A program made the position numbers and the translations under genes. From a virus (Duplodnaviria; Caudoviricetes), in IMG/VR virus record IMGVR_UViG_3300042269_000666, positions 1 through 64,000 of that record: 64,000 nt of DNA. One strand, given 5' to 3'. Each line of letters begins with the position of its first letter. Positions within the stretch are counted from its first letter, which is position 1. Below the pieces are notes generated by a model. The model was not told the origin of the DNA and did no database searches. It worked only from the letters and a program-made list of their open reading frames with translations. Below are positions 1 to 64,000 of the stretch, piece after piece.

Positions 1-2031
1 GGCGAAGGCACTGACACCTTGGCAAAAGGTCTGTATGATATCCTTTCGGCGTCTATCGACCCTGCCAAGGCGCTGGACGTGCTGGCGGTATCGGCCAAGG
101 CCGCAAAGGCTGGGCTTACCGATACCGGGATAGCGGCTGACGCGATCACCACCATCCTGAATTCTTATGGATTAAGTGCGGATTATGCCCAGAGTGTTTC
201 CGATTTGATGTTCCAGACAGTTCGAAAAGGTAAAACTACGTTTGCTGAATTGGCTCCTTCAATCGGTATGGTTGCGACCACTGCCGCCAGCGCCGGGGTA
301 CCCCTGGAGGAACTCGGCGCTGCGATTGCGACTATGACCCGGAACGGGGTCAAAACCGAGAACGCCGTTACCGCCTTGAACGCGATTATTTCAACCTTCC
401 TAAAACCGACGGATGAGGCGGCGGCCTATGCCAAAACCCTCGGCTTCGAAATGAGCTCGGCGGCGATCAAGTCCGAAGGTCTGGAAGGTATTTTCCGGAA
501 AATCAGCAAACTGCCGCCGGATGCGGTCAGCAAGCTTTTTCCGAACATCCGGGCGTTGCGCGGCGTGCTCCCGGCACTGCGGAATATGGAAGGTTTCGCA
601 TCTGATGTGGAAACCATGAAGAATCGTGCCGGTGCTACCGAGGAAGCGTATGCCAAAATGGCGAACACTCTCTCCATGTCTTTTGCCCGGCTCAAACAGG
701 CCGGAATGCTGGCTCTGTCGGTGATCGGCGAAGCCCTGGCGGATGATCTGCGCAAGGCGGCGGATGTGTTTATGCGGGTGATTACTTCGATTATCACGTT
801 CATCAAGCAGAATAAAAAACTGGTGGTAACGGCGGCAAAGGTCGTCGGGATTGTCGCGCTGATCGCGGGCGGACTGCTGACGCTGGGGGCGATTGCCGGA
901 ACTTTGTCGTTCGCCATCGGCGGATTACTGACAATCGTCTCAGCAGTTACCGGGACAATCAGTTTTTTCGCCGGCATTATTGGAGGCGTTATTTCGATAC
1001 TGACTTTCAGCATTTCCGTCTGGTGGCTGGTTGCGGCGGCGGTGGCCGCGGTAGGGGCGACGTTCCTCATCCAAAGCGGCGTCATCGGCAAGGTCATCGA
1101 CTGGTTCGGGGCGAAATTCGCGCAACTCAAACAGTTTGCCTGTACGGCGTTTGACGGTATCAAGGCGGCGCTCTCCTCCGGGGATTATGCGTTGGCGGCG
1201 CGGATACTCTGGCTGAGTCTGCAGGTCGCCTGGCAGAAAGGGATAAGTGTGCTTCTGGCTTACTGGATCAGCTTCAAACAGGCATTCATGACCGCGACGC
1301 TGGAAACTTTCTATGGGGCGCTGAGCATCATCACCGATTCATGGGCGAGTCTCAAATCCGCCTGGGTGAGTGTGGTCGGCTTCCTGAAAAAGTTCTGGAT
1401 CGGTTTTACCGGGGCGATCATGAAAGCCTGGAACAGCACCTTCGCCTGGCTCGCAAAAAAATGGCTTGACGTCAAGGGCATGTTTGACGACTCCATCGAT
1501 GTTGAGGCAGAGCAGAAAAAAATCGATGCGGAAGCGGCAAAGAAAAATGCCGGAGAAGACGCCGCCTATAACCAGATCGACAAGGATTCGCAAAAGCAGA
1601 AATCCCAAATCGAGCAGCGCCGGCAGATCGAACAGGACGCCATCGGGCAGCAGATGGCGGAAGATATGAGAGAGCATAACGCGCAGTATGCCGATGAACT
1701 GGTCAAATCCCGGCAGGCATTGACCGACGCCAGGAAAGAATGGCAGGCGGCGATTTCCGAGGCGAAAAGCAAGTCCACGGACACAAAAAAAGCGGACGGC
1801 GGTCCGGTGAAAAACGCGATGGACAAGCTGAAGAATGCCGGCGGCGCGGTTTCCGCTGCGCAGGCCAAAGTCCAGGTGCAGGGTTCGTTTTACGCTCAGG
1901 CTACCCGGTCATTATCGTCCGGCACCGCCGCTGAGCGTACCGCGACGGCGACCGAGGATATCAAAAAGAATACCCGCAAAACCAACCAGCTCCTGAAGGA
2001 AAATAGCTCCAGTGAACTGGCTTTTGAATAA
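1..2031 (+). CDS. Tail tape measure protein (TP901-like), 5' end probably outside window
   Basis: Frame open from base 1; AELAPSIGMVATTAASAGVPLEELGAAIATMTRNG tape-measure core, central hydrophobic stretch, helical C-terminus. Confidence 0.9.
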   Translation, partial: GEGTDTLAKGLYDILSASIDPAKALDVLAVSAKAAKAGLTDTGIAADAITTILNSYGLSADYAQSVSDLMFQTVRKGKTTFAELAPSIGMVATTAASAGVPLEELGAAIATMTRNGVKTENAVTALNAIISTFLKPTDEAAAYAKTLGFEMSSAAIKSEGLEGIFRKISKLPPDAVSKLFPNIRALRGVLPALRNMEGFASDVETMKNRAGATEEAYAKMANTLSMSFARLKQAGMLALSVIGEALADDLRKAADVFMRVITSIITFIKQNKKLVVTAAKVVGIVALIAGGLLTLGAIAGTLSFAIGGLLTIVSAVTGTISFFAGIIGGVISILTFSISVWWLVAAAVAAVGATFLIQSGVIGKVIDWFGAKFAQLKQFACTAFDGIKAALSSGDYALAARILWLSLQVAWQKGISVLLAYWISFKQAFMTATLETFYGALSIITDSWASLKSAWVSVVGFLKKFWIGFTGAIMKAWNSTFAWLAKKWLDVKGMFDDSIDVEAEQKKIDAEAAKKNAGEDAAYNQIDKDSQKQKSQIEQRRQIEQDAIGQQMAEDMREHNAQYADELVKSRQALTDARKEWQAAISEAKSKSTDTKKADGGPVKNAMDKLKNAGGAVSAAQAKVQVQGSFYAQATRSLSSGTAAERTATATEDIKKNTRKTNQLLKENSSSELAFE

Positions 2032-2040
2032 AGGTGAATT

Positions 2041-2865
2041 ATGGAAGCACGAATCGAACCGGCGTTTTTTGACCGGACCCAGGCTATCGACAATGACGGC
2101 AACTATACGACCGCCGAAATCCCGTATTTCGTTTTTGAAGTCGAAGACGAGGATGCGGCGATTGCGTTCGCGCTGGGCAATGTGCCGATCATGTACAACG
2201 GCATTCCCCTGGAATCCATCGAGATCGATGAACGGATCAGCTCGAATGTTTTTAAGGTCACGGCGCAGTACAAGGCCGGATTCGACGAAAATACCCTGTC
2301 CGGTAATGAGGAGCCTGACCCGGTTTATTCATTCGACACCGGCGGCGGCACTCAACATTTGACGCAGTCGCTGAAAACTGTCGCGAAATATCCGTCCACC
2401 GCGCCGGATTACAACGGGGCAATCGGTTATGACGGAGAAGACGTCAAGGGCGTCGACGTCACTATGCCGGTGATGAATTTTTCCGAAACCCATTATTTAA
2501 AGCCGAGCAAGGTAACGACCAGGTACAAGAAAAATCTCGGGGAACTGACCGGGAAAGTCAATGACGGTTCGTTCAAGGGCTATTCCGAAGGCGAGGTGCT
2601 GTTCCTGGGGGCGACCGGTTCGCGGCGCGGTGATTCCCGCAGCGACCTCTGGGAGGTCACCTACAAATTCGCGATGTCGGCCAACCGCAAAAATATCAAG
2701 GTCGGCGATCTGACCGTCACCGATAAAAAGGGCTGGGACTACTTGTGGGTGCGCTATGCCGATGACGTCAAGGACAAGAAAACCCTGGTCAAGAAACCGA
2801 TAGCCGCCTATGTCGAAAAAGTTTATGAGCGTAAGGATTTAGGCAAGTTGGGAATCGGGAGATAG
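2041..2865 (+). CDS. Tail protein (distal-tail-like position); homolog of 48313..49143
   Basis: Directly after tape measure; shares KGWDY.W and terminal GKLGIGR with the prophage 2 copy. Confidence 0.7.
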   Translation: MEARIEPAFFDRTQAIDNDGNYTTAEIPYFVFEVEDEDAAIAFALGNVPIMYNGIPLESIEIDERISSNVFKVTAQYKAGFDENTLSGNEEPDPVYSFDTGGGTQHLTQSLKTVAKYPSTAPDYNGAIGYDGEDVKGVDVTMPVMNFSETHYLKPSKVTTRYKKNLGELTGKVNDGSFKGYSEGEVLFLGATGSRRGDSRSDLWEVTYKFAMSANRKNIKVGDLTVTDKKGWDYLWVRYADDVKDKKTLVKKPIAAYVEKVYERKDLGKLGIGR

Positions 2866-2873
2866 GTAACATT

Positions 2874-3773
2874 ATGAATAAAGTTTCGACCGGCGAAAAA
2901 TTCAAGGTCAAGGCCAACACCTGGAACTCGTTTATCGACGCTGCGAACCATTATAAAAACACTCAAATGAGTGTGGGTTCCGAGGCGCTGCGCAGCAATG
3001 CAAAAAGCGGGATCGTTCTGGTCAGTAACGACAGCGGCGGACTGTTGGAGCAGTTTTCTCCGGTGGTACTGGGCGACCTGATAATCCAGCCGGACAATGA
3101 CGAAAAAGAGCAGGAATTCAAAAGCCGCGTCCCGGTGTTTTCCGGGAAAAAAGTCTCCGCCGACAATAAGGACAAGCCGTTCGCCATCCTGCAGGTTCCG
3201 TTGGAATCGGCAAAGCTCGGCAAGGCGCTGCTTCAGGGGATTACTCCGGTAAAGATCAATATCGGCAACGAGTCGCACAAGTACGCGAAACTCTCCGCCA
3301 CCGGGATGGTTTCAACCAGCATCGGCATCGGCAGAATCCTCTGGAAGGAATCAGGCACCGGCGAAAAATGGACGCTATTGCAGCTTGGCGGGGGCGGTTC
3401 CGGCGGCAACAACTACAGCGGCTTTTTCCGGCTGACCGCCGACGAGGATAATGAAAACTCCATCAAGGTGGTTGACGGCAGCGATACGCTGGACGGCGGC
3501 ATTTGCGGCATTTTTGTGTCGGGAATCGACAAGATAAGCGTTCCGGAAAAAACGTTCTCAATAAGCGGTGAATCCTACATCGTTTTCGAAGCGGATTACG
3601 CTGAAGAGGAGTGGACTACCGAGATAAAAGCACAAAGCTCGTTTCCGGAATTTACCGCCGATAAATTCACCGCGCTCCTTGGCGTGGTTAAATGGAATTC
3701 CGAGGAAAATGCCATGGGCGAGATCGTCCAGATCTGGAATAACGGCATCATCTACAACAACAGGTATTCTTGA
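2874..3773 (+). CDS. Tail protein; homolog of 49145..50011
   Basis: Shared GGNNY.GFFRL and terminal QIWNNGIIYNNRYS. Confidence 0.65.
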   Translation: MNKVSTGEKFKVKANTWNSFIDAANHYKNTQMSVGSEALRSNAKSGIVLVSNDSGGLLEQFSPVVLGDLIIQPDNDEKEQEFKSRVPVFSGKKVSADNKDKPFAILQVPLESAKLGKALLQGITPVKINIGNESHKYAKLSATGMVSTSIGIGRILWKESGTGEKWTLLQLGGGGSGGNNYSGFFRLTADEDNENSIKVVDGSDTLDGGICGIFVSGIDKISVPEKTFSISGESYIVFEADYAEEEWTTEIKAQSSFPEFTADKFTALLGVVKWNSEENAMGEIVQIWNNGIIYNNRYS

Positions 3774-3777
3774 GAAA

Positions 3778-3963
3778 TTAAGGAGTTTTAAAGATGGTAT
3801 ATTTTATATTTGCTTCATCTAGTTTATCAGTTAATTCTTCGATTGTTTTTTCAGAATAGTAGACATCCCCATCCATTTCGACAACAAAAAATCCATTGTC
3901 GTATTTTCTGATACTCGTTGTTGTTCCGTTTATTGTAGCTGTTCCAATTGGGTTGTGGCTCAT
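3778..3963 (-). CDS. Small 61-aa hypothetical protein, antisense to tail operon; homolog of 50008..50193
   Basis: GGAGG RBS before ATG at 3963; near-colinear match to the prophage 2 copy (ATING T.TSIRKYDNG, ELTDKLD). Confidence 0.8.
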   Translation of the reverse strand: MSHNPIGTATINGTTTSIRKYDNGFFVVEMDGDVYYSEKTIEELTDKLDEANIKYTIFKTP

Positions 3964-4049
3964 TTTGTCCTCCATGGATTAATACACTTCGTGAGATACC
4001 AAACTATATATGAAAATCTATAAAAATCAAGGAAAACACTGATTAATAA

Positions 4050-4929
4050 ATGATTAAGAAACCAACCAGATGGAGCGACTGGAGCAACCTGCCAATACTG
4101 GCAATGCCGTCGGTCAAGGGCTATGAAATGTACGAGGCAATCCGGGAAAGGATCGAATACCTGCTCCCGGAAATGGTAGCTGATGAAATGCCGTCAGCGT
4201 TGAGGCCGATGGTAGAGAAATTTAATCCGAACGAGGATTACAAGGTCATGGAACGCCGGATGCATAATGCGGTAACCGAGCTGATTCCATGGTTCCGCAA
4301 CTGGACGAAAGACGACGCCAGACTGTGGAACGAGGCCGACTTACTGGCGGCGCTGGAGGAGGATGAACGCCTGGAACCGAACCCGTATTTTCTTTCGGCA
4401 AAGTGGCTCAAGCAGATGTTCAGGATCGTCAATTACCTCCGTAAAAAAGAGGATATCATTTCGATCACCTGGATTGATGAAGCAGAGTCCGGCTACACTT
4501 CAGAGAACACCTATGACGAACACAAAGCGATGTTCGAGGAAGCCATCGGTTTTTATACGGCGGTTATCCAGCCCGGCGGCAGTAACTCGGGGCAGATTTT
4601 CGGAAGTTCCGGCAGGCCGTCGAATGTTTTGTACTATTCCTGCGAGCGCGATCCGTGCAGTTCCATGTCGCCGTTTGTCATGGCATTGAACGCGCTGAAA
4701 TCGCAGTATTCCGCGACGAAGTACACCATCGGACTATTCGTCGATACGTCAGGTTCCATGGGCATGAGCACTATCCAACCCGCCTACGATAATTTCGTCG
4801 CCTACATCAATGAATTTTACCCCACATCCCGGCTGGTTGAACGCTCCGCCGGCAATGAATCCTGGCTCATATGGACCAGGGAATACATCAATCAGTTGAG
4901 CTTTAATTTCGAATTCAAAGAGGAAAACA

Positions 4930-4937
<8 letters not shown>
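4050..4937 (+). CDS. Tail-associated protein with C-terminal VWA/MIDAS-like motif; homolog of 50280..51179
   Basis: GLFVDTSGSMG (DxSxS); very similar to the prophage 2 copy. Confidence 0.7.
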
Positions 4938-7940
<3,003 letters not shown>

Positions 7941-7941
<1 letters not shown>

Positions 7942-9230
7942 TGAATCCATTGAAATTGATAAACAAATACCGGACGCACCGTGAAAATGTGAACGTCCAG
8001 TTTATTACGGACAAATCCACTGCCGCTTTTACCGTCAAGGCTCCATCCGGTACAGTCCTCACGGTTGACTGGGGTGACGGCACTCCCGCGGAGGACTTTG
8101 CGATGACTGGAAATTCCGTTTCCGTATCGCACGATTACGGCACGGAAAAAGTCAGGGGCATCAAGTTCAGCGGAACCGCCAATGCCCAGATAACCTATCT
8201 TCAGTGCAGGAGTAATTTTAAAAATATAAATGTGGCCGAGTATACGGAACTGACCTATCTGGACTGCGGCTACAACCGACTGACCGCGCTGGATTTAAGT
8301 CAGAATGTTAACCTGGTAACTCTAAAATGTGTCAATAATTTTGAATTAGGCTCGCTCATTATCAGTGACAGCTGCAAAACCACGCTGGAACGGCTGGAAA
8401 TATCCAGCGCCCGCAAGTTGACGTCGCTTGACTTAAGTAATTTTACCGCTCTGACCTACCTGGACTGCTGGGGATCGTCATTGCTGGCAACGCTTAACGT
8501 CAGCGGCTGTACGGCCCTAGCAATCTTGAAATGTTTTTCCTGCAAGATATCCTCGCTGAATGTCACCGGCTGTACGGCGTTGACGGAGCTGCAATGTTAC
8601 TTCAATCAAATAGGTTCGCTTAATATCAGCACTTGCGCCGCGTTGACGGAACTCAATTGCTTTGATAATAATTTAAGCTCGCTGAATATATCCGGCAATC
8701 CGGCGTTAACGCAGCTTGATTACGGACGCAACAATATAAGTAATGTGGATATAAGCGCCCATACGGGATTGATCGAGCTCGGATTTGCGGAAACTCCGAT
8801 AGCGTCTATTGATTTGAGCGCCCATACGGCATTACTGCATTTGGCGTGCCGACAGTGTTATAATCTGACCTCAATCAATATCAGCGCGCAAACGCTTCTG
8901 CAATACTTTGACTGCTCGCTGTGTACAGGAATTACAAGTATTGACGTAAATCATAATCCGGAATTGAAAAGCCTGTGGTGCGACTCCATGGGCTTGTCCA
9001 GTCTCAACATAAGCAACAATTCCAAACTGGAGTTTCTGTGGTGCCAGGGCAATCACCTGAGTTCGGCGACGATTAACGCGCACCTGGCGAAACTGGTCGC
9101 GAGCAATGTGGACGCTTTCACTATGAGTTATTCCGCGGCAAGCCAGGACCCTCCGGCGCCGCCCACCGGACAGGGAATCACCGACAAAGCCACGCTGATC
9201 AGCAGGGGCTGGAGTGTTTCAACCGACTAA
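7941..9230 (+). CDS. Leucine-rich repeat protein with N-terminal PKD-like motif; putative receptor-binding protein
   Basis: About 13 repeats of type ALTELxCxxNxLxSLNIS; TVDWGDG motif. Confidence 0.8.
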
Positions 9231-9247
9231 GCACAAGTGCTTTTTTA
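9229..9247 (+). terminator. Possible intrinsic terminator after LRR gene
   Basis: AAGCAC-AA-GTGCTT followed by T-run. Confidence 0.45.
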
Positions 9248-9338
9248 TCTGTATTTACTTTTGGGTGTTTTTGGACTGAAATATAAAAATACTGACCTTA
9301 AATATCTCTGCAACATTACTTAATAAAGGAATTTTAAT

Positions 9339-11189
9339 ATGCAAATACTGGAAGTCAAAACCATCACCGAGTTTGAGACCGCCGAAGTTCCGGAGGGATC
9401 ATTGCTGGTTTTCCCGGAACGGCAGGTCGATGGCTCCTATCTCTGGCGCTGCAAAGACCCAGAAAACAATACCGGAACTATCGGTACCGGCGTGGAAAGC
9501 GTCAACGGCAAATCCGGGACTAATATTGTTCTGGACCATTCCGATGTCGGGGCCGTGGCCGAGGATTTGAACGCCGAGTACGGCCGCCCGGATACGCTGC
9601 TGTCCCAGATGATGTTCTTCATCCGCAACGGCGCGGTGAATCTCTACGCCACACTTGCCGACCTGAAGAATTTTCTGACCGGATATTTCGCCGATATCAC
9701 TCACAATCACACCACTTCTGAAATCACTGATTTCCAAACCGTCATCGAGTCCAAGCTGGATAAGGCGCTGCTGGTTCCGACTACGGCAGTGTATATCGAC
9801 GGCAACCGTACCGACAACTATACTGAAGACGGCTCGCTTGCTTATCCTTATAAAACCATCGCCGCCGCTTCCGCCGCGCACCAGGAACCGGTGTCATATT
9901 TTATCGCCAAGGGAACTTATGCAGAAACCGATGAAATCAATCTTTACGCGGACAGCGTGGTTTACGGGGCCTACTCGACTGTTTCAGGCGCGGCGATCAA
10001 TATCGGCGAAGGCTGCTATATCCATAACCTCATGTTTTTTAATACCGTGAATGTGGGCGTCAACGGCAACTCGCCGATGTTTCATTATTGCCGCTTCATG
10101 GGGGCGACGCTGAACCTGGACGGAGCGACGGATTTTGACGGGTGTTATATTTCAGGAGCCACAACGTTTAATATAACCATGACTGCGGCTTATCCGCTCC
10201 GGGCGTTCAATACCAGCTTCAATACGGTTATTTCCGCCGCCTGCTGTATGTATTTCAACGACTGCGCCTTTAACGTTGCCTCCGGTGGTTATGCGGTAAG
10301 CTCCACCGGGGGACTGCTCTCCATGGTAAGCTGCCTGGTGTACAACACTTCCACCGGCGGAGGGATTTCCTGCGATAACGGCGCTGACGGTATCACGACT
10401 TACAACTTCCTGTCAACGGTAGCCACTAACAAAGACATCGCCTGCGGCACGGCGGTATCGATCCTCGGCGGCGACGTCCAGTATGCCTCATTAACCGGGG
10501 TAGCGGTGCTGTTTCCGGCGAGAATGCAAACCGCCCTGGCGGCCAAAGCGGCCGTCGACCACAACCACGATGCTGTTTATGCTGCGATTGACCACAGCCA
10601 CAATGAATACGCCTTGACTGGGCATAACCATGATGGAGTCTATTCCGTAATCGGACACAGCCACGCCATTGATGAAATTACCGGTTTGCAAAATACCTTG
10701 GACTACAAGGCGGCAGTTGATCACAATCATGACAATGCCTATTCCGCAATCGGCCACTCTCACAGTGAATACGCGTTGACCGGACATAATCACAATGGAG
10801 TTTATTCCGCGGTCGACCACGGCCATGCCGTTTCGGATGTAACCGGACTGCAGACAGAGTTGGACGGCAAACAAACCAAGGCCGCCGCCTATAACCTGGG
10901 AACCGGGCTGACTGGGGCTATTTCGCTGAATATCGCCAATGGCGACACGCAATACGGCGCTCTTTCCGGCGCGGCAACGCTGGCTTACGGCGCAATCGGC
11001 AATCTGGAGGAAGGCCAGGGATTTATCCTGCAGCTCGACAACGCCGCCGGGCAGACTTTCGAGTTCGCCTCGGAAATATTCGGGAACATCCTGATTCTGG
11101 ATTCCGGCAATACCGGCATTTACAAAATAGCCTTTTCAAAAGTCAACGGCAAAATCTGTTACGATGGCAAAAGCGAGGTGTACTGCTGA
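9339..11189 (+). CDS. Tail fibre/spike: shared N-terminal module, beta-helix-like region, HxH repeats
   Basis: SVNGKSG.NIVL...DVGA fibre motif; DGSLAYPYKTIAAA; tandem 54-aa His-x-His repeats; ITGLQ..LD repeat. Confidence 0.75.
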   Translation: MQILEVKTITEFETAEVPEGSLLVFPERQVDGSYLWRCKDPENNTGTIGTGVESVNGKSGTNIVLDHSDVGAVAEDLNAEYGRPDTLLSQMMFFIRNGAVNLYATLADLKNFLTGYFADITHNHTTSEITDFQTVIESKLDKALLVPTTAVYIDGNRTDNYTEDGSLAYPYKTIAAASAAHQEPVSYFIAKGTYAETDEINLYADSVVYGAYSTVSGAAINIGEGCYIHNLMFFNTVNVGVNGNSPMFHYCRFMGATLNLDGATDFDGCYISGATTFNITMTAAYPLRAFNTSFNTVISAACCMYFNDCAFNVASGGYAVSSTGGLLSMVSCLVYNTSTGGGISCDNGADGITTYNFLSTVATNKDIACGTAVSILGGDVQYASLTGVAVLFPARMQTALAAKAAVDHNHDAVYAAIDHSHNEYALTGHNHDGVYSVIGHSHAIDEITGLQNTLDYKAAVDHNHDNAYSAIGHSHSEYALTGHNHNGVYSAVDHGHAVSDVTGLQTELDGKQTKAAAYNLGTGLTGAISLNIANGDTQYGALSGAATLAYGAIGNLEEGQGFILQLDNAAGQTFEFASEIFGNILILDSGNTGIYKIAFSKVNGKICYDGKSEVYC

Positions 11190-12277
11190 TGAATATTTAC
11201 AAATTGATGCGGCATGTCAATTCCGGACAGAGAAATGATTTTGCCGGTTTTACCATGATCCAGAACCGCAGTTACCCTGAAACAATCAACGCGGTCAACG
11301 GCGCGGTAAACGAGAATTTCGCGGCTTTCTTTCCGTGGAGTTATACCGGTTCCACTTCGACGCTTTCCATTTACCGGATCAACTGGCCGTTCCGGACGCT
11401 GGAGCATATTCAGGATTTATCTTTTCAAACTATCGGATACTGCACACCGCAGATTTCACTGTCTGGAAATATCCTCGCCGTCGGGCATCAGACAAATAAG
11501 AAAATCTATCTCTATGAATTCAGCGAGGCGGCCGGAGAGTTTGTTTCCACGGCGACGCTGGAAAACAGCAATGACGACGGCTTCGGTTCCGGCGCGATCC
11601 TCTACGGCAGCGAACTGGCGGTCGGCTGCACTTCCGGCAGTTCAAGTATTCGAGGAGCGTTCCGCATTTTCGAGCGGCAGGACGCGGCCACCTGGAATCA
11701 GGTTTACGCGAAAACCGAGGCGACCCATTTCAACTACGGTTACAAGATAAATTTTCATAACGGCATGGCCCTGTGCGGCCTTGATGTTTACGGGCAGACC
11801 TGCGACATCTTCATGAAGCAGAACGGCTCATGGAGCTTTATCGAACGCTCCGACTTTACCGCCGGGATCGGCGGCGGCAGCGGAGACACGCTGATCCGGC
11901 CGATGCGTTCGACCGAGGATTCGCCGATTACCGGCACTAATTATGTTATTCTGCAAGTTCAGAAACGGGTCGGTAACGCTTGGGAACTCAACCGGGAATT
12001 CCATCTTTACAAGGCATACGGCAATTATGCCGGGCTCTTTCCGCTGGTCAGGTTCGGCGGCGACGGCAGCATGGTCTACACCTCCAAAGGCGCCTACGCT
12101 TATTTTAATCTGGCCGACGGGGAATATCAGCTTGTCCAGGAGGCCGCTTATTCTGAAATTAACGTTCAAAATATCGGTGAAAGTCTGCTCGGCTATCATG
12201 CCGCGCCCGACGGCTCGCACGCCGCGATATTCATGGGACAGTACTCCATCGTCAAAAGCTATCTCTTCATAAAATAA
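11189..12277 (+). CDS. Hypothetical beta-rich (propeller-like) protein in fibre cluster
   Basis: Coupled to upstream gene by TGATG; repeats such as GFGSGAILYGSELAVG resembling FG-GAP blades. Confidence 0.5.
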   Translation: MNIYKLMRHVNSGQRNDFAGFTMIQNRSYPETINAVNGAVNENFAAFFPWSYTGSTSTLSIYRINWPFRTLEHIQDLSFQTIGYCTPQISLSGNILAVGHQTNKKIYLYEFSEAAGEFVSTATLENSNDDGFGSGAILYGSELAVGCTSGSSSIRGAFRIFERQDAATWNQVYAKTEATHFNYGYKINFHNGMALCGLDVYGQTCDIFMKQNGSWSFIERSDFTAGIGGGSGDTLIRPMRSTEDSPITGTNYVILQVQKRVGNAWELNREFHLYKAYGNYAGLFPLVRFGGDGSMVYTSKGAYAYFNLADGEYQLVQEAAYSEINVQNIGESLLGYHAAPDGSHAAIFMGQYSIVKSYLFIK

Positions 12278-12287
12278 GGAAAATGTA

Positions 12288-12794
12288 ATGCAGATTTTGA
12301 AAGTAAAAACCCAGGCTGATTTCGATGCGGCAGGGGTGAAAGAAGGAACGCTGCTGGTCTTTCCGGAACGGCAGCCCGATGGCTCCTATGTGTGGAAATA
12401 CAAGGATTCCGGCGGCAATACCGGGTCACTGGGAAGCGCATCGGCCGAAACTTCCGGCATTGTTTGTGCCACCGGAGCCGGGGTGACCGCCGGGATGCTG
12501 GTCTACCTTGCCGATGTTGCCGGAACCTTGACCTGCCTTCCAGCCGGTCTGTCGAGTCATGCCGCGGACGCCTGCGTCACCGCGCTTTCCGGCGGAAACG
12601 CGGTACTGACGCAAGGCGGCATTGTCACACTGGAAACCGGAATCGACGCGGACAGTGAACTCTTCCTCGGCGTCAACGGCAGTTTTACTGGCACAGCTCC
12701 AACCGTCTCCGGTGAAATCGTCCAGAAAGTCGGCCGGGTTATCGACGCCGCTACCGTATTACTCAACCTCCAGCCGGGGAGGATAATTATCTGA
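12288..12794 (+). CDS. Small virion protein: shared N-terminal module plus cement/DUF2190-like domain
   Basis: MQILKVKT...LLVFPERQPDGSY N-terminus; GAGVTAGMLVYL...TAPTVSG..VQKVG. Confidence 0.55.
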   Translation: MQILKVKTQADFDAAGVKEGTLLVFPERQPDGSYVWKYKDSGGNTGSLGSASAETSGIVCATGAGVTAGMLVYLADVAGTLTCLPAGLSSHAADACVTALSGGNAVLTQGGIVTLETGIDADSELFLGVNGSFTGTAPTVSGEIVQKVGRVIDAATVLLNLQPGRIII

Positions 12795-14809
12795 TGAATG
12801 CTCCGATATTTAATATACAAGTTGCGACAGCGACTTCGATCAAACAGTATTTTAAGTGGGTGTCAGGAGTTCATAATACTTTTACATTGACTGATTGTTC
12901 GGTTGCGAATATCAATGGTGTTTATGAATTTTTAACTGACGCCAGGGATCAGTACAACAACCTGCGGGAATACTATCAAAACCAGGGAGATTCCGACATG
13001 TATATCGTGATTTATTATTCGGAATGGGGCGATACCAGCATTTATTTCTGCGAGTATACCGGCGATATTACCACAGTCGATCCCTGGTCTTGTGATCTCC
13101 TGATCTATTATACCGGCCTCGGACTTTTCGATGAGGTATATTGGCAGGAGCCGCAGGTGACCATCGACACCATGCCAACCGTAGTAACCACTAATGCCGG
13201 GACCGGATTTTTCAGTTATAAGCTTGATGAAGAAGCTTGGAATGTTGATGCCGAAACATCCGAATATATAGTTGAAAATCTGGCCGACGGCTCGAATCAC
13301 ACTTTTTACGTCCGGGAAAAACTCCTCGACGAAACTTACAGCGACATTGCCGAGTGTGCATTTAATGTCGTTTTCAGCAGCGGCAATATTCAGCTCAAGC
13401 CGCGGTTTACCGCCATGGCGACCGACCTCGGTGCTATCGACGTCGAGTTTACTTTCCCGTCCTATGATTCGAAGCTCTTATCCGGGCTGAGCCGGGACGC
13501 TCTCGGCATTAGCGGGTTGTTCGTCAACTGCGGAGCGAAAAACGGCGCATCCTGTTATCACAACGGCGATTATTACCTGTGGTATTCGGTAAAGTTCACC
13601 CGCTGGCTGGTCACTATGCAGGATTATTTCAATGACGATGCCAATATGTACGACTACTACGAAAGTTATCTTTACGCCAACGACCAGACCGCTCCCGACA
13701 CCTGGGCGACCGGAACCTGGTATATCGGCATGATGGGCGATATGTCGCTTTCGGGAACGCCAGCCTGGGCAAACGGGACGTTCAACGTGATTCCGCTGGG
13801 CATGGGAATCTGCCGTTACCAGGTCAACGGCGGGAATTACGTCGAACTTGCTCAGGGAACAGATGTTTTTACATTGCCGGTAAGTCTTGGCAGTTCCTAC
13901 AGCGTCAAAATCTCCGAGTTGCTGGACAACGGCCTGTGGTCACCGGAAGTCGAGATGGCGATAGACTGCCATCTCCTGACCGCTCCGAACATTGCCGCTG
14001 CCGATGGTATAACCGAAAGCGACGGCGGCCGCAACGTCGCCTTCAATTGGAGCGGAGTCGGCTACAGTTTGGACTTCAACGGCACAAGTCTGCAGACGCC
14101 GGTATTCTGGGACAAGTCGCAGGAAGAGCCGCTGGACGGCTATCCCGAAGCCGGAGTCATTTACATTACCAACACCGACACTTCGGCAAGCGGCAGTTTC
14201 TGCGCCGTCAAGCTACTGCCGAACACCACCTATCGTCTGAACGTGCCCTGGCGCGAGGGCAATATGTATGATTCGGTCTATTACCCTGATCTGTCGACAT
14301 TCATCGCTAAGCACGATTACGAGCATGCCTGGGAGGAAGTCGCCACCGGTGAAAACGGCGGACTGTGGATTTACGCGGTTCATGATCAGGGCAGTTGGGG
14401 CGACTGGAAACTGGCCTGTGATCCTGCTCCGGAGGAAATCACTCCGCAGGATATCGGAGATTTCTACCATATGATAACCGGAGGCTTCTGCGGGACCGGA
14501 ACTTTCCGTTATCATGTAAATTCAGGGCCGTGGAGCGAGGAAACCACTGACCTCCGGGCACTGCAGATGTTCCAGCTTCCCACCGGAAACCACACCATTT
14601 ACCTCGAGGAAAAATCATCCAACGGCGTCTGGAGCGAAACCGGCACGCTTGTGTTTAGCGTCATCAACGGCGCGGAAGGCGTTAATGGCGACAGTGGTAT
14701 TACCGTTCCGGCCGGAAAATTTTTAGTCATGTTTGATCCCGCCACGAGGCGCGAGTTCCTCTGGGACGGCGCTTCCCCGGCAGATAATCTTGAACCTTTA
14801 ACGGAGTAA
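12794..14809 (+). CDS. Acidic, aromatic-rich protein with about three Ig/FN3-like repeats
   Basis: Repeats of (F/C)(S/R)Y(K/Q/H)(L/V).....W/Y...G.HT(F/I)Y. Confidence 0.5.
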   Translation: MNAPIFNIQVATATSIKQYFKWVSGVHNTFTLTDCSVANINGVYEFLTDARDQYNNLREYYQNQGDSDMYIVIYYSEWGDTSIYFCEYTGDITTVDPWSCDLLIYYTGLGLFDEVYWQEPQVTIDTMPTVVTTNAGTGFFSYKLDEEAWNVDAETSEYIVENLADGSNHTFYVREKLLDETYSDIAECAFNVVFSSGNIQLKPRFTAMATDLGAIDVEFTFPSYDSKLLSGLSRDALGISGLFVNCGAKNGASCYHNGDYYLWYSVKFTRWLVTMQDYFNDDANMYDYYESYLYANDQTAPDTWATGTWYIGMMGDMSLSGTPAWANGTFNVIPLGMGICRYQVNGGNYVELAQGTDVFTLPVSLGSSYSVKISELLDNGLWSPEVEMAIDCHLLTAPNIAAADGITESDGGRNVAFNWSGVGYSLDFNGTSLQTPVFWDKSQEEPLDGYPEAGVIYITNTDTSASGSFCAVKLLPNTTYRLNVPWREGNMYDSVYYPDLSTFIAKHDYEHAWEEVATGENGGLWIYAVHDQGSWGDWKLACDPAPEEITPQDIGDFYHMITGGFCGTGTFRYHVNSGPWSEETTDLRALQMFQLPTGNHTIYLEEKSSNGVWSETGTLVFSVINGAEGVNGDSGITVPAGKFLVMFDPATRREFLWDGASPADNLEPLTE

Positions 14810-14815
14810 TTTTTT

Positions 14816-15559
14816 ATGAAAAATCTGTTTATTATCGTTTCGCTGGCATTCATTCTAACCGGCTGCCGCAGTTCCTGGACTACCGAAACTTTGCGCTCAC
14901 GCCCTGAAATCGATTTGCGGCTTGAACAGGAAGCCAAACAGGTTTCCGAATCGGCGGAAAAGATCGACGGCCTCAGCGACGATCGGCAGGTCGAAAAAGA
15001 AACCTTCAAGCTGAAAACCGTATCAGCGTCATTGTTGCAAAAAGCACAGAAAAACTTGCAAATCGACATCTACGTCAAAAAGGTCGAAGACAAATTGATA
15101 GAATACGAAAACGACCAGAAACGCCGGATTACCACCATATTTTTATGGATGCTTTCAGGCGGCTGCCTCTTGATAATCGCCGGAATTGCGGTGATCGTGT
15201 TCGGCAGCCAGGCGGGCATGAGCGGGCTGGGCATCCAACTCCTGGCTATCGGTGCGACGCTGGTCGGAGTCAGCTACACCATGATCGCCTATCCGTGGAT
15301 AGCCCTGACCATCGGCATTGCGGTATTCAGTTTCGGGATGCTCTATTTCCTGTGGAAGTACGTCATCGCCCAGAAACATCTGTTCAAAACTTCCGATGAA
15401 CTGAAATCCACTGATGAAGCCCTCAAAGATTCAATCCGTTCCGCTGAGGCTATCAAGGAGCTCGGCTGGAATCCGCAGACCAGGCAAGTCCTCAACACCA
15501 TCCAAAGCCCCAAATCCAAACAGTTGATCGGCAAAATCCGAACATCAGATAAAAATTAA
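14816..15559 (+). CDS. Lipoprotein with downstream transmembrane segments; possible lysis (spanin/holin-like) protein
   Basis: Signal MKNLFIIVSLAFILTG-C lipobox; hydrophobic helices at about aa 104-180; last gene of late operon. Confidence 0.55.
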   Translation: MKNLFIIVSLAFILTGCRSSWTTETLRSRPEIDLRLEQEAKQVSESAEKIDGLSDDRQVEKETFKLKTVSASLLQKAQKNLQIDIYVKKVEDKLIEYENDQKRRITTIFLWMLSGGCLLIIAGIAVIVFGSQAGMSGLGIQLLAIGATLVGVSYTMIAYPWIALTIGIAVFSFGMLYFLWKYVIAQKHLFKTSDELKSTDEALKDSIRSAEAIKELGWNPQTRQVLNTIQSPKSKQLIGKIRTSDKN

Positions 15560-15806
15560 AAAAATACTTTGAATTAAGTTCAAATACTGATTTGCATAGT
15601 TGCGATACCGGAGACAACTATACGACACCGTTAAGGACCCGCCAGGGAATGTGAAAGGCGCTCCGCGCATCGGGAGTACGGTAGAATTTCTGCCGTGCTC
15701 CCACCTTCTTGCAAACTGAAAATCCCGGTCATTTTGCGTGCTCAAGGCATTAATTCCGTAGATGCGTTAAAAACGCTTAATTAGTTGATTATTAATGCTT
15801 TACGAC

Positions 15807-15835
15807 TTGCTATTGTCGCATTAATGCTTTATACT
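15807..15835 (+). promoter_or_regulatory. Sigma70-type promoter
   Basis: TTGCTA-17 nt-TATACT upstream of AGGAG RBS and ORF 15889. Confidence 0.8.
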
Positions 15836-15888
15836 GTACATAGATTAAGATAAAGCATTGAACCTCAACAAGATAAGGAGATTGAAAG

Positions 15889-16089
15889 ATGAACGCGAAT
15901 AACACGGCAAGCCGGAAGATCAAAGCCCACAAACAGTACACTGAAGCGGATTATGCCCACCTGAGCGGCAAGGGTTACACCAACGCCGAAATCCTCAAAA
16001 TCTGGGACCGGGATCAAGCCGAAGGCACTTTGCCAGCCGGAAGAACCTTCACCGACGAAGAAATCGTTAATTTTTACATCGGCAAATAA
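15889..16089 (+). CDS. Small hypothetical protein
   Basis: Strong RBS, first gene behind promoter. Confidence 0.65.
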   Translation: MNANNTASRKIKAHKQYTEADYAHLSGKGYTNAEILKIWDRDQAEGTLPAGRTFTDEEIVNFYIGK

Positions 16090-16106
16090 ACAGGGAGGAC
16101 GGAAAA

Positions 16107-16337
16107 ATGACAAAGACGGCAAAAAACGAACACGCCAGACTGAAAAAGGAAAATGAAAAACTTTTGAATCTGATAGGAGCCGAACTCAAAAAACGAAGCA
16201 ACGATAACCCGAGCTGGGGACGGGTTGGCGATCTCGGACATGCAAAGGAAAAGATGCTGGAAGTCCTGATCTTCCTCAGGAACGCCCGCGACGAAGAGTT
16301 GATGCGTGAACAAATTGAAAAGGAGTTGCAATCATGA
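16107..16337 (+). CDS. Small hypothetical protein
   Basis: GGAGG RBS; SWGRVGDLGH motif; overlaps next gene by ATGA. Confidence 0.65.
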   Translation: MTKTAKNEHARLKKENEKLLNLIGAELKKRSNDNPSWGRVGDLGHAKEKMLEVLIFLRNARDEELMREQIEKELQS

Positions 16338-16579
16338 ACACCAACGAAGCATTATTAGAGGAAAACCGGATCATCCATTACCTGATGTCGGAACTAAACG
16401 GAGAAGCGGACAGTGCCGCCGAGGAATGGGAGAACTGGGCGGATATAATCGATCAGGAACGGGTTAGCCGAATGCTGCGCGAGATGTTTACCGGCATGCT
16501 GGTCGCGGAAGGCAAATGCACCGAATTCAACTCAAAAAATTATATAAACCAACTTATAAAGGAGCACGGAAAAAAATGA
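16334..16579 (+). CDS. Small hypothetical protein
   Basis: Coupled to neighbours by 4-nt overlaps. Confidence 0.55.
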   Translation: MNTNEALLEENRIIHYLMSELNGEADSAAEEWENWADIIDQERVSRMLREMFTGMLVAEGKCTEFNSKNYINQLIKEHGKK

Positions 16580-17016
16580 ACGCAAACGAAATCATCGTCG
16601 GAAAAAAGTATGCCGTGAAAGTCGGCAGAAATGAAATCGAAGTCACCGTAACGGAAAAAACCGAACGCGGCTGGCAGGTCGCATCCGCTTCAGGGAGAGT
16701 TTTCCCGGTCAACAGCAGCGAAAGATTCGTCAAGTGCCTTGAACAGCCGGAAGAACCCAAGCCTCAGCAGTCCGCTCCCAAAAGCAAACTTTCCATGCTG
16801 GACGCGGCGGCGGAAATCCTGAAAGGAGCATCGTATCCGATGTCTGCAAAGGAACTCATCGTTGCCATGGAAGAAGCGGAACTTTGGAAATCCGGCAGGG
16901 GCTTGACCCCGGCTAATTCCTTATCAGCAGCCTTGAATAGAGAGATATCCCTGAAGGAAAATCCGCGTTTTCAAAAGACGGGCAAAGGGATGTTTACTCT
17001 TACGCAGGCTGAATAA
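16576..17016 (+). CDS. Protein with C-terminal winged-helix (HARE-HTH-like) domain
   Basis: SMLDAAAEILK...MSAKELI...WKS..GLTPANSLSAALNREI...RFQKTGKGMF; start adjusted to ATG 16576. Confidence 0.7.
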   Translation: MNANEIIVGKKYAVKVGRNEIEVTVTEKTERGWQVASASGRVFPVNSSERFVKCLEQPEEPKPQQSAPKSKLSMLDAAAEILKGASYPMSAKELIVAMEEAELWKSGRGLTPANSLSAALNREISLKENPRFQKTGKGMFTLTQAE

Positions 17017-17043
17017 AAACAATATTAATCCCCATTTTCTATC

Positions 17044-17071
17044 AGGGCGGGTTTAATTTCCCGCCCTTTTA
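17044..17071 (+). terminator. Intrinsic terminator
   Basis: AGGGCGGG-TTTAATTT-CCCGCCCT followed by T-run. Confidence 0.8.
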
Positions 17072-17156
17072 TTTCCGCTGAAATCCCCTGTTCCGGCGTT
17101 ATTTAAAAGATATTTAAAAACAATGCAAATAGTTTAAAATAAACAACTTACACAGC

Positions 17157-17185
17157 TTGCTATATCGCAACACATCGTTTATACT
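17157..17185 (+). promoter_or_regulatory. Sigma70-type promoter, paralogous to 15807..15835
   Basis: TTGCTA-17 nt-TATACT; same downstream AGGAGATTGAAAGATGAAC. Confidence 0.8.
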
Positions 17186-17246
17186 GTACACAGAATAAGA
17201 TAAGATGTTGAATGTTAACGGCTTAACAACAAAAGGAGATTGAAAG

Positions 17247-18137
17247 ATGAACATGCAGGATTTAAAATGGGGCATCGAAATCGAAACGGTAAAAATCGAA
17301 CGCCGCAAAGCAGCCGAAGCAGTACAAAGCGTAGTCGGCGGAACCATCGCCCACGAAGGCGGAGCTTACGACTGTTACAGCGTTACCGACCTGAGAGGGC
17401 GCAAATGGAAAGTTGTCAGGGATGCTTCACTGGTAACCGTTCCATCGCACCTCCAGTCGGAAGTCGTCAGCCCGGTAATGACCTTTGAAGACATTCCGCA
17501 ACTGCAGGAAGTCATCAGGGCCCTGCGGAAAGCCAAGGCCCGCTGTCATTCATGTTGCGGTATTCATATCCACGTTGAAAGTGCTCCTTTCGATGCGAAA
17601 AAGCTCGGCAACCTCGCCAAAATGATTTACAAAAACGAAGAGCTTTTCATCCACGCCCTCGGCATCCGGGAATCAAGGTTGGCGAATTACACCCGTCGGA
17701 TGGACGAAGGCTTCATCAGACGCCTCGACCGCCAGAAACCCAAAACCATGGATGAACTCAACCGGGCGCTTTACGGTCACCACAACACGCGCCCGACTCA
17801 TTACCAGCATGAACGCTACCACATTTTAAACCTGCACAACGCCTTTTATGCCAACACCGTTGAGTTCAGAGCGTTTGAAAGTACCCTCCACGCCGGAAAA
17901 ATCAAGAGCTACCTTTTCCTAAGCCTTGCCCTCGCGGCAAAAGCCCTGAATTCCAAGGCGGCATCCAGCCGGAAAAAGGATTTTAACCCCGCCAGCGCAA
18001 AATACGATTTCAGGGTGATTCTCCTGAGCCTCGGTTTTATCGGAGACACTTTCAAGAACGCCCGCAAACACCTTTTAGCCAACATGCCCGGCGATTCGGC
18101 TTGGAAAAATGGCCGTCCGCAACGGGCTGAAGCATAA
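17247..18137 (+). CDS. Putative amidoligase (COOH-NH2 ligase, Amidoligase_2-like)
   Basis: WGIEIET, EVVSP, CGIHIH, VEFRAF motifs. Confidence 0.85.
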   Translation: MNMQDLKWGIEIETVKIERRKAAEAVQSVVGGTIAHEGGAYDCYSVTDLRGRKWKVVRDASLVTVPSHLQSEVVSPVMTFEDIPQLQEVIRALRKAKARCHSCCGIHIHVESAPFDAKKLGNLAKMIYKNEELFIHALGIRESRLANYTRRMDEGFIRRLDRQKPKTMDELNRALYGHHNTRPTHYQHERYHILNLHNAFYANTVEFRAFESTLHAGKIKSYLFLSLALAAKALNSKAASSRKKDFNPASAKYDFRVILLSLGFIGDTFKNARKHLLANMPGDSAWKNGRPQRAEA

Positions 18138-18178
18138 ACATAAACCGGGGGAAAAAGCCCCCAAACGGAGGTAAAACC

Positions 18179-18670
18179 ATGATTAAACTGCAGATGCACC
18201 AGACGACTCTTAACGGCAAACCGCTTTCCGAAACCGGAAAGGTTATTTCGGGAGCGGACGCCTATGAGGTAATCGAAGCGATGAAGCTCCAGTCGCCGTT
18301 CACGGCGGACATGACGGCAAGGCAGTACATCGACAATATCCTTGCCAAAATCCTGCCCGAAGGCGAAGCGACCGAGCTTGACGCAACCGAATTTTTAACC
18401 AAGCTCGCGGAACAAGGATTCATTTCCTTCCTGCCCGAGGATGACCACTATCCGGCGAACCTGATGGAAGTGCTGGAAACGATCCGGCAGTCCGGCGCGA
18501 CCAACATGCTGGACGCTCCGGTAGTTGCCGGACTCGCCGGGCAAATGGGCGAAACCGAGGTTGCCGGGTGGATTGACAGTCATCGGCGTGAATATGCCGG
18601 AATAATTTTTAACGGCAGGCCGAACTGCGAAACAAGGGAGACAAAACCATGTGCGGACAATGCGGAATAA
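18179..18670 (+). CDS. Hypothetical protein with C-terminal DUF5049-like domain
   Basis: IRQSGATNMLDAPVVAGLAGQMG...HRREY. Confidence 0.6.
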   Translation: MIKLQMHQTTLNGKPLSETGKVISGADAYEVIEAMKLQSPFTADMTARQYIDNILAKILPEGEATELDATEFLTKLAEQGFISFLPEDDHYPANLMEVLETIRQSGATNMLDAPVVAGLAGQMGETEVAGWIDSHRREYAGIIFNGRPNCETRETKPCADNAE

Positions 18671-19428
18671 TAATCGGGAGCCGGGAACGCTCTCCCGATG
18701 ACCTGAAATATTTCAGGGAGGTATTTCAGCGGCTTCTTTTGCTGAATCAAAAGCGGGGCCATCACGCCGCCGGAGTCGCGGTGATTAACAGCGACTGCGG
18801 TTACCAGTTGCTGAAACGCCCGCTTGAAGCATCGGAGTTTGTGAAACTTCCCGAATATGGTGAATTTATGGATTCATTGAAGGAAAACACGACGCTGATC
18901 ATGGGGCATACCCGTTTTGCCACGGTCGGCGATATTGAAAAAGCGGAAAACGCTCATCCCATCAGGTCGGGAAGCTGTCTCGGCACCGTCAACGGCACGA
19001 TATTCAACGCCGACGCGTTGTTCAGAAAATTCCGGCTGACGCGTTTCGCCGAAGTCGACAGCGAACTTATCGTGCGGCTGGCCAATAAATGCGCCCCGGA
19101 AGGCAGGCTTCAAATCGGGAATTTTCTGAATTACCTGAAGCACTGCCGGGGACAACTGGCGGCGGTTCTCGCCTCGTACATAGTCCCGGAACAGGTAATG
19201 GTTCTCAAAGGCAACCGCCCTTTGAGCCTGTTTTACAATCCGAAACTGAACGCAATTATTTATTCATCCGAAACCACTCATATCATGGCAGCCCTGCGAG
19301 GCGATAAAAACTGGCTCAAGTTAAATCTGGCTCCCATGACCTGCATCGTTTTCAATGTCGAAAATCTCATAACCCCAAAAGCATATCCATTGAGGTTCAT
19401 CCCTCAGGAAAGGAGGAAAAAGCAATGA
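18649..19428 (+). CDS. Class II (Ntn) glutamine amidotransferase
   Basis: N-terminal MCG, GHTRFAT, NAHP, NGTIFN, VDSE. Confidence 0.85.
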   Translation: MCGQCGIIIGSRERSPDDLKYFREVFQRLLLLNQKRGHHAAGVAVINSDCGYQLLKRPLEASEFVKLPEYGEFMDSLKENTTLIMGHTRFATVGDIEKAENAHPIRSGSCLGTVNGTIFNADALFRKFRLTRFAEVDSELIVRLANKCAPEGRLQIGNFLNYLKHCRGQLAAVLASYIVPEQVMVLKGNRPLSLFYNPKLNAIIYSSETTHIMAALRGDKNWLKLNLAPMTCIVFNVENLITPKAYPLRFIPQERRKKQ

Positions 19429-19919
19429 TTAACATTTCTATATTCTGCTATGGTACGCTCAAGAAAGACTTTCCCAATCACCATTATTGCCGAAACGCAA
19501 TAAGCGTCGAACCGGCAACCGTCTGCGGCAAACTCTACCAGTTACCGCCCGGCTATCCTGGCTTGCAGGTGCCGAATGACAGCATACTTCTGACGGGAAT
19601 AAAGGACGCTTTCGAGTCAGCGCAGGAACAGTATCAGGAAAACAACGACATGGACTTTGAATTCAAAATCCATGACGGCTGGAATACCGTTTACGGCGAA
19701 CTCATAACCTTTGCTGACCCTGAACGGGATATCCCGCCAATCGACAAACTCGAAGGGACGCCTTTCTATTATGACCGGGTGCTGATTCCCGCCAGAAAAA
19801 CGGGCGGCTCAATTATCGCCGCATGGGCTTATGTCATGTATGAAATTCACTTTTCCGCCCGTTATTTGCCGGACGGAATCTGGCCGCCCAAAGAACTTAA
19901 GTTTGAAAAGGAGGCATAA
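19425..19919 (+). CDS. Gamma-glutamylcyclotransferase (AIG2-like)
   Basis: FCYGTLK N-terminal motif, IDKLEG..YYDR. Confidence 0.8.
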   Translation: MINISIFCYGTLKKDFPNHHYCRNAISVEPATVCGKLYQLPPGYPGLQVPNDSILLTGIKDAFESAQEQYQENNDMDFEFKIHDGWNTVYGELITFADPERDIPPIDKLEGTPFYYDRVLIPARKTGGSIIAAWAYVMYEIHFSARYLPDGIWPPKELKFEKEA

Positions 19920-19922
19920 CAA

Positions 19923-20189
19923 ATGGCTAAAGAAAAATTAAGAAACTGCCCCGACTGTGACGTTGCTCCCGGACAACCTCATCATGACGGCTGTGATATC
20001 GAACGCTGCAGCGTCTGCGGGCTTCAACGGCTCGGTTGCACCTGTGAGGGGCATGACCCGCAATTCGCTCGCTGGACCGGTTTATGGCCGGGAGATGCCG
20101 AATCCCAATTGATGGGTTTGGACTTGAATCAATTCTATATGACTGGTGCCTATAAAAGTTTCATGATCAAACCGGAGGATAAACGATGA
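19923..20189 (+). CDS. Small Cys/His-rich (zinc-binding-like) protein
   Basis: CPDC...[20 protein letters not shown]. Confidence 0.65.
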
Positions 20190-20650
20190 CAGATGACAGG
20201 AACAGAACCTCCGTCCTGCGCCAGTTAACTGCTTTAAAGAAAATGACGCGCGGTGAACTCGACGACAAATGGCGTGATCTTTACGGTTCCGAACCGCCAA
20301 GATTTCGCCGGGCTTTTCTGGAACGCCGGTTAGCGTATCGCGTCCAGGAACTTTTTTACGGAGGGCTGGATGAGCCGGTCAGGGAAAAACTGGACGAAAT
20401 AGCCGCCAAGGCCGAAGGGAAAAAAACTAAATCACAAGTCGAAGTCGACGGCAAAATCCTGCCCGGCACCCGTTTTACCCGAGAATGGAAAGGTAAACTC
20501 TATGAAACCATCGTACGGGAAGACGGATTTGAATATAACGGGCAGATGTACCGTTCGCTGTCGGCCATTGCCAAAGCGATCACCGGCACCCAGTGGAACG
20601 GCCGCAAATGGTGGGGGCTGCCTTCAAAAAAACATAAGAAACGAGGTTAA
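20186..20650 (+). CDS. DUF2924-like protein
   Basis: [40 protein letters not shown]. Confidence 0.85.
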
Positions 20651-20651
20651 T

Positions 20652-22571
20652 ATGTCTGAATCATCTGAAGCAAAAATCAAACGTTGCGTTATTTATACGA
20701 GGAAGAGTACCGATAAGGGGTTGGAAGAGGAATTCAATTCTTTGGATGCGCAGCGGGAATCCGCTGAAAATTTTATCAAAAGTCAGAAGCACAACGGCTG
20801 GCGATTGCTCCCTGTGCATTACGATGACGGCGGCTACTCCGGCGGCAATACCGAACGCCCTGCATTGAAACGCCTGATGGAAGATATAAAAGCTGGCGGA
20901 ATAGATATTCTGGTAATTTACAAAATGGATCGTCTATCGCGTTCTCTGCTGGATTTTATGAATCTGGCGGAGTTTTTTGAAAAGCACAATGTCAGCTTCG
21001 TTTCCGTCACCCAGGACATCAATACTTCGACCTCTTCAGGCCGCATGATGCTCAATATTCTGATGGCCTTCGGGCAGTATGAGCGGGAAATTATTGGGGA
21101 GAGAATTCTGGACAGCGTTGCCGGAAAAAAACGGCGCGGAAAATATTGCGGTGGCGGCCCGGTGTTGGGTTATGATGTTGATGATAAGAAACTTGTGATT
21201 AATCCTAAGGAAGCGAAAGTCATCAGGGAAATTTTCAAACTGTACGCAAAACTCGGTTCCGGTCGTGAAGTCGCCCGGATTATGAACGAGAAAGGAGCGC
21301 GCACCAAAAGCTGGACCTCGCAGAAAGGCAAATTTCATCCCGGCGCTAAACTGACTTCCAAGGCGCTCTACCGAATTCTGAGTAATCCGCTCTACATCGG
21401 TATGGTTCCGCATAAAGAGAAAACCTACCCCGGTGAACAGGATGCGATTATCGACAAGCCGCTTTGGGACCAGGTACAGGATTTGTTACAGGAAAACCGT
21501 CCGCTCAAACCCGGCGCCAAGAGGAACCCCATTGATTCTCCGTTCAAAGGATTGATGGTTTGCGGTTACTGCGGCGGCGCGTTCGGGATAACCTATACTA
21601 AAAAGAAAAACCGCCGTTATATGTATTACATCTGCATTAAAGACAATAACCGTGCCGAACATGAATGCCCACTGCGACGTTTTGCCGCCGGGGACATCGA
21701 TAAAATTATTCTCCGGCAACTCAACTATCTCTTTAAAAATCCGGCTATCCTGATGAAACTCTTTGAGTTACTACGAGAACGGGAGGAAGAGCAGAGCAAG
21801 GAGCTACTGGAGCGACAAGCTGAATTGGAAAAGGCACAACAGGTAATCCGCGACCAACTGCAGTCTGGGGGCGATATTATCACCTTGAGGGAAGAGTTTA
21901 ACAAGCTCAATCAGGAGTTGGATGGGGTAAAAAGCGAACTCAACTCTCTGAAGGAAATTTATTCCACCCGTGACCTGGCGGAAACCTGCAGTTCGATTGA
22001 AGCAGTCTGGGAGGAGCTGTTTCCGGTGGAACGCTATAAACTGGCGCATCTGCTTATCAACAAAATCACGCTATATAAGGACCGAATAGTCATGGACATC
22101 AAACACCATGGTCTCAAATCTATGATCCGGGATTTAAAATCCGAACCGGAAATTACGGCAGTCACGCCTGTTGGGCAGGACACTATTCAACTGACGATTC
22201 CGATGCTGGTCAAACGCTGGAACGGACGCAAGCTCATCATGATGCCGGATGAACTGGAAAATGACGAACCGGAAAAAGACGAATCCAATGCTGTGGCGAA
22301 AAAACTGGCGCAGGCATACCGGCTGATGGCGATGATTGAAGCAGGTAAATATTCCACACGCACCCGTCTGGCCGAAGACCTCGGCCTCGATCAGTCAATG
22401 GTAGTAAAAACGCTCAACCTGCTAAATTTATCCCCGAAAATCCAGAAGATGATCGTCGAAAATAAAATGCCCGACGGCATGACGCTGGAACGGCTTTACG
22501 GGAATATTCCGATTGAATGGGAGGAACAAGAAAAAATATTCGGATTAAAACAGGAGGTGCAACATGCATAA
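20652..22571 (+). CDS. Large serine recombinase (resolvase, recombinase and zinc-ribbon domains) with C-terminal extension
   Basis: IYTRKST (catalytic Ser), SLDAQRE, RPALKRL, DRLSRS, CGYCG; start set at ATG 20652. Confidence 0.9.
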   Translation: MSESSEAKIKRCVIYTRKSTDKGLEEEFNSLDAQRESAENFIKSQKHNGWRLLPVHYDDGGYSGGNTERPALKRLMEDIKAGGIDILVIYKMDRLSRSLLDFMNLAEFFEKHNVSFVSVTQDINTSTSSGRMMLNILMAFGQYEREIIGERILDSVAGKKRRGKYCGGGPVLGYDVDDKKLVINPKEAKVIREIFKLYAKLGSGREVARIMNEKGARTKSWTSQKGKFHPGAKLTSKALYRILSNPLYIGMVPHKEKTYPGEQDAIIDKPLWDQVQDLLQENRPLKPGAKRNPIDSPFKGLMVCGYCGGAFGITYTKKKNRRYMYYICIKDNNRAEHECPLRRFAAGDIDKIILRQLNYLFKNPAILMKLFELLREREEEQSKELLERQAELEKAQQVIRDQLQSGGDIITLREEFNKLNQELDGVKSELNSLKEIYSTRDLAETCSSIEAVWEELFPVERYKLAHLLINKITLYKDRIVMDIKHHGLKSMIRDLKSEPEITAVTPVGQDTIQLTIPMLVKRWNGRKLIMMPDELENDEPEKDESNAVAKKLAQAYRLMAMIEAGKYSTRTRLAEDLGLDQSMVVKTLNLLNLSPKIQKMIVENKMPDGMTLERLYGNIPIEWEEQEKIFGLKQEVQHA

Positions 22572-23112
22572 CAAAAAACAAATCCTTAAGGACGCATTGA
22601 AATTTGATGAATTGAAAAGCCTCGACAAAGAGACTTTTCTAAACGCATGGAAAGCGATAGCCTTTCTCAACCCAGGATTGCATCCTGACGAATATCAAAA
22701 TCCCGACGGAGGCTGGCCCGAAGAATTAAAGGTGTTTGCGGAAGAAGCTTTTCGCCGTTCTGAAGCTGGAGAACTTGCCGATGATGAGCTATATTGTTAT
22801 GAGCAAGCCATGAAAGGTTTGGATGCGAAGGAAAATATGAAAGTAAATTTGAATAAAATTGAAATTATTGAAGCAAACAGTGATGAAACGCTTTGTTTTT
22901 CAGCCCATCTGTATATCAATGGAGTTTTTGTTGCAACCGTTCACAACAATGGACAAGGGGAAGCAAATCGCTATTATTTCAAAGATAAACGAATCAGGGA
23001 TGAGTTTTTTTCATATTGCCGGAATCTTCCCGACTTTGATTCGCCATATGGACCGCTAACGGCTGACGAAGACCTAGTTATTGGCGATTTAATCGCGAAA
23101 AAATTATCCTGA
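22564..23112 (+). CDS. Hypothetical protein
   Basis: GGAGG RBS, overlaps recombinase stop. Confidence 0.6.
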   Translation: MHNKKQILKDALKFDELKSLDKETFLNAWKAIAFLNPGLHPDEYQNPDGGWPEELKVFAEEAFRRSEAGELADDELYCYEQAMKGLDAKENMKVNLNKIEIIEANSDETLCFSAHLYINGVFVATVHNNGQGEANRYYFKDKRIRDEFFSYCRNLPDFDSPYGPLTADEDLVIGDLIAKKLS

Positions 23113-23372
23113 CTAAAAAAGCAACATTTTATACATTGGATAAAATTGAAAAGCTTTACAAAAGATATCTTTCAAAGTTTATAGAAGGCAATAAGCCAGA
23201 AGTATATTAATCGGCATATTAGAAAATAATCGGTTTAAATCGGCAAAGATCGTTTGACTTAGTGTATTCCTTGCATATATTTTAAGTAAAATTTCAGATT
23301 GAAAGATTAAGTTATCTTTTATTCTGTTTTTTAACCATTTTGAGTAATATTCAAGCGCCAACGGGGCATAAA

Positions 23373-23582
23373 ATGAATGAAATGGAAGATCGCTGGTTAT
23401 CAATAACCGAAATCTGCAAGTACCTCGGTGTAAGTAACGATACGGTATATAAATGGATTGATAAACACAATATGCCGGCTCATCGTATGGGACGTCTCTG
23501 GAAGTTCAAAAAAAACGAGGTAGATGAATGGATTAAAGCAGGAGGGGCAGCGGTAAAGGCTGGAGATACTCATGCGAAATAA
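23373..23582 (+). CDS. Excisionase-like HTH DNA-binding protein
   Basis: RWLSITEICKYLGVSNDTVYKWI..MPAHRMGRLWKFKK.EVDEW. Confidence 0.85.
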   Translation: MNEMEDRWLSITEICKYLGVSNDTVYKWIDKHNMPAHRMGRLWKFKKNEVDEWIKAGGAAVKAGDTHAK

Positions 23583-23714
23583 CTGGAAATTAATGAGAAC
23601 AGTAATTCAAATAAAGGTGTTTTCCGGAGCTTACAGTGATTTTATATTTGCTGGCTGTTTTGTATATGCCAACGAATCGCATCCGGCAAATAAGCAAAGA
23701 ACGGAGATTATTTT

Positions 23715-24977
23715 ATGAATCAGGAATTGAACTTTCTTGATTTGTTTGCCGGAGCCGGCGGGTTGTCTGAAGGCTTTATCCGAGCCGGGTTCACTCCAGT
23801 TGCACATGTTGAATCGGATCGGGCGGCCTGTTTTACTCTGCGGACCCGCATGGCTTATCATTGGCTGAATACTCAAAAACGAACAGAATTATATGCTGAT
23901 TATCTGAATGGTGCTCTGTCTCGCCATGAATTTTATGAGCAAATTCCTGAAGATGTTATTGGTTCGGTCATTAACGCTGAGATCGGGGCAAAAACATTGT
24001 CGGAGATTTTCCGACAGGTTGATGCCATGTTGAAAAATCGAAAGCTTGACCTGATTGTCGGGGGGCCTCCCTGCCAGGCCTATTCTATTGTTGGCAGGTC
24101 ACGAGACCAGAACCGGATGAAAGGCGACAAACGGAACTATCTTTATATTTATTATGCCGAATTTCTGAAACGCTATCAACCATCGTATTTTGTCTTTGAA
24201 AATGTAACTGGTCTTTTTTCCGCCAAGGACGAAAACGGTTGTCTTTATCTTACCTCTATGAGGAATCTCTTTCATAAGTGTGGTTATGAAACTGAATTTA
24301 AGACGCTTTCTGCAGAAAATTATGGTGTTCTGCAAAGCAGGAAAAGAATTATTCTTGTAGGGAAAAAAGGCAAAACTACGGGATTTTATCCGAATCCAGA
24401 TAAATGGAATCCAGATGTAAAAGTTCGTGAAATATTTCAGGACCTCCCCGTTATTGCTGCAGGAGAAGGAAGTCCGGGCCCCTGTCGTGTTGGAAGATAT
24501 AACGGAACATGGCAGATTAAGGCTGGAATCCGGAATGAAAAACTCCCGGTTACATGGCATCAGTCAAGATCCAATACCGATCAGGATCTTGAAATATACC
24601 GAATTGCAGTCGAGCTCTGGAACAAAAAGAAGAGCCGACTTGATTATAATTTGTTACCAGATCGATTGAAAACACATCGTCACAGAAATTCATTTGTTGA
24701 CAGATTCAAAGTTGTTGCATCTGATTTGCCGTTTTCTCATACTGTGGTCGCACATATTGCTAAAGACGGACACTATTATATCCATCCGGATATAAATCAG
24801 AACCGTTCTATCACCCCCAGAGAAGCGGCACGATTGCAAACATTCCCTGATGACTATTGCTTTGAAAGCAGTAATGAATCTCCAGGGCGAACTCCCGTGT
24901 TTCGTCAGATTGGCAATGCTGTACCTGTTCTTCTGGCTCGGAAAATTGCAGAAAAATTAAAGGAGGGATGGTTGTGA
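23715..24977 (+). CDS. dcm: DNA (cytosine-5) methyltransferase
   Basis: LFAGAGG, GGPPCQ, ENV, QSRKR, TPREAARLQ, GNAV motifs. Confidence 0.95.
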   Translation: MNQELNFLDLFAGAGGLSEGFIRAGFTPVAHVESDRAACFTLRTRMAYHWLNTQKRTELYADYLNGALSRHEFYEQIPEDVIGSVINAEIGAKTLSEIFRQVDAMLKNRKLDLIVGGPPCQAYSIVGRSRDQNRMKGDKRNYLYIYYAEFLKRYQPSYFVFENVTGLFSAKDENGCLYLTSMRNLFHKCGYETEFKTLSAENYGVLQSRKRIILVGKKGKTTGFYPNPDKWNPDVKVREIFQDLPVIAAGEGSPGPCRVGRYNGTWQIKAGIRNEKLPVTWHQSRSNTDQDLEIYRIAVELWNKKKSRLDYNLLPDRLKTHRHRNSFVDRFKVVASDLPFSHTVVAHIAKDGHYYIHPDINQNRSITPREAARLQTFPDDYCFESSNESPGRTPVFRQIGNAVPVLLARKIAEKLKEGWL

Positions 24978-27130
24978 GTTCAAGTGGTACTTATAAAATA
25001 CGACCGGCGGGGCGACATATTCTGACTATTGGTCGAGATTTGATTCAGGATTGTTATGCTGCTGTAGTAGAGTTGGTTAAAAATGCTTATGATGCTGATT
25101 CTCCGGAAGTTAACATTATATTTCAAGCAAAACCTGATAGTAGTGGTTATTCTATTATCATTTCTGACCGGGGGCATGGTATGTCTCGGGATACCGTTAT
25201 CCACAAATGGATGGTACCTTCTACACGCGACAAGCTTGATCGGCGGGTAAGTCCCTCCGGCAGAATTATGCAGGGGCGGAAAGGTGTGGGGCGATATGCC
25301 GCTTCTATTCTGGGCTCTGATCTCCTTCTGGAAACAGTCTCTCCAGAAGGGGAAAAAACCATGGCTTTGGTTGAATGGAGTACCTTTGAGGCAGCCGAAT
25401 ATCTGGATAACGTGGAAATATTGATTGAAACGGCTAGGGGCTCAGAACCTTCTGGTACTAAGCTAACCATGACTGGTGATAGTGAATTTCTTGCAGAATG
25501 GGATCAAAACCAATTCAACAAGCTTCGTTTTGAACTGAAAAAGCTGATATCACCTGTAAATGCAGCTATAAGCGATACACAGGATAATGATGATGAGTTT
25601 TGCATCAATCTGGAAATTTATGGGTTTCCCAATGTACAGGACATTGCTGAAACCATCGAGCCTTATCCGATTTTTGATCTTTTTGATTACCGAATATTTG
25701 GAAAAATAGATGTCGATGGTAAAGGTACATTGACATATTCATTACAAAAAGCACGCAACACATCTGACGAAAAAATCCAGTTTGATGCCGGAGTAGCCAC
25801 TGGTTGCGGGGAATTGTTTTTTGATATCCGGGTATATGACCGCGAGAAGGAAGCTATTGAATCTCTTATTGGGCGTGGTCTTAAAGACGAATCGGGGAAC
25901 TATGTCGGGAAGCTCCAGGCCAGGCAACTTCTTAATGAATACAACGGTATCGGCGTTTATCGGAACGGATTTCGCATCCGACCGCTCGGAGATGCAGATT
26001 TTGACTGGCTGAAACTTAATGAGCAACGTGTTCAGAACCCTTCATTACGTATAGGTAGTAATCAGGCTATCGGATATGTACAGATTCAGTCAGATGAGCT
26101 GTCGGGTCTAGTAGAAAAAAGTGCGCGGGATGGGCTTCGTGAAAACAATGCCTTTGCCAGGCTGAAAGAAATAACTAAAACAGTAATCTCAAAACTTGAA
26201 GAGCGACGTTTCGATTACAGAAAAAAAGCCGGGCTCAGCCGGCCTGTGCTTAAAGTTGAACGAGAACTTGAAAGGTTATTTTCCTTTGATGATTTGAAAC
26301 GTAATATTCGGTCCAGACTTACCAGAGGCGGAGTCAATAGAGAAACGGCTGATGAAATCATCAACATCATTAGCCGGGATGCCGAAGATAAAAACAAAGC
26401 AGCCGAAGAAATCAGACAGGCTGTGGCCATCTATCAGGGACAGGCAACCCTCGGAAAAATTATTAACGTTATATTGCATGAAGGCAGGCGCCCTCTTAGT
26501 TATTTCAGAAATCAGATTCCACGCATTCATAAAAAAGTTCAGGCGTTTCAGAAAGAACAGAATATAAATACCGCTATTGATATTCGGGAAATATCGGAAG
26601 GTATCGGGAATAATTCAGAAATTTTTGTTGCTCTTTTTGGTCGACTGGATCCTTTAGCTGCAGGTAAGCGTACCGCAAAAAAACCAATTAACCTGAAAAA
26701 AATGATTTTGGATTCACTTTGTGTCTTCGCAGAAGAAATGAAAACACATAATGTGGAGGCAATAGTTAATGGACCAGATAACTTCATGTTTTCAACATGG
26801 CGACAAGATATCCAGGCAATTTTCACAAATCTAATTGACAACAGTATTTATTGGATGAATGAAAAAGAGATTGAGAAGCGGCAAATCATGATTGAAATAG
26901 TAACCGATAATGATGCTCTTTTGTACGTTGACTATCGTGATACCGGTCCTGGTATTGAACCATCACTGATTAATAGTGAAGTAATTTTTGAACCACAATT
27001 TTCAACTAAGCCTTCTGGTACGGGATTAGGGCTGGCTATTGCCGGAGAAGCTGCAACGAGAAATGGGTTGGAACTGAAAGCATTTGAGGCTGATGCGGGT
27101 GCTTATTTCAGACTTCAACCCGAGGAGTAA
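24968..27130 (+). CDS. GHKL (MORC/HSP90-like) ATPase fused to C-terminal histidine kinase
   Basis: N-terminal ELVKNAYDAD, DRGHGM, GRKGVGR; C-terminal HEGRRP, NLIDNS, DTGPGI, GTGLGL. Confidence 0.85.
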   Translation: MVVSSSGTYKIRPAGRHILTIGRDLIQDCYAAVVELVKNAYDADSPEVNIIFQAKPDSSGYSIIISDRGHGMSRDTVIHKWMVPSTRDKLDRRVSPSGRIMQGRKGVGRYAASILGSDLLLETVSPEGEKTMALVEWSTFEAAEYLDNVEILIETARGSEPSGTKLTMTGDSEFLAEWDQNQFNKLRFELKKLISPVNAAISDTQDNDDEFCINLEIYGFPNVQDIAETIEPYPIFDLFDYRIFGKIDVDGKGTLTYSLQKARNTSDEKIQFDAGVATGCGELFFDIRVYDREKEAIESLIGRGLKDESGNYVGKLQARQLLNEYNGIGVYRNGFRIRPLGDADFDWLKLNEQRVQNPSLRIGSNQAIGYVQIQSDELSGLVEKSARDGLRENNAFARLKEITKTVISKLEERRFDYRKKAGLSRPVLKVERELERLFSFDDLKRNIRSRLTRGGVNRETADEIINIISRDAEDKNKAAEEIRQAVAIYQGQATLGKIINVILHEGRRPLSYFRNQIPRIHKKVQAFQKEQNINTAIDIREISEGIGNNSEIFVALFGRLDPLAAGKRTAKKPINLKKMILDSLCVFAEEMKTHNVEAIVNGPDNFMFSTWRQDIQAIFTNLIDNSIYWMNEKEIEKRQIMIEIVTDNDALLYVDYRDTGPGIEPSLINSEVIFEPQFSTKPSGTGLGLAIAGEAATRNGLELKAFEADAGAYFRLQPEE

Positions 27131-27133
27131 TAT

Positions 27134-28231
27134 ATGAATGACTTCAAATTAATGCTTGTAGAGGATAGCGAAGAAGATATCAAATTGTGTCGTGCATGCA
27201 TTGAAGATTTTCAGCAAGAAAAATCATGTACTATTGATCTCGTTGAGAGCAGAAATGTTGATGAGGCATTCATAAAACTGGATAATTCTTTTGATGCCGC
27301 AATAATTGATCTTAAACTTGCAGATCAAGGTAATGAGGGAAATCAGGTGGTTAATCGAATTGCAGAATCGCACTTGCGTATTCCAATGGCAATTCTTACC
27401 GGAACTCCAGATGCTGCCGACCTTGACTTTGCATATATCGGAATATTCAAAAAAGGTGATCCTGGCGCAGGGTATGTTGACATCATGGAACATTTCTGGA
27501 AAATTCACAACACTGGACTTACACGCATCATGGGAGGCCGTGGAAAAATTGAAGAAACTCTGGATAATGTTTTCAAAAAAAATCTGCTTCCTGAACAATA
27601 TCGAAAAAAATGGATAGAATATGGGGAAAAATATCCCGATCGAACTGAAAAAGCTCTTTTACGTCATGCACTTAGTCATTTGCTTCAGCTTCTTGATTAT
27701 GATGGAAGCCGTTACTTTCCCGAAGAAGTTTATCTGGCTCCCCCTCTTGATTCGGAAATCAGAACCGGCAGTATTGTGAAAGAAAAAAGCAGCAATATTT
27801 TTTTTGTGGTTATGAATCCGGTCTGTGATCTTGTTGTTCGTGATACCGGAGAATGCAATACGGATAGAATTCTGCTTGTGGAAATAGATTCTCAATCTTT
27901 ATTGTTTCCAAAGCATCCACCAACCGGACTCAGCAACAGCCAGAGAAAAGATTTGGAAAAAGCATATAAAAACAACAAGTCTTATTATTATCACTGGCTT
28001 CCTGAAACAGATTTCTTTGACGGTGGTTTTCTGAATTTCAGAAAAATTTTCACGCTATCAAAAGACGAGTTAACAGAAAGATTTGAATGTCCATCTCTCC
28101 AGGTATCGCCATCTTTTGTAAAAGATATGATTGCACGTTTTTCCGTATATTACGCTCGCCAGGGCCAACCGGATATAGACTTTGATCATTTCATCAATTC
28201 TTCTGCTGTACAAACTGGGAACTCTAAATAA
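27134..28231 (+). CDS. Response-regulator receiver domain protein with uncharacterised C-terminal domain
   Basis: LMLVEDS, AAIIDLKL, ILTG receiver motifs; C-terminal NPVCDL...RFSVYYARQGQPD. Confidence 0.75.
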   Translation: MNDFKLMLVEDSEEDIKLCRACIEDFQQEKSCTIDLVESRNVDEAFIKLDNSFDAAIIDLKLADQGNEGNQVVNRIAESHLRIPMAILTGTPDAADLDFAYIGIFKKGDPGAGYVDIMEHFWKIHNTGLTRIMGGRGKIEETLDNVFKKNLLPEQYRKKWIEYGEKYPDRTEKALLRHALSHLLQLLDYDGSRYFPEEVYLAPPLDSEIRTGSIVKEKSSNIFFVVMNPVCDLVVRDTGECNTDRILLVEIDSQSLLFPKHPPTGLSNSQRKDLEKAYKNNKSYYYHWLPETDFFDGGFLNFRKIFTLSKDELTERFECPSLQVSPSFVKDMIARFSVYYARQGQPDIDFDHFINSSAVQTGNSK

Positions 28232-28695
28232 TGGATGTTCATTCTCCGGAACAACGTAGTTTTAATATGTCCAGAATCCGGGGGAAGAACACTCTTCCAG
28301 AAATGATTGTGCGCAGATGGCTCTGGGCAAATGGCTACCGATATCGGCTTCACAAAAAAGACCTTCCTGGAAAACCAGACATAGTTTTATCAAAATATCA
28401 TACAGTTATCTTTATCCATGGTTGTTTCTGGCATCGTCATGGTTGCCGGTTAACTACTACTCCAGGATCACGCAGGGATTTCTGGATTTCTAAATTTCAG
28501 GAGAACGTTAACAGAGACAAGCGTAATATCGAAATACTGATGGATATGGGTTGGAGGGTAATGGTAGTATGGGAATGCATACTTAGAGGAAAAAATGCAG
28601 ACATTGAATTATTTGCCAAACAGGTATCAGTTTTTTTTAATTCAAATACAAGCTTTTCTGAGATAGGTACAGAAATTCAGCCTACGGATTTGTAA
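28231..28695 (+). CDS. vsr: Very-short-patch repair endonuclease
   Basis: MDVHSPEQRSFNMSRIRGKNT.PE, LPGKPDIV, HGCFWH.H. Confidence 0.95.
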   Translation: MDVHSPEQRSFNMSRIRGKNTLPEMIVRRWLWANGYRYRLHKKDLPGKPDIVLSKYHTVIFIHGCFWHRHGCRLTTTPGSRRDFWISKFQENVNRDKRNIEILMDMGWRVMVVWECILRGKNADIELFAKQVSVFFNSNTSFSEIGTEIQPTDL

Positions 28696-28776
28696 AATTG
28701 AAGATCATTTTTATTTCTGTCAGATGATAATAGTTTTGCAATAAAATAATAGATTTGCCTTAATGGATTACTTTAT

Positions 28777-29748
28777 ATGACAATGCCCAAAAGACCCATA
28801 CCACATCATAATCAACAGTTATCCTTCACTGTTTTCGAAAACAAAGTCGGCAACCATTTGGGGATTATAAGACGCCAGACCGATAATGACTATGGTGTCG
28901 ATTTCGAATTCGAGTTTGTTGATAAACAAAATGTTACAGGAAAAATAATAAAGTGCCAGTTAAAGTCTACAGAAAACATCTATATCAAAAAAGACGACTG
29001 TCCCATATGTAGAGGGATAAAGCAGAGCACCTTGGAGTATTGGGCTGAAATAAGTAAAAATATAAATGTCATAGTGTTTTTGGTTGATTTAAAAACTGAA
29101 AAGATATATATGACCAAACCAATAAGAAGACAGGCCCATAGCCTTATATCTGACGATCCCAGCAAAACAAAAACTATATCATTTTTACCTTATTATTTCA
29201 CCGATGAAATTATCCCTGTATTGACTAAAGCATTTGCATATGCTCCCACAGGGAATGAAGAAAAAAACTGTCATAAGAGGGCAATTGATTTTCTTCCGGC
29301 GCTTATTGAGCAACTGACTTGGGTGGTTGGCTCTGACCCTACGTCTGAATTTGATATGGGAATAATAAGAACATTTTTGGATATATCTAAAGAGCTCTTA
29401 TACTACCCTAAAATATTGGGAAATGAATTTGCAGGCAAAGACGCTCATAATAACAAAATAGGAGTACGCATATGGAATGAAAATTACTGGCAGAATTTAC
29501 TTGTTAGTCAGTGGCCTAATTTTTGGGCAAAAGAATCATTTGTTTTTTTATTCAATCTTTATGTTCGCGAACTAAAGATGCTAAAAGAATGCATGTCAAA
29601 AGGAGAGTATTACTGGAAAAAAAATGATCCAGATTATTTATATTTTGTCAATAACTCTTTTGTCCCTCGCGAAATTGATTTAAAAGCATGTAATGATGCT
29701 TGGAAGCTATATGAAGAATATGAAGCATTTCTAAAAAATCGAGATTAG
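28777..29748 (+). CDS. DUF4365-like PD-(D/E)XK nuclease domain protein
   Basis: DYGVDFEFE...KCQLKST. Confidence 0.7.
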   Translation: MTMPKRPIPHHNQQLSFTVFENKVGNHLGIIRRQTDNDYGVDFEFEFVDKQNVTGKIIKCQLKSTENIYIKKDDCPICRGIKQSTLEYWAEISKNINVIVFLVDLKTEKIYMTKPIRRQAHSLISDDPSKTKTISFLPYYFTDEIIPVLTKAFAYAPTGNEEKNCHKRAIDFLPALIEQLTWVVGSDPTSEFDMGIIRTFLDISKELLYYPKILGNEFAGKDAHNNKIGVRIWNENYWQNLLVSQWPNFWAKESFVFLFNLYVRELKMLKECMSKGEYYWKKNDPDYLYFVNNSFVPREIDLKACNDAWKLYEEYEAFLKNRD

Positions 29749-30215
29749 AGCCATCGCTATCTATTTTGAGAATGATTAAACAGATTCAGAATAGATTTAA
29801 GCCTGAAGATTTGAAAATAGTCATAAATCAAACGAGAAAAACCTTAAAAACAACTTCCTGTAAAAATGCTAACCTCTCGCAGTAACTCCTGGAAAAAGTT
29901 CGAAAAAACACAGTTTTTTGCCTGTTTTTACCCCAGTCCAACTTACCGTTCAACAAACCGGGAAAGGCTTTTAAATGCCTTCTGTGCTCATAAGACGTTG
30001 GCAATAAAACACTAAGAGGCTTAATTTGGCTTGCTGAAATTAACTGGTGGCTACCAGTTATTTTAGAGAGAATCGTCTCAAACAGAGAGAAAACAGCGGA
30101 TTAATAGCTTTTCTTAAAGGCCTGCCGGAAAATACTGAAATTCGTATATCCTTTTGACACAAGGGGATATGCATCATAATTACTTACTGGTAAGAGACAT
30201 GAATAAAAAATAAAA

Positions 30216-30269
30216 TGGTACCCGGGGTGGGACTCGAACCCACACTCCACAAGGGAAACGGATTTTAAG
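30216..30269 (-). tRNA. 3' half of tRNA-Leu(TAA); att-site duplication, not an intact tRNA
   Basis: Minus strand CTTAAAA anticodon loop, long variable arm, GTGGG-TTCGAGT-CCCAC T-arm, ends ACCA; match stops at the 5' edge of the anticodon loop. Confidence 0.9.
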
Positions 30270-30299
30270 AGCATTATTTTAAGTTCAAAAATGCTTGTG

Positions 30300-30321
30300 T
30301 GTATCAAGAATGTATCAAGAA
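30300..30321 (+). repeat. Tandem direct repeat TGTATCAAGAA x2; probable integrase arm-type sites
   Basis: Perfect 11-bp direct repeat between att core and integrase start. Confidence 0.6.
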
Positions 30322-30405
30322 TTTTATATATTATATTGTTTGTTGTTAAAAATATACTATATTTGTCAAAAAGAATACAATTAATTTTAATAAGAAGAGT
30401 TTATC

Positions 30406-31713
30406 ATGGCAAGGGTAACAAAAGGCAGAATTTACCTGCGCGGTAAATCAAAAAATTATTTCGCTGAATACACAATCAATGGTAAAACGACTCGGCGCTT
30501 ACTCCGTGATAATGACGGCAACCCTACAACTAGCAAAGCAACCGCAAACAAACTCTTGCATGATTTACTAAATCCGCTGGCTTTAAAGGAAAAGCAAGAG
30601 ACTGTACAGCAAATTGCACATAGCTTAGATGATTTAACAAAGCGTATTGAAAAAGCTGAAAAGGATTTAGAGCCAGTATTAAAACTGAGTGATGCATGGA
30701 GTGCTTACGAGTCTGCGTCAAACAGGCCAGATAGCGGAGAGCGTACCATGCAAGATTACGGCTTATATTATTCTGCCTTTTTTAAATGGGTTAAAAATAA
30801 TTATTCTGACTTAGCTTATTTGAAAGACATTACTGCAGATATAGCCAGCAAATACGCGACCAGTATAATTGAGGCAGGGAAATCTCCAGGAACATTTAAT
30901 AAGCATATTGGATTTTTAAGGCTCCTTTTTGACACACTGGAAGAAACAGCCAAAATTATTAAAAATCCTTTTGCGAAAATAAAGCGCAGAAAGCTAAAAA
31001 CGCAGTCAAGGCGAGAATTAACGATAGAGGAACTCTACAATATACTACAAGCTGCAACCGGTGATTTAACTTTATTATTAAGCTTAGGTACTTTTACTGG
31101 CTTACGTCTTGGTGATTGCTGTACCTTGAAATGGTCAGAGGTTGATCTGGTCAGGCGCGTGATCCGGCGCGTTCCCAATAAAACAGCAAGCAGGAGTACT
31201 TCAAAACCTGTGGTTATTGGATTGCCAAGTGCTCTGTATAATCAGTTGGCAGAGATACCAGCGGAAAAGCGTAATGGCTATATAATACCGGAATATGCTG
31301 AACTGTACAAGTCTCTTTCTACGCGTCCAAGGATAACAAGGCGTATTCAACGACATTTTGAAAATTGTGGTATACAATGTCATCGTGAGGGAACCGGACC
31401 GGGAACAGGCAAACGTGCGGTTGTAGAAGTCGGATTTCACAGTTTGCGGCATACATACGTTTCCCTACATGCTGAACGTGGAACACCAGCTGCCATTATT
31501 CAAGGGAACGTCGGTCACGGCAGTCCAGCAATGACGGCACATTATACCCACATTTCAGATAAAGCAGCAGTCAAGGTTGCAAAAGTACTGGATTTTAATG
31601 AATCAAATATTAAGACAAACCAGGAACGCCTGAAACTTCAAGAATTGATCGAGTCCGTACCTGATGACAAGATAAAGGATATAATTGATTTTATCACAAA
31701 GCAGGTGCAGTAA
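30406..31713 (+). CDS. int: Tyrosine recombinase / phage integrase
   Basis: TGLR, HSLRH, GH, HY catalytic residues. Confidence 0.95.
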   Translation: MARVTKGRIYLRGKSKNYFAEYTINGKTTRRLLRDNDGNPTTSKATANKLLHDLLNPLALKEKQETVQQIAHSLDDLTKRIEKAEKDLEPVLKLSDAWSAYESASNRPDSGERTMQDYGLYYSAFFKWVKNNYSDLAYLKDITADIASKYATSIIEAGKSPGTFNKHIGFLRLLFDTLEETAKIIKNPFAKIKRRKLKTQSRRELTIEELYNILQAATGDLTLLLSLGTFTGLRLGDCCTLKWSEVDLVRRVIRRVPNKTASRSTSKPVVIGLPSALYNQLAEIPAEKRNGYIIPEYAELYKSLSTRPRITRRIQRHFENCGIQCHREGTGPGTGKRAVVEVGFHSLRHTYVSLHAERGTPAAIIQGNVGHGSPAMTAHYTHISDKAAVKVAKVLDFNESNIKTNQERLKLQELIESVPDDKIKDIIDFITKQVQ

Positions 31714-31719
31714 GGTAAC

Positions 31720-32097
31720 TTATTTTTTTGCCAAAAGAGCCGCCAAAGCTTCTTCAAAAATGTGTCCGTGCAGGTATGCAAGAGCTTCATGATTGTCAAA
31801 GGTTATTTGTATATTGCATACCTGCAATATTCGCATTGCAATATGTAAGCACTCATGAGACAGTGTACCCATATTAGAAATAGAATGATTGTATTCAGGC
31901 ATCCAAATAAAACCTAAACATTCAGCTGTTTTGGCTTCTTCTAACAATTCGCTATATCCGGCATAAAAACACTGTTTTGACGGAGGCAGTTGAAACACTC
32001 TTTTGCGATATGCCTCACATTCTTTATAACTGCCTATAAATATTGTTACAGGAATATTATAGGTATTGTTTTCTAAGATTTTATAGACTTTTTTCAT
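31720..32097 (-). CDS. Hypothetical protein with HExxH metalloprotease-like motif
   Basis: SHECLH...HEALAY. Confidence 0.55.
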   Translation of the reverse strand: MKKVYKILENNTYNIPVTIFIGSYKECEAYRKRVFQLPPSKQCFYAGYSELLEEAKTAECLGFIWMPEYNHSISNMGTLSHECLHIAMRILQVCNIQITFDNHEALAYLHGHIFEEALAALLAKK

Positions 32098-33503
32098 GAT
32101 ACTGTGATAGTCCGTTTTAAGAATGTATAACGTTTACGGCTCATGATAAAGCCACCTGAGATTGCATCTACAAAGTCATCATGCGCACCACTGGGGAATT
32201 CCCTTAACTGCTCTAAGGCTGCTTTATTCCACCAGGCGCGTTCCATGAAAACATTACCGACTTCAAATAAAGGCTCCATTTCTCCGGCACGTGATACTTT
32301 ATCAGAACTTACAGTGACCTTATCAACTATACGCCGTCCCTCTAAGATGCTTTTTAAAATCGTATAGGTGTCTTTATACCCTCCGGCACTTTCCACCCCT
32401 ATACGGACGCTGGAACCGTCTCTATCGGTAGTTTTCAAAATAAGATTATTACGCTCCAAGGCTTCTTTTTGACAAAATGCCAAATCTTTGATGAATAGTT
32501 GCCAGAGGTTATTTTTACGCCTGACTCCAACCAACGCCCCAGCCGTAAAGTCAGGATCAGCTTTAGCGCGTTCTTTTTCTCCTGAGGCCAAGTCCCAAAA
32601 GCGGTAATAGCGGATATCTGATGGACATTTATCAATGATATTTACGTTATCAACCTTAAGCATGTTCCCTCCGCGCAAGACAGGCTCACACTGCAACAGT
32701 GCCGCACTTTGATAACTGCCCAATGTAGCAAACTGCTTTTCATACCATTCGGCAGAAAAGCGTTCTGGGAAAAGATAATTACCATTAATATCACGCGCCG
32801 GAAAGCTCATAATTTCGTATTTGGGAAAGTCCGGGTTATAATCCTCGCTATTTTTGTCATTACGGTTTTTTATTCTGCCGATAATATCATCTCTATGCCA
32901 TGGAGTAGCCAGTATTATGACAATATGCACTGGGGCAAGGCGTGTAATCAAATTGCCTCTGAAATTATCCCATTGCTTATTGCGCTCTGTCTCTGATTCG
33001 GCAATTGAGCGTCCACGCAGATAGTCATCTATAATTAAAACATCAGCGCCTTTACCAGTAGCACCTGCAGAGATTGTACACGACTGGAATTTTCCGTAAT
33101 GCTTTCTTATTCCCCAGGTAGAAACAGACGCTGATTCACTTGATATTTTTAAACTAGGAAAAACTTGACTGTATTCCGGAGACTTAAATACATTACGGGC
33201 ATCACGGCTCATAGCTTGAGATAATTCTTCTCCGTATGTGCTCAGGATAATTTCAGATTCAGGATTATGACCAAGGAAAAATGGAGGAAAATGACGGGAA
33301 ATGATTTCTGATTTACCATGCCGGAACGGAACCGTACAAATCAGGTAAGTAGATTTGCCGTTCTTATAGTCATACATTGCCCTGTCAAGCCGTGTGGTAA
33401 TGGCGCTAGTATGCCGCCCGACAATCAAAGGCCGGGAGTCCTGACGGACTGCTTTCATGAATTCAAGCATCCGGAATTTAGCAAGCAGTTTTTTCTTCAT
33501 CAC
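32094..33503 (-). CDS. terL: Terminase large subunit
   Basis: PFRHGKSE Walker A-like, LIIDDY Walker B, FWDLA and HDDFVDA nuclease motifs. Confidence 0.92.
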   Translation of the reverse strand: MMKKKLLAKFRMLEFMKAVRQDSRPLIVGRHTSAITTRLDRAMYDYKNGKSTYLICTVPFRHGKSEIISRHFPPFFLGHNPESEIILSTYGEELSQAMSRDARNVFKSPEYSQVFPSLKISSESASVSTWGIRKHYGKFQSCTISAGATGKGADVLIIDDYLRGRSIAESETERNKQWDNFRGNLITRLAPVHIVIILATPWHRDDIIGRIKNRNDKNSEDYNPDFPKYEIMSFPARDINGNYLFPERFSAEWYEKQFATLGSYQSAALLQCEPVLRGGNMLKVDNVNIIDKCPSDIRYYRFWDLASGEKERAKADPDFTAGALVGVRRKNNLWQLFIKDLAFCQKEALERNNLILKTTDRDGSSVRIGVESAGGYKDTYTILKSILEGRRIVDKVTVSSDKVSRAGEMEPLFEVGNVFMERAWWNKAALEQLREFPSGAHDDFVDAISGGFIMSRKRYTFLKRTITVS

Positions 33504-34180
33504 AAAGTTATCTTAAAATCAGGGGATTTGTCTTTTAATTCTTCTATTCGCTTTAAAGATGCCTGATATTCTTCTTCTGAATATTTAACCGGCATATGAA
33601 TTTCATCTGTAGAAAAGAGAGCATGGGTTGCTTTTTCAAGATCGTCCAGGCATTTGCCACCGTGCTGTGCTGCCGCATGCGCTAAAAAAAGTTCACTCCA
33701 CGCGTTGTATTTTCCGACTTGGTTTGCCAGCTTGAAAAGATTCAGCAAAATTGGAATAGGTTCCTGCATTAAAGCTTCAAACGTATAGCATGGAAATTTA
33801 TTAACGATTTTCGCCGTGATGAATTCAAAATTGATATTTCCTGATGCCCCGTCAGCAGAAGCTTTATCATCATGACGGATCACCCGTTTCGATATGCCAA
33901 AGAATAATTTTCCGGCAATATGTGCGGTGTCGCTGTAATCAAACAACAATAATTGTTTCCACTCTTTACTGGGCCATACTGTTTTGATTATTGCACGTAA
34001 ACGCTTACGACCTGCAGCCATGCTCTGCGGAGTTGGATTTTTCGCGACTTCGTCAAGAATATCAATATATTCATCATAGAACGTCGCAGGGAGCAAAGGT
34101 ACAAGAAACTCCCTGCGACGACGATCTATTACTTTGATAGACCGATTTTTTAAAAATGGAAAAAGTTTATTAAGCAGCAC
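33500..34180 (-). CDS. Probable tail assembly chaperone
   Basis: Position directly after tail tube gene; helical composition. Confidence 0.5.
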   Translation of the reverse strand: MLLNKLFPFLKNRSIKVIDRRRREFLVPLLPATFYDEYIDILDEVAKNPTPQSMAAGRKRLRAIIKTVWPSKEWKQLLLFDYSDTAHIAGKLFFGISKRVIRHDDKASADGASGNINFEFITAKIVNKFPCYTFEALMQEPIPILLNLFKLANQVGKYNAWSELFLAHAAAQHGGKCLDDLEKATHALFSTDEIHMPVKYSEEEYQASLKRIEELKDKSPDFKITL

Positions 34181-34658
34181 CGCTAGTCACCGCATAAAGT
34201 ACATCAGCATCAGCATTTGAGGTGTTCAGAACCGCCTCAAAAGTAATCTCGATACCATGATCTTTGGTGCCGTCAACGTCATAGGAAAAAGCTTTTTCTA
34301 CGACAGCGTTGTTTATGGTATGAATTCGATCTCCACCGATTTCAGACAATACCAATGGATGCTTTTCAGCTGCCGCCATTACATCGACACCAATTTCAGC
34401 ACCGGTAATTGATTTGCCGGCACCGAGCAACAATTCCAAAGCCGGAGTGATTTCTTTAAACTTAGCTTTGACGATCATTTTGATTTCAATGAGCTTTTTC
34501 GCTACAACGTTGCCTTTGGCCTGATTGCAGGTCACCTCGATATATTTATTTTCACGAGTGATATTTACCGCATCCTCAGTGCCGCCAAGCAGAACGTCAT
34601 TGTATTTGACCGAACAAGGCTTATCACAAAAATTCTCTACATTGTAACCATCGGGCAT
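34170..34658 (-). CDS. Probable major tail (tube) protein
   Basis: LGGTEDAVNITREN.YIEVTCNQ, ITFEA beta pattern; position. Confidence 0.7.
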   Translation of the reverse strand: MPDGYNVENFCDKPCSVKYNDVLLGGTEDAVNITRENKYIEVTCNQAKGNVVAKKLIEIKMIVKAKFKEITPALELLLGAGKSITGAEIGVDVMAAAEKHPLVLSEIGGDRIHTINNAVVEKAFSYDVDGTKDHGIEITFEAVLNTSNADADVLYAVTSGAA

Positions 34659-34720
34659 TTTATACCTCCATGTTTAAAAGTTTCAACTGCTTTACACCAT
34701 CTCTATATCAGTAAACGAAG

Positions 34721-34726
34721 TGTCAA
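34721..34726 (-). promoter_or_regulatory. TTGACA block-start motif ahead of tail tube gene
   Basis: TTGACA overlapping the upstream stop codon; one of nine similar sites. Confidence 0.45.
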
Positions 34727-35100
34727 CAAGTGAGAGTTTTCGCTTTTATTTTGAGGTTAGCGCTTACTCCTGTGACATCTTTGCCTTTGTGTGAAGTGGG
34801 ATAAGTAGCTATCGAGCCGATTTTCAGGATAGTCAAATTCTGTGAATAATACGGCAGGGACGCGTTTATTTTCGCGGCAATTCTCAAAGCATCGTCCCGG
34901 TCTTTGTACCGTCCCAGTATTTGTACCGTCAGGATTGGGATTGACGGGAAATTGTCAGGATCACAGGACTCTATGTGTATGCCGACCGCGTCGACTACTT
35001 TAGCGTTCAGGATTCCGCGAAATATGGTTTTATCAACGGTCATCTCAAGCTTTTCAGCAAAGTAACCTATCAATGCATGCTCTAAATCAATAATAGTCAT
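34723..35100 (-). CDS. Probable tail terminator protein
   Basis: Size and TVQILGR..D..ALRIA pattern; precedes tube gene. Confidence 0.6.
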   Translation of the reverse strand: MTIIDLEHALIGYFAEKLEMTVDKTIFRGILNAKVVDAVGIHIESCDPDNFPSIPILTVQILGRYKDRDDALRIAAKINASLPYYSQNLTILKIGSIATYPTSHKGKDVTGVSANLKIKAKTLTC

Positions 35101-35108
35101 GAAACTGT

Positions 35109-35170
35109 ACTCCTTTTGATAATGATGTTTCTTGTCAATATTGACAAACCCTGCTTATCTCAAAAGGAGC
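35109..35170. promoter_or_regulatory. Divergent pair of TTGACA-N15-AAAAGGAG motifs forming palindrome TTGTCAATATTGACAA
   Basis: 35133-35138 (-) and 35141-35146 (+), each 15 nt before AAAAGGAG. Confidence 0.65.
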
Positions 35171-35176
35171 TTTTTT

Positions 35177-37897
35177 ATGTCTGACGGTTTGGACTTAGGT
35201 AGAATCGGTTACGAAACTTATATAAACGATAAGCAGTATGAAAAGACACTACGCAAGATGGAGAATGATGCCGAACGTTCCGGCAAAAGTATAATGAAAT
35301 CGCTTTTCGGTGCGTTGAGTATTTATTCCGGCTATCGTTTCTTCAAGGGATTGGTGCAGTCTGCTTCTGATCTTATAGAAGCAGAAAACAAATTCAGGGT
35401 GGTATTCCAATCAATAGGTGATTCAGCAGAAAAAGCAAGGAAGCGACTGCAAAAGGCTTTCGGGCGTTCAAAACTGGAATCTGCGGAATTACTTGGAAAT
35501 GCAGGCGATATTTTAACTGGCCTTGGATTTAGTGCTGAAGCCGCATTGAAAATGTCATCTCAAGCTGCAGAGCTGTCAATTGATTTAACATCTTTGCAGA
35601 ATTATAAAGGCGGCGCCAAAGGTGCTATGGAAGCAATGACTGCTCTGATGGTAGGAGAAACTGAACGGGCTAAAGCATTAGGTATACTTGTTCGTCAGGA
35701 ATCTGCGGAATTCAAAAATTTAGTCAAGCATTATATGGAAGTTGAAAAGATGACCTTAGAGCAGGCTAAAGCACAAGCCGCTTTAGATATTGCTATCAAA
35801 CAATCAAAAAATGCTATCGGCGATTACGCGAGAACAGCGGAAGAATTTGCCAACTCTTCACGCCGTGCAGGTGAACGAATACAGGATATTGCCTCAAAAC
35901 TGGGAAAGAACCTCATTCCTTTGGCTTCAAAGATAATCCGGTTGATCTCATGGGGGACTGATGTGCTTGGAGATATGAACGGGACACTGGTAAGCTCTAC
36001 AGCATACTTCGGCATATGGATTGCCAGTATGTACGGATTGGAAAAAGTATTCGGCATAATGGGGAAAATTAAAAATGCCGTCAATGAGGCAGCTGTTAAT
36101 GCCGGTTATATGTCTGCGGAAGCTTTAGCCGCAAAGCAGGCAGAGGAATTAAAGGTTGCAGAAAACCTCAAATCAAACGCTATTCGTCGTGCCCAGAATA
36201 AGAAAAGGGCTCTTGATGAAGCCGTTAACTACAAGATGGAAGCAAAGACCGCTTTTAAAGCTGAACGCCAGAAATACGCGGAAGCCAAAAAAGCCGGAAC
36301 TGCAACCTTGGAGCAAAAAGAAAAACTTAAGAATGCGGCTGGCAAATACCGTCAGAGCCTGGCTAGTCTGACCCGTGCAGAAAGGCAATACCGACGCGCC
36401 CAGATAGCGGCAAATATTACTTCTGCCCGTGCAAGCGCAACGCTCAACAGAAATACAATAGCTACAAAAGTTAACGCAACCGCAAAATATGCTCTTGGAC
36501 GTGCCGTTTTATTTACCAAAGCCTGTTTTAAATCTTTGTGGGCCGCAATTGTCGCTAATCCGATTGGGGCGATACTGGCTGTGCTGGGATTGGCTATTTC
36601 CGCAATGAATGCCTGGGGAGATAGCATAAGGCAAACAGCCGCAGAACAAATAGAATTAGCAAAGAACGCCTCTGAGCTTGCAGATAAAAGGCTGGATTCA
36701 GGCAACAAACAACGCTTGGCTGACTTGGATAGTCTTGACAGGCTCAAGCGACTGGCAACCGCAGAACGCCTGAGTAATGATGAGAAAGCAGAAGCGAAAG
36801 AGCTTATTGATGATCTATCAAAACGCTACGGTGATCTTGGAATATCAATTGACAAGACTACAGGAAAATTGAACATTCAGGCCGGGGCATTTGATAAGAT
36901 CAATAAAAAAATGCTTGCTCAGGCTCAAGCTCAACGCAAAGCCGTCATTAAAAAGAAGATGGCTGAAATTGAAGCCCTGAAAGCGGAAAATAAAGCATTG
37001 GGAAGCTGGGGCGCTCAAGGCTTCTTCTGGATGAATTCAGAATCAAATAAAGCCAAGCAGGATGCCAACGCCAAAAGAATTAATGCCCTTTGGGATGAAG
37101 TCGGGGCAATGAAAATGGCTGTCAGAAATGCGACTGCTGTTGATAAAGAAAATGATCAGGAAAGGAAAAATAAAGTAAGACAAGCTAAAAATGCAGCAAC
37201 CAAGAAAAAATATAAAGAATATGAGGAGCAAGAAGCTGAATGGAGAAACAACCGTTTAAGCGACTATGAACGAGAGCTGAAAGCAATAAATGAAATTGTT
37301 GATGCTCAAAAAATGCGTGCGCAAGAACTTTATAGATTGAAAGAATTATCAAAAGAAGACCTTGAAGCCTCTTTAAAACTGGCAGAATCAGAACGTAAAC
37401 GCCTGACTGATAAGCTGAATGCCGAACGCCAAGCGGAAGAAGCCCGTAAACAGGCTCAGAGAGCGGAGTTATCCCGGGACCTTGAGTATAATCGATTAAA
37501 AGCCCAATTCCTTGCAGACGGCAAGCTTGACAGGCAGGAAAATATTTCACTGGCAGAAAAAGAGGTTGAACTACAGAAACAGCGTGTAGCGGAAGCCAAA
37601 AAGGCAGCGGAACAGGCAAAAGCCGAGAATAAGGCACAAACTGAAAATGCTTTGGCTCAAGCTCAGATAGAACTTGGTGAAAAAATGCGTGATCTTAAAG
37701 CCTTGACTGATGCCCCGTTAAAAGCACGGCGAAGCATATCTCAAACTGGCGGTTTTCTGGCAACAAGAGTTTCTCTGATCGGCAATCAAGACCCGGCAAA
37801 AGAAACAGCCAAGAACACCAAAGACATCGTAAAACATGTTAAGAAAACCGAGCAGAATACTAAAAAGATAGCTGAAAAGACTTTGACGTTTGATTAA
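35177..37897 (+). CDS. Tail tape measure protein of prophage 2 (inverted relative to neighbours)
   Basis: Long Ala/Lys helical protein; C-terminus AKETAKNTKDI..TLTFD resembles prophage 1 AERTATATEDI..ELAFE; start set at ATG after AGGAG. Confidence 0.88.
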   Translation: MSDGLDLGRIGYETYINDKQYEKTLRKMENDAERSGKSIMKSLFGALSIYSGYRFFKGLVQSASDLIEAENKFRVVFQSIGDSAEKARKRLQKAFGRSKLESAELLGNAGDILTGLGFSAEAALKMSSQAAELSIDLTSLQNYKGGAKGAMEAMTALMVGETERAKALGILVRQESAEFKNLVKHYMEVEKMTLEQAKAQAALDIAIKQSKNAIGDYARTAEEFANSSRRAGERIQDIASKLGKNLIPLASKIIRLISWGTDVLGDMNGTLVSSTAYFGIWIASMYGLEKVFGIMGKIKNAVNEAAVNAGYMSAEALAAKQAEELKVAENLKSNAIRRAQNKKRALDEAVNYKMEAKTAFKAERQKYAEAKKAGTATLEQKEKLKNAAGKYRQSLASLTRAERQYRRAQIAANITSARASATLNRNTIATKVNATAKYALGRAVLFTKACFKSLWAAIVANPIGAILAVLGLAISAMNAWGDSIRQTAAEQIELAKNASELADKRLDSGNKQRLADLDSLDRLKRLATAERLSNDEKAEAKELIDDLSKRYGDLGISIDKTTGKLNIQAGAFDKINKKMLAQAQAQRKAVIKKKMAEIEALKAENKALGSWGAQGFFWMNSESNKAKQDANAKRINALWDEVGAMKMAVRNATAVDKENDQERKNKVRQAKNAATKKKYKEYEEQEAEWRNNRLSDYERELKAINEIVDAQKMRAQELYRLKELSKEDLEASLKLAESERKRLTDKLNAERQAEEARKQAQRAELSRDLEYNRLKAQFLADGKLDRQENISLAEKEVELQKQRVAEAKKAAEQAKAENKAQTENALAQAQIELGEKMRDLKALTDAPLKARRSISQTGGFLATRVSLIGNQDPAKETAKNTKDIVKHVKKTEQNTKKIAEKTLTFD

Positions 37898-38172
37898 TCA
37901 ATAGAGGTGAAATACGGGCAGGTTTCTTCGCCTGTCCAAATTTCATCTGATATATACTTGAATTTGGGGCAGGAACGATTCACGGGCTGGCGAATATCGC
38001 TATGCTTATAAAGCTTGCAGTCATAACACTGTTTGCAGGAATGACGGCTATCGTCTAAAGACATGCATTCTGCCCCGTCAATGATTTTTATTCTTCCTTT
38101 TATTTCCGGAAGATTTCGGATTGCTTCAAGGTTACGCTCCTGTTCTTCCTTGCTGACTTCATTTAACTTCAT
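37894..38172 (-). CDS. Small Cys-rich protein; candidate partner/immunity gene of upstream MuF-like protein
   Basis: CKQCYDC...CPKF...I.TG...CPY; overlaps upstream stop. Confidence 0.55.
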   Translation of the reverse strand: MKLNEVSKEEQERNLEAIRNLPEIKGRIKIIDGAECMSLDDSRHSCKQCYDCKLYKHSDIRQPVNRSCPKFKYISDEIWTGEETCPYFTSID

Positions 38173-39604
38173 ATTTAACACCTGAATTTTTCCATACTTT
38201 TTTATTAACATGATGCGCAATGGTAGCTTTGAATTTCTTGTATGGAACTTTGTTATTTAGGTATCTTTGCTGTAATTCGTTATAAGTATCATACCACTTG
38301 CCAAGCAAATTCGCAACATCTTTTGCTGATAAATATTGTTCCAGGCTAAGAGAATAGGTGTGCCTTGGCGAAACTATACGCAATTCTTTCGCTCCACTGC
38401 CCAGGAATGTAGCAATATCGTCCATTGAAAAACTGGCATCAACTGGATGATTATGGGTAACAATGTTATTTCTTGCAAAATTTGTCGGGATATTAGGCAC
38501 GGTATTAGTTGTACCCTGTTTAGCCCATACTAATTTGCCTGTTTCAGAATCAAAAATGCCGGCATGTTCAAAATTACCGTTTGCGATTTTTTCCTCAAAA
38601 TCTTTTTGATTATCCGGATAGGTTTCAAATTCCTGCTTGAACTTTTTCATCTTACGGGTTCTTGGAGATTTTAAAGAGCCTTTTTTACGGTATTCGCGCC
38701 ATGCTTCTTTATCATCTTTCTGCTCTTTGCCTTTGCTGTTCAGCCCATTATTAGGCCGTCCTTTTTCGTCAAAATCCTCTCCGGCAATCATCGGATCAAC
38801 AGCAACCATGCGGTGAGTGCAATTCGGGTGAAATAATCCTGATGATCGAGCCGATTCGATAGACGGATATTTGCCAGTACCGCTGATAGAGAGCAAACGC
38901 CCCTCCCAGACAGCACAGGCGGGGCAGGGGTTGCCGGACGTACTGATTGCCACAATATCGTTTTTCTCATCGCTACAGCCGTGCAAATAGGCTTCACGGG
39001 CGTTGTTGTGAAGCACTGTACGGCTTAACATTTCAAAATACGCGTCAGAGTTCCACTTCCTGCCGTCTTTTGCTATGAAAATGAATTTCTCGCCACCATT
39101 CTCATAGAACAGGCGTTTTGACACAGCTACTTGAGTTTCACCAGTCAAGGAAGATTCACGCATAACTCGTGCTGAAATACGCCGCAGGTTATTGATTGCA
39201 GCTGTGGACATCTGCTTTGTTGCCCCGGCAATGTGTGTGAAGTCATCTTCCAGCATGAGTTTCATTGTGTTTTTATTCAGGTTGCCGACTACTTCACTTG
39301 GATTTTCGGCAAGGTCAACGAGTGCTGAATGATAAAAGCTCTGAGCAACATAAGTAATTGCCGCTTTTGCGGTTTTCCGGTACTCCTGTTCAAAATCGGC
39401 GAACATGCCCTGCAGTTCCTCCATAAGCATAACCAGGCGTGGCCCAGTAAATGAAGAACGTTGCTGCAGGACATATTCTTTTATGCGATCCTCAACACGT
39501 TCACGTGCCGCAAGGTAAATTGCGTACATGTCTTTTTCCTTTGCGGAAAGTTCTGTGTAGCCTTTGCTGGCATGGCTGTTGAGGAAAGCACGAATCAGGT
39601 TCAT
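38159..39604 (-). CDS. Minor head morphogenesis protein (MuF/minor capsid 2-like) with C-terminal JAB-like domain
   Basis: CPACAVWEGR...LFHPNCTH; C-terminal THNHP.DASFSMDD. Confidence 0.78.
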   Translation of the reverse strand: MNLIRAFLNSHASKGYTELSAKEKDMYAIYLAARERVEDRIKEYVLQQRSSFTGPRLVMLMEELQGMFADFEQEYRKTAKAAITYVAQSFYHSALVDLAENPSEVVGNLNKNTMKLMLEDDFTHIAGATKQMSTAAINNLRRISARVMRESSLTGETQVAVSKRLFYENGGEKFIFIAKDGRKWNSDAYFEMLSRTVLHNNAREAYLHGCSDEKNDIVAISTSGNPCPACAVWEGRLLSISGTGKYPSIESARSSGLFHPNCTHRMVAVDPMIAGEDFDEKGRPNNGLNSKGKEQKDDKEAWREYRKKGSLKSPRTRKMKKFKQEFETYPDNQKDFEEKIANGNFEHAGIFDSETGKLVWAKQGTTNTVPNIPTNFARNNIVTHNHPVDASFSMDDIATFLGSGAKELRIVSPRHTYSLSLEQYLSAKDVANLLGKWYDTYNELQQRYLNNKVPYKKFKATIAHHVNKKVWKNSGVKYEVK

Positions 39605-39927
39605 ATTCCAATTACTCCAAGCGCGGCTTTAAAAGCAATGGATAAACCAGTAGTTACAGCATTCAGGAGCAGGTTTGAGACTTTCAGCGACAAGATGGCC
39701 TGATGGTCTACTGCAATAGCACGGTAATTGTCAAGGTTTGCCAAATGACGCTTTTTCTCATCTTCGTCATTAGTAGCAAGCATGGCTTTTACTTCGGTTT
39801 CAACTCCTTTGAGGCACTGTTGCAAGAATGGACGGTCTTCTTTTTTGACTTCTTCTATCATTTCAGAAACGTCTTTTTTGAGTGCTCCAACGTATTCATC
39901 CCAATATTGTCCAGCGGTCTTTTCCAT
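39601..39927 (-). CDS. Hypothetical protein
   Basis: GGAGG RBS before ATG 39927; ATGA overlap with next gene. Confidence 0.6.
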   Translation of the reverse strand: MEKTAGQYWDEYVGALKKDVSEMIEEVKKEDRPFLQQCLKGVETEVKAMLATNDEDEKKRHLANLDNYRAIAVDHQAILSLKVSNLLLNAVTTGLSIAFKAALGVIGI

Positions 39928-39928
39928 A

Positions 39929-40411
39929 TCAATCACCTCCAAATGGATTCCATGATTCAGCGTGTTCACGGGCTTTTGTAATTACCTTTCGACTTGCCTG
40001 ATAATTGAGAATGCGAGCAGTTTTGTCACCTTGGCTCATGGGGGTGCCGTCAGGATACTTACCAGCCTTTACGTATTCCTGATGTTCTTTCCCTGCAGTG
40101 TTCAAATACGCCTCATAGGAATCCACAAGGGAAGTATTTACGCAGCCAGTCAATAGAAGAAACATTAAACCAAGAAGAATAAAAGCCGTCACTTTTTTCA
40201 GCCCTAATTGTTTTTCCAGTTGCCGGAATTTTTCCCAACAGTCGCAATCATCTCTGCGAATTTTACAGACAGTATGATCTACCTTGTTTTTGTCGATGTT
40301 GGCAATCTTCCAAAGAATCGCCCATACTCCACTGATTAACGCAATCAGGATGGTTACAAAAAGCCCGATGATTGTCACAAATAAAAGCATCATGTCAATT
40401 GTTACATTCAT
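39929..40411 (-). CDS. Membrane protein with internal lipoprotein signal; holin/spanin-like
   Basis: N-terminal TM helix; internal KKVTAFILLGLMFLLLTG-C lipobox. Confidence 0.55.
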   Translation of the reverse strand: MNVTIDMMLLFVTIIGLFVTILIALISGVWAILWKIANIDKNKVDHTVCKIRRDDCDCWEKFRQLEKQLGLKKVTAFILLGLMFLLLTGCVNTSLVDSYEAYLNTAGKEHQEYVKAGKYPDGTPMSQGDKTARILNYQASRKVITKAREHAESWNPFGGD

Positions 40412-40436
40412 TTTTTTAAATCTCCTCAGTTAATTG

Positions 40437-40841
40437 TTAATCGATCCATGCAGACCAGCCGCCCAATACACACGCCTGGTACGCTAACCAGGCGCGGCGT
40501 TCCCAGAAGCGACGGACAGGAGTCCAGAACCAGCCGGAAAAACGCGCTTTAATTTCAAGTCCCATATTATGACTAAATTCTTCGTTCGTCTCGTTAAACG
40601 TGGAAAGCAGCTTGTCCGAACGATCAAAACGCCAGTCATGGATCAGCACTGGCCCTTTGAATATTCGCAGGAAAATTGTTACAATCCAGCGCGCCCATTT
40701 AGGAAACCAGTCCGGGCCAGCTCCATTGTAAATTTCTGCAAGTTCTTCAATCGGAGTATTCCAAAATTCTGCCGGAGCTTTCAGACCTAGCTTTTTACAC
40801 CGATCAAAGATTTTCTTGATTTCTTGTTCGCGTTTGGTCAT
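40437..40841 (-). CDS. DUF1353/phospholipase A2-like protein
   Basis: YNGAGPDWFP...LIHDWRF. Confidence 0.55.
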   Translation of the reverse strand: MTKREQEIKKIFDRCKKLGLKAPAEFWNTPIEELAEIYNGAGPDWFPKWARWIVTIFLRIFKGPVLIHDWRFDRSDKLLSTFNETNEEFSHNMGLEIKARFSGWFWTPVRRFWERRAWLAYQACVLGGWSAWID

Positions 40842-40843
40842 TG

Positions 40844-41206
40844 TTATACCTCCTCAAGTATTTGTTTAAGGTTTTTTAGTCTGTTGCCGTAAGTGTCGCA
40901 ATCTGTCCATGTAACCCCGGCAATTATCATTTTCTTTCCGGCTTCAGCTACGGTGTCGTTGATTGTGATATTCAAGCCGGTGTATTTGGCGTTGATCTCG
41001 TCGACCTGGTCAGACAGCCGTGTTAGAATGGCGTTGAGTTCTGCCCGTGCCTCTGTGCCTCCTGGAACGTTCTCAATGTTGAGTTCGTCCTTATTGCCGG
41101 AGTAGTCGGGCAGGTTTATGACCTGCAACCCGTCTGCTAATCCTGAAACTTTGCCATCGACAAAGTCCACTATATTTCCTGTAGCTGTTTCAAAAATTAT
41201 TCGCAT
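40844..41206 (-). CDS. Hypothetical protein, possible fibre chaperone
   Basis: Position after fibre gene. Confidence 0.45.
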   Translation of the reverse strand: MRIIFETATGNIVDFVDGKVSGLADGLQVINLPDYSGNKDELNIENVPGGTEARAELNAILTRLSDQVDEINAKYTGLNITINDTVAEAGKKMIIAGVTWTDCDTYGNRLKNLKQILEEV

Positions 41207-41218
41207 AGTTTTCGCTCC

Positions 41219-42439
41219 TTAAATTTTATTTACGCCGTTGAGATAGACGGAACCGCCGTTTTTACTTCGGTAAGCCGCCGTTTGTGCCCCGGTGGGTGCA
41301 ACTGAAGTTTGACATCTGAAAGTTGAAACGATACCGTAAAATGGATAAGGAGAGACGAACCGAGGCCCCGCCAGCTTTAGAAAATTGCCGCGAACCCAAG
41401 CAGAACCGCCAGAGAATACACAAGCGGACAAGGTGAGCGACGCAACACTTTCGGCTTCATAGAAACAAGCGTTTTCAGACACAGAGCCAGGAACTGTTGC
41501 TGAAAACTTACACCCGTCAATGTAACTTCCGTCGATATCGCACTTAGTAATCAACACCGCCTGAACACTTGAAGCTTTAAACTCAACTCCATAGCAGATT
41601 CGCAACTCATAGAGTTGTAGCTCGTGCAAATACAATGCACCAAGGCCGTTCGTTGAATTAATAGTTAAAACTTTGTTATTTCTGGCGTAAGTCGTTGCGC
41701 CGGCGTAATCGTTTTCAGGTGGTTCGTATGCAAAATCAAGCTTGACCGCACCGTTGCGAACCTTGGTTATTTCCAGCATTTCGGAACCTAAATCATAGTA
41801 CCCGCCTGTGTCAAAGGTGATCTGCAAAGCGTACCAGTTCAGATCGAGATTTCTGTGATTGGCCAAAAATGATATTATCTTATCAATTTCCGACTGAGGC
41901 TGTACATACTGCATTACGGCTTCGGTATCACCACTAGGTAAGGTTTCCGCGACATAAGAAGCGGTGATTGTTACGGTTCCCTTGTTGCCAGTCGGGTTAG
42001 TATCTGGATGGTAATCACCATCCATGTGAGATACTATGTTGTAAGTGCCATCATAATTGACAGTATGCGCTATCCTGATTGAATCACCATCATCAAGAAA
42101 ACAGTGGTAAACTTCGAACGTTACCGTTCCGTTACCGTTATCGACAACAGCAGAGCCGCCAACCAAATATGCTCCGTGTTTGCCGGATATTCCTACATGT
42201 AGAGTTGCGGTTGAGCTTATTTTGTCGTCAATGTATTTCAGCAAGCTAGCTATTTCATCTTTATTGTAATAATTGCTTAAATCAACTTCTTTGCCGGAAA
42301 TTTGTGCGGTATCTCCATTGGAATTTTTACAGTGAAGATATACTTCGCCATCCACAACTTCAGGCCAGATAAGCAAGTACCCCTCCGGCACCTGCGAGTT
42401 ATTGAAGTCCTCTGCTGTTTTAACTTTTAAGATTTGCAT
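41219..42439 (-). CDS. Tail fibre/receptor-binding protein with shared N-terminal module
   Basis: MQILKVKT..DF...VPEG.LLIWPE; VDLSNYYNKDEI coiled motif; beta-rich C-terminus. Confidence 0.65.
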   Translation of the reverse strand: MQILKVKTAEDFNNSQVPEGYLLIWPEVVDGEVYLHCKNSNGDTAQISGKEVDLSNYYNKDEIASLLKYIDDKISSTATLHVGISGKHGAYLVGGSAVVDNGNGTVTFEVYHCFLDDGDSIRIAHTVNYDGTYNIVSHMDGDYHPDTNPTGNKGTVTITASYVAETLPSGDTEAVMQYVQPQSEIDKIISFLANHRNLDLNWYALQITFDTGGYYDLGSEMLEITKVRNGAVKLDFAYEPPENDYAGATTYARNNKVLTINSTNGLGALYLHELQLYELRICYGVEFKASSVQAVLITKCDIDGSYIDGCKFSATVPGSVSENACFYEAESVASLTLSACVFSGGSAWVRGNFLKLAGPRFVSPYPFYGIVSTFRCQTSVAPTGAQTAAYRSKNGGSVYLNGVNKI

Positions 42440-42448
42440 AATTGTTCC

Positions 42449-43747
42449 TTAATAGTTTATTTTGACGTGTTCAATAACGGCAGTCCATCTGGTAGATGTG
42501 GTGTTGGCCGGGATTATTTTGATCGATAGTGCATCATTCGTGTCGTCTGCTGAAATCGACCAGGTTGGAGTACCTATATTGGTGTCACCGAACCATGCAA
42601 CAATTGTCTGCATATTTCCTGTAAGACTGGTAGTGCCACCCTCGTTCTTAATGAGTACTTGATAAACGGCAGTGCCGCATGAGCCGTCAGCCTGTTTTCC
42701 CAGCACGGTAATTCTACAGGAATAGGCATCACCGTCTAATAAGGTAAATCTGCAAGAATTACCATCTAAAAATAATTCTGTTAGAGAAGTAGTTGACGTT
42801 TGTTTTCTTGCTTGAAGTTTTCCACTCTGGCAATCACCGTTATTAGCAAAAATACCTGATGAATGTGAAAATTCACAATAATTTGAAGCCTTAGCGTTGT
42901 ATCCGTTTGAAAAAGAAGCAAAACCATCAGCTAAAGTCTCTCTTCCATACGAAAATGAATATAATCCATTAGATTCAGTGTCAAAGCCACCAGCAAATGA
43001 ATAATTACCAGTAGCTATTGTTGTACTACAGCAAGCAAATGAATAACTTCCACTCGCTAAAGTCATATAACCAGAAGAAAATGAACTATCTCCACTAGCC
43101 GTTGTGCTTCTTCCAAATGATATTGAATATTCTCCACTCGCAGTCGAATTAAAGCCACCAGCAAATGAATAATTACCAGTAGCGCCAAAGGTTGTTCCGG
43201 TTGTTGAATATTCTAAACTAACCGACTTAATGCCAGCAGTGCCTCTACCACTTGAAACATTATCTAGTCCATAACCACTATCTTCAATAATTAATTTTCC
43301 ACCACTTGCGCTAGGCAAATTAGTTAATTGCGATCCGTCAACTGCCGGAAGTTTAGCTGAGCTATCTAACTGAACAACGTTATTTGCCGCGGTACCAGTG
43401 TTGAGAATGGCAGCCGTACCGAGTCCCAAGTTAGTACGGGCGGTACTGACATTATTCACGTCTGACAGATTGTTGCTTATAGCCAATGCTGAAACCTGAC
43501 TGGCCGTAACGCCGTGAGGATTAGCCGTGCTGACACTATGGGCAGTGTTATTGCTTACATTTGCAGCATCCGAAGCGGTGAACGCTTGCGTAGCCGTGCC
43601 GCCTATCTTCAAATTACCGGAAGTAAAATCTGCGGTCTGTGTTGTAACTCCCGTTGTATTGTCAAGCATTAATGTTGTGCGCTTGGTTCCTGCGATAGTT
43701 AATGATAAGACAATAATAATTGCAATTGTTGGTATTAGCTTTTTCAT
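42449..43747 (-). CDS. Adhesin/fibre-like protein with signal peptide and YadA-head-like repeats
   Basis: [19 protein letters not shown]; seven 14-aa repeats such as [14 protein letters not shown]; ARTNLGLG. Confidence 0.7.
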
Positions 43748-45738
43748 GCGGTTAAATTCTCCGTTGTAAGTGATCCATCATCGTTAATTGTTATGCGAAA
43801 TCTGGTGCCGGAAGTACTTGTCAATATCAAGCCTTTGCTTGCATCAGTGATTTCAAAATCATCAGAGCCTACTTTGTCAGCTTTGCCGGATACGTCAACA
43901 TATTCACCGGGATCACCTTTGTCTCCCTTATCACCCTTATCTCCTTTATCGCCTCCGGCAAGAACTAATTGCCATGTTCCTGCAATGGCGGTAATATTTT
44001 TCATCGCCATAATGCCGGATATATCTACAACCGTTGAATTGCTGGTGTAGCTGACGGCATTTTGCGACAACTGCCACTGTGTACCGTTCTCATCAGCAAC
44101 CGCGACAATGTTCATAACGGCATTTACATGAAGAATTTTTCCAACTAAATCATCATTAATAAAATCATGCCGTGCACCATGAACTTTTAGCCAGTTGAGA
44201 TAATCTGACTCGGTGCCTGTATTGCCCTGAGAAAGCCACATCTGATATAGGCTTTGCCCGGAAATTCCTTGAGCAAAACGTATGCGTCCACCATTTGATA
44301 CGTCACTTTGACCAAAGTAGATAACGGTGCGAAGATTAGCCCATTCGGTTGTAATCATTACCGGACTATCAGGGTCACCAGCTTTGACGGTTTGCCCGTT
44401 GCCCATTGCGTCATAAACTTCAATCTGAGCTATGGTCTTGGTTCCATCAATTACCAGTGAGCCGCCAAAAACATTGTCTGCGGTAAATTCAATGTCCGGT
44501 ACAACTTCGGCATTTTCGCCACGATCACCCTGATCGCCCTTGTCCCCCTTATCACCTTTCTCGCCTTGTATGCCCTGAATGCCACCAGGAGCAGGTTCAC
44601 TCCAATCCCCGAAAGCATCACTGATTTTCAGATAGATATGATTGTTGTCGGTATCAAGATAGGTAAAGCCACGCTCAGCATCATCATACAGGCTTTTATT
44701 GGCAAGCGTTCCGGCCATATCGATTTTTACGCCATCGCCTTTTTCGCCAGTGTCTCCTTTATCGCCCTGATCCCCTTTATCTCCCTTTGCTCCAGTATCG
44801 CCGGGCAAACCTCTATCACCAGTATCGCCCTTTTCGCCCTGAATACCTTGGAGGCCTTGTATGCCTTGTGGTCCCTGCGCTCCATCTGCCCCAGCTGGGC
44901 CTTGTATAGTAGTAATGTGAACAGGCTCAGACCATACACCACTCTTGAACCAATACATATCACTGGTATCACTGGCAAGATAGCGGTATCCCTCTGCAGG
45001 AGCTTCCGGCATGTCAGCAAGTAAACCTATTTCATCAGGTTCAATATTTTTACCGTCAAGCCCGTATGGAATTAATTGCGGGTCACTGGCAACTCCTGTA
45101 ATGCCATGCCTTACGCGTTGATATACATCAACATTTGCGTTTAAATCAGAGTGCCAGTTTTCTCCGTCTTCGGAAAACTCAAAAATAAGTTTACGTGCAA
45201 TTGCCGCTTCGGTTTCAAGCGCGGTATAATATTCCGGTTGTTCTTCCGGTGTTGGAGGATCACCAGCAATATAAACACAGTTGCGTATTGTTACGCCAAA
45301 CTGCCATGCGAAAGACCTTGCAGGAGGTTCATCATCAGTAAAACCACCGATTTCACCTTTTAGACTGATTGTCTCCTGAGTATTTAGAGTATCACGCATA
45401 ACCGGATAATCAGTATTCGGCATCAGTGCTGAAAGTATAGTTCTTCCATTCTCGTCAGTTCTGACGGAAATATTTTCAAGCTGCAGCATTTTCGGAGGGG
45501 TAGCTTGATCAAAATCCCCGTCAAGTGCATAATAAAAACTGGCAACATCATCAAAAGATGAAATTGGATATACTTCTAGAATTCCGCTGTCAGAATCCAC
45601 TTCGGTTGACCTGACATCAAATTCCAGATTGAGAATAGAACCTATAACGATATCAGGCAGGCTGTCTTTACCGCCGTATTCATCGGTGATTTTAGCAGTC
45701 GAGCCATTTATTTGCAAAATTTTTCTTATCGTCTGCAT
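43744..45738 (-). CDS. Collagen-like tail fibre protein; homolog of 4930..7941
   Basis: GXY tracts; [10 protein letters not shown]...[20 protein letters not shown] nearly identical to prophage 1 copy. Confidence 0.85.
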
Positions 45739-45778
45739 TTATAAACCCTTTGTTTTTGTAATAGAAGAACTTTGTCAA
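45739..45778 (-). promoter_or_regulatory. TTGACA-N15-AAAAA block-start motif
   Basis: TTGACA at 45773-45778, then AAGTTCTTCTATTAC, AAAAACAAAGGG, ATG. Confidence 0.55.
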
Positions 45779-45780
45779 TA

Positions 45781-46173
45781 TCAAACAGATAGATAAAGCT
45801 TTATGAACTTTTTATCCCGGGCAGAAGCGGCTTCACGCCCACGAGTAAGAAACTTTCTGCCGACTTGAACGTCTGAGCGGTTTTGAGCATCAAGAGAATT
45901 AATCCCCAGGTTGTAATAATCCTCATGCATGCTGAGTACATAATCGCTTGCAGTGCTGTTTACGGGGACACGGATCACAACCGAAGAATCATAAACCTGT
46001 TTTACTATGCCTACTCGCAAAAATCCTTTATCAATTGGAGCTCGCTTACTGCCCTCAAGAACATGATTGTTGCCGATTGCGTTCAGTGTTTTTCGAAGAT
46101 TAACACGGCGATCACGGATAGCTTTATCAATATTTTTTCTGAATTTGTCCATCCCCTCAATAGCCATCAACAC
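45781..46173 (-). CDS. Neck/tail-completion protein (HK97 gp10-like)
   Basis: IEGMDKF..., APIDKGFLR.GI, Y...HE, KFL. Confidence 0.7.
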   Translation of the reverse strand: MLMAIEGMDKFRKNIDKAIRDRRVNLRKTLNAIGNNHVLEGSKRAPIDKGFLRVGIVKQVYDSSVVIRVPVNSTASDYVLSMHEDYYNLGINSLDAQNRSDVQVGRKFLTRGREAASARDKKFIKLYLSV

Positions 46174-46472
46174 ACCGCCAGTTTATAAAATTCATGGACA
46201 TTATCAAAAAGGTTGTCGATGCGCTGAGCTGACCGCAAATCAAACTCAGCTTCGTTTTTATCGATAAAAGTGCAATCAGCGGTTATCTCATAATCGCCAA
46301 GTCCTTTGCACATATAAAAGTCTTCATACTGCAATACGCCATTAGCATCGCGGTAATTGTCACTCATGATAAAGTAAGTACAGGGATGCTCGGCATATTC
46401 CGGCTTGTTATCGACAAAGTTCCCTGTCGGGATTCTAACTTTGCCAGTATCTCTGCATAGTTCTTCAAACAT
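46167..46472 (-). CDS. Probable head closure protein
   Basis: Size and position before gp10-like gene; ATG 46472 overlaps portal stop. Confidence 0.5.
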   Translation of the reverse strand: MFEELCRDTGKVRIPTGNFVDNKPEYAEHPCTYFIMSDNYRDANGVLQYEDFYMCKGLGDYEITADCTFIDKNEAEFDLRSAQRIDNLFDNVHEFYKLAVC

Positions 46473-47940
46473 CTTGAGGAGTCCTTTGACGTGGAAGTTT
46501 AGGTTCGTTGGATACTTCATTGATTTCCTTTAGAACCTTTTGGTAAGTTTCTGGGGAAACCTGATTGAGTTCCGCTAATTTGGCTAAGGCGGCACGTTTG
46601 ACTTCCCGGGCATATTCATCACCGGCATCAAAGCTCGAAAGATTCATCAAGGCCGCAACTGATTTTTCGATATCTTTAACTGAAAAATCATGGTTGTAGG
46701 CAAGCGTAGGAATCTTTATGGAGGAATCCCAGAGGTTTAATAATTCCCATGCCTTGGCTTCGGCCTGCTCCAACTGTATAGCGCGATTTGCTAAACCCTG
46801 CTGAATATTGACCGAATCCCAAGCTTTAGATTCTGCGGTTTGAGCAGATTTGCTGCTGGATTGCAGTGCAAGCCCGACCACATCAAAAAGCTGTTCTTTG
46901 AGATACGTATTTTCTTCACGGATTGTTTTAGTTTCAACACCACCAGGAGATATGTAACGGCAAATGCCTCTCTCCTGTTCAGTTTCCCAAATCGCGGCAC
47001 TTTTGGCTAATTCTTGCGCGAGAGTTAAAGTTGAGGTTGCTGTTGTTTCCCTGCTGGATTCCTCTGTAGTTTCTTCAGTGATTTCAACAGTGCCGCTGGA
47101 TCGGGCAAAGCTTTCCGGCAACACCAGCAGGCCGAATAGTTGCTGAATGATATTCATCTGCGCTTCGGAACCGTTATTGAGGATAGCGTCCGATATCCTG
47201 ACAACGTCTTCAAACCAATGTGCGCCGGAACCCATACCAAAGCCGTCCGCTTCTTCTATCTTTACCAGTGGAACCCGTCCGAGTCCATGAACTGCATTAG
47301 CTGTTTCTTTTATTTCTCCATTGGAATTTTTTTCAAAAAGCCGCCAGTCGCTTCGGGTCCATACACGACGGCATTCAATGCGCTCACGCTCTGAGAAAGG
47401 GGTTTTTTCATCAAGCCGTGTTTCTGAAATTATAGCCCACGCAATTTCACCGTCTGAATCATATGCCCAGTCCCGAACCGCAAACGGTGATAAAACCTGA
47501 CAGTAAGGACGAAGCTTGTGCTTCTTTTTCGTTTCCATATCTACATCATCGACTACTGCCGGCATGTCGACAAGCAGCCAGCTTAAGCCGTAACAATTGA
47601 GAGTAGTTGAGGCCTGTAGCATGACTTCATCAACACGCAAGCCGTGGCGGTCAAAATCTTCCTGTACATCATCGTCCACGCCATCGCGCTTAGGCTTTGA
47701 ACTTAAGAGAAAATGACTGATAAGCCGCGCGATCTTTTTAGGCAAATTGATATAGTAGGCTCGTTTCAGGCGTTCCAGATAAGCCATCTCTAATTCTGCC
47801 ATGTGTCTTATCAGGGCAGTTTTTAAATAACTTGCACCACCAGAGTAAGCCTGGTTAATTCTGATCCAAGTATTTTCATATTTACTCACCAGGGGATGAG
47901 TGCGTTCAAATAGTATATCATTCGGGTTCATTGGCATCAC
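46465..47940 (-). CDS. Portal protein (SPP1 gp6/DUF4055-like)
   Basis: RTHPL..Y...W..I..AY.GG..Y, Y.ERLKRAYY.N, HGLGRVPLV. Confidence 0.88.
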   Translation of the reverse strand: MMPMNPNDILFERTHPLVSKYENTWIRINQAYSGGASYLKTALIRHMAELEMAYLERLKRAYYINLPKKIARLISHFLLSSKPKRDGVDDDVQEDFDRHGLRVDEVMLQASTTLNCYGLSWLLVDMPAVVDDVDMETKKKHKLRPYCQVLSPFAVRDWAYDSDGEIAWAIISETRLDEKTPFSERERIECRRVWTRSDWRLFEKNSNGEIKETANAVHGLGRVPLVKIEEADGFGMGSGAHWFEDVVRISDAILNNGSEAQMNIIQQLFGLLVLPESFARSSGTVEITEETTEESSRETTATSTLTLAQELAKSAAIWETEQERGICRYISPGGVETKTIREENTYLKEQLFDVVGLALQSSSKSAQTAESKAWDSVNIQQGLANRAIQLEQAEAKAWELLNLWDSSIKIPTLAYNHDFSVKDIEKSVAALMNLSSFDAGDEYAREVKRAALAKLAELNQVSPETYQKVLKEINEVSNEPKLPRQRTPQDV

Positions 47941-47975
47941 TCCAATTTGTTTTTATAAGTGGAGCGACGTGTCAA
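47941..47975 (-). promoter_or_regulatory. TTGACA-N15-AAAAA block-start motif ahead of portal
   Basis: TTGACA at 47970-47975, then CGTCGCTCCACTTAT, AAAAACAAATTGGAG. Confidence 0.55.
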
Positions 47976-48005
47976 TACCATTCTCTTTATTACGCTTCCT
48001 ATGTC

Positions 48006-48252
48006 TACGTATGTTATGATGGGGGCGGTCTTAGTCCCCCATCTAATAACAACGTATACGAGAGCGTACGCGATACACATATGTATATATCTATGATATA
48101 TAGTTAAAAGTACTCAATACGATACATACTAGTAGGTAAGGTATCGTGTACGATACCACGTTACTTTGTTAAGTGGTAAGGTATCGTCAACAAACCCTGA
48201 AAAACGTCAAAAAGTAGTGTAAAAACGGTAAAAATAACGTATACGATACCAC
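48006..48252. repeat. Non-coding hairpin + iteron-like region; candidate replication origin or packaging region
   Basis: GATGGGGG/CCCCCATC stem; six CGATAC copies; GGTAAGGTATCGT x2; TACGATACCAC x2; AT-rich tract. Confidence 0.6.
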
Positions 48253-48276
48253 CTAGGTGATAACGTATTTTTGCGG

Positions 48277-48312
48277 TTGACATAGCAGGCTCTTTAAAAA
48301 GGAGTTTTCCAG
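48277..48312 (+). promoter_or_regulatory. TTGACA-N15-AAAGGAG block-start motif
   Basis: TTGACA at 48277-48282. Confidence 0.55.
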
Positions 48313-49143
48313 ATGTCGACTATTGATAAATTATACCATAATCATGGACAGAGCAATGACGCGTACAACAAGGAAACAAATGTTGAAATACCATATTTGG
48401 TGACAGGTGTTGAAAGTGTTCAGGATGCAATTGATGCTCTTGCCGCGTCAGAAGATGTACCTAAATTTCATGGACGTTTGGTTGTAACCGGATATGACTT
48501 TGACGAATTGTCTGCAGAGGGAGCATATCAGATTGTTGTAAAATACGGGTTCTCGGCAACTTCTTCTGAATCATGGTCAAGTTCTGATGATGCGGACAGT
48601 AATCCGGAAGTAACTATTGATATCGGGGCTAATTCCGATACTCGAATGCATTCGCTAAGACGTGTTGCTACAAGTTCCGGCGCTCCTGATTCAATTGAGA
48701 GCAAAACTGCTATCGGCGTAGATGCTGACGGTAATATCAATGGCTGTAAAGTTCTTACCGGTTATCGTACTCGTACAGAAATATTTTATATGCCGTTGAG
48801 ACGCTTGTCTACTAAATACGAGAAAGCCCTTGATCAACTGGTGGGAGCTATCAATAACAAAGCTTTTCGCGGTTATGCTGCTGGTGAAGTACGTTTTGAC
48901 GGTGCGACCTATACTTACAGAGAGGGGCAGGAAGAACCTGTTCGAGTTACTTTCAAATATTCGATTTCAGCCAACATGGAAAAAGTTAAATTCGGCAAAT
49001 GGAAAATGACTAAACGCGGATGGGATTACGCATGGATAAAATACACTACTGACGAAGCGGACGGTGAGCCGGTAGCCGAATATGCTGTGATCGATGAAGT
49101 AAGTACATATGACGACTTTGGAAAATTGGGGATAGGCAGATAA
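48313..49143 (+). CDS. Tail protein; homolog of 2041..2865
   Basis: EIPY.V, F.GY..GEV.F.GA, RGWDYAW, GKLGIGR. Confidence 0.7.
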   Translation: MSTIDKLYHNHGQSNDAYNKETNVEIPYLVTGVESVQDAIDALAASEDVPKFHGRLVVTGYDFDELSAEGAYQIVVKYGFSATSSESWSSSDDADSNPEVTIDIGANSDTRMHSLRRVATSSGAPDSIESKTAIGVDADGNINGCKVLTGYRTRTEIFYMPLRRLSTKYEKALDQLVGAINNKAFRGYAAGEVRFDGATYTYREGQEEPVRVTFKYSISANMEKVKFGKWKMTKRGWDYAWIKYTTDEADGEPVAEYAVIDEVSTYDDFGKLGIGR

Positions 49144-49144
49144 T

Positions 49145-50011
49145 ATGGATAAGGTAAAAAAGGGTGATCCGTTAAGACTTTCGGCAGGATTTATCAATGA
49201 TACCATTGATTCAAACGTCAGGAGCAAACAACATGATTTGACCTTGAATAATTTACGCCTGAAAAATCTTGGTATTGTTACTGTACGGAATAATTCTGAT
49301 AAAGACCGCAAGATTTTTGAACCGATCAATATTGATGGCATTTTGCTTGATATCGAAAAGGATGGCGGCATAAAAACCAATGGCATCTTTAAAGGGGTGC
49401 TCGATGATAAGATTGATATTTTCGCGGTGTGCCTGAATGCCATTCCTAAAACTAAAACCGGACGTGCCATGCTGGTTGGTATTACTCCGGCCAGAGTGAA
49501 AATTGAGAGTGCAACCCATAAGTACATCACAGTAAAAGACGGCATACTTGTTTCCTGCTCATCAGGTCCGGCACGTTTGTTAGGTTCTCAAAAAGACAAT
49601 GGCGAAACATGGGGCATGATTTACCTCGGCGGTACTGGCAGCGGAGGCAATAACTATACCGGTTTTTTCAGGCTTGAACCTGATGGCGAGAATACCGATA
49701 CCATAAATATTGTAGATGGCTCCGATACCCTTGGCGATAATTGCGGTATTTATGTATCTGGTATTGATAAAACTTTAGTACCCAAAACCAGCCTGAAAAT
49801 ATCCACTGAATCTTACATAATGCTTTACGCTACTTATGCAGAGGAAAAGTGGACTATTGAAATAAAAGCCGAACCCAGCATGCCGGATTTTTCCGCTGAA
49901 AAGTTCACAGCCTTGCTGGGTATCGTTAAATGGGATACCGAAAACAAGAAAATGGGTCAGCCCATACAGATTTGGAATAACGGAATTATCTACAATAACA
50001 GGTATAGTTAA
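49145..50011 (+). CDS. Tail protein; homolog of 2874..3773
   Basis: C-terminal half closely matches the prophage 1 copy. Confidence 0.65.
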   Translation: MDKVKKGDPLRLSAGFINDTIDSNVRSKQHDLTLNNLRLKNLGIVTVRNNSDKDRKIFEPINIDGILLDIEKDGGIKTNGIFKGVLDDKIDIFAVCLNAIPKTKTGRAMLVGITPARVKIESATHKYITVKDGILVSCSSGPARLLGSQKDNGETWGMIYLGGTGSGGNNYTGFFRLEPDGENTDTINIVDGSDTLGDNCGIYVSGIDKTLVPKTSLKISTESYIMLYATYAEEKWTIEIKAEPSMPDFSAEKFTALLGIVKWDTENKKMGQPIQIWNNGIIYNNRYS

Positions 50012-50193
50012 GGCTTTTTGATTATGGTATATATTATTTTTGCTTTATCCAACTTATCTGTTAGTTCTTTTAAGGTTCTTCCGGAATATTTAGATTCTTC
50101 ATCCATTACTACGCTGTAACATCCGTTGTCGTATTTTCTGATGCTTGTTTGGGTGCCATTAATTGTAGCTTTTCCAATAAATTCGTAATTCAT
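50008..50193 (-). CDS. Small 61-aa antisense protein; homolog of 3778..3963
   Basis: AGGAG RBS; own promoter-like sequence; conserved in both prophages. Confidence 0.8.
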   Translation of the reverse strand: MNYEFIGKATINGTQTSIRKYDNGCYSVVMDEESKYSGRTLKELTDKLDKAKIIYTIIKKP

Positions 50194-50218
50194 TTTACGC
50201 TCCTTATGAGTTATTTAC

Positions 50219-50247
50219 ATTATACATGATTACGTATGATGTTTCAT
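50219..50247 (-). promoter_or_regulatory. Probable sigma70 promoter for antisense mini-gene
   Basis: ATGAAA-17 nt-TATAAT on minus strand. Confidence 0.6.
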
Positions 50248-50279
50248 TTATTTATAAAAAAAATCAAGGAAATTAAATA

Positions 50280-51179
50280 ATGCAAAAACCTACTGCCTGG
50301 AGCGACTGGAATGATTTACCGATACTGGCCTTGCCGTCAGTTAAAGGCTACGAGATGTATGAAGCGATCCGCGAACGCATTGAATATGTTTTCCCTGAAA
50401 TGATTGCTGAGGATATGCCGTCCGCTTTGCGTCCACTGCTTACAGATTTTAACCCGAATAGCGATCATAAGGTTATTGAGCGGAATATGCACAAAGCTAT
50501 TACGGAACTTATCCCATGGTACCGGAACTGGACAAGTGACGATGCAAGGCTTTGGAATGAAGCAGATTTACTTGCTGCGCTGGGAGAAGAAAAACGCATA
50601 GAGCCCAACCCTTATTTTTTAAGCGCGAAATGGCTGAAACAGGCATTCAGGATCGTCAATTACCTCCGAAAAAAAGAGGACATCATTTCTATTACTTGGA
50701 TTGATGAAGCCGAACCGGGATACACGGAGGGCAATACTTATGACGAACACAAAGCAATGTTTGAGGATGCAATCGACTTTTTCACGGCAGTTATCCAACC
50801 AGGTGGTGGAAGTGGCGGTGATATTTTTGGTTCTTCTGGCAGGCCGTCAAATGTGCTGTACTATTCCTGTGACCGCGATCCATGCGATTCTATGAACAGC
50901 TTTGTACAGGCATTCAATGCTTTGAAATCGCAGTATACAGCAACAAAATACACGGTCGGTTTGTTTGTGGATTCATCCGGATCAATGAGTTTGCGTACTA
51001 TACAGCCAGCCTATGATAACTTTGTAGCTTATATCAAAGAGTTTTATCCTGATTCACGTCTTGTGGAACGCACTGCCGGCAATGAAGCATGGCTTATATG
51101 GACTAAGGAGTATATAAGCCAGTTGAGATTTAACTTTGAGTTTAAAGAGGAAGAAGAAGCGGAATCACCCGCGAGCTAA
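50280..51179 (+). CDS. VWA/MIDAS-motif tail-associated protein; homolog of 4050..4937
   Basis: GLFVDSSGSMS. Confidence 0.7.
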   Translation: MQKPTAWSDWNDLPILALPSVKGYEMYEAIRERIEYVFPEMIAEDMPSALRPLLTDFNPNSDHKVIERNMHKAITELIPWYRNWTSDDARLWNEADLLAALGEEKRIEPNPYFLSAKWLKQAFRIVNYLRKKEDIISITWIDEAEPGYTEGNTYDEHKAMFEDAIDFFTAVIQPGGGSGGDIFGSSGRPSNVLYYSCDRDPCDSMNSFVQAFNALKSQYTATKYTVGLFVDSSGSMSLRTIQPAYDNFVAYIKEFYPDSRLVERTAGNEAWLIWTKEYISQLRFNFEFKEEEEAESPAS

Positions 51180-51533
51180 ACGAATAGTTCGCGGAAGTTC
51201 TGATTTCGCTTGTTTGAGAAGCCTTGCGGCACGGGGAGCTATGCCCGGATTATCGCCGTTAATCAGCGTGAAAGACTGGCTTAAGCCTCCGGGCAAGCTT
51301 TGACCAGTGACCACCTTACCTTCAGTTTGCTTGTTGTAATTCCTGATAAGAAATACAGCCTGTTCGCAATATGCTTTTTTCAGCGTGTCGCTTTCTTCTG
51401 CATTATTCAATATCAGGTCATTACGCGCCATCTCCAGAGCTGCTTCACGGGTAGCTTCATCTTGTGAAGTCCAGTAAGCGCCATCAAGGTGTATGGCAAA
51501 ATAATTGTTCGCAAATTCCAGTAATTCAGTCAT
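51165..51533 (-). CDS. Probable head-tail connector/adaptor
   Basis: FANNYF...W......EAALEMA, KKAYCEQA.FL, IAPRA.RLL; position after capsid. Confidence 0.65.
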   Translation of the reverse strand: MTELLEFANNYFAIHLDGAYWTSQDEATREAALEMARNDLILNNAEESDTLKKAYCEQAVFLIRNYNKQTEGKVVTGQSLPGGLSQSFTLINGDNPGIAPRAARLLKQAKSELPRTIRLARG

Positions 51534-51539
51534 GATTAT

Positions 51540-52118
51540 TTACTCCGTAAACTCCTTGAGAGCCTCGTATTCTTCAATGCTTTTAGGCTGATACCTGCCA
51601 CGGAAATAACTCTTTTTGAGCTTTTCACACCAGCCGGCATTCTTGAAGTGCAGAACAGGAATTTGTTTCTGCTTTTTAGCCTGATCTTTGCTGGCTTGTT
51701 CTGCGGCTTCTCTGGCTGCTTTTTCCGCGTCCGCTTTAGCTTTTGCCTCTGCTTCGGCTTGCTGTCTTTTGGCAAAATCAGCTTCCGTTTCCGGTTTGCC
51801 CGGGTCACCCTGTAAGCCTGGTTCACCGTTGGGATCGCCATGGGCTTGAATGATAGCTTCGCACATTTCAATCAATTCTTCATGGCTGTATTCTTCGATG
51901 GGCTTGAGTTCCTGTTTGCTGTTCCTGCAAAGGAAATCATAAACAGCTTCAGGATCATTAAGGTCTACTACCTCTGTTTCAGAAGTGTCTCCACCCTTTG
52001 CTACTCCGGTGGCTTCATCATACATCTTTTCAAGTTCTTCAAGCTTGTAGGAATTGATGCCTTTTTCCGGCTTCTTACCCATATCAGTCAGCTTGTCATA
52101 GATTTCTTGTTTAGTCAT
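51540..52118 (-). CDS. Hypothetical protein after capsid gene (short helical repeats, acidic)
   Basis: Two K.E...YS/K.EEL.EM segments. Confidence 0.55.
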   Translation of the reverse strand: MTKQEIYDKLTDMGKKPEKGINSYKLEELEKMYDEATGVAKGGDTSETEVVDLNDPEAVYDFLCRNSKQELKPIEEYSHEELIEMCEAIIQAHGDPNGEPGLQGDPGKPETEADFAKRQQAEAEAKAKADAEKAAREAAEQASKDQAKKQKQIPVLHFKNAGWCEKLKKSYFRGRYQPKSIEEYEALKEFTE

Positions 52119-52134
52119 AACTCACTCCGTGAAT

Positions 52135-52159
52135 AAAAAGGCGGCATATTTCAGCCGCC
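52135..52159 (-). terminator. Intrinsic terminator after major capsid gene
   Basis: GGCGGC-TGAAATAT-GCCGCC-TTTTT on minus strand. Confidence 0.8.
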
Positions 52160-52172
52160 ACGATTATCGGAA

Positions 52173-53360
52173 TTAACCGGTAATGCCATCCATAAGGATG
52201 TGGTTAACTCCCACGTTTTCAACGATGAACCCGACAGAACCCTGAATGGATTTTCTCACTTCACGGCTGGATGCGCTGGGCTCATCCTTTTTCTGCAGGC
52301 CGTCATCAGTGAGCCAACCCTTTTGGCAGTCGGACTGCTTAACGATCGGCAGTCGGTTATTGCCCATATCAGAATCAACACGAACCTTGATGATGTGTCC
52401 CTCAAAGTCGATAGAGTCGATATACACACCAGCGGTATGGTCGGCTTTGGTAGTCTGAACAGCCAGCTGACTGTTAGCCATGTTGAAAGTATTGATAATA
52501 CCCTTGTTGGTCGGAGATGCCCAAATGGTATCTACAACGCCGCCTGCGTCAAAAACCATCTTGATAGCAGCAACAACTTTTTCTTCGGCAAGAGCGCCGG
52601 TATTGTTGTAGAGCAACGGGGCACGGTTGCCATTGTTAGTATCAGTCAACTGGGAATACAATCCGGCAGACATATAGCGGTCGGAATCATCGACTGCTTT
52701 CTGTTTGCGTCCATGGATAGACATACGAGCGAGAGTTTCTGCAACCCTGATCATTGCTTCCTGAACGATGATATAAGTTGCATCTGCAACACTCAGGCCT
52801 TTTCCCACGTAAATGGCATGCTTTGTCCAGTCCATGACTTCAAAGATGGTCTGCACATAGTTGCTGTAAACGCTGGTAAGCTCAGACATGCTCTTAACGT
52901 TCTTGAGGTCGGTATCCGCACCAGCGTAACCAATGACAGAAAACGCGGTCTGATCAGCATGGGCTGCGGCAGTAGAATCACCTGCGCCACGAGCATATAC
53001 ATCAATGGTATTTGCCGCACGGTCTACAGCTTTGATAATGACCACTTCATCTTCCACCTGCAGAACATGACCGATATTCAGGCCTTTAAGTATATCGGCA
53101 GGCATTTTCAGTCCGGAAACAGCGACATTATCCCAACCGCCAGCAGCTCCATCGCCAATGAGTCCATCACGGCTGGTTTTGCTTCGGCTGTAGATATCAA
53201 ACTGTTTATTGGTCAACGGGGTGTCAGGTGCGCCCATACCCTGATAAAAGGCACCTTTAAACGGACCAAGTTCGATAGCTTTGGCTACTGCCAGCACTAC
53301 GGGGTCTTTCTTGGCTACAGGGTCTGAGAACTCTGTGAATTGTCCGAATTCAAAAGACAT
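52173..53360 (-). CDS. Major capsid protein (DUF5309/SU10-like)
   Basis: Follows scaffold; SNYVQTIFE motif; terminator downstream. Confidence 0.8.
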   Translation of the reverse strand: MSFEFGQFTEFSDPVAKKDPVVLAVAKAIELGPFKGAFYQGMGAPDTPLTNKQFDIYSRSKTSRDGLIGDGAAGGWDNVAVSGLKMPADILKGLNIGHVLQVEDEVVIIKAVDRAANTIDVYARGAGDSTAAAHADQTAFSVIGYAGADTDLKNVKSMSELTSVYSNYVQTIFEVMDWTKHAIYVGKGLSVADATYIIVQEAMIRVAETLARMSIHGRKQKAVDDSDRYMSAGLYSQLTDTNNGNRAPLLYNNTGALAEEKVVAAIKMVFDAGGVVDTIWASPTNKGIINTFNMANSQLAVQTTKADHTAGVYIDSIDFEGHIIKVRVDSDMGNNRLPIVKQSDCQKGWLTDDGLQKKDEPSASSREVRKSIQGSVGFIVENVGVNHILMDGITG

Positions 53361-53365
53361 ACTCC

Positions 53366-53956
53366 TTACTCCTTATTTTGGTTGTTGTCGATTTCGGTTT
53401 GTAATTCTATTACTCTTGAGGCCTCACGTTTTGTCAGGTTATCTTTACCCAACAATTCGTTAAGCTCCGCTTCCTGGGTCTTGGTTTTGTCCTCAGGAGT
53501 TTTTTCATTTCCTGAACCGCCACCACCTTTATTTACTTCCGCAGTGAAATATTTCGGCTTATCCTTTTTCAGGTTGTCCATAAAAGATTCGCCGTCTTTT
53601 TCGAGATCAACTTTGTCTTTGCCGACAAGGTATTTGAGGTACTCTGGATCAGTAAACTTATGCTTAGAGGCCAGCTTGCTTACTGCAAGATCAAAATCCT
53701 GTGCGGTCTTGGCAGCCTTGACATCATCATTCTCTTTTTTGAGCTTTTCGTTTTCTTTTTGAAGCTTTTCCACTTCCGAAAGTTTGTCGTTTTCGGCATC
53801 GTCAATTTTCTGCTGAGCTTCTGCAAGCTGTTGAGCAAGTTCTTTTTCCTTGCTGTCATCATGCTTCGGCTCGTTGTATTCCTGCAGAAACTTCTTTTCC
53901 GCGTCAGAAAGCTCTTCACCTTTCAAAACTTTTGCTAGGAGTACTTTGATTTTCAT
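53366..53956 (-). CDS. Scaffolding protein
   Basis: Charged coiled coil, KLSEVEKLQKE, KPKYF, GGGGSG tail. Confidence 0.8.
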   Translation of the reverse strand: MKIKVLLAKVLKGEELSDAEKKFLQEYNEPKHDDSKEKELAQQLAEAQQKIDDAENDKLSEVEKLQKENEKLKKENDDVKAAKTAQDFDLAVSKLASKHKFTDPEYLKYLVGKDKVDLEKDGESFMDNLKKDKPKYFTAEVNKGGGGSGNEKTPEDKTKTQEAELNELLGKDNLTKREASRVIELQTEIDNNQNKE

Positions 53957-53996
53957 ATGCTGGATATCCCTTTTTACATAAGGCTTCCTTTGTCAA
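53957..53996 (-). promoter_or_regulatory. TTGACA-N15-AAAAAGGG block-start motif ahead of scaffold/capsid
   Basis: TTGACA at 53991-53996. Confidence 0.55.
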
Positions 53997-54177
53997 CATT
54001 GAAAAAGACTTGTGGAGTGATAGTGTATGAAAAAGAAAAGGTGAGTATTTATGGATAATGGCTACTGGTAATCAATAAAATGGAACATTTAACCTTTAAT
54101 TATTTATAAAGCTACTTTTGATTTTTCAACACAGAGAATACATAAAATTAAAGCAAAAATAATTAAAAGATAAGAAA

Positions 54178-54915
54178 ATGAATAATCAACAAATACAGGG
54201 TTGTAAGGCGTTAACTGAAAATGTATTAGAGTATTTAGATGAGTTTATTCGCAATGCAATATCAAGAAGTTCAAATATTCAATGTGTCAAAAGCATAGCT
54301 CATGATTTGAATGTAATGAATGAATTTATTGGTCAAGAATCTCCAGATTGGATAAAAAATTTGATAGGGTTATGTGCTCGAGGACAAACAGACCCAAATA
54401 CAACACAAGAAATAATTAAGCTTAGGTCAGCTATTGAGTATTTCTCTTGGGAAGATTTTTATAACGATGATGGAGATATAGACAAATTAGACTATGATAA
54501 AATATTTACCGAAGAAGCCAATAAAAATGGGTTGAATGAGGCTCTTGATCGTTTAGTTGAATGCTTGGAAATAATTAAAAATGAGTCTCAGTTTAATTTT
54601 TCTAAGCAAACACGCATTGATATTGAAACTTTAATAATTGGACTAAAAAAGTCAAAAGGGAAATCAGAATCTTCAATAAAAACATGGGTGGAGTCAGTTT
54701 GGGCACTTATAAAAACTTGTATTCCTCATGCTGATAAAATTGAAGCATTAAACAAATTGCTTTCTGATACTCAACACGCTTATAATGATGTATCTTTTAA
54801 AATAATTGAAGCAAAGAACATGGTTATAGCAAAAATTCAAAATGAATTTTGCAATCAGAAGCTCCTGCCCAAATTTGAAGAGGCTAAGCAAATTGCAAAC
54901 AATAATTCTGAGTAA
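54178..54915 (+). CDS. AT-rich hypothetical protein (moron) opposite to late genes
   Basis: Long clean ORF, very low GC, own upstream AT-rich region. Confidence 0.65.
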   Translation: MNNQQIQGCKALTENVLEYLDEFIRNAISRSSNIQCVKSIAHDLNVMNEFIGQESPDWIKNLIGLCARGQTDPNTTQEIIKLRSAIEYFSWEDFYNDDGDIDKLDYDKIFTEEANKNGLNEALDRLVECLEIIKNESQFNFSKQTRIDIETLIIGLKKSKGKSESSIKTWVESVWALIKTCIPHADKIEALNKLLSDTQHAYNDVSFKIIEAKNMVIAKIQNEFCNQKLLPKFEEAKQIANNNSE

Positions 54916-54918
54916 ATA

Positions 54919-55404
54919 TTAAAAATCACCTTTCAGTAACTTATCCAGGAACTTTTCGCGCTCCTCGAAGCTCATATTCTCAATGAGCTTTTCAGCCATA
55001 GCTACTTCGGTGGCATTCTCAACCTCAGCTTCAAGCTTGTGCTTGTCGCTCCACTTTTCAGGACGGCGGTTAACCAGCCAGAACTTGATCGCGTTCACGT
55101 CCGGTTCAAAGGTTTTAGTCTTGACGGTTTGTTTAACAATTTCACCATCGCCATCGGTTTCCAGATGCCGTTCGCGGACTTCAAAGCCCAAACAACGCTT
55201 AAGCAGGGCGTTCTCAACCTTGGTATCAACCGGAGCTTTCCCGCGCGCGATAGCCTCCAAAAACTCTAGGTGCTTCTTCTGGTAATTGTAGTAAGTTGCG
55301 GTCGATATGCCGAGTTTTTGGGCGATCTGTTCGTCGTTAAGTCCCTCTCTCGCAAACCCTTCCGCAAGTATTGGAAAGTTTTCGTTATATTTGCCTTTGC
55401 TCAA
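54919..55404 (-). CDS. terS: Terminase small subunit (HTH type)
   Basis: EG.AREGL.DEQIAQKLGIS..TYYNY.KKH.EF, VENALLKRC.G, PDVNAIKFWL.NRRPEKW. Confidence 0.8.
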   Translation of the reverse strand: MSKGKYNENFPILAEGFAREGLNDEQIAQKLGISTATYYNYQKKHLEFLEAIARGKAPVDTKVENALLKRCLGFEVRERHLETDGDGEIVKQTVKTKTFEPDVNAIKFWLVNRRPEKWSDKHKLEAEVENATEVAMAEKLIENMSFEEREKFLDKLLKGDF

Positions 55405-55907
55405 AATAGTTTCTCCTGAACCGCATCACCCTCTACAAACTGTTTCTTGTATCTGTTTCTTGCAGCGGTAATTTTCGACAATGTCAGGCAGAAGATACTT
55501 TTCAGTTCCGGATGATTTCTTACCGCAAATAAAAGGGCTGTATTAATGCGCTGTCGAGATACGCCTCGCTCCCTTGCCATTTCAGCCTGTGTAATATTCG
55601 GATTGCGAACCAAGGCACTAAGGAGCGAGAGCGTATTATCATCAAGAGAAAGTATGTAATTCAGAACTTCTGACAAATTCTCGTAATTATCACTTTTACC
55701 GATTTTATCACACTCGTTGCTTTTACCTGCAACACGAAAAGAGTTCTTGTCGTAATCTACTGCATTACGAACTCTGTTGGCGTTATCAGGGTTGGGACTG
55801 CTGGTCACATATTCGCACGAGTCCCAGTACTCACAAACATTTTTGCAGGATTGGTCGAAGTGTCCGAAACATTCACCTGCGGTTTTTTCGTAGTTTCGTT
55901 CTGTCAT
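55401..55907 (-). CDS. Cys-cluster + HTH protein; candidate late transcription regulator
   Basis: CFGHFDQSCKNVCEYWDSC; NPNITQAEMARERGVSRQRINTAL; start set at ATG 55907. Confidence 0.6.
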   Translation of the reverse strand: MTERNYEKTAGECFGHFDQSCKNVCEYWDSCEYVTSSPNPDNANRVRNAVDYDKNSFRVAGKSNECDKIGKSDNYENLSEVLNYILSLDDNTLSLLSALVRNPNITQAEMARERGVSRQRINTALLFAVRNHPELKSIFCLTLSKITAARNRYKKQFVEGDAVQEKLF

Positions 55908-55946
55908 TTTTTTACTGCACCCTTTTATTTTTCGGCAAAGTGTCAA
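55908..55946 (-). promoter_or_regulatory. TTGACA-N15-AAAGGG block-start motif
   Basis: TTGACA at 55941-55946. Confidence 0.5.
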
Positions 55947-55955
55947 CACAGCCAA

Positions 55956-56969
55956 TCAGGTCTTTTCACTAAGATTGTCAATAGCGTTTTTGTCACGAGT
56001 AAAAATATCCATTATCTCGGCGAAGCTCTTGCTGTTTATGACACGTCCCCCAATGGTGTTTTGCATCAGAGTCCTGAAACATGCAGATGAATTTTCTTTC
56101 ATGGCCTTTGTGTACTTGAAGTTTTCATGATCATAAAGAAAATGATTCAGATTAGCCTTGTTGGTTGTGAACCCGGGAACGCCCTCAACACCACAGCAAC
56201 AAAGGGAATCGCCCATATTCCGTAACCTGTTTTCGCCTGAAAAGAATTTCATGCCAAGGTCATGGGCCGTCTGCCTGATCTGTACGAAGTCCGCTTTCAG
56301 CTTTTCAACAGGATAGACGTAATCGGCGCCGCTTTTTATCATGCCCTTGCGCTTCTGGAAATACTTGATCCCCTCCACAATAATGCCATATACTCCGGCT
56401 TCTTTGTACCGTGGCAAATTACTGATAATATCATTCTTTACCTCACGTACATACGGCTGTATCCTGATAATAAGCCTTTTGCAGTGTTGAGAAATTACCG
56501 CAATATCCTTAAGCCGTTGTTCAAAGGTCGGGGCACCTGGTTCAATAACATCGAACTTCGGAGATATCAGAGATACTTGCACAACGGCATTGCATTGTTT
56601 CAGTGAGTTCAGATACTCAGGCTGTACGAGGCAGGTTGTGCCCTTGGTCGATACAATAAAAGGATATTTCGTTTCCGCGAATACTTTCAGGCACTGCAAA
56701 GAGCTTTTAAATTTGTTCTCTATAGGCTGAAAAGGGTCAGACATACCGCCCCAATGCAACGGTATATCCCAGTCGCACCAACGCGTTTCAGTTGTGCGCT
56801 TTCCGTCAATGAACCTTTTTAGCGCGGTGGCTGATTCATCGAGCTTAATATTTGATATATCAGTCTTTCGGGTCACAAAACAATATTTGCACCCGTGCGA
56901 GCAACCGGAATAATTATCAAACCTGATCGGCAGGTCGCATAAAATAATCTGACTTCCACACTTTGGCAT
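55956..56969 (-). CDS. Radical SAM protein (spore photoproduct lyase-like)
   Basis: CSHGCKYC (CxxxCxxC), GGMSDPFQP.E, TKG. Confidence 0.85.
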   Translation of the reverse strand: MPKCGSQIILCDLPIRFDNYSGCSHGCKYCFVTRKTDISNIKLDESATALKRFIDGKRTTETRWCDWDIPLHWGGMSDPFQPIENKFKSSLQCLKVFAETKYPFIVSTKGTTCLVQPEYLNSLKQCNAVVQVSLISPKFDVIEPGAPTFEQRLKDIAVISQHCKRLIIRIQPYVREVKNDIISNLPRYKEAGVYGIIVEGIKYFQKRKGMIKSGADYVYPVEKLKADFVQIRQTAHDLGMKFFSGENRLRNMGDSLCCCGVEGVPGFTTNKANLNHFLYDHENFKYTKAMKENSSACFRTLMQNTIGGRVINSKSFAEIMDIFTRDKNAIDNLSEKT

Positions 56970-57553
56970 TATGCATCCCCCTCACAAAGCTTGATAATCT
57001 GTTCAACGACTGCCTCCTTGCCGTATTCCTTGATGTACTTATCAATTTCCTCTTTTTTGCTTTTGGGAAAGATAAGAGTGACCGCAAAGGAATCAGAATC
57101 AGCGTTTATGGAGTTCTGGAAGTTGTTTTCCAGCAAATCATCAAGAATGCCGTCCGTTCGTTCAAAGGTTTCAATTTCCTCGTCAGAAAATCCGGTTGCA
57201 TCAACAAGGGAGCCCATGCCGGCAAGCAGCTCGGCAACTTTCTCATCAGAAAAAACAGAAAGATCACTGGTTTTGTTGTCTGCCAGTGCCAGTGCTTTGC
57301 GCTTGTCGTCAGCGGTCTTTAAATCGGTTCGCTTGATGGCGATCAATTCAGTCCCGTCCGATTCGATAACGCGAACAGGCAGCCCTAAGGACTGTGCCTG
57401 TTCATATACCCCGTTTCCGGCTATCAGCATGTTTTCAGAGTCAACCAGCACTGAACGTCCAGTGCCCAGCTCTTCGAGACTGCTTTTTATTGCGTTCTTG
57501 TTGTGATCGTCATGTATGCGAGCATTTTGATTGTCAAAAACAATATCATTCAT
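56969..57553 (-). CDS. ParB/Srx-like N-terminal domain protein
   Basis: NARIH...AIKSSLEELG.GRSVLVD..NMLIAG, ALALADNK. Confidence 0.75.
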   Translation of the reverse strand: MNDIVFDNQNARIHDDHNKNAIKSSLEELGTGRSVLVDSENMLIAGNGVYEQAQSLGLPVRVIESDGTELIAIKRTDLKTADDKRKALALADNKTSDLSVFSDEKVAELLAGMGSLVDATGFSDEEIETFERTDGILDDLLENNFQNSINADSDSFAVTLIFPKSKKEEIDKYIKEYGKEAVVEQIIKLCEGDA

Positions 57554-57600
57554 CGTAAAACCTTATAAGTTGTAAATCTATTATGTGTCCGTCCTGTCAA
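57554..57600 (-). promoter_or_regulatory. TTGACA block-start motif ahead of ParB gene
   Basis: TTGACA at 57595-57600 followed by CATAAT after 9 nt. Confidence 0.45.
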
Positions 57601-58270
57601 CAGGAGGTTTTATTCTCGCCCAGTGAGTTATATGCTTGCGATACACGAAGCCCGTGGAAGTGATATAAGCGTGGTCGCTTCCAGGTATAAAAACTCCCAA
57701 AGTCCATGCATTATTCTTAAGCCACAAAGCTACATGTTCTTTATCATTCGGCCTTGATGAGTTTTCAGTGCTAATCCACTCTATGGGCTCTTCTTCGCTT
57801 ACTTTTCGTGCCACTTCTGTAATGCATGGTATACGGTTGGCTTGTAGTTGATCTATAAACGCAATTATATTGGATAAATCCAAGAAAATTTTATTCCCCT
57901 GATTGTCTGTAATACATGGGAACATCCTTACACCATCAACCACGCTTGACTCGAATACCTGATCGTATTCATCTCCATCGAGCTGTAATTCGTCCTCATT
58001 AAACAACATTACTTTTTTTACGGTATGCGTCTTAAAATTATCGCAATTAGAGTGTTTTCTTTCCGTATCGGATTCATTTTTAACGAAAACAACATCTTTC
58101 CCATCTGTTCGGAGAGATGACGCACACTCAGGAGAATTTATATCGTTGCATTCCATTCCTGTAATTTTGGCAAACTCGCAGTTACGGCAACGTTTATTTT
58201 CTTTATCTTCAATGCACTTAAGGCTAATGCCACTCCAAACAAATTCTTCTCCTATTTTGTATTCTCTCAT
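57581..58270 (-). CDS. Hypothetical phage protein (Cys-rich N-terminus, DUF551-like C-terminus)
   Basis: WIS.E..RP......W......G......ITHWARI.PP. Confidence 0.6.
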   Translation of the reverse strand: MREYKIGEEFVWSGISLKCIEDKENKRCRNCEFAKITGMECNDINSPECASSLRTDGKDVVFVKNESDTERKHSNCDNFKTHTVKKVMLFNEDELQLDGDEYDQVFESSVVDGVRMFPCITDNQGNKIFLDLSNIIAFIDQLQANRIPCITEVARKVSEEEPIEWISTENSSRPNDKEHVALWLKNNAWTLGVFIPGSDHAYITSTGFVYRKHITHWARIKPPVDRTDT

Positions 58271-58381
58271 TTTATTCTATTCCTTATTTAACTTTTTTTC
58301 TTAACTGTTGAGAATAACGTCTTGCCGCTTTTAACAGCGCTTTAGCCTCTTTCCGGCTCATGCCGAAATGCTGATAATACC

Positions 58382-58681
58382 TCATTGTTCGCATTTCTCA
58401 CCATCCTTTTTTACATTGTCTTTAGGTTCCCAATGGCTAAACGTATTTCTATTGCATGCAAGACACGCTGAATAGAAACTGTCATCATTGGGATTATCGT
58501 TAAGCGGCACCCACGGTTCTAAATACCATTTGCATGTAGAGCAATCGATAATTTTGCAATAGATAACACCGCTATCGGGTTCTTTATCGCATATATCTTC
58601 TAGTTCAGTATTCTCGCAATGAAAAACCTCTGTACTGCCGTCACCAATGATAGTACCACCGCAATTAGGACATTTACCCAC
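58382..58681 (-). CDS. Small Cys-rich phage protein
   Basis: CPNCG, CSTCKW, CLAC. Confidence 0.55.
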   Translation of the reverse strand: MGKCPNCGGTIIGDGSTEVFHCENTELEDICDKEPDSGVIYCKIIDCSTCKWYLEPWVPLNDNPNDDSFYSACLACNRNTFSHWEPKDNVKKDGEKCEQ

Positions 58682-58832
58682 GGTTGCGCCTCCTCGATTT
58701 AGCTGCCTGTTTGTTCTTTTTGCGACGTTGTTTTATATCTTTTTCGTACTTTCCACGGTTGGCGGCTTCGCGAATTATTCTACATTTTGAGCCAAAATTT
58801 GAGCCAAAAATTGAGTTTGAATAGATTTCCAT
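58674..58832 (-). CDS. Small basic protein (52 aa; not in ORF track)
   Basis: ATG overlaps upstream TAA; ends RRKKNKQAAKSRRRNRG. Confidence 0.55.
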   Translation of the reverse strand: MEIYSNSIFGSNFGSKCRIIREAANRGKYEKDIKQRRKKNKQAAKSRRRNRG

Positions 58833-59026
58833 TATAGCCCCCATTTAGCTTTGTATTTCTGAATAAATTCAGAGGGGAAAGAGCTTTTCCAACCACATTC
58901 GGGGCATACGAACTGTTCGCCGTCAAAGGTTGTACGTGGCATACTGCATTTGGTCACGTTGCCGCAGTACGGCGTATACCATTTGTCGTTAAAGAGGTTG
59001 ATCCTGACTATTGTGTTTTTACTCAT
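58832..59026 (-). CDS. Small zinc-ribbon-like protein
   Basis: YTPYCG...C..PRT.F.GEQFVCPECGW. Confidence 0.6.
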   Translation of the reverse strand: MSKNTIVRINLFNDKWYTPYCGNVTKCSMPRTTFDGEQFVCPECGWKSSFPSEFIQKYKAKWGL

Positions 59027-59535
59027 TTTTCCGGTTCTCCCTCGAATGTTATCTGCAATTCATAATCTTCGCCGTCATCGAGTTCAACTTCATCATAAAC
59101 GATCTTCCAGCAATATTTCTCATGATCATATCCCGACCAGCCAAACTGCCGTTGAAAAACTCCAATGACAAAATGCCCATCATACACATCATCCATAGTA
59201 GCTGGATTCTTATCGTTTTCATGTATCATTTTCTTTGCTTCTTCAAGCGATTTAGCGAATCCAAGCGAATGATAAACTTCATCGCTCGTGATGTTTCTGA
59301 TTTCAAAAATATTTTCGCTTATTTCTCCACAGGCATTGTTAGCCTCTTCCATGATTATATAATCTTCATCGGGAACAAAAATATCATGCCATTCTTCATT
59401 GTCAGGGCAGTGAAACTTTGCACCATAACACCCGAAAAATTCATGTTCTGTCATTGATTCGACTTCAATATCTTCATGGCAAACTTCGCCGTTACCTTGA
59501 AATGTTTTTACTCTAACTTTCACAACTCGCCTCAC
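59023..59535 (-). CDS. Hypothetical phage protein
   Basis: Acidic ORF coupled to neighbours by 4-nt overlaps. Confidence 0.55.
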   Translation of the reverse strand: MRRVVKVRVKTFQGNGEVCHEDIEVESMTEHEFFGCYGAKFHCPDNEEWHDIFVPDEDYIIMEEANNACGEISENIFEIRNITSDEVYHSLGFAKSLEEAKKMIHENDKNPATMDDVYDGHFVIGVFQRQFGWSGYDHEKYCWKIVYDEVELDDGEDYELQITFEGEPEK

Positions 59536-60371
59536 TTGTTTTCTTTTTCATACGCTTTGACGAATTCAGCAACACCGTACCCTGCATATTTGTGGGGCTC
59601 TGCGAATTTGTCTGCACATGCTTCTGTACCGTTGCAGTGTTCTTCGGGAATTTTACATTCATAACATGGAGATTTGCATGGTCCCAGAATATTGATATAG
59701 CAGTCCCGGACGTGAACAGGTTTCAAGAGTTCCTTAAGGGCTTGTCGTATTGCGGTGTCAATTGCAGTATTGAATAAATCCATCCTTTCAGATGCCGGAT
59801 TTATCCATCCGCATTTATCAAGGTCATCGTAAGCACGCTTCCGAAGACACTCCATCTCATCAAAAAGATTATTATAAATTTTATCGAGTTCTTCTTTAGA
59901 AAAATCTTCCTTTTTTTTATCAAGAAGTCCATGCTTTTTTTCCCATAATCGTAGAGCATGTTTGTCACGGCGATTCCATTTGCCCTTAGGAACTGCAAAA
60001 GGATAACCGTTTTCACGAGCCAACCGTTGTGCATCGGCGTTTTTAATGAGAAACGGCATACATCTTAGTCTATGTAATTCTTGATATTTTTCTTTTGAGA
60101 ATCGAACCCCGAATGAACAACTAGCACTTGAATTGCCTTTGATCATTACCCATAGATAAACCCCGTTCAAAGGAGTTGTCAGCACCCAAGACGCTAGTGT
60201 TTTGTAATCATCATAGCCCTCAAAACTGAATCCGAAACGCCGCAAGAGGTAAGCGGTTGCGTGACCATAATCGAACTTATCACCATATATTTCCTGGGCT
60301 ATTTTGCCCGGGTTTAATTCTCCCCCTGAGCCGAAACCATTTAAAAATTCTTCACCTGTGTACTGTTGCAT
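59532..60371 (-). CDS. Hypothetical phage protein
   Basis: AGGAG RBS; long ORF in early/middle operon. Confidence 0.6.
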   Translation of the reverse strand: MQQYTGEEFLNGFGSGGELNPGKIAQEIYGDKFDYGHATAYLLRRFGFSFEGYDDYKTLASWVLTTPLNGVYLWVMIKGNSSASCSFGVRFSKEKYQELHRLRCMPFLIKNADAQRLARENGYPFAVPKGKWNRRDKHALRLWEKKHGLLDKKKEDFSKEELDKIYNNLFDEMECLRKRAYDDLDKCGWINPASERMDLFNTAIDTAIRQALKELLKPVHVRDCYINILGPCKSPCYECKIPEEHCNGTEACADKFAEPHKYAGYGVAEFVKAYEKENK

Positions 60372-60385
60372 AAGTATCTCCTTTT

Positions 60386-60775
60386 TTATAAGTTTTTATT
60401 CTCAACCCTGACGAAAATACCAGGTACTTCAGAATGATATTTCTCGATGGTTTCTGAATAGACCTGAGAATCATCGTTCCAATATCCTGTTTTAGTCATT
60501 GCGTCCTTTACCAGCTTGATCAGATTATCTGTATCGGGGCGTGTAAGCTTGGGAATAACACCGCTTTTACCTTTGAGATGCGGAAAGTTGAACGTAACCG
60601 TCAATTTTATAGCACCAGTAAAGGGCTTTTCAGGCTTATACAACTCCATTACAGCTTGCCAGAATGCGGTAGCTTTTTTCAGGTTGTCACCTTTGTAACC
60701 GCCTTTCTTATTTTGTCTGCGCTGCTGTGCGGTGGTCTTGGGAATGACGCATTCATGATAGAATTCAATTTTCAC
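60386..60775 (-). CDS. rusA: RusA-like Holliday junction resolvase
   Basis: KLTRPDTDNLIKLVKDAM..GYWNDDSQV. Confidence 0.88.
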   Translation of the reverse strand: MKIEFYHECVIPKTTAQQRRQNKKGGYKGDNLKKATAFWQAVMELYKPEKPFTGAIKLTVTFNFPHLKGKSGVIPKLTRPDTDNLIKLVKDAMTKTGYWNDDSQVYSETIEKYHSEVPGIFVRVENKNL

Positions 60776-62982
60776 TTTGTTTCTCCTTTGGGAAATACAA
60801 GCCCGTTTTTATAGTTAAGCTTGTTACATGAAGTAATCCGTTTGCGCACTGACTGCTCACCGATCCCAAGATATTCAGCCATGTCTTTAACTGTTACAGG
60901 CTCACTACTACCCATATTCACCGCGTTATAAGCCTTGAACGTTTCATCACTGGTTTGCTTTTTCTTATTGGCAACAGCTTCTTTGCGCGATGGCTTAGGA
61001 GCTGGTTCACCGATTGCAAGGCAGTCCGCTAATTCGTCATTATCATCAACTGGGTGAGTCGGATAATCGAAAAAGCAGTTAATGGGCTTGAATGACGCAA
61101 ATTCACGCAGAATACCGCCTATGCGCCATGCTGTGAGCTTTTCAGCATTAATACGAGCATGAGGGCGCACTGAACGCATAACGTCTCCTAAGCCGTGCTT
61201 TTCTGCCCAGTCCGCAAGATGGTTGCCGTTTGTGATTGTATCCTGATCACAATCATCCATCCAATCCGGCCTTGCCTTGCCAAAAGCGGCAATCATGGCT
61301 TCACATTCCCGAACGTTTATGATCTGTTTGCGTTTAGCGTCGGTAATATCAAGCTGTATCATGTCGAGCAATGCGTCAGGATCACGAGCGAAAACGCCGG
61401 AACCGCTTGCACGGTCATGTGCTGATTTCTGCCCCTGCTGACCTTTTGAATGATGATGACAGTAGATTACTGACGCTTTCAGCTCATGACATACCTTGTC
61501 AAACTGGTTACAGAACTTTGCCATCTGATCGGCTGAGTTTTCATCACCCGTGATAACCTTGTAAATCGGGTCGATTATGATTGCTATGTAGTTCTTTTTT
61601 ATGGCTCGTCTGATCAATTTGGGCGCAAGCTTATCCATTGCCATGGACTGACCGCGCAAGTGCCACATATCAATCAAACTGGCATTTTTCATAGGCAAGC
61701 CCATAGCCTTGTAAACGTCTGCCAAACGATGATAACAGCTTGCCCTGTCCAACTCCAAGTTTACATAGAGCACACGCCCCTGAGTGCATAGCCAGCCCAG
61801 CCACTTAACGCCCTCAGCGATTGCTACAGCTAATTCAAGCTGCAGGAAACTTTTGCCAGCCTTTGACGGTCCCGATAACAGCATTTTATGGCCTTGGCGC
61901 AAAATTCCCTCTATCAGGTTATCAGCCAGCGCAGGAGGATTTTTAACAAACTCCTCAGAGTTTTCCACGTCCGGCAAATCATCATTTAAGGCGGCAATCC
62001 AGTCTTCCCAGTCTTTCCATGAATCCTGACCAATATTGATATCAACAAGGCGTTGCTGCTTGCCGTTGCGTGTGGCACCAGGCAGACGCGAAAGCCGTGA
62101 GGGATTGCGGTTCTGACGGTCGATTACCAGTCCGTTACGCTTGCAAACGTCATACAGGAAATCAACTCGTTTCTGATATTCCTTGTAGTCCGGAGCGTCG
62201 ACTTTTACAATAGCATGCAAAGATTTACCGCCTGAATGAACCAGCGCGGCAACAGGCAGTTCCAGTTCTTTGATGATCGTATACTGACGCTCAATGCTGA
62301 TTACATCGGATTCAACAAGCGCATAGCGGTACTCGGTTACATTCTTATCAAAAGAACCGTTCCCGTCCATTGGATTAAAGCGAATCCAAGCACCGCATTC
62401 TTCCGGCCAGTCCCCGATTACTTCGCCAAGTTCCTTGGCTTTTTGCAATTCCTCAATCAATTCTCCTGCTGTACGTTTGGACGCTCCACGCTTGGGCATC
62501 CACTTGTAACTGCCGTCTGGATTGTCGACCTGGTACGCATCGGCAACAATACAGACGTGTTCGTCTACCTGAAAAACAGTTTGCAGGTATTTGGTCAGGT
62601 CATTGACTCCGCTCCAATTCATCGGGGCAGGAGGAAGTTCTTTTTCTTCGAGCCATTCTTCCTTGATGACTTTCAGTTCATCAACCTTGATCGTGTCGTT
62701 CCAGTCAAGTTTTCCTGCAACGTTGGGGATATAACTATCTTCCCATACCACAGGCTGCTTACGTCCGTATTCGACGGCCTGTTGCCATTTCTTTTTGCCC
62801 TCTTTCGCGTCAAGGCACAGCCCTACAGCCAAGTTTTCCAAGTCCAGCATTTCAGATTGAGAGATGGCGCCGCCAGCCGCATAGCCGCCAGCTAAACGCC
62901 CGACATCACGGAGGCAAAGGTGCATTTCACCCTGAATCATGCCCTCTTTAAGTTTCTGACCGACAATTTCACTTGCTTTCAT
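60772..62982 (-). CDS. Primase-like/AAA_25 (RepA-type SF4) helicase replication protein
   Basis: ALVESD, HSGGKSLH, NRNPSRLSRLPG; GPSKAGKS Walker A, IIIDP Walker B, HHHSKG. Confidence 0.88.
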   Translation of the reverse strand: MKASEIVGQKLKEGMIQGEMHLCLRDVGRLAGGYAAGGAISQSEMLDLENLAVGLCLDAKEGKKKWQQAVEYGRKQPVVWEDSYIPNVAGKLDWNDTIKVDELKVIKEEWLEEKELPPAPMNWSGVNDLTKYLQTVFQVDEHVCIVADAYQVDNPDGSYKWMPKRGASKRTAGELIEELQKAKELGEVIGDWPEECGAWIRFNPMDGNGSFDKNVTEYRYALVESDVISIERQYTIIKELELPVAALVHSGGKSLHAIVKVDAPDYKEYQKRVDFLYDVCKRNGLVIDRQNRNPSRLSRLPGATRNGKQQRLVDINIGQDSWKDWEDWIAALNDDLPDVENSEEFVKNPPALADNLIEGILRQGHKMLLSGPSKAGKSFLQLELAVAIAEGVKWLGWLCTQGRVLYVNLELDRASCYHRLADVYKAMGLPMKNASLIDMWHLRGQSMAMDKLAPKLIRRAIKKNYIAIIIDPIYKVITGDENSADQMAKFCNQFDKVCHELKASVIYCHHHSKGQQGQKSAHDRASGSGVFARDPDALLDMIQLDITDAKRKQIINVRECEAMIAAFGKARPDWMDDCDQDTITNGNHLADWAEKHGLGDVMRSVRPHARINAEKLTAWRIGGILREFASFKPINCFFDYPTHPVDDNDELADCLAIGEPAPKPSRKEAVANKKKQTSDETFKAYNAVNMGSSEPVTVKDMAEYLGIGEQSVRKRITSCNKLNYKNGLVFPKGETK

Positions 62983-63824
62983 CAGTTATCCTCATCTTCA
63001 TCGACATAAACGTATTTGCCATCAACCAGCTTGTAATCTTCTTTTCTGTCAGGTCTGAGCCTGAAAGCAATTTCATAAGCTTCTTTACTGCAATCTTCTA
63101 CTGGTGCTATTCCACCCACTCCATTTTGAGCTTGTCCACAACCGCAGTTGCTGCCTGTATCTTCATCGCTCCATTCGTAATAGAATTTTACCTCTGGGAA
63201 CATCTTGGATATTTTGTATATCAGATTAGGAACTCCATTCCATGCCGTTTCAAAATCAAACATGCCGTCATTGATACGTTCACAACTGTATGAATTCCAT
63301 TTTGTGCCCCATTTTTCACGGCTCCATGAATACCAGGTAGCGTGTCCATATTTTTCCATGTTTTCGGCATAAATAAATCCACGTTCAATCATTTCTTTTT
63401 TTCTTTCAAGAGGAGCTTCCCAAAAGCGATTAAGATATAATTGAATATTGCCGAATATACTTTCAGTTTTTCCGGTAAGGACTGCGTAACCAGTCTCGCC
63501 GATTGTGCCCGATTCTACATTTAGAGATTCAGGCATCGGAACGATCTTATCAAAATCTGGGAATCGTATCCATTCTTCTGTATAATCCTGTTCAAAGTCT
63601 TCTGGAGCACCATTTACTGGGTCTTGTCCCATTTTGGTAAATAGGTTAGTTTCTTCTTCAAGCCACCCGTAAGTGTGCTTTTGTGTTTTATGCTTAAAAA
63701 TAAGCTTTCCGTCAAAAGCTTTTCTTTTTTCTCTTGGAAAATGAGTACTCAGTTGCTCGTACACTGCGTTAATCTGCACTTGGGTTCCCATGATGTGAAT
63801 TCTGTTTTTGATGTGATTAGGCAT
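62982..63824 (-). CDS. DUF1281/YubB ferredoxin-like domain protein
   Basis: MPNH, WYSWSREKWGTKWN, FETAW. Confidence 0.7.
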   Translation of the reverse strand: MPNHIKNRIHIMGTQVQINAVYEQLSTHFPREKRKAFDGKLIFKHKTQKHTYGWLEEETNLFTKMGQDPVNGAPEDFEQDYTEEWIRFPDFDKIVPMPESLNVESGTIGETGYAVLTGKTESIFGNIQLYLNRFWEAPLERKKEMIERGFIYAENMEKYGHATWYSWSREKWGTKWNSYSCERINDGMFDFETAWNGVPNLIYKISKMFPEVKFYYEWSDEDTGSNCGCGQAQNGVGGIAPVEDCSKEAYEIAFRLRPDRKEDYKLVDGKYVYVDEDEDN

Positions 63825-63827
63825 GGT

Positions 63828-64000
63828 TTACTTTCCTTTTGAGGTTATATGATTGCGGTAAACATTTCTTTCCTGAAAGTCTGATGCTGTCAGCATTATA
63901 GGAAGTTCAAAGTTATAAATTCCGAGTTGTCCTTTGCAGGGAATAGGCTTATTCAGAAGCACGGGATTGTCGATCACCCAATGCCAAGGTGCATCCATAG
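63828..64000 (-). CDS. Partial ORF, ASCH-like C-terminus
   Basis: WHWVIDNPVLLNKPIPCKGQLGIYNF; 5' end outside window. Confidence 0.55.
   Translation of the reverse strand, partial: MDAPWHWVIDNPVLLNKPIPCKGQLGIYNFELPIMLTASDFQERNVYRNHITSKGK

Follow-up and report, generated by a model that had tools for sequence, protein, structure and literature searches.

A Permuted Late Region with Promoter-like Cassettes in an Apparently Intact Prophage

Results

The window analysed here is a stretch of 64,000 nucleotides (positions 1 to 64,000 of IMG/VR record IMGVR_UViG_3300042269_000666) that carries prophage 1 and most of the region assigned to prophage 2. The latter extends from a partial tRNA to the CI/Ant switch, located near 75 kb in a record of 76.5 kb, and reaches much further than position 57600, where a preliminary description had ended it. 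The minus-strand reading of the partial tRNA ends in GGTTCGAGTCCCACCCCGGGTACCA. ARAGORN detected no whole tRNA at this site, and no second att copy was found at the right end (bases 74001-76506 searched), the right att site being absent from the record. Integration and immunity modules are present (integrase, att fragment, CI repressor, and Ant), as is a complete early region upstream of the late genes (CI, Ant, Sak4, helicase, clamp, primase, and RusA). CheckV completeness is 85% for the record and 62-63% for colinear relatives. An Rfam search of 30-58 kb gave no match at E 0.1. The GC content drops from ~0.52 to ~0.42 near 22 kb, between prophage 1 and a defence island.

The late region (31.7-57.6 kb) is made up of ten segments on both strands (Table 1). 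As first described, the set of virion genes is complete yet shuffled, with single copies of terS, terL, portal, MuF, scaffold, capsid, tube, tape measure, and fibre in addition to tip genes. Every frame is intact and comparable in length to its homologs, with no frameshifts or pseudogenes. The reported blocks in opposite orientation are real (plus-strand islands at 35132-37897, 48313-51179, and 54178-54915), and terL lies 21.4 kb from terS. The gene labels held only in part: terS, terL, portal, MuF, scaffold, and capsid are backed by family matches, whereas 'connector', 'closure', 'tail terminator', and 'lysis-like' derive from position only.

The hallmark genes of tailed phages, terL, portal, and capsid, are accompanied by candidate tail genes. 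The predicted tube model (pLDDT 66) matches tail-tube folds, and this fold search gave the assignment; a tube profile run against PDB sequences returned chance-level matches only. The tape measure is identified by a weak PHROG match and synteny: in colinear relatives its homologs (28-79% amino acid identity) come after the chaperone-position g226 genes, in scrambled ones they are next to g125b, and one homolog yields tape-measure PHROG matches. Its start is probably 35177 and not 35132. No sheath family was matched in any scan, no lysis genes were recognised in prophage 2, and several genes are without assignment.

Table 1. Features of prophage 2 within the window, ordered by position
Feature	Position	Strand	Content or evidence
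Partial tRNA	30216..30275	-	3' part, ~57 nt, Leu-like; left att fragment
Tyrosine integrase	30406..31713	+	phrog_1, E 1e-45
Block G+B	31720..35100	-	g125b, tube, g226, terL, g125a
g125a	31720-32097	-	last gene of block G+B
terL	32094-33503	-	phrog_38, E 2e-74
g226 (chaperone position)	33500-34180	-	position in colinear order
Tail tube g162	34170-34658	-	predicted model matches tail-tube folds
g125b	34723-35100	-	g125b-tube-g226 order as in colinear relatives
Cassettes, block G+B (g125b, tube)	35138 and 34726		
Cassette, tape measure	35141		15.7 bits; ATG 36 nt on
Tape measure	35177..37897 (ORF opens 35132)	+	phrog_339, E 3e-5, weak; inverted relative to neighbours
Block J+E	37894..45738	-	fibre, g432, g406, g120, g134, g160, g122a, MuF, g108
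MuF	38159-39604	-	phrog_581, E 6e-21
Collagen fibre	43744-45738	-	matches 41 PHROG tail-fibre families
Cassette, fibre (block J+E)	45778		20.1 bits, best match of the record
Block C+F	45781..47940	-	portal, g117, neck-like g130
Neck-like g130	in block C+F	-	phrog_5, weak
Portal	46465-47940	-	phrog_145, E 1e-45
Divergent control region	47941..48312		372 nt, between portal and g276
Cassette, portal	47975	-	
Cassette, g276 (block I)	48277	+	16.9 bits
Block I, inverted	48313..51179	+	g276, g288, g299, with antisense g61
g61, antisense in block I	50008-50193	-	homolog (62%) in prophage 1
Block D	51165..53956	-	scaffold, capsid, g192, g122b
Major capsid	52173-53360	-	Pfam SU10_MCP, E 3e-16
Scaffold	53366-53956	-	phrog_194, E 1e-13
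Cassette, scaffold (block D)	53996		14.7 bits
g245, moron-like insert	54178..54915	+	between terS and scaffold; no family match
Block A	54919..57553	-	ParB-like, radical SAM, HTH184, terS
terS	54919-55404	-	phrog_309, E 2e-43
HTH184, Cys-cluster HTH protein	55401-55907	-	HTH_24 match; probable true start 55907
Cassette, HTH gene	55946		ATG at 55907
Radical SAM	55956-56969	-	Radical_SAM match, weak
ParB-like	56969-57553	-	phrog_620, E 3e-22

The colinear order in relatives is terS-terL-portal-scaffold-capsid-g122b-MuF-g117-neck-g125b-tube-chaperone-TMP-tip-fibre, TMP being the tape measure. Read in the direction of late transcription, prophage 2 has A(terS), D(scaffold-capsid), -I(tip), C(portal), F(g117-neck), J(fibre), E(MuF), -H(TMP), G(tube), and B(terL), which is the permutation [1,4,-9,3,6,10,5,-8,7,2] relative to G006 and L174 (IMGVR_UViG_3300042816_000235) and departs from the canonical one-strand colinear order. 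There are nine breakpoints, and the breakpoint graph contains 2 cycles for 10 blocks, so that at least nine cut-and-join steps are required; this count is a lower bound, the exact reversal distance not having been reached by a search within depth 6.

Synteny in related prophages, proposed earlier as a check, proved informative: relatives carry the colinear one-strand order, and scrambled kin share junctions with prophage 2. Colinear members with terL 57-65% identical include L092, L094, L097-L099, and the IMG/VR proviruses L172 and L174; L027, L028, L037, L047, L068, L074, and L087 are further colinear Victivallales prophages. The colinear relatives have the same gene families (capsid 54-62%, terS ~46%, HTH184 44-47%, and portal 38-49% identity) and the same ParB-HTH-terS lead-in (e.g., L174, L099, L027, and L087), in which the order ParB-(rSAM)-HTH184-terS is retained. 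Their late genes follow the textbook order on one strand, whereas prophage 2 has ten segments, inverts three of these, and ends with terL. Because relatives with such similar terL keep one colinear order, we regard the order of prophage 2 as derived. Prophage 1 also serves as the internal control suggested previously, since homologs of g276 (31%), g288 (44%), g61 (62%), g299 (80%), and the fibre (55-70%) follow its tape measure contiguously; the block I genes are likewise homologs of post-tape-measure genes in colinear G006. No cultured phage family has the order of prophage 2 as its standard. A capsid tblastn search of 50,697 GenBank phage records gave no match, and terL matched there at ≤30% only. 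Scanning IMG/VR with a single portal protein found nothing, an alignment being required instead, and an exact look-up of the portal of prophage 2 itself returned no match on record. The terL tree did not resolve the scrambled members as one clade.

We examined whether independent assemblies contain this order. Logan contigs from two wastewater runs, X1 and X2, which may stem from one sampling campaign, cover 31701-40016, 43154-48654, and 48625 onwards at 100% identity, and bridge the junctions g125b|TMP, TMP|g108, neck|fibre, portal|g276, and g299|g122b at 100%. Two further runs, X3 and X4, gave short pieces only, with or without differences, and are uninformative on order. Contigs break at 40.0-43.2 kb within block J+E, where depth rises 3-5 fold. 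No alternative joints were found in the contigs of the four runs, although contigs hide rare variants.

The junctions also recur in relatives. Two contigs from another metagenome, L091 and L095 (80-88% amino acid identity), repeat the portal<->g276-g288-g299 and TMP<->g125b-tube-g226-terL arrangements with the blocks oriented as in prophage 2. The complete genome of the isolate WC36 has six derived adjacencies in common with prophage 2 at 46-60% amino acid identity. The g226-terL junction is found in L095 and WC36, the divergent portal/block I junction in L091 and WC36, and the fibre-to-MuF run in WC36; portal followed by g117 in place of scaffold occurs in WC36 and in a clade of lone portals, and the four-gene run of block D is found in relatives as well. 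Compared with a relative that has the same junctions, nine genes give dN/dS of 0.04-0.13 with saturated dS (1.5-3.9), which argues that the scrambled layout is kept under selection. The stable new architecture raised as one option in the preliminary description is supported by the bridged junctions, their recurrence, and these ratios.

Each relocated block of prophage 2 begins with a cassette consisting of (G)GTTGACA, ~12-15 nt, an A-run, a ribosome-binding site, and an ATG 36-40 nt past the T of TTGACA. A scoring matrix trained on 52 portal-upstream sites from other genomes places its top scores just upstream of fibre, g276, TMP, scaffold, g125b, the HTH gene, portal, and tube. The late region contains 6 matches of ≥13.5 bits versus 0.45 expected (0/200 shuffles), all of them 36-40 nt ahead of block-first start codons. 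Individually promoted modules, as previously suggested, thus gain support from sequence, the best matches of an external matrix lying upstream of block-first genes. In colinear relatives the cassette precedes portal, scaffold, g117, tube, and also TMP, never capsid, MuF, neck, or g226; the WC36 cassettes precede g125b, MuF, portal, scaffold, and the HTH gene. MuF of prophage 2 is without a cassette of its own, and two of the breaks, g122b|MuF and g226|TMP, correspond in most colinear relatives to gene starts that carry no cassette.

The cassette is probably a promoter. A strong host promoter of the ordinary kind is one possibility, because the cassette contains the general -35 consensus TTGACA and other parts of Lentisphaerota loci also show matches of ≥15 bits, roughly one in every 77 kb of strand; the 12-15 nt spacing to the A-run is a misfit with a standard sigma-70 -10 element. 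The control region between portal and g276, previously called an iteron region, holds two outward-facing cassettes together with ACGATAC/GTATCGT repeats, and ~95 nt of it, including a GGGGG-N10-CCCCC hairpin, are nearly identical in L091 despite saturated coding dS.

HTH184 abuts terS, an arrangement held in 22 loci. It has no PHROG match, and its Pfam-type matches are to generic HTH_24/MarR_2 families only; the best PDB profile match is KorA/ArdK (E 3e-4). Its model is poor (pLDDT 62), and no fold match is better than E 0.2. A likeness to sigma region 4 was considered and dropped as unsupported by any such match. HTH184 may be the activator of the cassette. In Gram-positive phages, the late activators RinA, ArpU, and LtrC drive one promoter upstream of terS (PMC3152322, PMC3753634). 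HTH184 resembles them in being a small HTH protein whose gene sits right before terS, where the late region begins; it differs in having no sequence or fold match to them and in the many putative sites proposed for it, versus one promoter.

Discussion

Few regularities in tailed phages are as dependable as the conserved order of their head and tail genes, and prophage finders, completeness estimators, and module-based annotation rest on it. Siphoviruses of the lambda, HK97, and SPP1 types have late genes in one or a few long colinear operons. Like them, prophage 2 has a two-subunit terminase, a portal, a scaffold, and an HK97-fold capsid, together with a candidate tube, chaperone, and tape measure, tip and fibre genes, an integrase, and a CI-type switch for temperate life; its order and strand, however, are broken at nine places. 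T4-type phages scatter their late genes over both strands in numerous units, every one of which has a late promoter. Similarly, the virion genes of prophage 2 form several units in both orientations with a short shared signal before each, as a multi-promoter late regulon would have. Unlike T4, prophage 2 is small and temperate and is without homology to it; no gp55/gp33-like factors were found, and its signal is of the TTGACA type, not TATAAATA.

Prophage 2 is probably a genuine temperate phage of the siphovirus type, apparently intact and ~46 kb long, whose late region is a fixed inherited permutation, and its host is likely a Lentisphaerota (Victivallales-like) bacterium. It may produce virions. 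A chimeric metagenome contig could yield such an order, and the record is indeed a metagenome-derived provirus with a GC shift; yet that shift lies outside the late region, independent contigs of two runs bridge the junctions at 100% identity, and the same junctions occur in other metagenomes and a finished isolate genome, making an assembly artefact extremely improbable. Decay of a defective prophage scrambled by host rearrangements would agree with the scrambled order common in cryptic prophages, with the lack of recognised lysis genes, and with the right att site not being seen. We judge decay quite unlikely given intact frames, a complete early region, purifying selection over saturated divergence in a relative with the same junctions, and six derived adjacencies held in WC36. 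Programmed, ongoing switching of block orientation in the population, as by invertible segments or a shufflon, is very improbable. Three blocks are inverted, a palindrome (TTGTCAATATTGACAA) lies at the TMP/g125b junction, and the unit [TMP | g125b-terL] is inverted as a whole between prophage 2 and WC36. Nevertheless, no inverted block is flanked by inverted repeats (block ends gave only chance-level matches of 20-30 nt), no invertase or other recombinase apart from the integrase is found among the late-region genes, the four runs lack alternative joints, and orientation is the same in L091 and L095. The rearrangement mechanism at block boundaries mentioned in the preliminary description accordingly finds no backing.

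A domesticated element resembling a gene transfer agent (GTA), its blocks kept as a host regulon and their order irrelevant since the genome is never packaged as a unit, is the remaining alternative. Relatives lend it some weight: the homologous set of WC36 is induced even though it is divided between two loci separated by 374 kb, and in zth2 and ~50 other species portal-g117, scaffold-capsid-tube, and the HTH gene are dispersed among housekeeping genes with the same cassette and under purifying selection. Prophage 2 itself is contiguous, its integrase adjoins the tRNA att fragment, its late genes are contiguous with immunity genes (the CI/Ant switch) and with replication genes that form a full module (primase, helicase, clamp, Sak4, and RusA), and its portal falls outside the lone-portal clade and groups with phage-type portals, so that we hold a GTA-like nature of this element to be unlikely. 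GTAs with split loci, such as RcGTA, are known (PMC5721377; PMC12946183). The dispersed conserved head, portal, and regulator genes of zth2, WC36, and the ~50 species resemble such loci, and the predicted tube fold of prophage 2 matches the RcGTA tube among others, whereas contiguity with integration, immunity, and replication modules sets prophage 2 apart. No GTA in Lentisphaerota was reported in the literature searched.

For a fixed permutation of this kind, the cassettes suggest an explanation. The family would be independent of one long late transcript, colinear members having a cassette ahead of several internal genes already. Since each relocated block of prophage 2 opens with a cassette, we propose that blocks could be moved or inverted without loss of expression, that selection would act only on gene content and within-block order, and that the Cys-cluster HTH protein upstream of terS would activate the cassette. 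This explanation is concrete and testable in the cultured strain WC36. A lineage with nine breaks, intact genes, strong purifying selection, and close relatives in textbook order may show why gene order is normally conserved, and the scrambled/colinear pair allows a direct test of whether that order serves co-transcription, timing, or assembly. Such elements will be scored wrongly by tools built to expect terS beside terL or head genes ahead of tail genes.

More broadly, we tentatively suggest, with somewhat less than even confidence, that autonomous cassette-driven late units under a Cys-cluster HTH activator repeatedly freed genes from colinearity, once in a stable scrambled phage lineage (prophage 2, the Ga0172377 contigs, and WC36) and once in a dispersed, vertically inherited GTA-like particle regulon across Victivallales. 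If true, the PVC group would have its first GTA-like system, and the family would offer a natural experiment on what normally keeps the morphogenesis genes of phages in synteny. The dispersed conserved sets of Victivallales, which prophage callers would miss, may be a new GTA-like system.

In WC36 exposed to laminarin, terL, MuF, and portal of the homologous scrambled locus rise 15-68 fold (LJT99_05290, 05300, 05340; PMC11361711 supplement 1), an RNA-seq table that gives gene-level induction only and whose locus-tag spacing agrees with the gene map. Locus B of this strain, at first taken as part of one scrambled prophage, is actually a partial set (HTH-terS and scaffold-capsid-g122b) with two unrelated opposite-strand genes in the terS/scaffold gap, and it adjoins a separate lambda-like prophage with its own gpA terminase, lambda-type portal, and ClpP. 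The rpmF-plsX-fabH genes, considered as a conserved neighbour of lone portals, hold that place only in zth2/ZTH and one Victivallis genome, and a broader flank comparison replaced this neighbour criterion.

Gene Content and Derived Order of Prophage 2

Prophage 2 is a temperate tailed phage whose morphogenesis region is scrambled yet selected, and its late region is supported as a stable architecture of separately signalled modules. The window covers bases 1-64000 of an IMG/VR "provirus" record of 76,506 bp, and the remainder of the record was also read (locus L002). Genes were identified by PHROG and Pfam scans (table); gNNN designates window proteins by length. The putative tube (162 aa) gave a moderate-quality model whose structural neighbors are all tail-tube-fold proteins. 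The putative tape measure (TMP, 921 aa) has a weak PHROG match by itself, its homologs occupy the tape-measure position in colinear relatives, and one homolog matches tape-measure PHROGs. To the right of the late region lie primase, RusA, methyltransferases, clamp, helicase, Sak4, an SbcC-like ATPase, and Ant, with a divergent CI repressor beyond Ant at ~75 kb of the record; the early genes are transcribed leftward into the late region. The integrase, the tRNA fragment, the early modules, and CI/Ant together point to a temperate phage of ~46 kb integrated at a tRNA. The island between the two prophages encodes a Dcm-like protein, a 720-aa ATPase/kinase, a receiver protein, and a DUF4365 protein.

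Features of the window, with scores of the cassette preceding each gene
Feature	Position	Strand	Cassette (bits)	Remarks
Prophage 1, tail end only	1 to ~22 kb			GC ~0.52
Defence-type island	23.7-29.7 kb (23715-29748)			between both prophages
Prophage 2				GC ~0.42; third component of record
tRNA 3' part	30216-30275			left of integrase
Integrase	30406-31713	+		PHROG/Pfam
terL	32094-33503	-		PHROG/Pfam
Tube			11.8	
g125b			14.0	
TMP	likely start 35177	+	15.7	
MuF	38159-39604	-		PHROG/Pfam
Adhesin-like g160-g432	40016-43154			
g406	41219-42439			
Collagen fibre	43744-45738	-	20.1	PHROG/Pfam; best cassette match in record
Portal	46465-47940	-	11.9	PHROG/Pfam
Non-coding stretch	47990-48085			~95 nt
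ACGATAC/GTATCGT repeats	48055-48256			
g276			16.9	
61-aa antisense gene	50008-50193; 3778-3975			prophage 2; prophage 1
Capsid, SU10-type HK97	52173-53360	-		PHROG/Pfam
Scaffold	53366-53956	-	14.7	PHROG/Pfam
terS	54919-55404	-		PHROG/Pfam
HTH protein (HTH184)	likely start 55907		13.9	PHROG/Pfam; upstream of terS
Radical SAM and ParB-like proteins				PHROG/Pfam; upstream of terS
g279	site 60371-60405		14.0	TTGAGA variant; upstream of ParB

Relatives of the portal number in the hundreds at ~45-50% identity and come almost exclusively from Lentisphaerota/Victivallales. For each window protein, a profile was built from these loci and then mapped onto them, and many loci display the one-strand colinear order (ParB-rSAM-)HTH184-terS-[terL]-portal-scaffold-capsid-g192-g122b-MuF-g117-neck-g125b-tube-g226-TMP. 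In closer relatives found by a scan with a terL alignment (57-65% identical, including IMG/VR proviruses of 44-46 kb), terL occupies the textbook position between terS and portal; one of these, assembled in full (G006), is colinear from ParB through the collagen fibre. With the reference blocks numbered as terS, terL, portal, scaffold-capsid, MuF, g117-neck, tube, TMP, tip, and fibre, the window reads [1,4,-9,3,6,10,5,-8,7,2]. This permutation comprises ten conserved segments, nine breakpoints, and three inverted segments, and needs at least nine cut-and-join operations. Tailed phages at large share the colinear order, which makes that of the window the derived state.

This synteny, traced through portal and terL, confirms the unusual shuffled, two-strand virion order proposed in the preliminary description. 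The internal control invoked there also holds, as prophage 1 keeps TMP, three tip genes (with an antisense 61-aa gene), and the fibre contiguous. The antisense gene (62% aa identity between the two prophages) is flanked in each by the same pair of tip genes.

Stability of the Scrambled Order

Two wastewater runs from separate studies, one of them possibly the source of the window DNA, provide Logan contigs that match 31701-40016, 43154-48654, and 48625 onward with zero differences. These contigs cross the g125b/TMP, TMP/g108-MuF, neck/fibre, portal/g276, and g299/g122b junctions, and no alternative joints are reported in them. Contig breaks are confined to the adhesin genes (40.0-43.2 kb), where depth is elevated and variants are present.

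Derived junctions recur in two contigs from another metagenome: L091 joins portal to the tail-tip genes g276-g288-g299 (portal 80% identical in amino acid sequence to that of the window), and L095 joins TMP to g125b-tube-g226-terL (terL 88% identical). For nine genes compared between the window and L091/L095, dN/dS is 0.04-0.13 at a dS of 1.5-3.9, so these genes have long been maintained by selection within the scrambled layout.

The deep-sea isolate WC36 (finished genome G002) carries a more distant version of the scrambled set (46-60% aa identity) at 1.233-1.260 Mb (L088, L005/L030) and 1.614-1.634 Mb (L086). It has six derived adjacencies in common with the window: the tip block divergent from portal, portal-g117-neck, neck-fibre, fibre...MuF, TMP divergent from g125b, and g226...terL. 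The unit formed by TMP and g125b-tube-g226-terL is inverted as a whole relative to the window, and g226 and terL are separated by an inserted trio of antisense TIR/TPR (Thoeris-like) genes. A separate locus 374 kb away, beside an unrelated lambda-like prophage, holds the HTH184-terS and scaffold-capsid-g122b units. Published RNA-seq data for WC36 (PMC11361711) tabulate LJT99_05290, 05300, and 05340 as up 15-68 fold with laminarin. These tags correspond to terL, minor capsid (MuF), and portal, respectively, and their spacing matches our gene map of the locus exactly.

The junctions in Logan contigs, L091/L095, and WC36, together with the low dN/dS, support one of the two explanations offered earlier, a stable new architecture; the other, a dedicated rearrangement mechanism, is not supported. 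Two nested phages are ruled out, since each virion gene in prophage 2 is present in one copy.

Within the adhesin-like stretch g160-g432, contigs of all runs are interrupted, depth is 3-5 fold higher, and variants are many; these genes seem to be common to, and exchanged among, other phages of the community. The first 50 to 120 residues of g406 resemble the N-termini of two prophage 1 proteins that are otherwise unrelated (9339-12794; 48% and 36% identity). Several runs share loose contig ends at 41172/41215 and at 50713.

A Shared Signal before Displaced Blocks

Block-first genes in the window are preceded by a cassette of TTGACA, 12-15 nt, an A-run, a ribosome-binding site, and ATG. A 32-column matrix was trained on 52 distinct portal-upstream sites from other genomes only, to avoid circularity, and scanned over both strands of the whole record. 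At every listed site the start codon lies 36-40 nt past the T of TTGACA, and the cassette positions require the TMP and HTH184 starts to be moved. The late region holds six matches of at least 13.5 bits versus 0.45 expected, a count reached in 0/200 shuffles. The TMP/g125b junction is a palindrome in which the two boxes stand back to back.

In colinear relatives, TTGACR precedes portal (6/10), scaffold (7/10), g117 (5/10), tube (7/8), and terS (4/7), and never capsid, MuF, neck, g226, or g192. The matrix flags the portal, scaffold, g117, and TMP starts in G006 and the relative L099, and the g125b, MuF, portal, scaffold, and HTH184 starts in WC36. Both patterns indicate that the family as such is made up of several internal units, with one signal per displaced block in its scrambled members. 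Scrambling may be tolerated since each block would bring its own signal, a plausible and testable reason for this architecture.

Of the individually promoted modules suggested previously, the separately signalled blocks are borne out in sequence by matrix matches at block-first genes, and the promoter role is putative. TTGACA is the general -35 consensus, comparable cassette matches turn up elsewhere in these genomes at about one per 77 kb of strand, the cassette spacing is at odds with a standard -10, and some breaks, such as g122b/MuF, fall away from cassette sites. Upstream of portal and g117 in the colinear relatives L027, L047, L074, L099, and G006, the spacer after TTGACA is complementary to the ribosome-binding site and could give a hairpin with an A-rich loop. 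If transcribed, this hairpin would mask the ribosome-binding site, a poor fit with TTGACA as the -35 box of the same transcript.

Given the cassette-like site before g279, the unassigned genes at 57581-60371 may already be part of the late regulon. HTH184, which bears a Cys cluster at its N-terminus and an HTH at its C-terminus, is conserved in 22 loci, where it either immediately precedes terS or closes a small head cluster. RinA/ArpU late activators occupy the same gene position (PMC3152322, PMC3753634), although HTH184 matches them in neither sequence nor fold; a comparison with sigma region 4 likewise gave no convincing sequence or fold match. From its gene position, HTH184 is a candidate late regulator.

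The ~95-nt non-coding stretch upstream of the portal cassette contains a GGGGG-N10-CCCCC hairpin and adjoins the ACGATAC/GTATCGT repeats. It is nearly identical in L091, the 80%-identity relative, despite saturated synonymous sites, and has no Rfam match. Its role may lie in packaging or in regulation.

Dispersed Gene Sets in Other Lentisphaerota

In 47 species-representative genomes (~47 loci among L006-L085), portal is followed by g117 only, with no other family gene within 10 kb, and the pair sits amid housekeeping genes of these Lentisphaerota species. In zth2 (L003/L010, L090), the portal-g117 pair adjoins rpmF-plsX-fabH, a scaffold-capsid-g122b-tube unit lies nine kb upstream beside glnA, gyrB, and recA, and the HTH gene is ~190 kb away. 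In the complete chromosome G003 (L004, L007, L183-L184), a lone portal, capsid-tube units, and a lone HTH gene are 1-2 Mb apart. The cassettes of such dispersed units score very high (17-22 bits).

The lone portals group in a single clade (55 rows, support 92), flanking genes in common link 26/47 of their loci, and their dN/dS is 0.04-0.22 with dS unsaturated. Their sister group comprises 18 terS-portal-scaffold-capsid-g122b-HTH184 mini-clusters (portal clade support 100), including L042, L045, L052, L056, L059, L062, L063, L066, L067, L076, L077, L082, and L085. In the 18 species with this compact cluster, terL is absent between terS and portal and tail genes are absent nearby.

The dispersed set looks like a domesticated particle gene set, and the portal-g117, scaffold-capsid-g122b-tube, and HTH184 loci are a candidate GTA-like system. 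In the literature searched, gene transfer agents are not reported for Lentisphaerota. The window portal falls outside the lone-portal clade, among phage-type portals.

Follow-up and report, generated by a model that had tools for sequence, protein, structure and literature searches.

Late genes of prophage 2 are directly preceded by a short, spaced motif, TTGACA with an A-run exactly 15 nt later, in the 64-kb window (the whole stretch of viral DNA analysed here, 64,000 nt), and the motif is conserved in related prophages. On balance, the sequence features described below favor a compact, orientation-specific late-gene promoter cassette that belongs to a family of temperate Lentisphaerota (Victivallales) phages.

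A spaced motif upstream of prophage-2 late genes

An earlier, sequence-only reading of this DNA had proposed enrichment as a check on the motif. This is borne out for the spaced form: TTGACA-N15-AAA occurs seven times in the whole window against 1.26 ± 1.1 expected, and 0/100 shuffles reach seven. The hexamer alone is not enriched (48 vs 39.2 ± 5.7). Eight of 40 prophage-2 genes have a coding-strand TTGACA 25–45 nt upstream, where 0.315 would be expected (Poisson P = 1.8e-9). The seven spaced sites are at 35133-, 35141+, 45773-, 47970-, 48277+, 53991- and 55941-; at all seven, a prophage-2 late gene lies directly downstream, and the A-run continues as AAAGGAG, AAAAAC or AAAGGG. Every cassette points at its downstream gene, and the ATGs are 30–34 nt past the hexamer. 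These seven sites rank top with a weight matrix built from relatives only, scoring 14.6–19.3 against a shuffle maximum of ~13.9.

The sequence-only reading had listed nine hexamers, namely these seven together with 34721- and 57595-, and all nine coordinates and strands are correct. The exact N15 spacing before an A-run holds at seven of the nine, as described, and the preference for a preceding TA or TG at eight (TA at four, TG at four, GG at one). A near-match, TTGAGA-N15-AAAGGAG, is indeed present at 60400(-). The description of the sites as block-leading is accurate for every divergent late block (B, C, D, E and F), each of which has a cassette at its head; it does not apply to 45773 and 57595, which lie between co-directional genes. 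Cassettes are confined to the prophage-2 late region, and a scan of gene starts at 1–30 kb agreed with the earlier statement that prophage 1 lacks the motif. There are three divergent intergenic regions, one of just 76 nt, and no other conserved candidate promoter lies inside them. Since divergent junctions need promoters, and no other conserved element is found there, this arrangement counts in favor of a promoter function.

Individual cassettes

Two cassettes lie back to back in the 76-nt divergent intergenic region, where their hexamers form the palindrome TTGTCAATATTGACAA. The minus-strand copy, TTGACA-N15-AAAAGGAG at 35115..35138 (matrix score 16.4), is upstream of a gene for a 125-aa protein (34723-35100), and the plus-strand copy at 35141..35164 (17.7) is upstream of the tape-measure gene (35177-37897, assigned by phrog_339). 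The 125-aa gene leads block B, which consists of tail genes and terL. On the minus strand, the cassette at 45755..45778 (19.3) lies where just 42 nt separate the neck gene (45781-46173) from a fibre gene (43744-45738); its hexamer, N15 and A are all retained in the close relative L103. The portal gene (assigned by phrog_145) is preceded by the minus-strand cassette at 47952..47975. Here, CTCCA in the spacer pairs with TGGAG of the Shine–Dalgarno (SD) sequence (hairpin z -2.1). This cassette is retained in another close relative, L102, in which a G.U to A-U change preserves the stem.

The plus-strand cassette at 48277..48300 (17.1) is upstream of 48313-49143, the leader of plus-strand block E, and its equivalent in L102 reads TTGACT-N15-AAAAGGAG. 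Two further minus-strand cassettes are found at 53973..53996, upstream of the scaffold gene (53366-53956) that leads the scaffold/major capsid block F, and at 55923..55946 (14.6), upstream of a gene for a protein with four cysteines and a helix-turn-helix (Cys4-HTH), with terS next. The scaffold genes of relatives L022 and L072 likewise have a preceding cassette, and the L022 homologue of the Cys4-HTH gene has TTGACA ahead of it.

The variant sites, all on the minus strand, score lower. TTGACA-N15-AGA at 57577..57600, upstream of a ParB-like gene (56969-57553), scores 10.8, below the shuffle maximum, and its hexamer is within the 3ʹ end of the upstream gene. At 34703..34726, where TAG follows N15, the score of 14.1 is near the shuffle maximum; the hexamer shares bases with the stop codon of 34723-35100, and the next ATG, that of a major-tail-like gene (34170-34658), is 62 nt away. 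In L022, the corresponding junction bears a cassette (position 16804). The one-mismatch variant, at 60382..60405 upstream of the RusA gene (60386-60775), scores 14.0.

Distinctness from canonical σ70 promoters

The same DNA contains canonical promoters, with a peak of TAnnnT at spacer 17 (21 vs a background of ~2). Like these, the cassettes have the −35-type hexamer of TTGACA-N17-TATAAT, in the same orientation and often after a terminator, but they have no −10 hexamer: an SD or an A/C-rich leader is found in its place, and the A at N15+1 is conserved. The sequence-only reading was therefore right that they are not normal σ70 promoters. TAnnnT at 16–18 nt was found at 0 of 8 contig intergenic TTGACA sites counted (5 of them N15-AAA), at none of 20 N15-AAA sites of relatives, and at none of the remaining window sites, which were read by eye. 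The bases at spacer 16–18 of cassettes are AAGGAG, CCCCCC, CCAAAC and similar. The two classes also differ at position −1, just before the hexamer, where cassettes have a purine in place of C or A, with G at 41% of cassettes vs 14% of canonical sites, and C at 12% vs 43%. In the canonical class the SD starts at least 28 nt past the hexamer. An A directly after the hexamer is common to both classes.

Other ways of reading the motif were tried and rejected. A −10 element hidden in the spacer at 9–14 nt (TTAT, TATAAA) has no fixed position (8–11 nt) and is absent in relatives. Use of the partner hexamer as a −35 element (TTGTCA-N17-CATTAT) works at the single palindromic site only, and a canonical promoter farther 5ʹ of the portal cassette (TAGACA-N16-GAGAAT) has a −10 that is not retained in L102. 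The matrix contains no pair of GG and GC 10 nt apart, as at −24 and −12 of a σ54 promoter, and the defining bases of σ28 and σE/ECF promoters, the MotA box, FNR/CRP half-sites and IHF sites are absent from the motif. Promoters of single-subunit phage RNA polymerases have ~20 nt conserved through +1 and are read by a phage-encoded polymerase; the cassette spacer is not conserved, and the 76.5-kb contig yielded no gene for a phage RNA polymerase. The perfect palindrome at 35132-35147, which might suggest a dimer operator, consists of two back-to-back cassettes. Because relative L026 has 5 nt instead of 2 between the equivalent hexamers, and the family matrix shows no conservation of the palindrome's left half, we reject the dimer-operator reading. 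A difficulty for the promoter reading is that no holoenzyme of bacteria is known to work from a −35-type hexamer placed at about −21 to −16 when a −10 box is absent.

Conservation in Lentisphaerota prophages

We assembled a family sample of 77 related Victivallales/Lentisphaerota prophage loci. An exact TTGACA lies just 5ʹ of the portal gene in 44 of the 77, with a purine exactly 15 nt later in 40 of these 44; nine further loci have TTGACG or TTGACC. In a 94-site family matrix, a purine is found at −1 in 85% of sites and an A at N15+1 in 62% (C in 5%), and the spacer sequence is not conserved. With the window left out, A is present at N15+1 in 34 of 60 sites (P = 6.5e-4). The SD of relatives lies 15–45 nt past the hexamer. 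SD starts counted for this class fall at 15–36 nt, with none at 5–14, and at about 24 family sites the sole SD starts 15–27 nt past the hexamer, a distance also seen in the window. The ribosome-binding site, which the sequence-only reading had made part of the motif, must thus be dropped from it: across the family only the hexamer, the purine flank and the A at N15+1 are fixed, and the SD floats. Leaders in the window phage are simply as short as they can be. The motif is constant across phages with ~50% portal identity, in hosts of 33–61% GC.

The portal, scaffold, major tail and Cys4-HTH genes are preceded by the same element in colinear relatives, so the shuffled blocks of the window phage correspond to motif-led units. 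Late genes of the window are in blocks of both orientations, relatives are colinear, and distant relatives differ in unit order. The close relatives L102 and L103, found by a metagenome scan, are both colinear with the window; at 71–75% nucleotide identity, the hexamer, N15 and A are kept at three sites. The earlier suggestion that the motif permits shuffling is an inference; these two genomes contain no junction variants at the motif. Portal homologues with 82% and 58% identity are present on contigs P0002 and P0004. A search of IMG/VR with the portal and HTH proteins yielded no close relatives, and megablast against phage GenBank gave one 40-nt chance match only.

Pairing of the spacer with the SD

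At roughly one family site in four, the spacer base-pairs with the SD, and a T-run often follows. Strong hairpins (z < -2) are found at 11 of 42 sites, with the conserved A in the loop, and there are further examples of spacer-SD hairpins in whole genomes. Most window sites fold weakly, and an Rfam search of the window detected no known RNA family. The presence of the conserved A in the hairpin loop points to a transcription start at about that A. Moreover, T-runs and terminator-like hairpins at cassettes imply that new transcripts must start there.

A candidate phage factor

The best candidate for a phage factor that reads the box is the Cys4-HTH protein (55401..55907, minus strand), 168 aa long, in which four cysteines cluster near the N terminus and a helix-turn-helix lies at the C terminus. 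An alignment of the family reveals a near-invariant SRQ recognition helix. Pfam matches are to HTH_24 and MarR_2, with Sigma70_r4_2 at 0.059 in one member only, and the protein has a weak likeness to Sigma factor region 4, KorA and YlxM. Similarity to region 4 is below significance throughout: E is 0.06 for the PDB profile and about 1 for Foldseek, the Atlas gives 0.80, and alignment with region 4.2 of the host Sigma factor using hhalign gave P 0.0096. The predicted structure has a pLDDT of 40 from the single sequence, and the C-terminal domain is confident with an alignment; Foldseek found no significant match, with E about 2 to Sigma A chains.

The Cys4-HTH family is present in 47 of 301 Lentisphaerota genomes, including 42 of 42 with the portal family (Fisher P = 3e-46). 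This co-occurrence speaks only to membership of the same element family. The complete genomes G001 and G002 have 190–370 kb between the Cys4-HTH gene and the portal locus, and in G011 the two are ~900 kb apart on one contig. In some relatives, the Cys4-HTH gene has a canonical-looking promoter, e.g. TTGCTT...TGaTATAAT in L023, which would fit a regulatory cascade.

A model for the cassette and its alternatives

In the model that we propose, the core of the cassette is (T/G)(G/A)TTGACA(A), followed by a 15-nt spacer that turns T-rich toward its 3ʹ end. The A after the spacer would be at or beside the transcription start; after it come an A/C-rich leader, SD and ATG, and in the window phage, where the SD abuts the A, this leader is at its minimum. 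The hexamer is a −35-type box, but the −10 box is missing and its place is taken by the SD, a geometry that rules out ordinary use by σ70; host RNA polymerase would therefore need a phage factor. In many family members, the spacer also forms the 5ʹ arm and the SD the 3ʹ arm of a hairpin, often with a T-run after it. Transcripts that read through from upstream would be terminated or have their SD sequestered, and the SD would be free in those initiated in the loop. In this way, every unit would be insulated and self-sufficient, which fits the varied order and orientation of units in the window phage. More tentatively, the cassette could be an undescribed class of promoter, in which host polymerase acts with a small Cys4/Sigma-region-4-like HTH phage protein and starts ~15 nt past TTGACA without a −10 box, nested in a terminator/anti-SD hairpin that makes late units insulated and portable.

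Could the sites be ordinary host σ70 promoters? They would then have a true −35 hexamer, a degenerate −10 hexamer and a start ~29–31 nt past the −35 hexamer, giving leaderless or near-leaderless mRNAs, with the SDs serving read-through transcripts. The hexamer is a perfect −35 consensus, the host uses TTGACA-N17-TAnnnT, and the distance of window ATGs from the hexamer is that expected of near-leaderless transcripts. The SD starts at offset 29–30 in several portal promoters, and the A that follows the hexamer in both classes is compatible with one σ70 region 4 reading both. However, no site has an A(2)/T(6) hexamer at spacer 16–18, the sole SD of the ~24 family sites mentioned above would be untranscribed, the A at N15+1 would have no role, and the −1 flank is unlike that of canonical sites. 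We therefore regard this explanation as unlikely. Similarly improbable, in our estimation, is that the sites bind a protein without initiating transcription, as stoperator-like road-blocks or silencers, or that they act in RNA as a translational operator or processing site before the SD. The motif is asymmetric, located in short intergenic gaps and oriented with transcription, like the L5 stoperators (PMC9283540). Sites 45773 and 57595 lie between co-directional genes, pairing of the spacer with the SD could act in translation, and a DNA-binding HTH protein co-occurs with the element. Against this, the immunity region between the genes for a CI-like repressor and Ant lacks TTGACA and has a different repeat, AAAAATGAGT; a repressor-specific site is not expected to be identical across such divergent portals and host GC contents; no conserved promoter candidate other than the motif exists at the divergent junctions, which require promoters; and the T-runs and terminator-like hairpins imply that new transcripts begin at the sites.

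We consider it very improbable that the cassettes are primarily recombination substrates for module shuffling, with a secondary promoter role, in the manner of the PeSLs of T4-type phages. Block ends bear the motif in a window whose late blocks are in both orientations while relatives are colinear, and shuffling is associated with PeSLs, which combine terminator, promoter and SD in one cassette (PMC4122927). However, copies have just ~10 conserved nt in common, too few for homologous recombination, the colinear L102 and L103 show no variant junction, and PeSL promoters are canonical N17 promoters with an upstream stem-loop (PMC4122927). Lastly, −35-like hexamers and A-rich SD regions might simply co-occur upstream of genes by chance and composition. 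TTGACA alone is indeed not enriched in the window, and A-rich sequence before an SD is common, but this explanation is effectively refuted by the shuffles, the Poisson test, the agreement of the independent family matrix and the conservation in relatives.

Comparison with known systems

Middle promoters with a T4 MotA box, and late promoters that depend on RinA, ArpU, Alt or Ogr, keep the σ70 −10 hexamer and usually have a poor −35 hexamer. These phage-timed, activator- or appropriation-dependent promoters resemble the cassette in having an upstream box at a non-standard distance and a small phage DNA-binding protein whose gene is near terS; in the cassette, by contrast, the −35-type box is perfect and the −10 hexamer is missing. 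The SAS/ESAS motifs of cluster K mycobacteriophages lie directly 5ʹ of some start codons and include the SD. Whereas SAS is fixed to the start codon, the cassette is fixed from hexamer to A, and SD and ATG float in relatives.

The PeSL of T4-type phages consists of a stem-loop, a canonical N17 early promoter, an SD and an ATG (PMC2839356, PMC4122927), and is likewise a short, repeated cassette at the module boundaries of a shuffled genome. In contrast, window cassettes are non-canonical and serve late genes, and any hairpin lies beyond the hexamer and takes in the SD, whereas the PeSL stem-loop sits upstream of the −35 hexamer (PMC4122927). Stoperators of cluster A mycobacteriophages (L5 gp71; PMC9283540) are also asymmetric, short, intergenic and oriented with transcription, but they are immunity-specific and have the sequence of the early-promoter operator, whereas the window motif is constant across distant phages. 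Neither TTGACA nor TGTCAA occurs in L101 at 11540-11960, between the Ant and CI-like genes.

Significance

If the cassette does represent an undescribed promoter class, it would give phages of Lentisphaerota, a PVC phylum, their first defined promoter grammar; we found no paper on promoters of these phages. Confirmation would reveal a way of recruiting host polymerase whose geometry matches no described holoenzyme. It would also provide a simple sequence marker for late operons of Lentisphaerota prophages, and concrete insulated promoter/terminator modules that may explain the scrambled order of virion genes. The cultured strains zth2 (G001) and WC36 (G002) carry related elements: WC36 has a divergent cassette pair at G002:C1:1252021-1252106 and other sites at 1238813, 1239863 and 1623983. 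Victivallis vadensis DSM 14823 also carries the element, at L056 9918. For WC36 (with and without laminarin) and zth2, strand-specific RNA-seq of induced cultures has been published (PMC11361711).

Results

Prophage 2 extends from the integrase gene at 30406 to the paired genes for a CI-like repressor and Ant at 73.9–75.6 kb of the contig; the window covers 64 kb of the 76.5-kb virus record. The early genes, on the minus strand, encode a Sak4-like annealing protein, a helicase, a polymerase processivity (clamp) factor, methylases, a primase and RusA, and the late genes fall within 31.7–58 kb. Every portal homologue at ~50% identity comes from Victivallales/Lentisphaerota, which places the host in the PVC phylum Lentisphaerota. 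We retrieved 80 related loci. In these relatives the late genes are colinear on a single strand: terS, portal, scaffold, major capsid, MuF, neck, tail and tape measure. The window has the same genes, but in blocks of both orientations: wHTH-terS, a single plus-strand gene, scaffold-capsid, three plus-strand genes, portal-neck-fibres-MuF, the tape measure gene (plus strand) and tail-terL. Hence, the shuffled blocks described in the sequence-only reading are real, with both order and orientation broken relative to the colinear relatives.

All nine TTGACA hexamers in that reading are present, at 34721(-), 35133(-), 35141(+), 45773(-), 47970(-), 48277(+), 53991(-), 55941(-) and 57595(-), preceded on the motif strand by TA, TG or GG. 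In seven, a spacer of exactly 15 nt leads to an A-run that merges into the Shine-Dalgarno (SD) sequence; we refer to TTGACA, the spacer and the following A (position N15+1) as the cassette, or N15-A site. TTGACA alone is not enriched in the window (48 observed, 39 ± 6 expected). The composite TTGACA-N15-AAA is enriched over background, with seven occurrences in the window versus 1.26 expected, a number reached in 0 of 100 dinucleotide shuffles. A hexamer lies 25–45 nt upstream of 8 of 40 prophage-2 genes on the coding strand (0.315 expected; P = 1.8e-9), and of the 34 hexamers in 30–64 kb, 10 lie at least partly outside coding sequence, in a region that is only 5.7% intergenic (P = 1.4e-5). 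With a matrix built from relatives only, the seven N15-A sites of the window are the best in the contig, scoring 14.6–19.3 against a shuffle maximum of ~13.9. As proposed, prophage 1, in the left third of the window, lacks the motif at its gene starts, and all blocks with a change of direction (B, C, D, E and F) are headed by the motif, with the sole exception of an AT-rich gene at 54178–54915.

That gene, on the plus strand between terS and the scaffold gene, encodes 245 aa with no family match in a stretch of 37.5% GC; its upstream region is AT-rich, has no cassette and offers only a weak SD. The gene resembles a moron that entered between two late units. The terL gene (32094–33503) is at the integrase end of the prophage, ~21 kb from terS (54919–55404) and ~13 kb from the portal gene; in the related locus L026, terL is likewise apart from the portal gene, with its own cassette and a strong hairpin. 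The portal gene probably starts at ATG 47931, 8 nt past GGAG, rather than at the listed GTG 47940 (region 47929–47940), since L102, a close relative, retains the ATG and has an in-frame stop after the GTG. Prophage 1 (3401–4909 and 5875–7553) has 68–74% DNA-level similarity to homologues of prophage-2 genes: the L102 counterpart of 50280–51179 also matches 4057–4909, and the fibre gene of L103, another close relative, also matches 5875–6787, 7110–7274 and 7447–7553. Fibre or accessory modules are therefore common to both prophages.

In the 130 nt upstream of the portal gene, 44 of the 77 loci with sufficient upstream sequence have an exact TTGACA; the base exactly 15 nt past it is a purine in 40 and A in 29. 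In nine further portal loci the hexamer reads TTGACG or TTGACC, with flank and A unchanged. Aligned in a matrix, 94 sites have T/G at -2, a purine at -1 (85%), the hexamer itself, A at +1 (60%), a spacer that is T-rich at its end, and A at N15+1 (62%; C 5%), beyond which the sequence is rich in A/C. With the window sites left out, A occupies N15+1 in 34 of 60 sites, against a background of 35% (P = 6.5e-4). Relatives have several sites per prophage ahead of the same genes (portal, terS, scaffold, major tail, terL and the HTH gene). In two close relatives (71–75% nucleotide identity), hexamer, spacing and A are kept at three sites, and the adjoining intergenic DNA has diverged. As judged from sequence, the motif is a trait of the whole phage family. 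The SD, originally counted as part of the motif, is not: the hexamer-to-ATG span ranges from ~26 to 60 nt in relatives, and the SD directly follows the A in the window because this phage has the shortest leaders.

The same genomes use TTGACA-N17-TAnnnT promoters, including textbook examples. TAnnnT after intergenic hexamers peaks sharply at a spacer of 17 (21 cases versus ~2 elsewhere), and is absent from all N15-A sites, which at that distance have AAGGAG, CCAAAC, CCCCCC and the like. The base before the hexamer also differs between the N15-A and canonical classes (G, 41% versus 14%; C, 12% versus 43%). The sharpest difference is SD position. Canonical-class SDs begin at least 28 nt past the hexamer, as expected with a start site at ~+30; N15-A SDs begin 15 to 36 nt past it, with none at 5–14. 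If these SDs are used, RNA would therefore start at most ~15 nt past the hexamer. The claim that these are not normal σ70 promoters is thus borne out.

A stable spacer-SD hairpin occurs at 11 of 42 sites (z -2 to -5.9), with the conserved A in the loop and often a T-run next, before the ATG. The stem at the portal site is preserved in L102, where a G·U pair of the window is replaced by A-U. Whole genomes hold further hairpin cassettes; a complete Lentisphaeria genome, G003, has four near-identical copies, TTGACA-CCTCCCGATCtggaaaagGTCGGGAGG-TTTTTTC-ATG (C1:4265040–4266633 and 1994891), three of them in tandem ~790 nt apart, each ahead of a small gene. A block at 47985–48090(-), ~100 nt upstream of the cassette of the portal gene, is nearly identical to 2790–2880 of L102, a relative of 75% identity. 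It forms a long imperfect hairpin around GATGGGGG...CCCCCATC (-39.6 kcal/mol, z -4.1) and, since a 22-nt indel parts it from the cassette, seems to be a separate element (pac site, origin or small RNA?).

Discussion

Our data favor, with modest confidence, a phage-specific, non-canonical late promoter/insulator, which retains the late-promoter interpretation of the sequence-only reading without the RBS. A hairpin-locked SD would be free only in transcripts that start within the hairpin, and transcripts arriving from upstream would be subject to termination or SD masking. The hairpin with A in its loop is a second argument for a start inside it, in agreement with SD position. Host σ70 promoters with near-leaderless messages are an unlikely explanation: the 30–34 nt from hexamer to ATG in the window phage would suit them, but the -10 is missing, SDs across the family are early and the A is conserved.

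We consider a stoperator-like or translational site similarly improbable, despite fitting asymmetry and orientation. Between the Ant and CI-like genes, the immunity region (11796–11868 of L101, the locus covering this part of the contig; contig 74.8 kb) lacks the TTGACA motif and has a different repeat, AAAAATGAGT(A/T), in two copies that are probably repressor operators. Moreover, distant phages have the site in unchanged form, and divergent junctions, one of just 76 nt, still require promoters; they show no enrichment of canonical promoter-like matches. PeSL-type recombination, appealing as a parallel to the shuffling, is very improbable, as only ~10 nt are common to the copies and no junction variants at the motif were found in L102 or L103.

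What reads the putative promoter? The 76.5-kb contig encodes no RNA polymerase, so the host polymerase would be needed, presumably with a phage factor. The gene immediately upstream of terS (55401–55907(-)) encodes a 168-aa protein. Its N-terminal cluster reads C-x7-C-x3-C-x5-C, or C-x2-C-x5-C in most relatives, and its C-terminal helix-turn-helix has an almost invariant recognition helix, SRQ...HRK. The resemblance of the protein to sigma region 4, KorA and YlxM is no more than suggestive. Of 301 sampled Lentisphaerota genomes, 47 have this Cys4-HTH family, among them 42 of 42 with the window's portal family (Fisher P = 3e-46), a co-occurrence that reflects element membership, not function. 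The gene lies 190–370 kb from the portal locus in the complete genomes of zth2 (G001) and WC36 (G002), and ~900 kb away on one contig in another genome, G011. In some relatives it is downstream of an AT-rich region that includes a canonical-looking promoter, the arrangement expected of a cascade; its copies in the window and the related locus L022 each have a cassette. The protein is a plausible candidate reader of the motif.

Public strand-specific RNA-seq of the induced cultured host WC36 describes 15- to 68-fold increases for annotated terL, minor capsid protein and portal genes (PMC11361711). From locus-tag order, we infer that these belong to the G002 element, since their numbers are consistent with its position. 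In zth2 (C1:2893208–2894344), a 163-aa open frame with a Sigma70_r4 match lies ~1 kb upstream of a compact cassette, TTGACA-N15-AAAGGAG.
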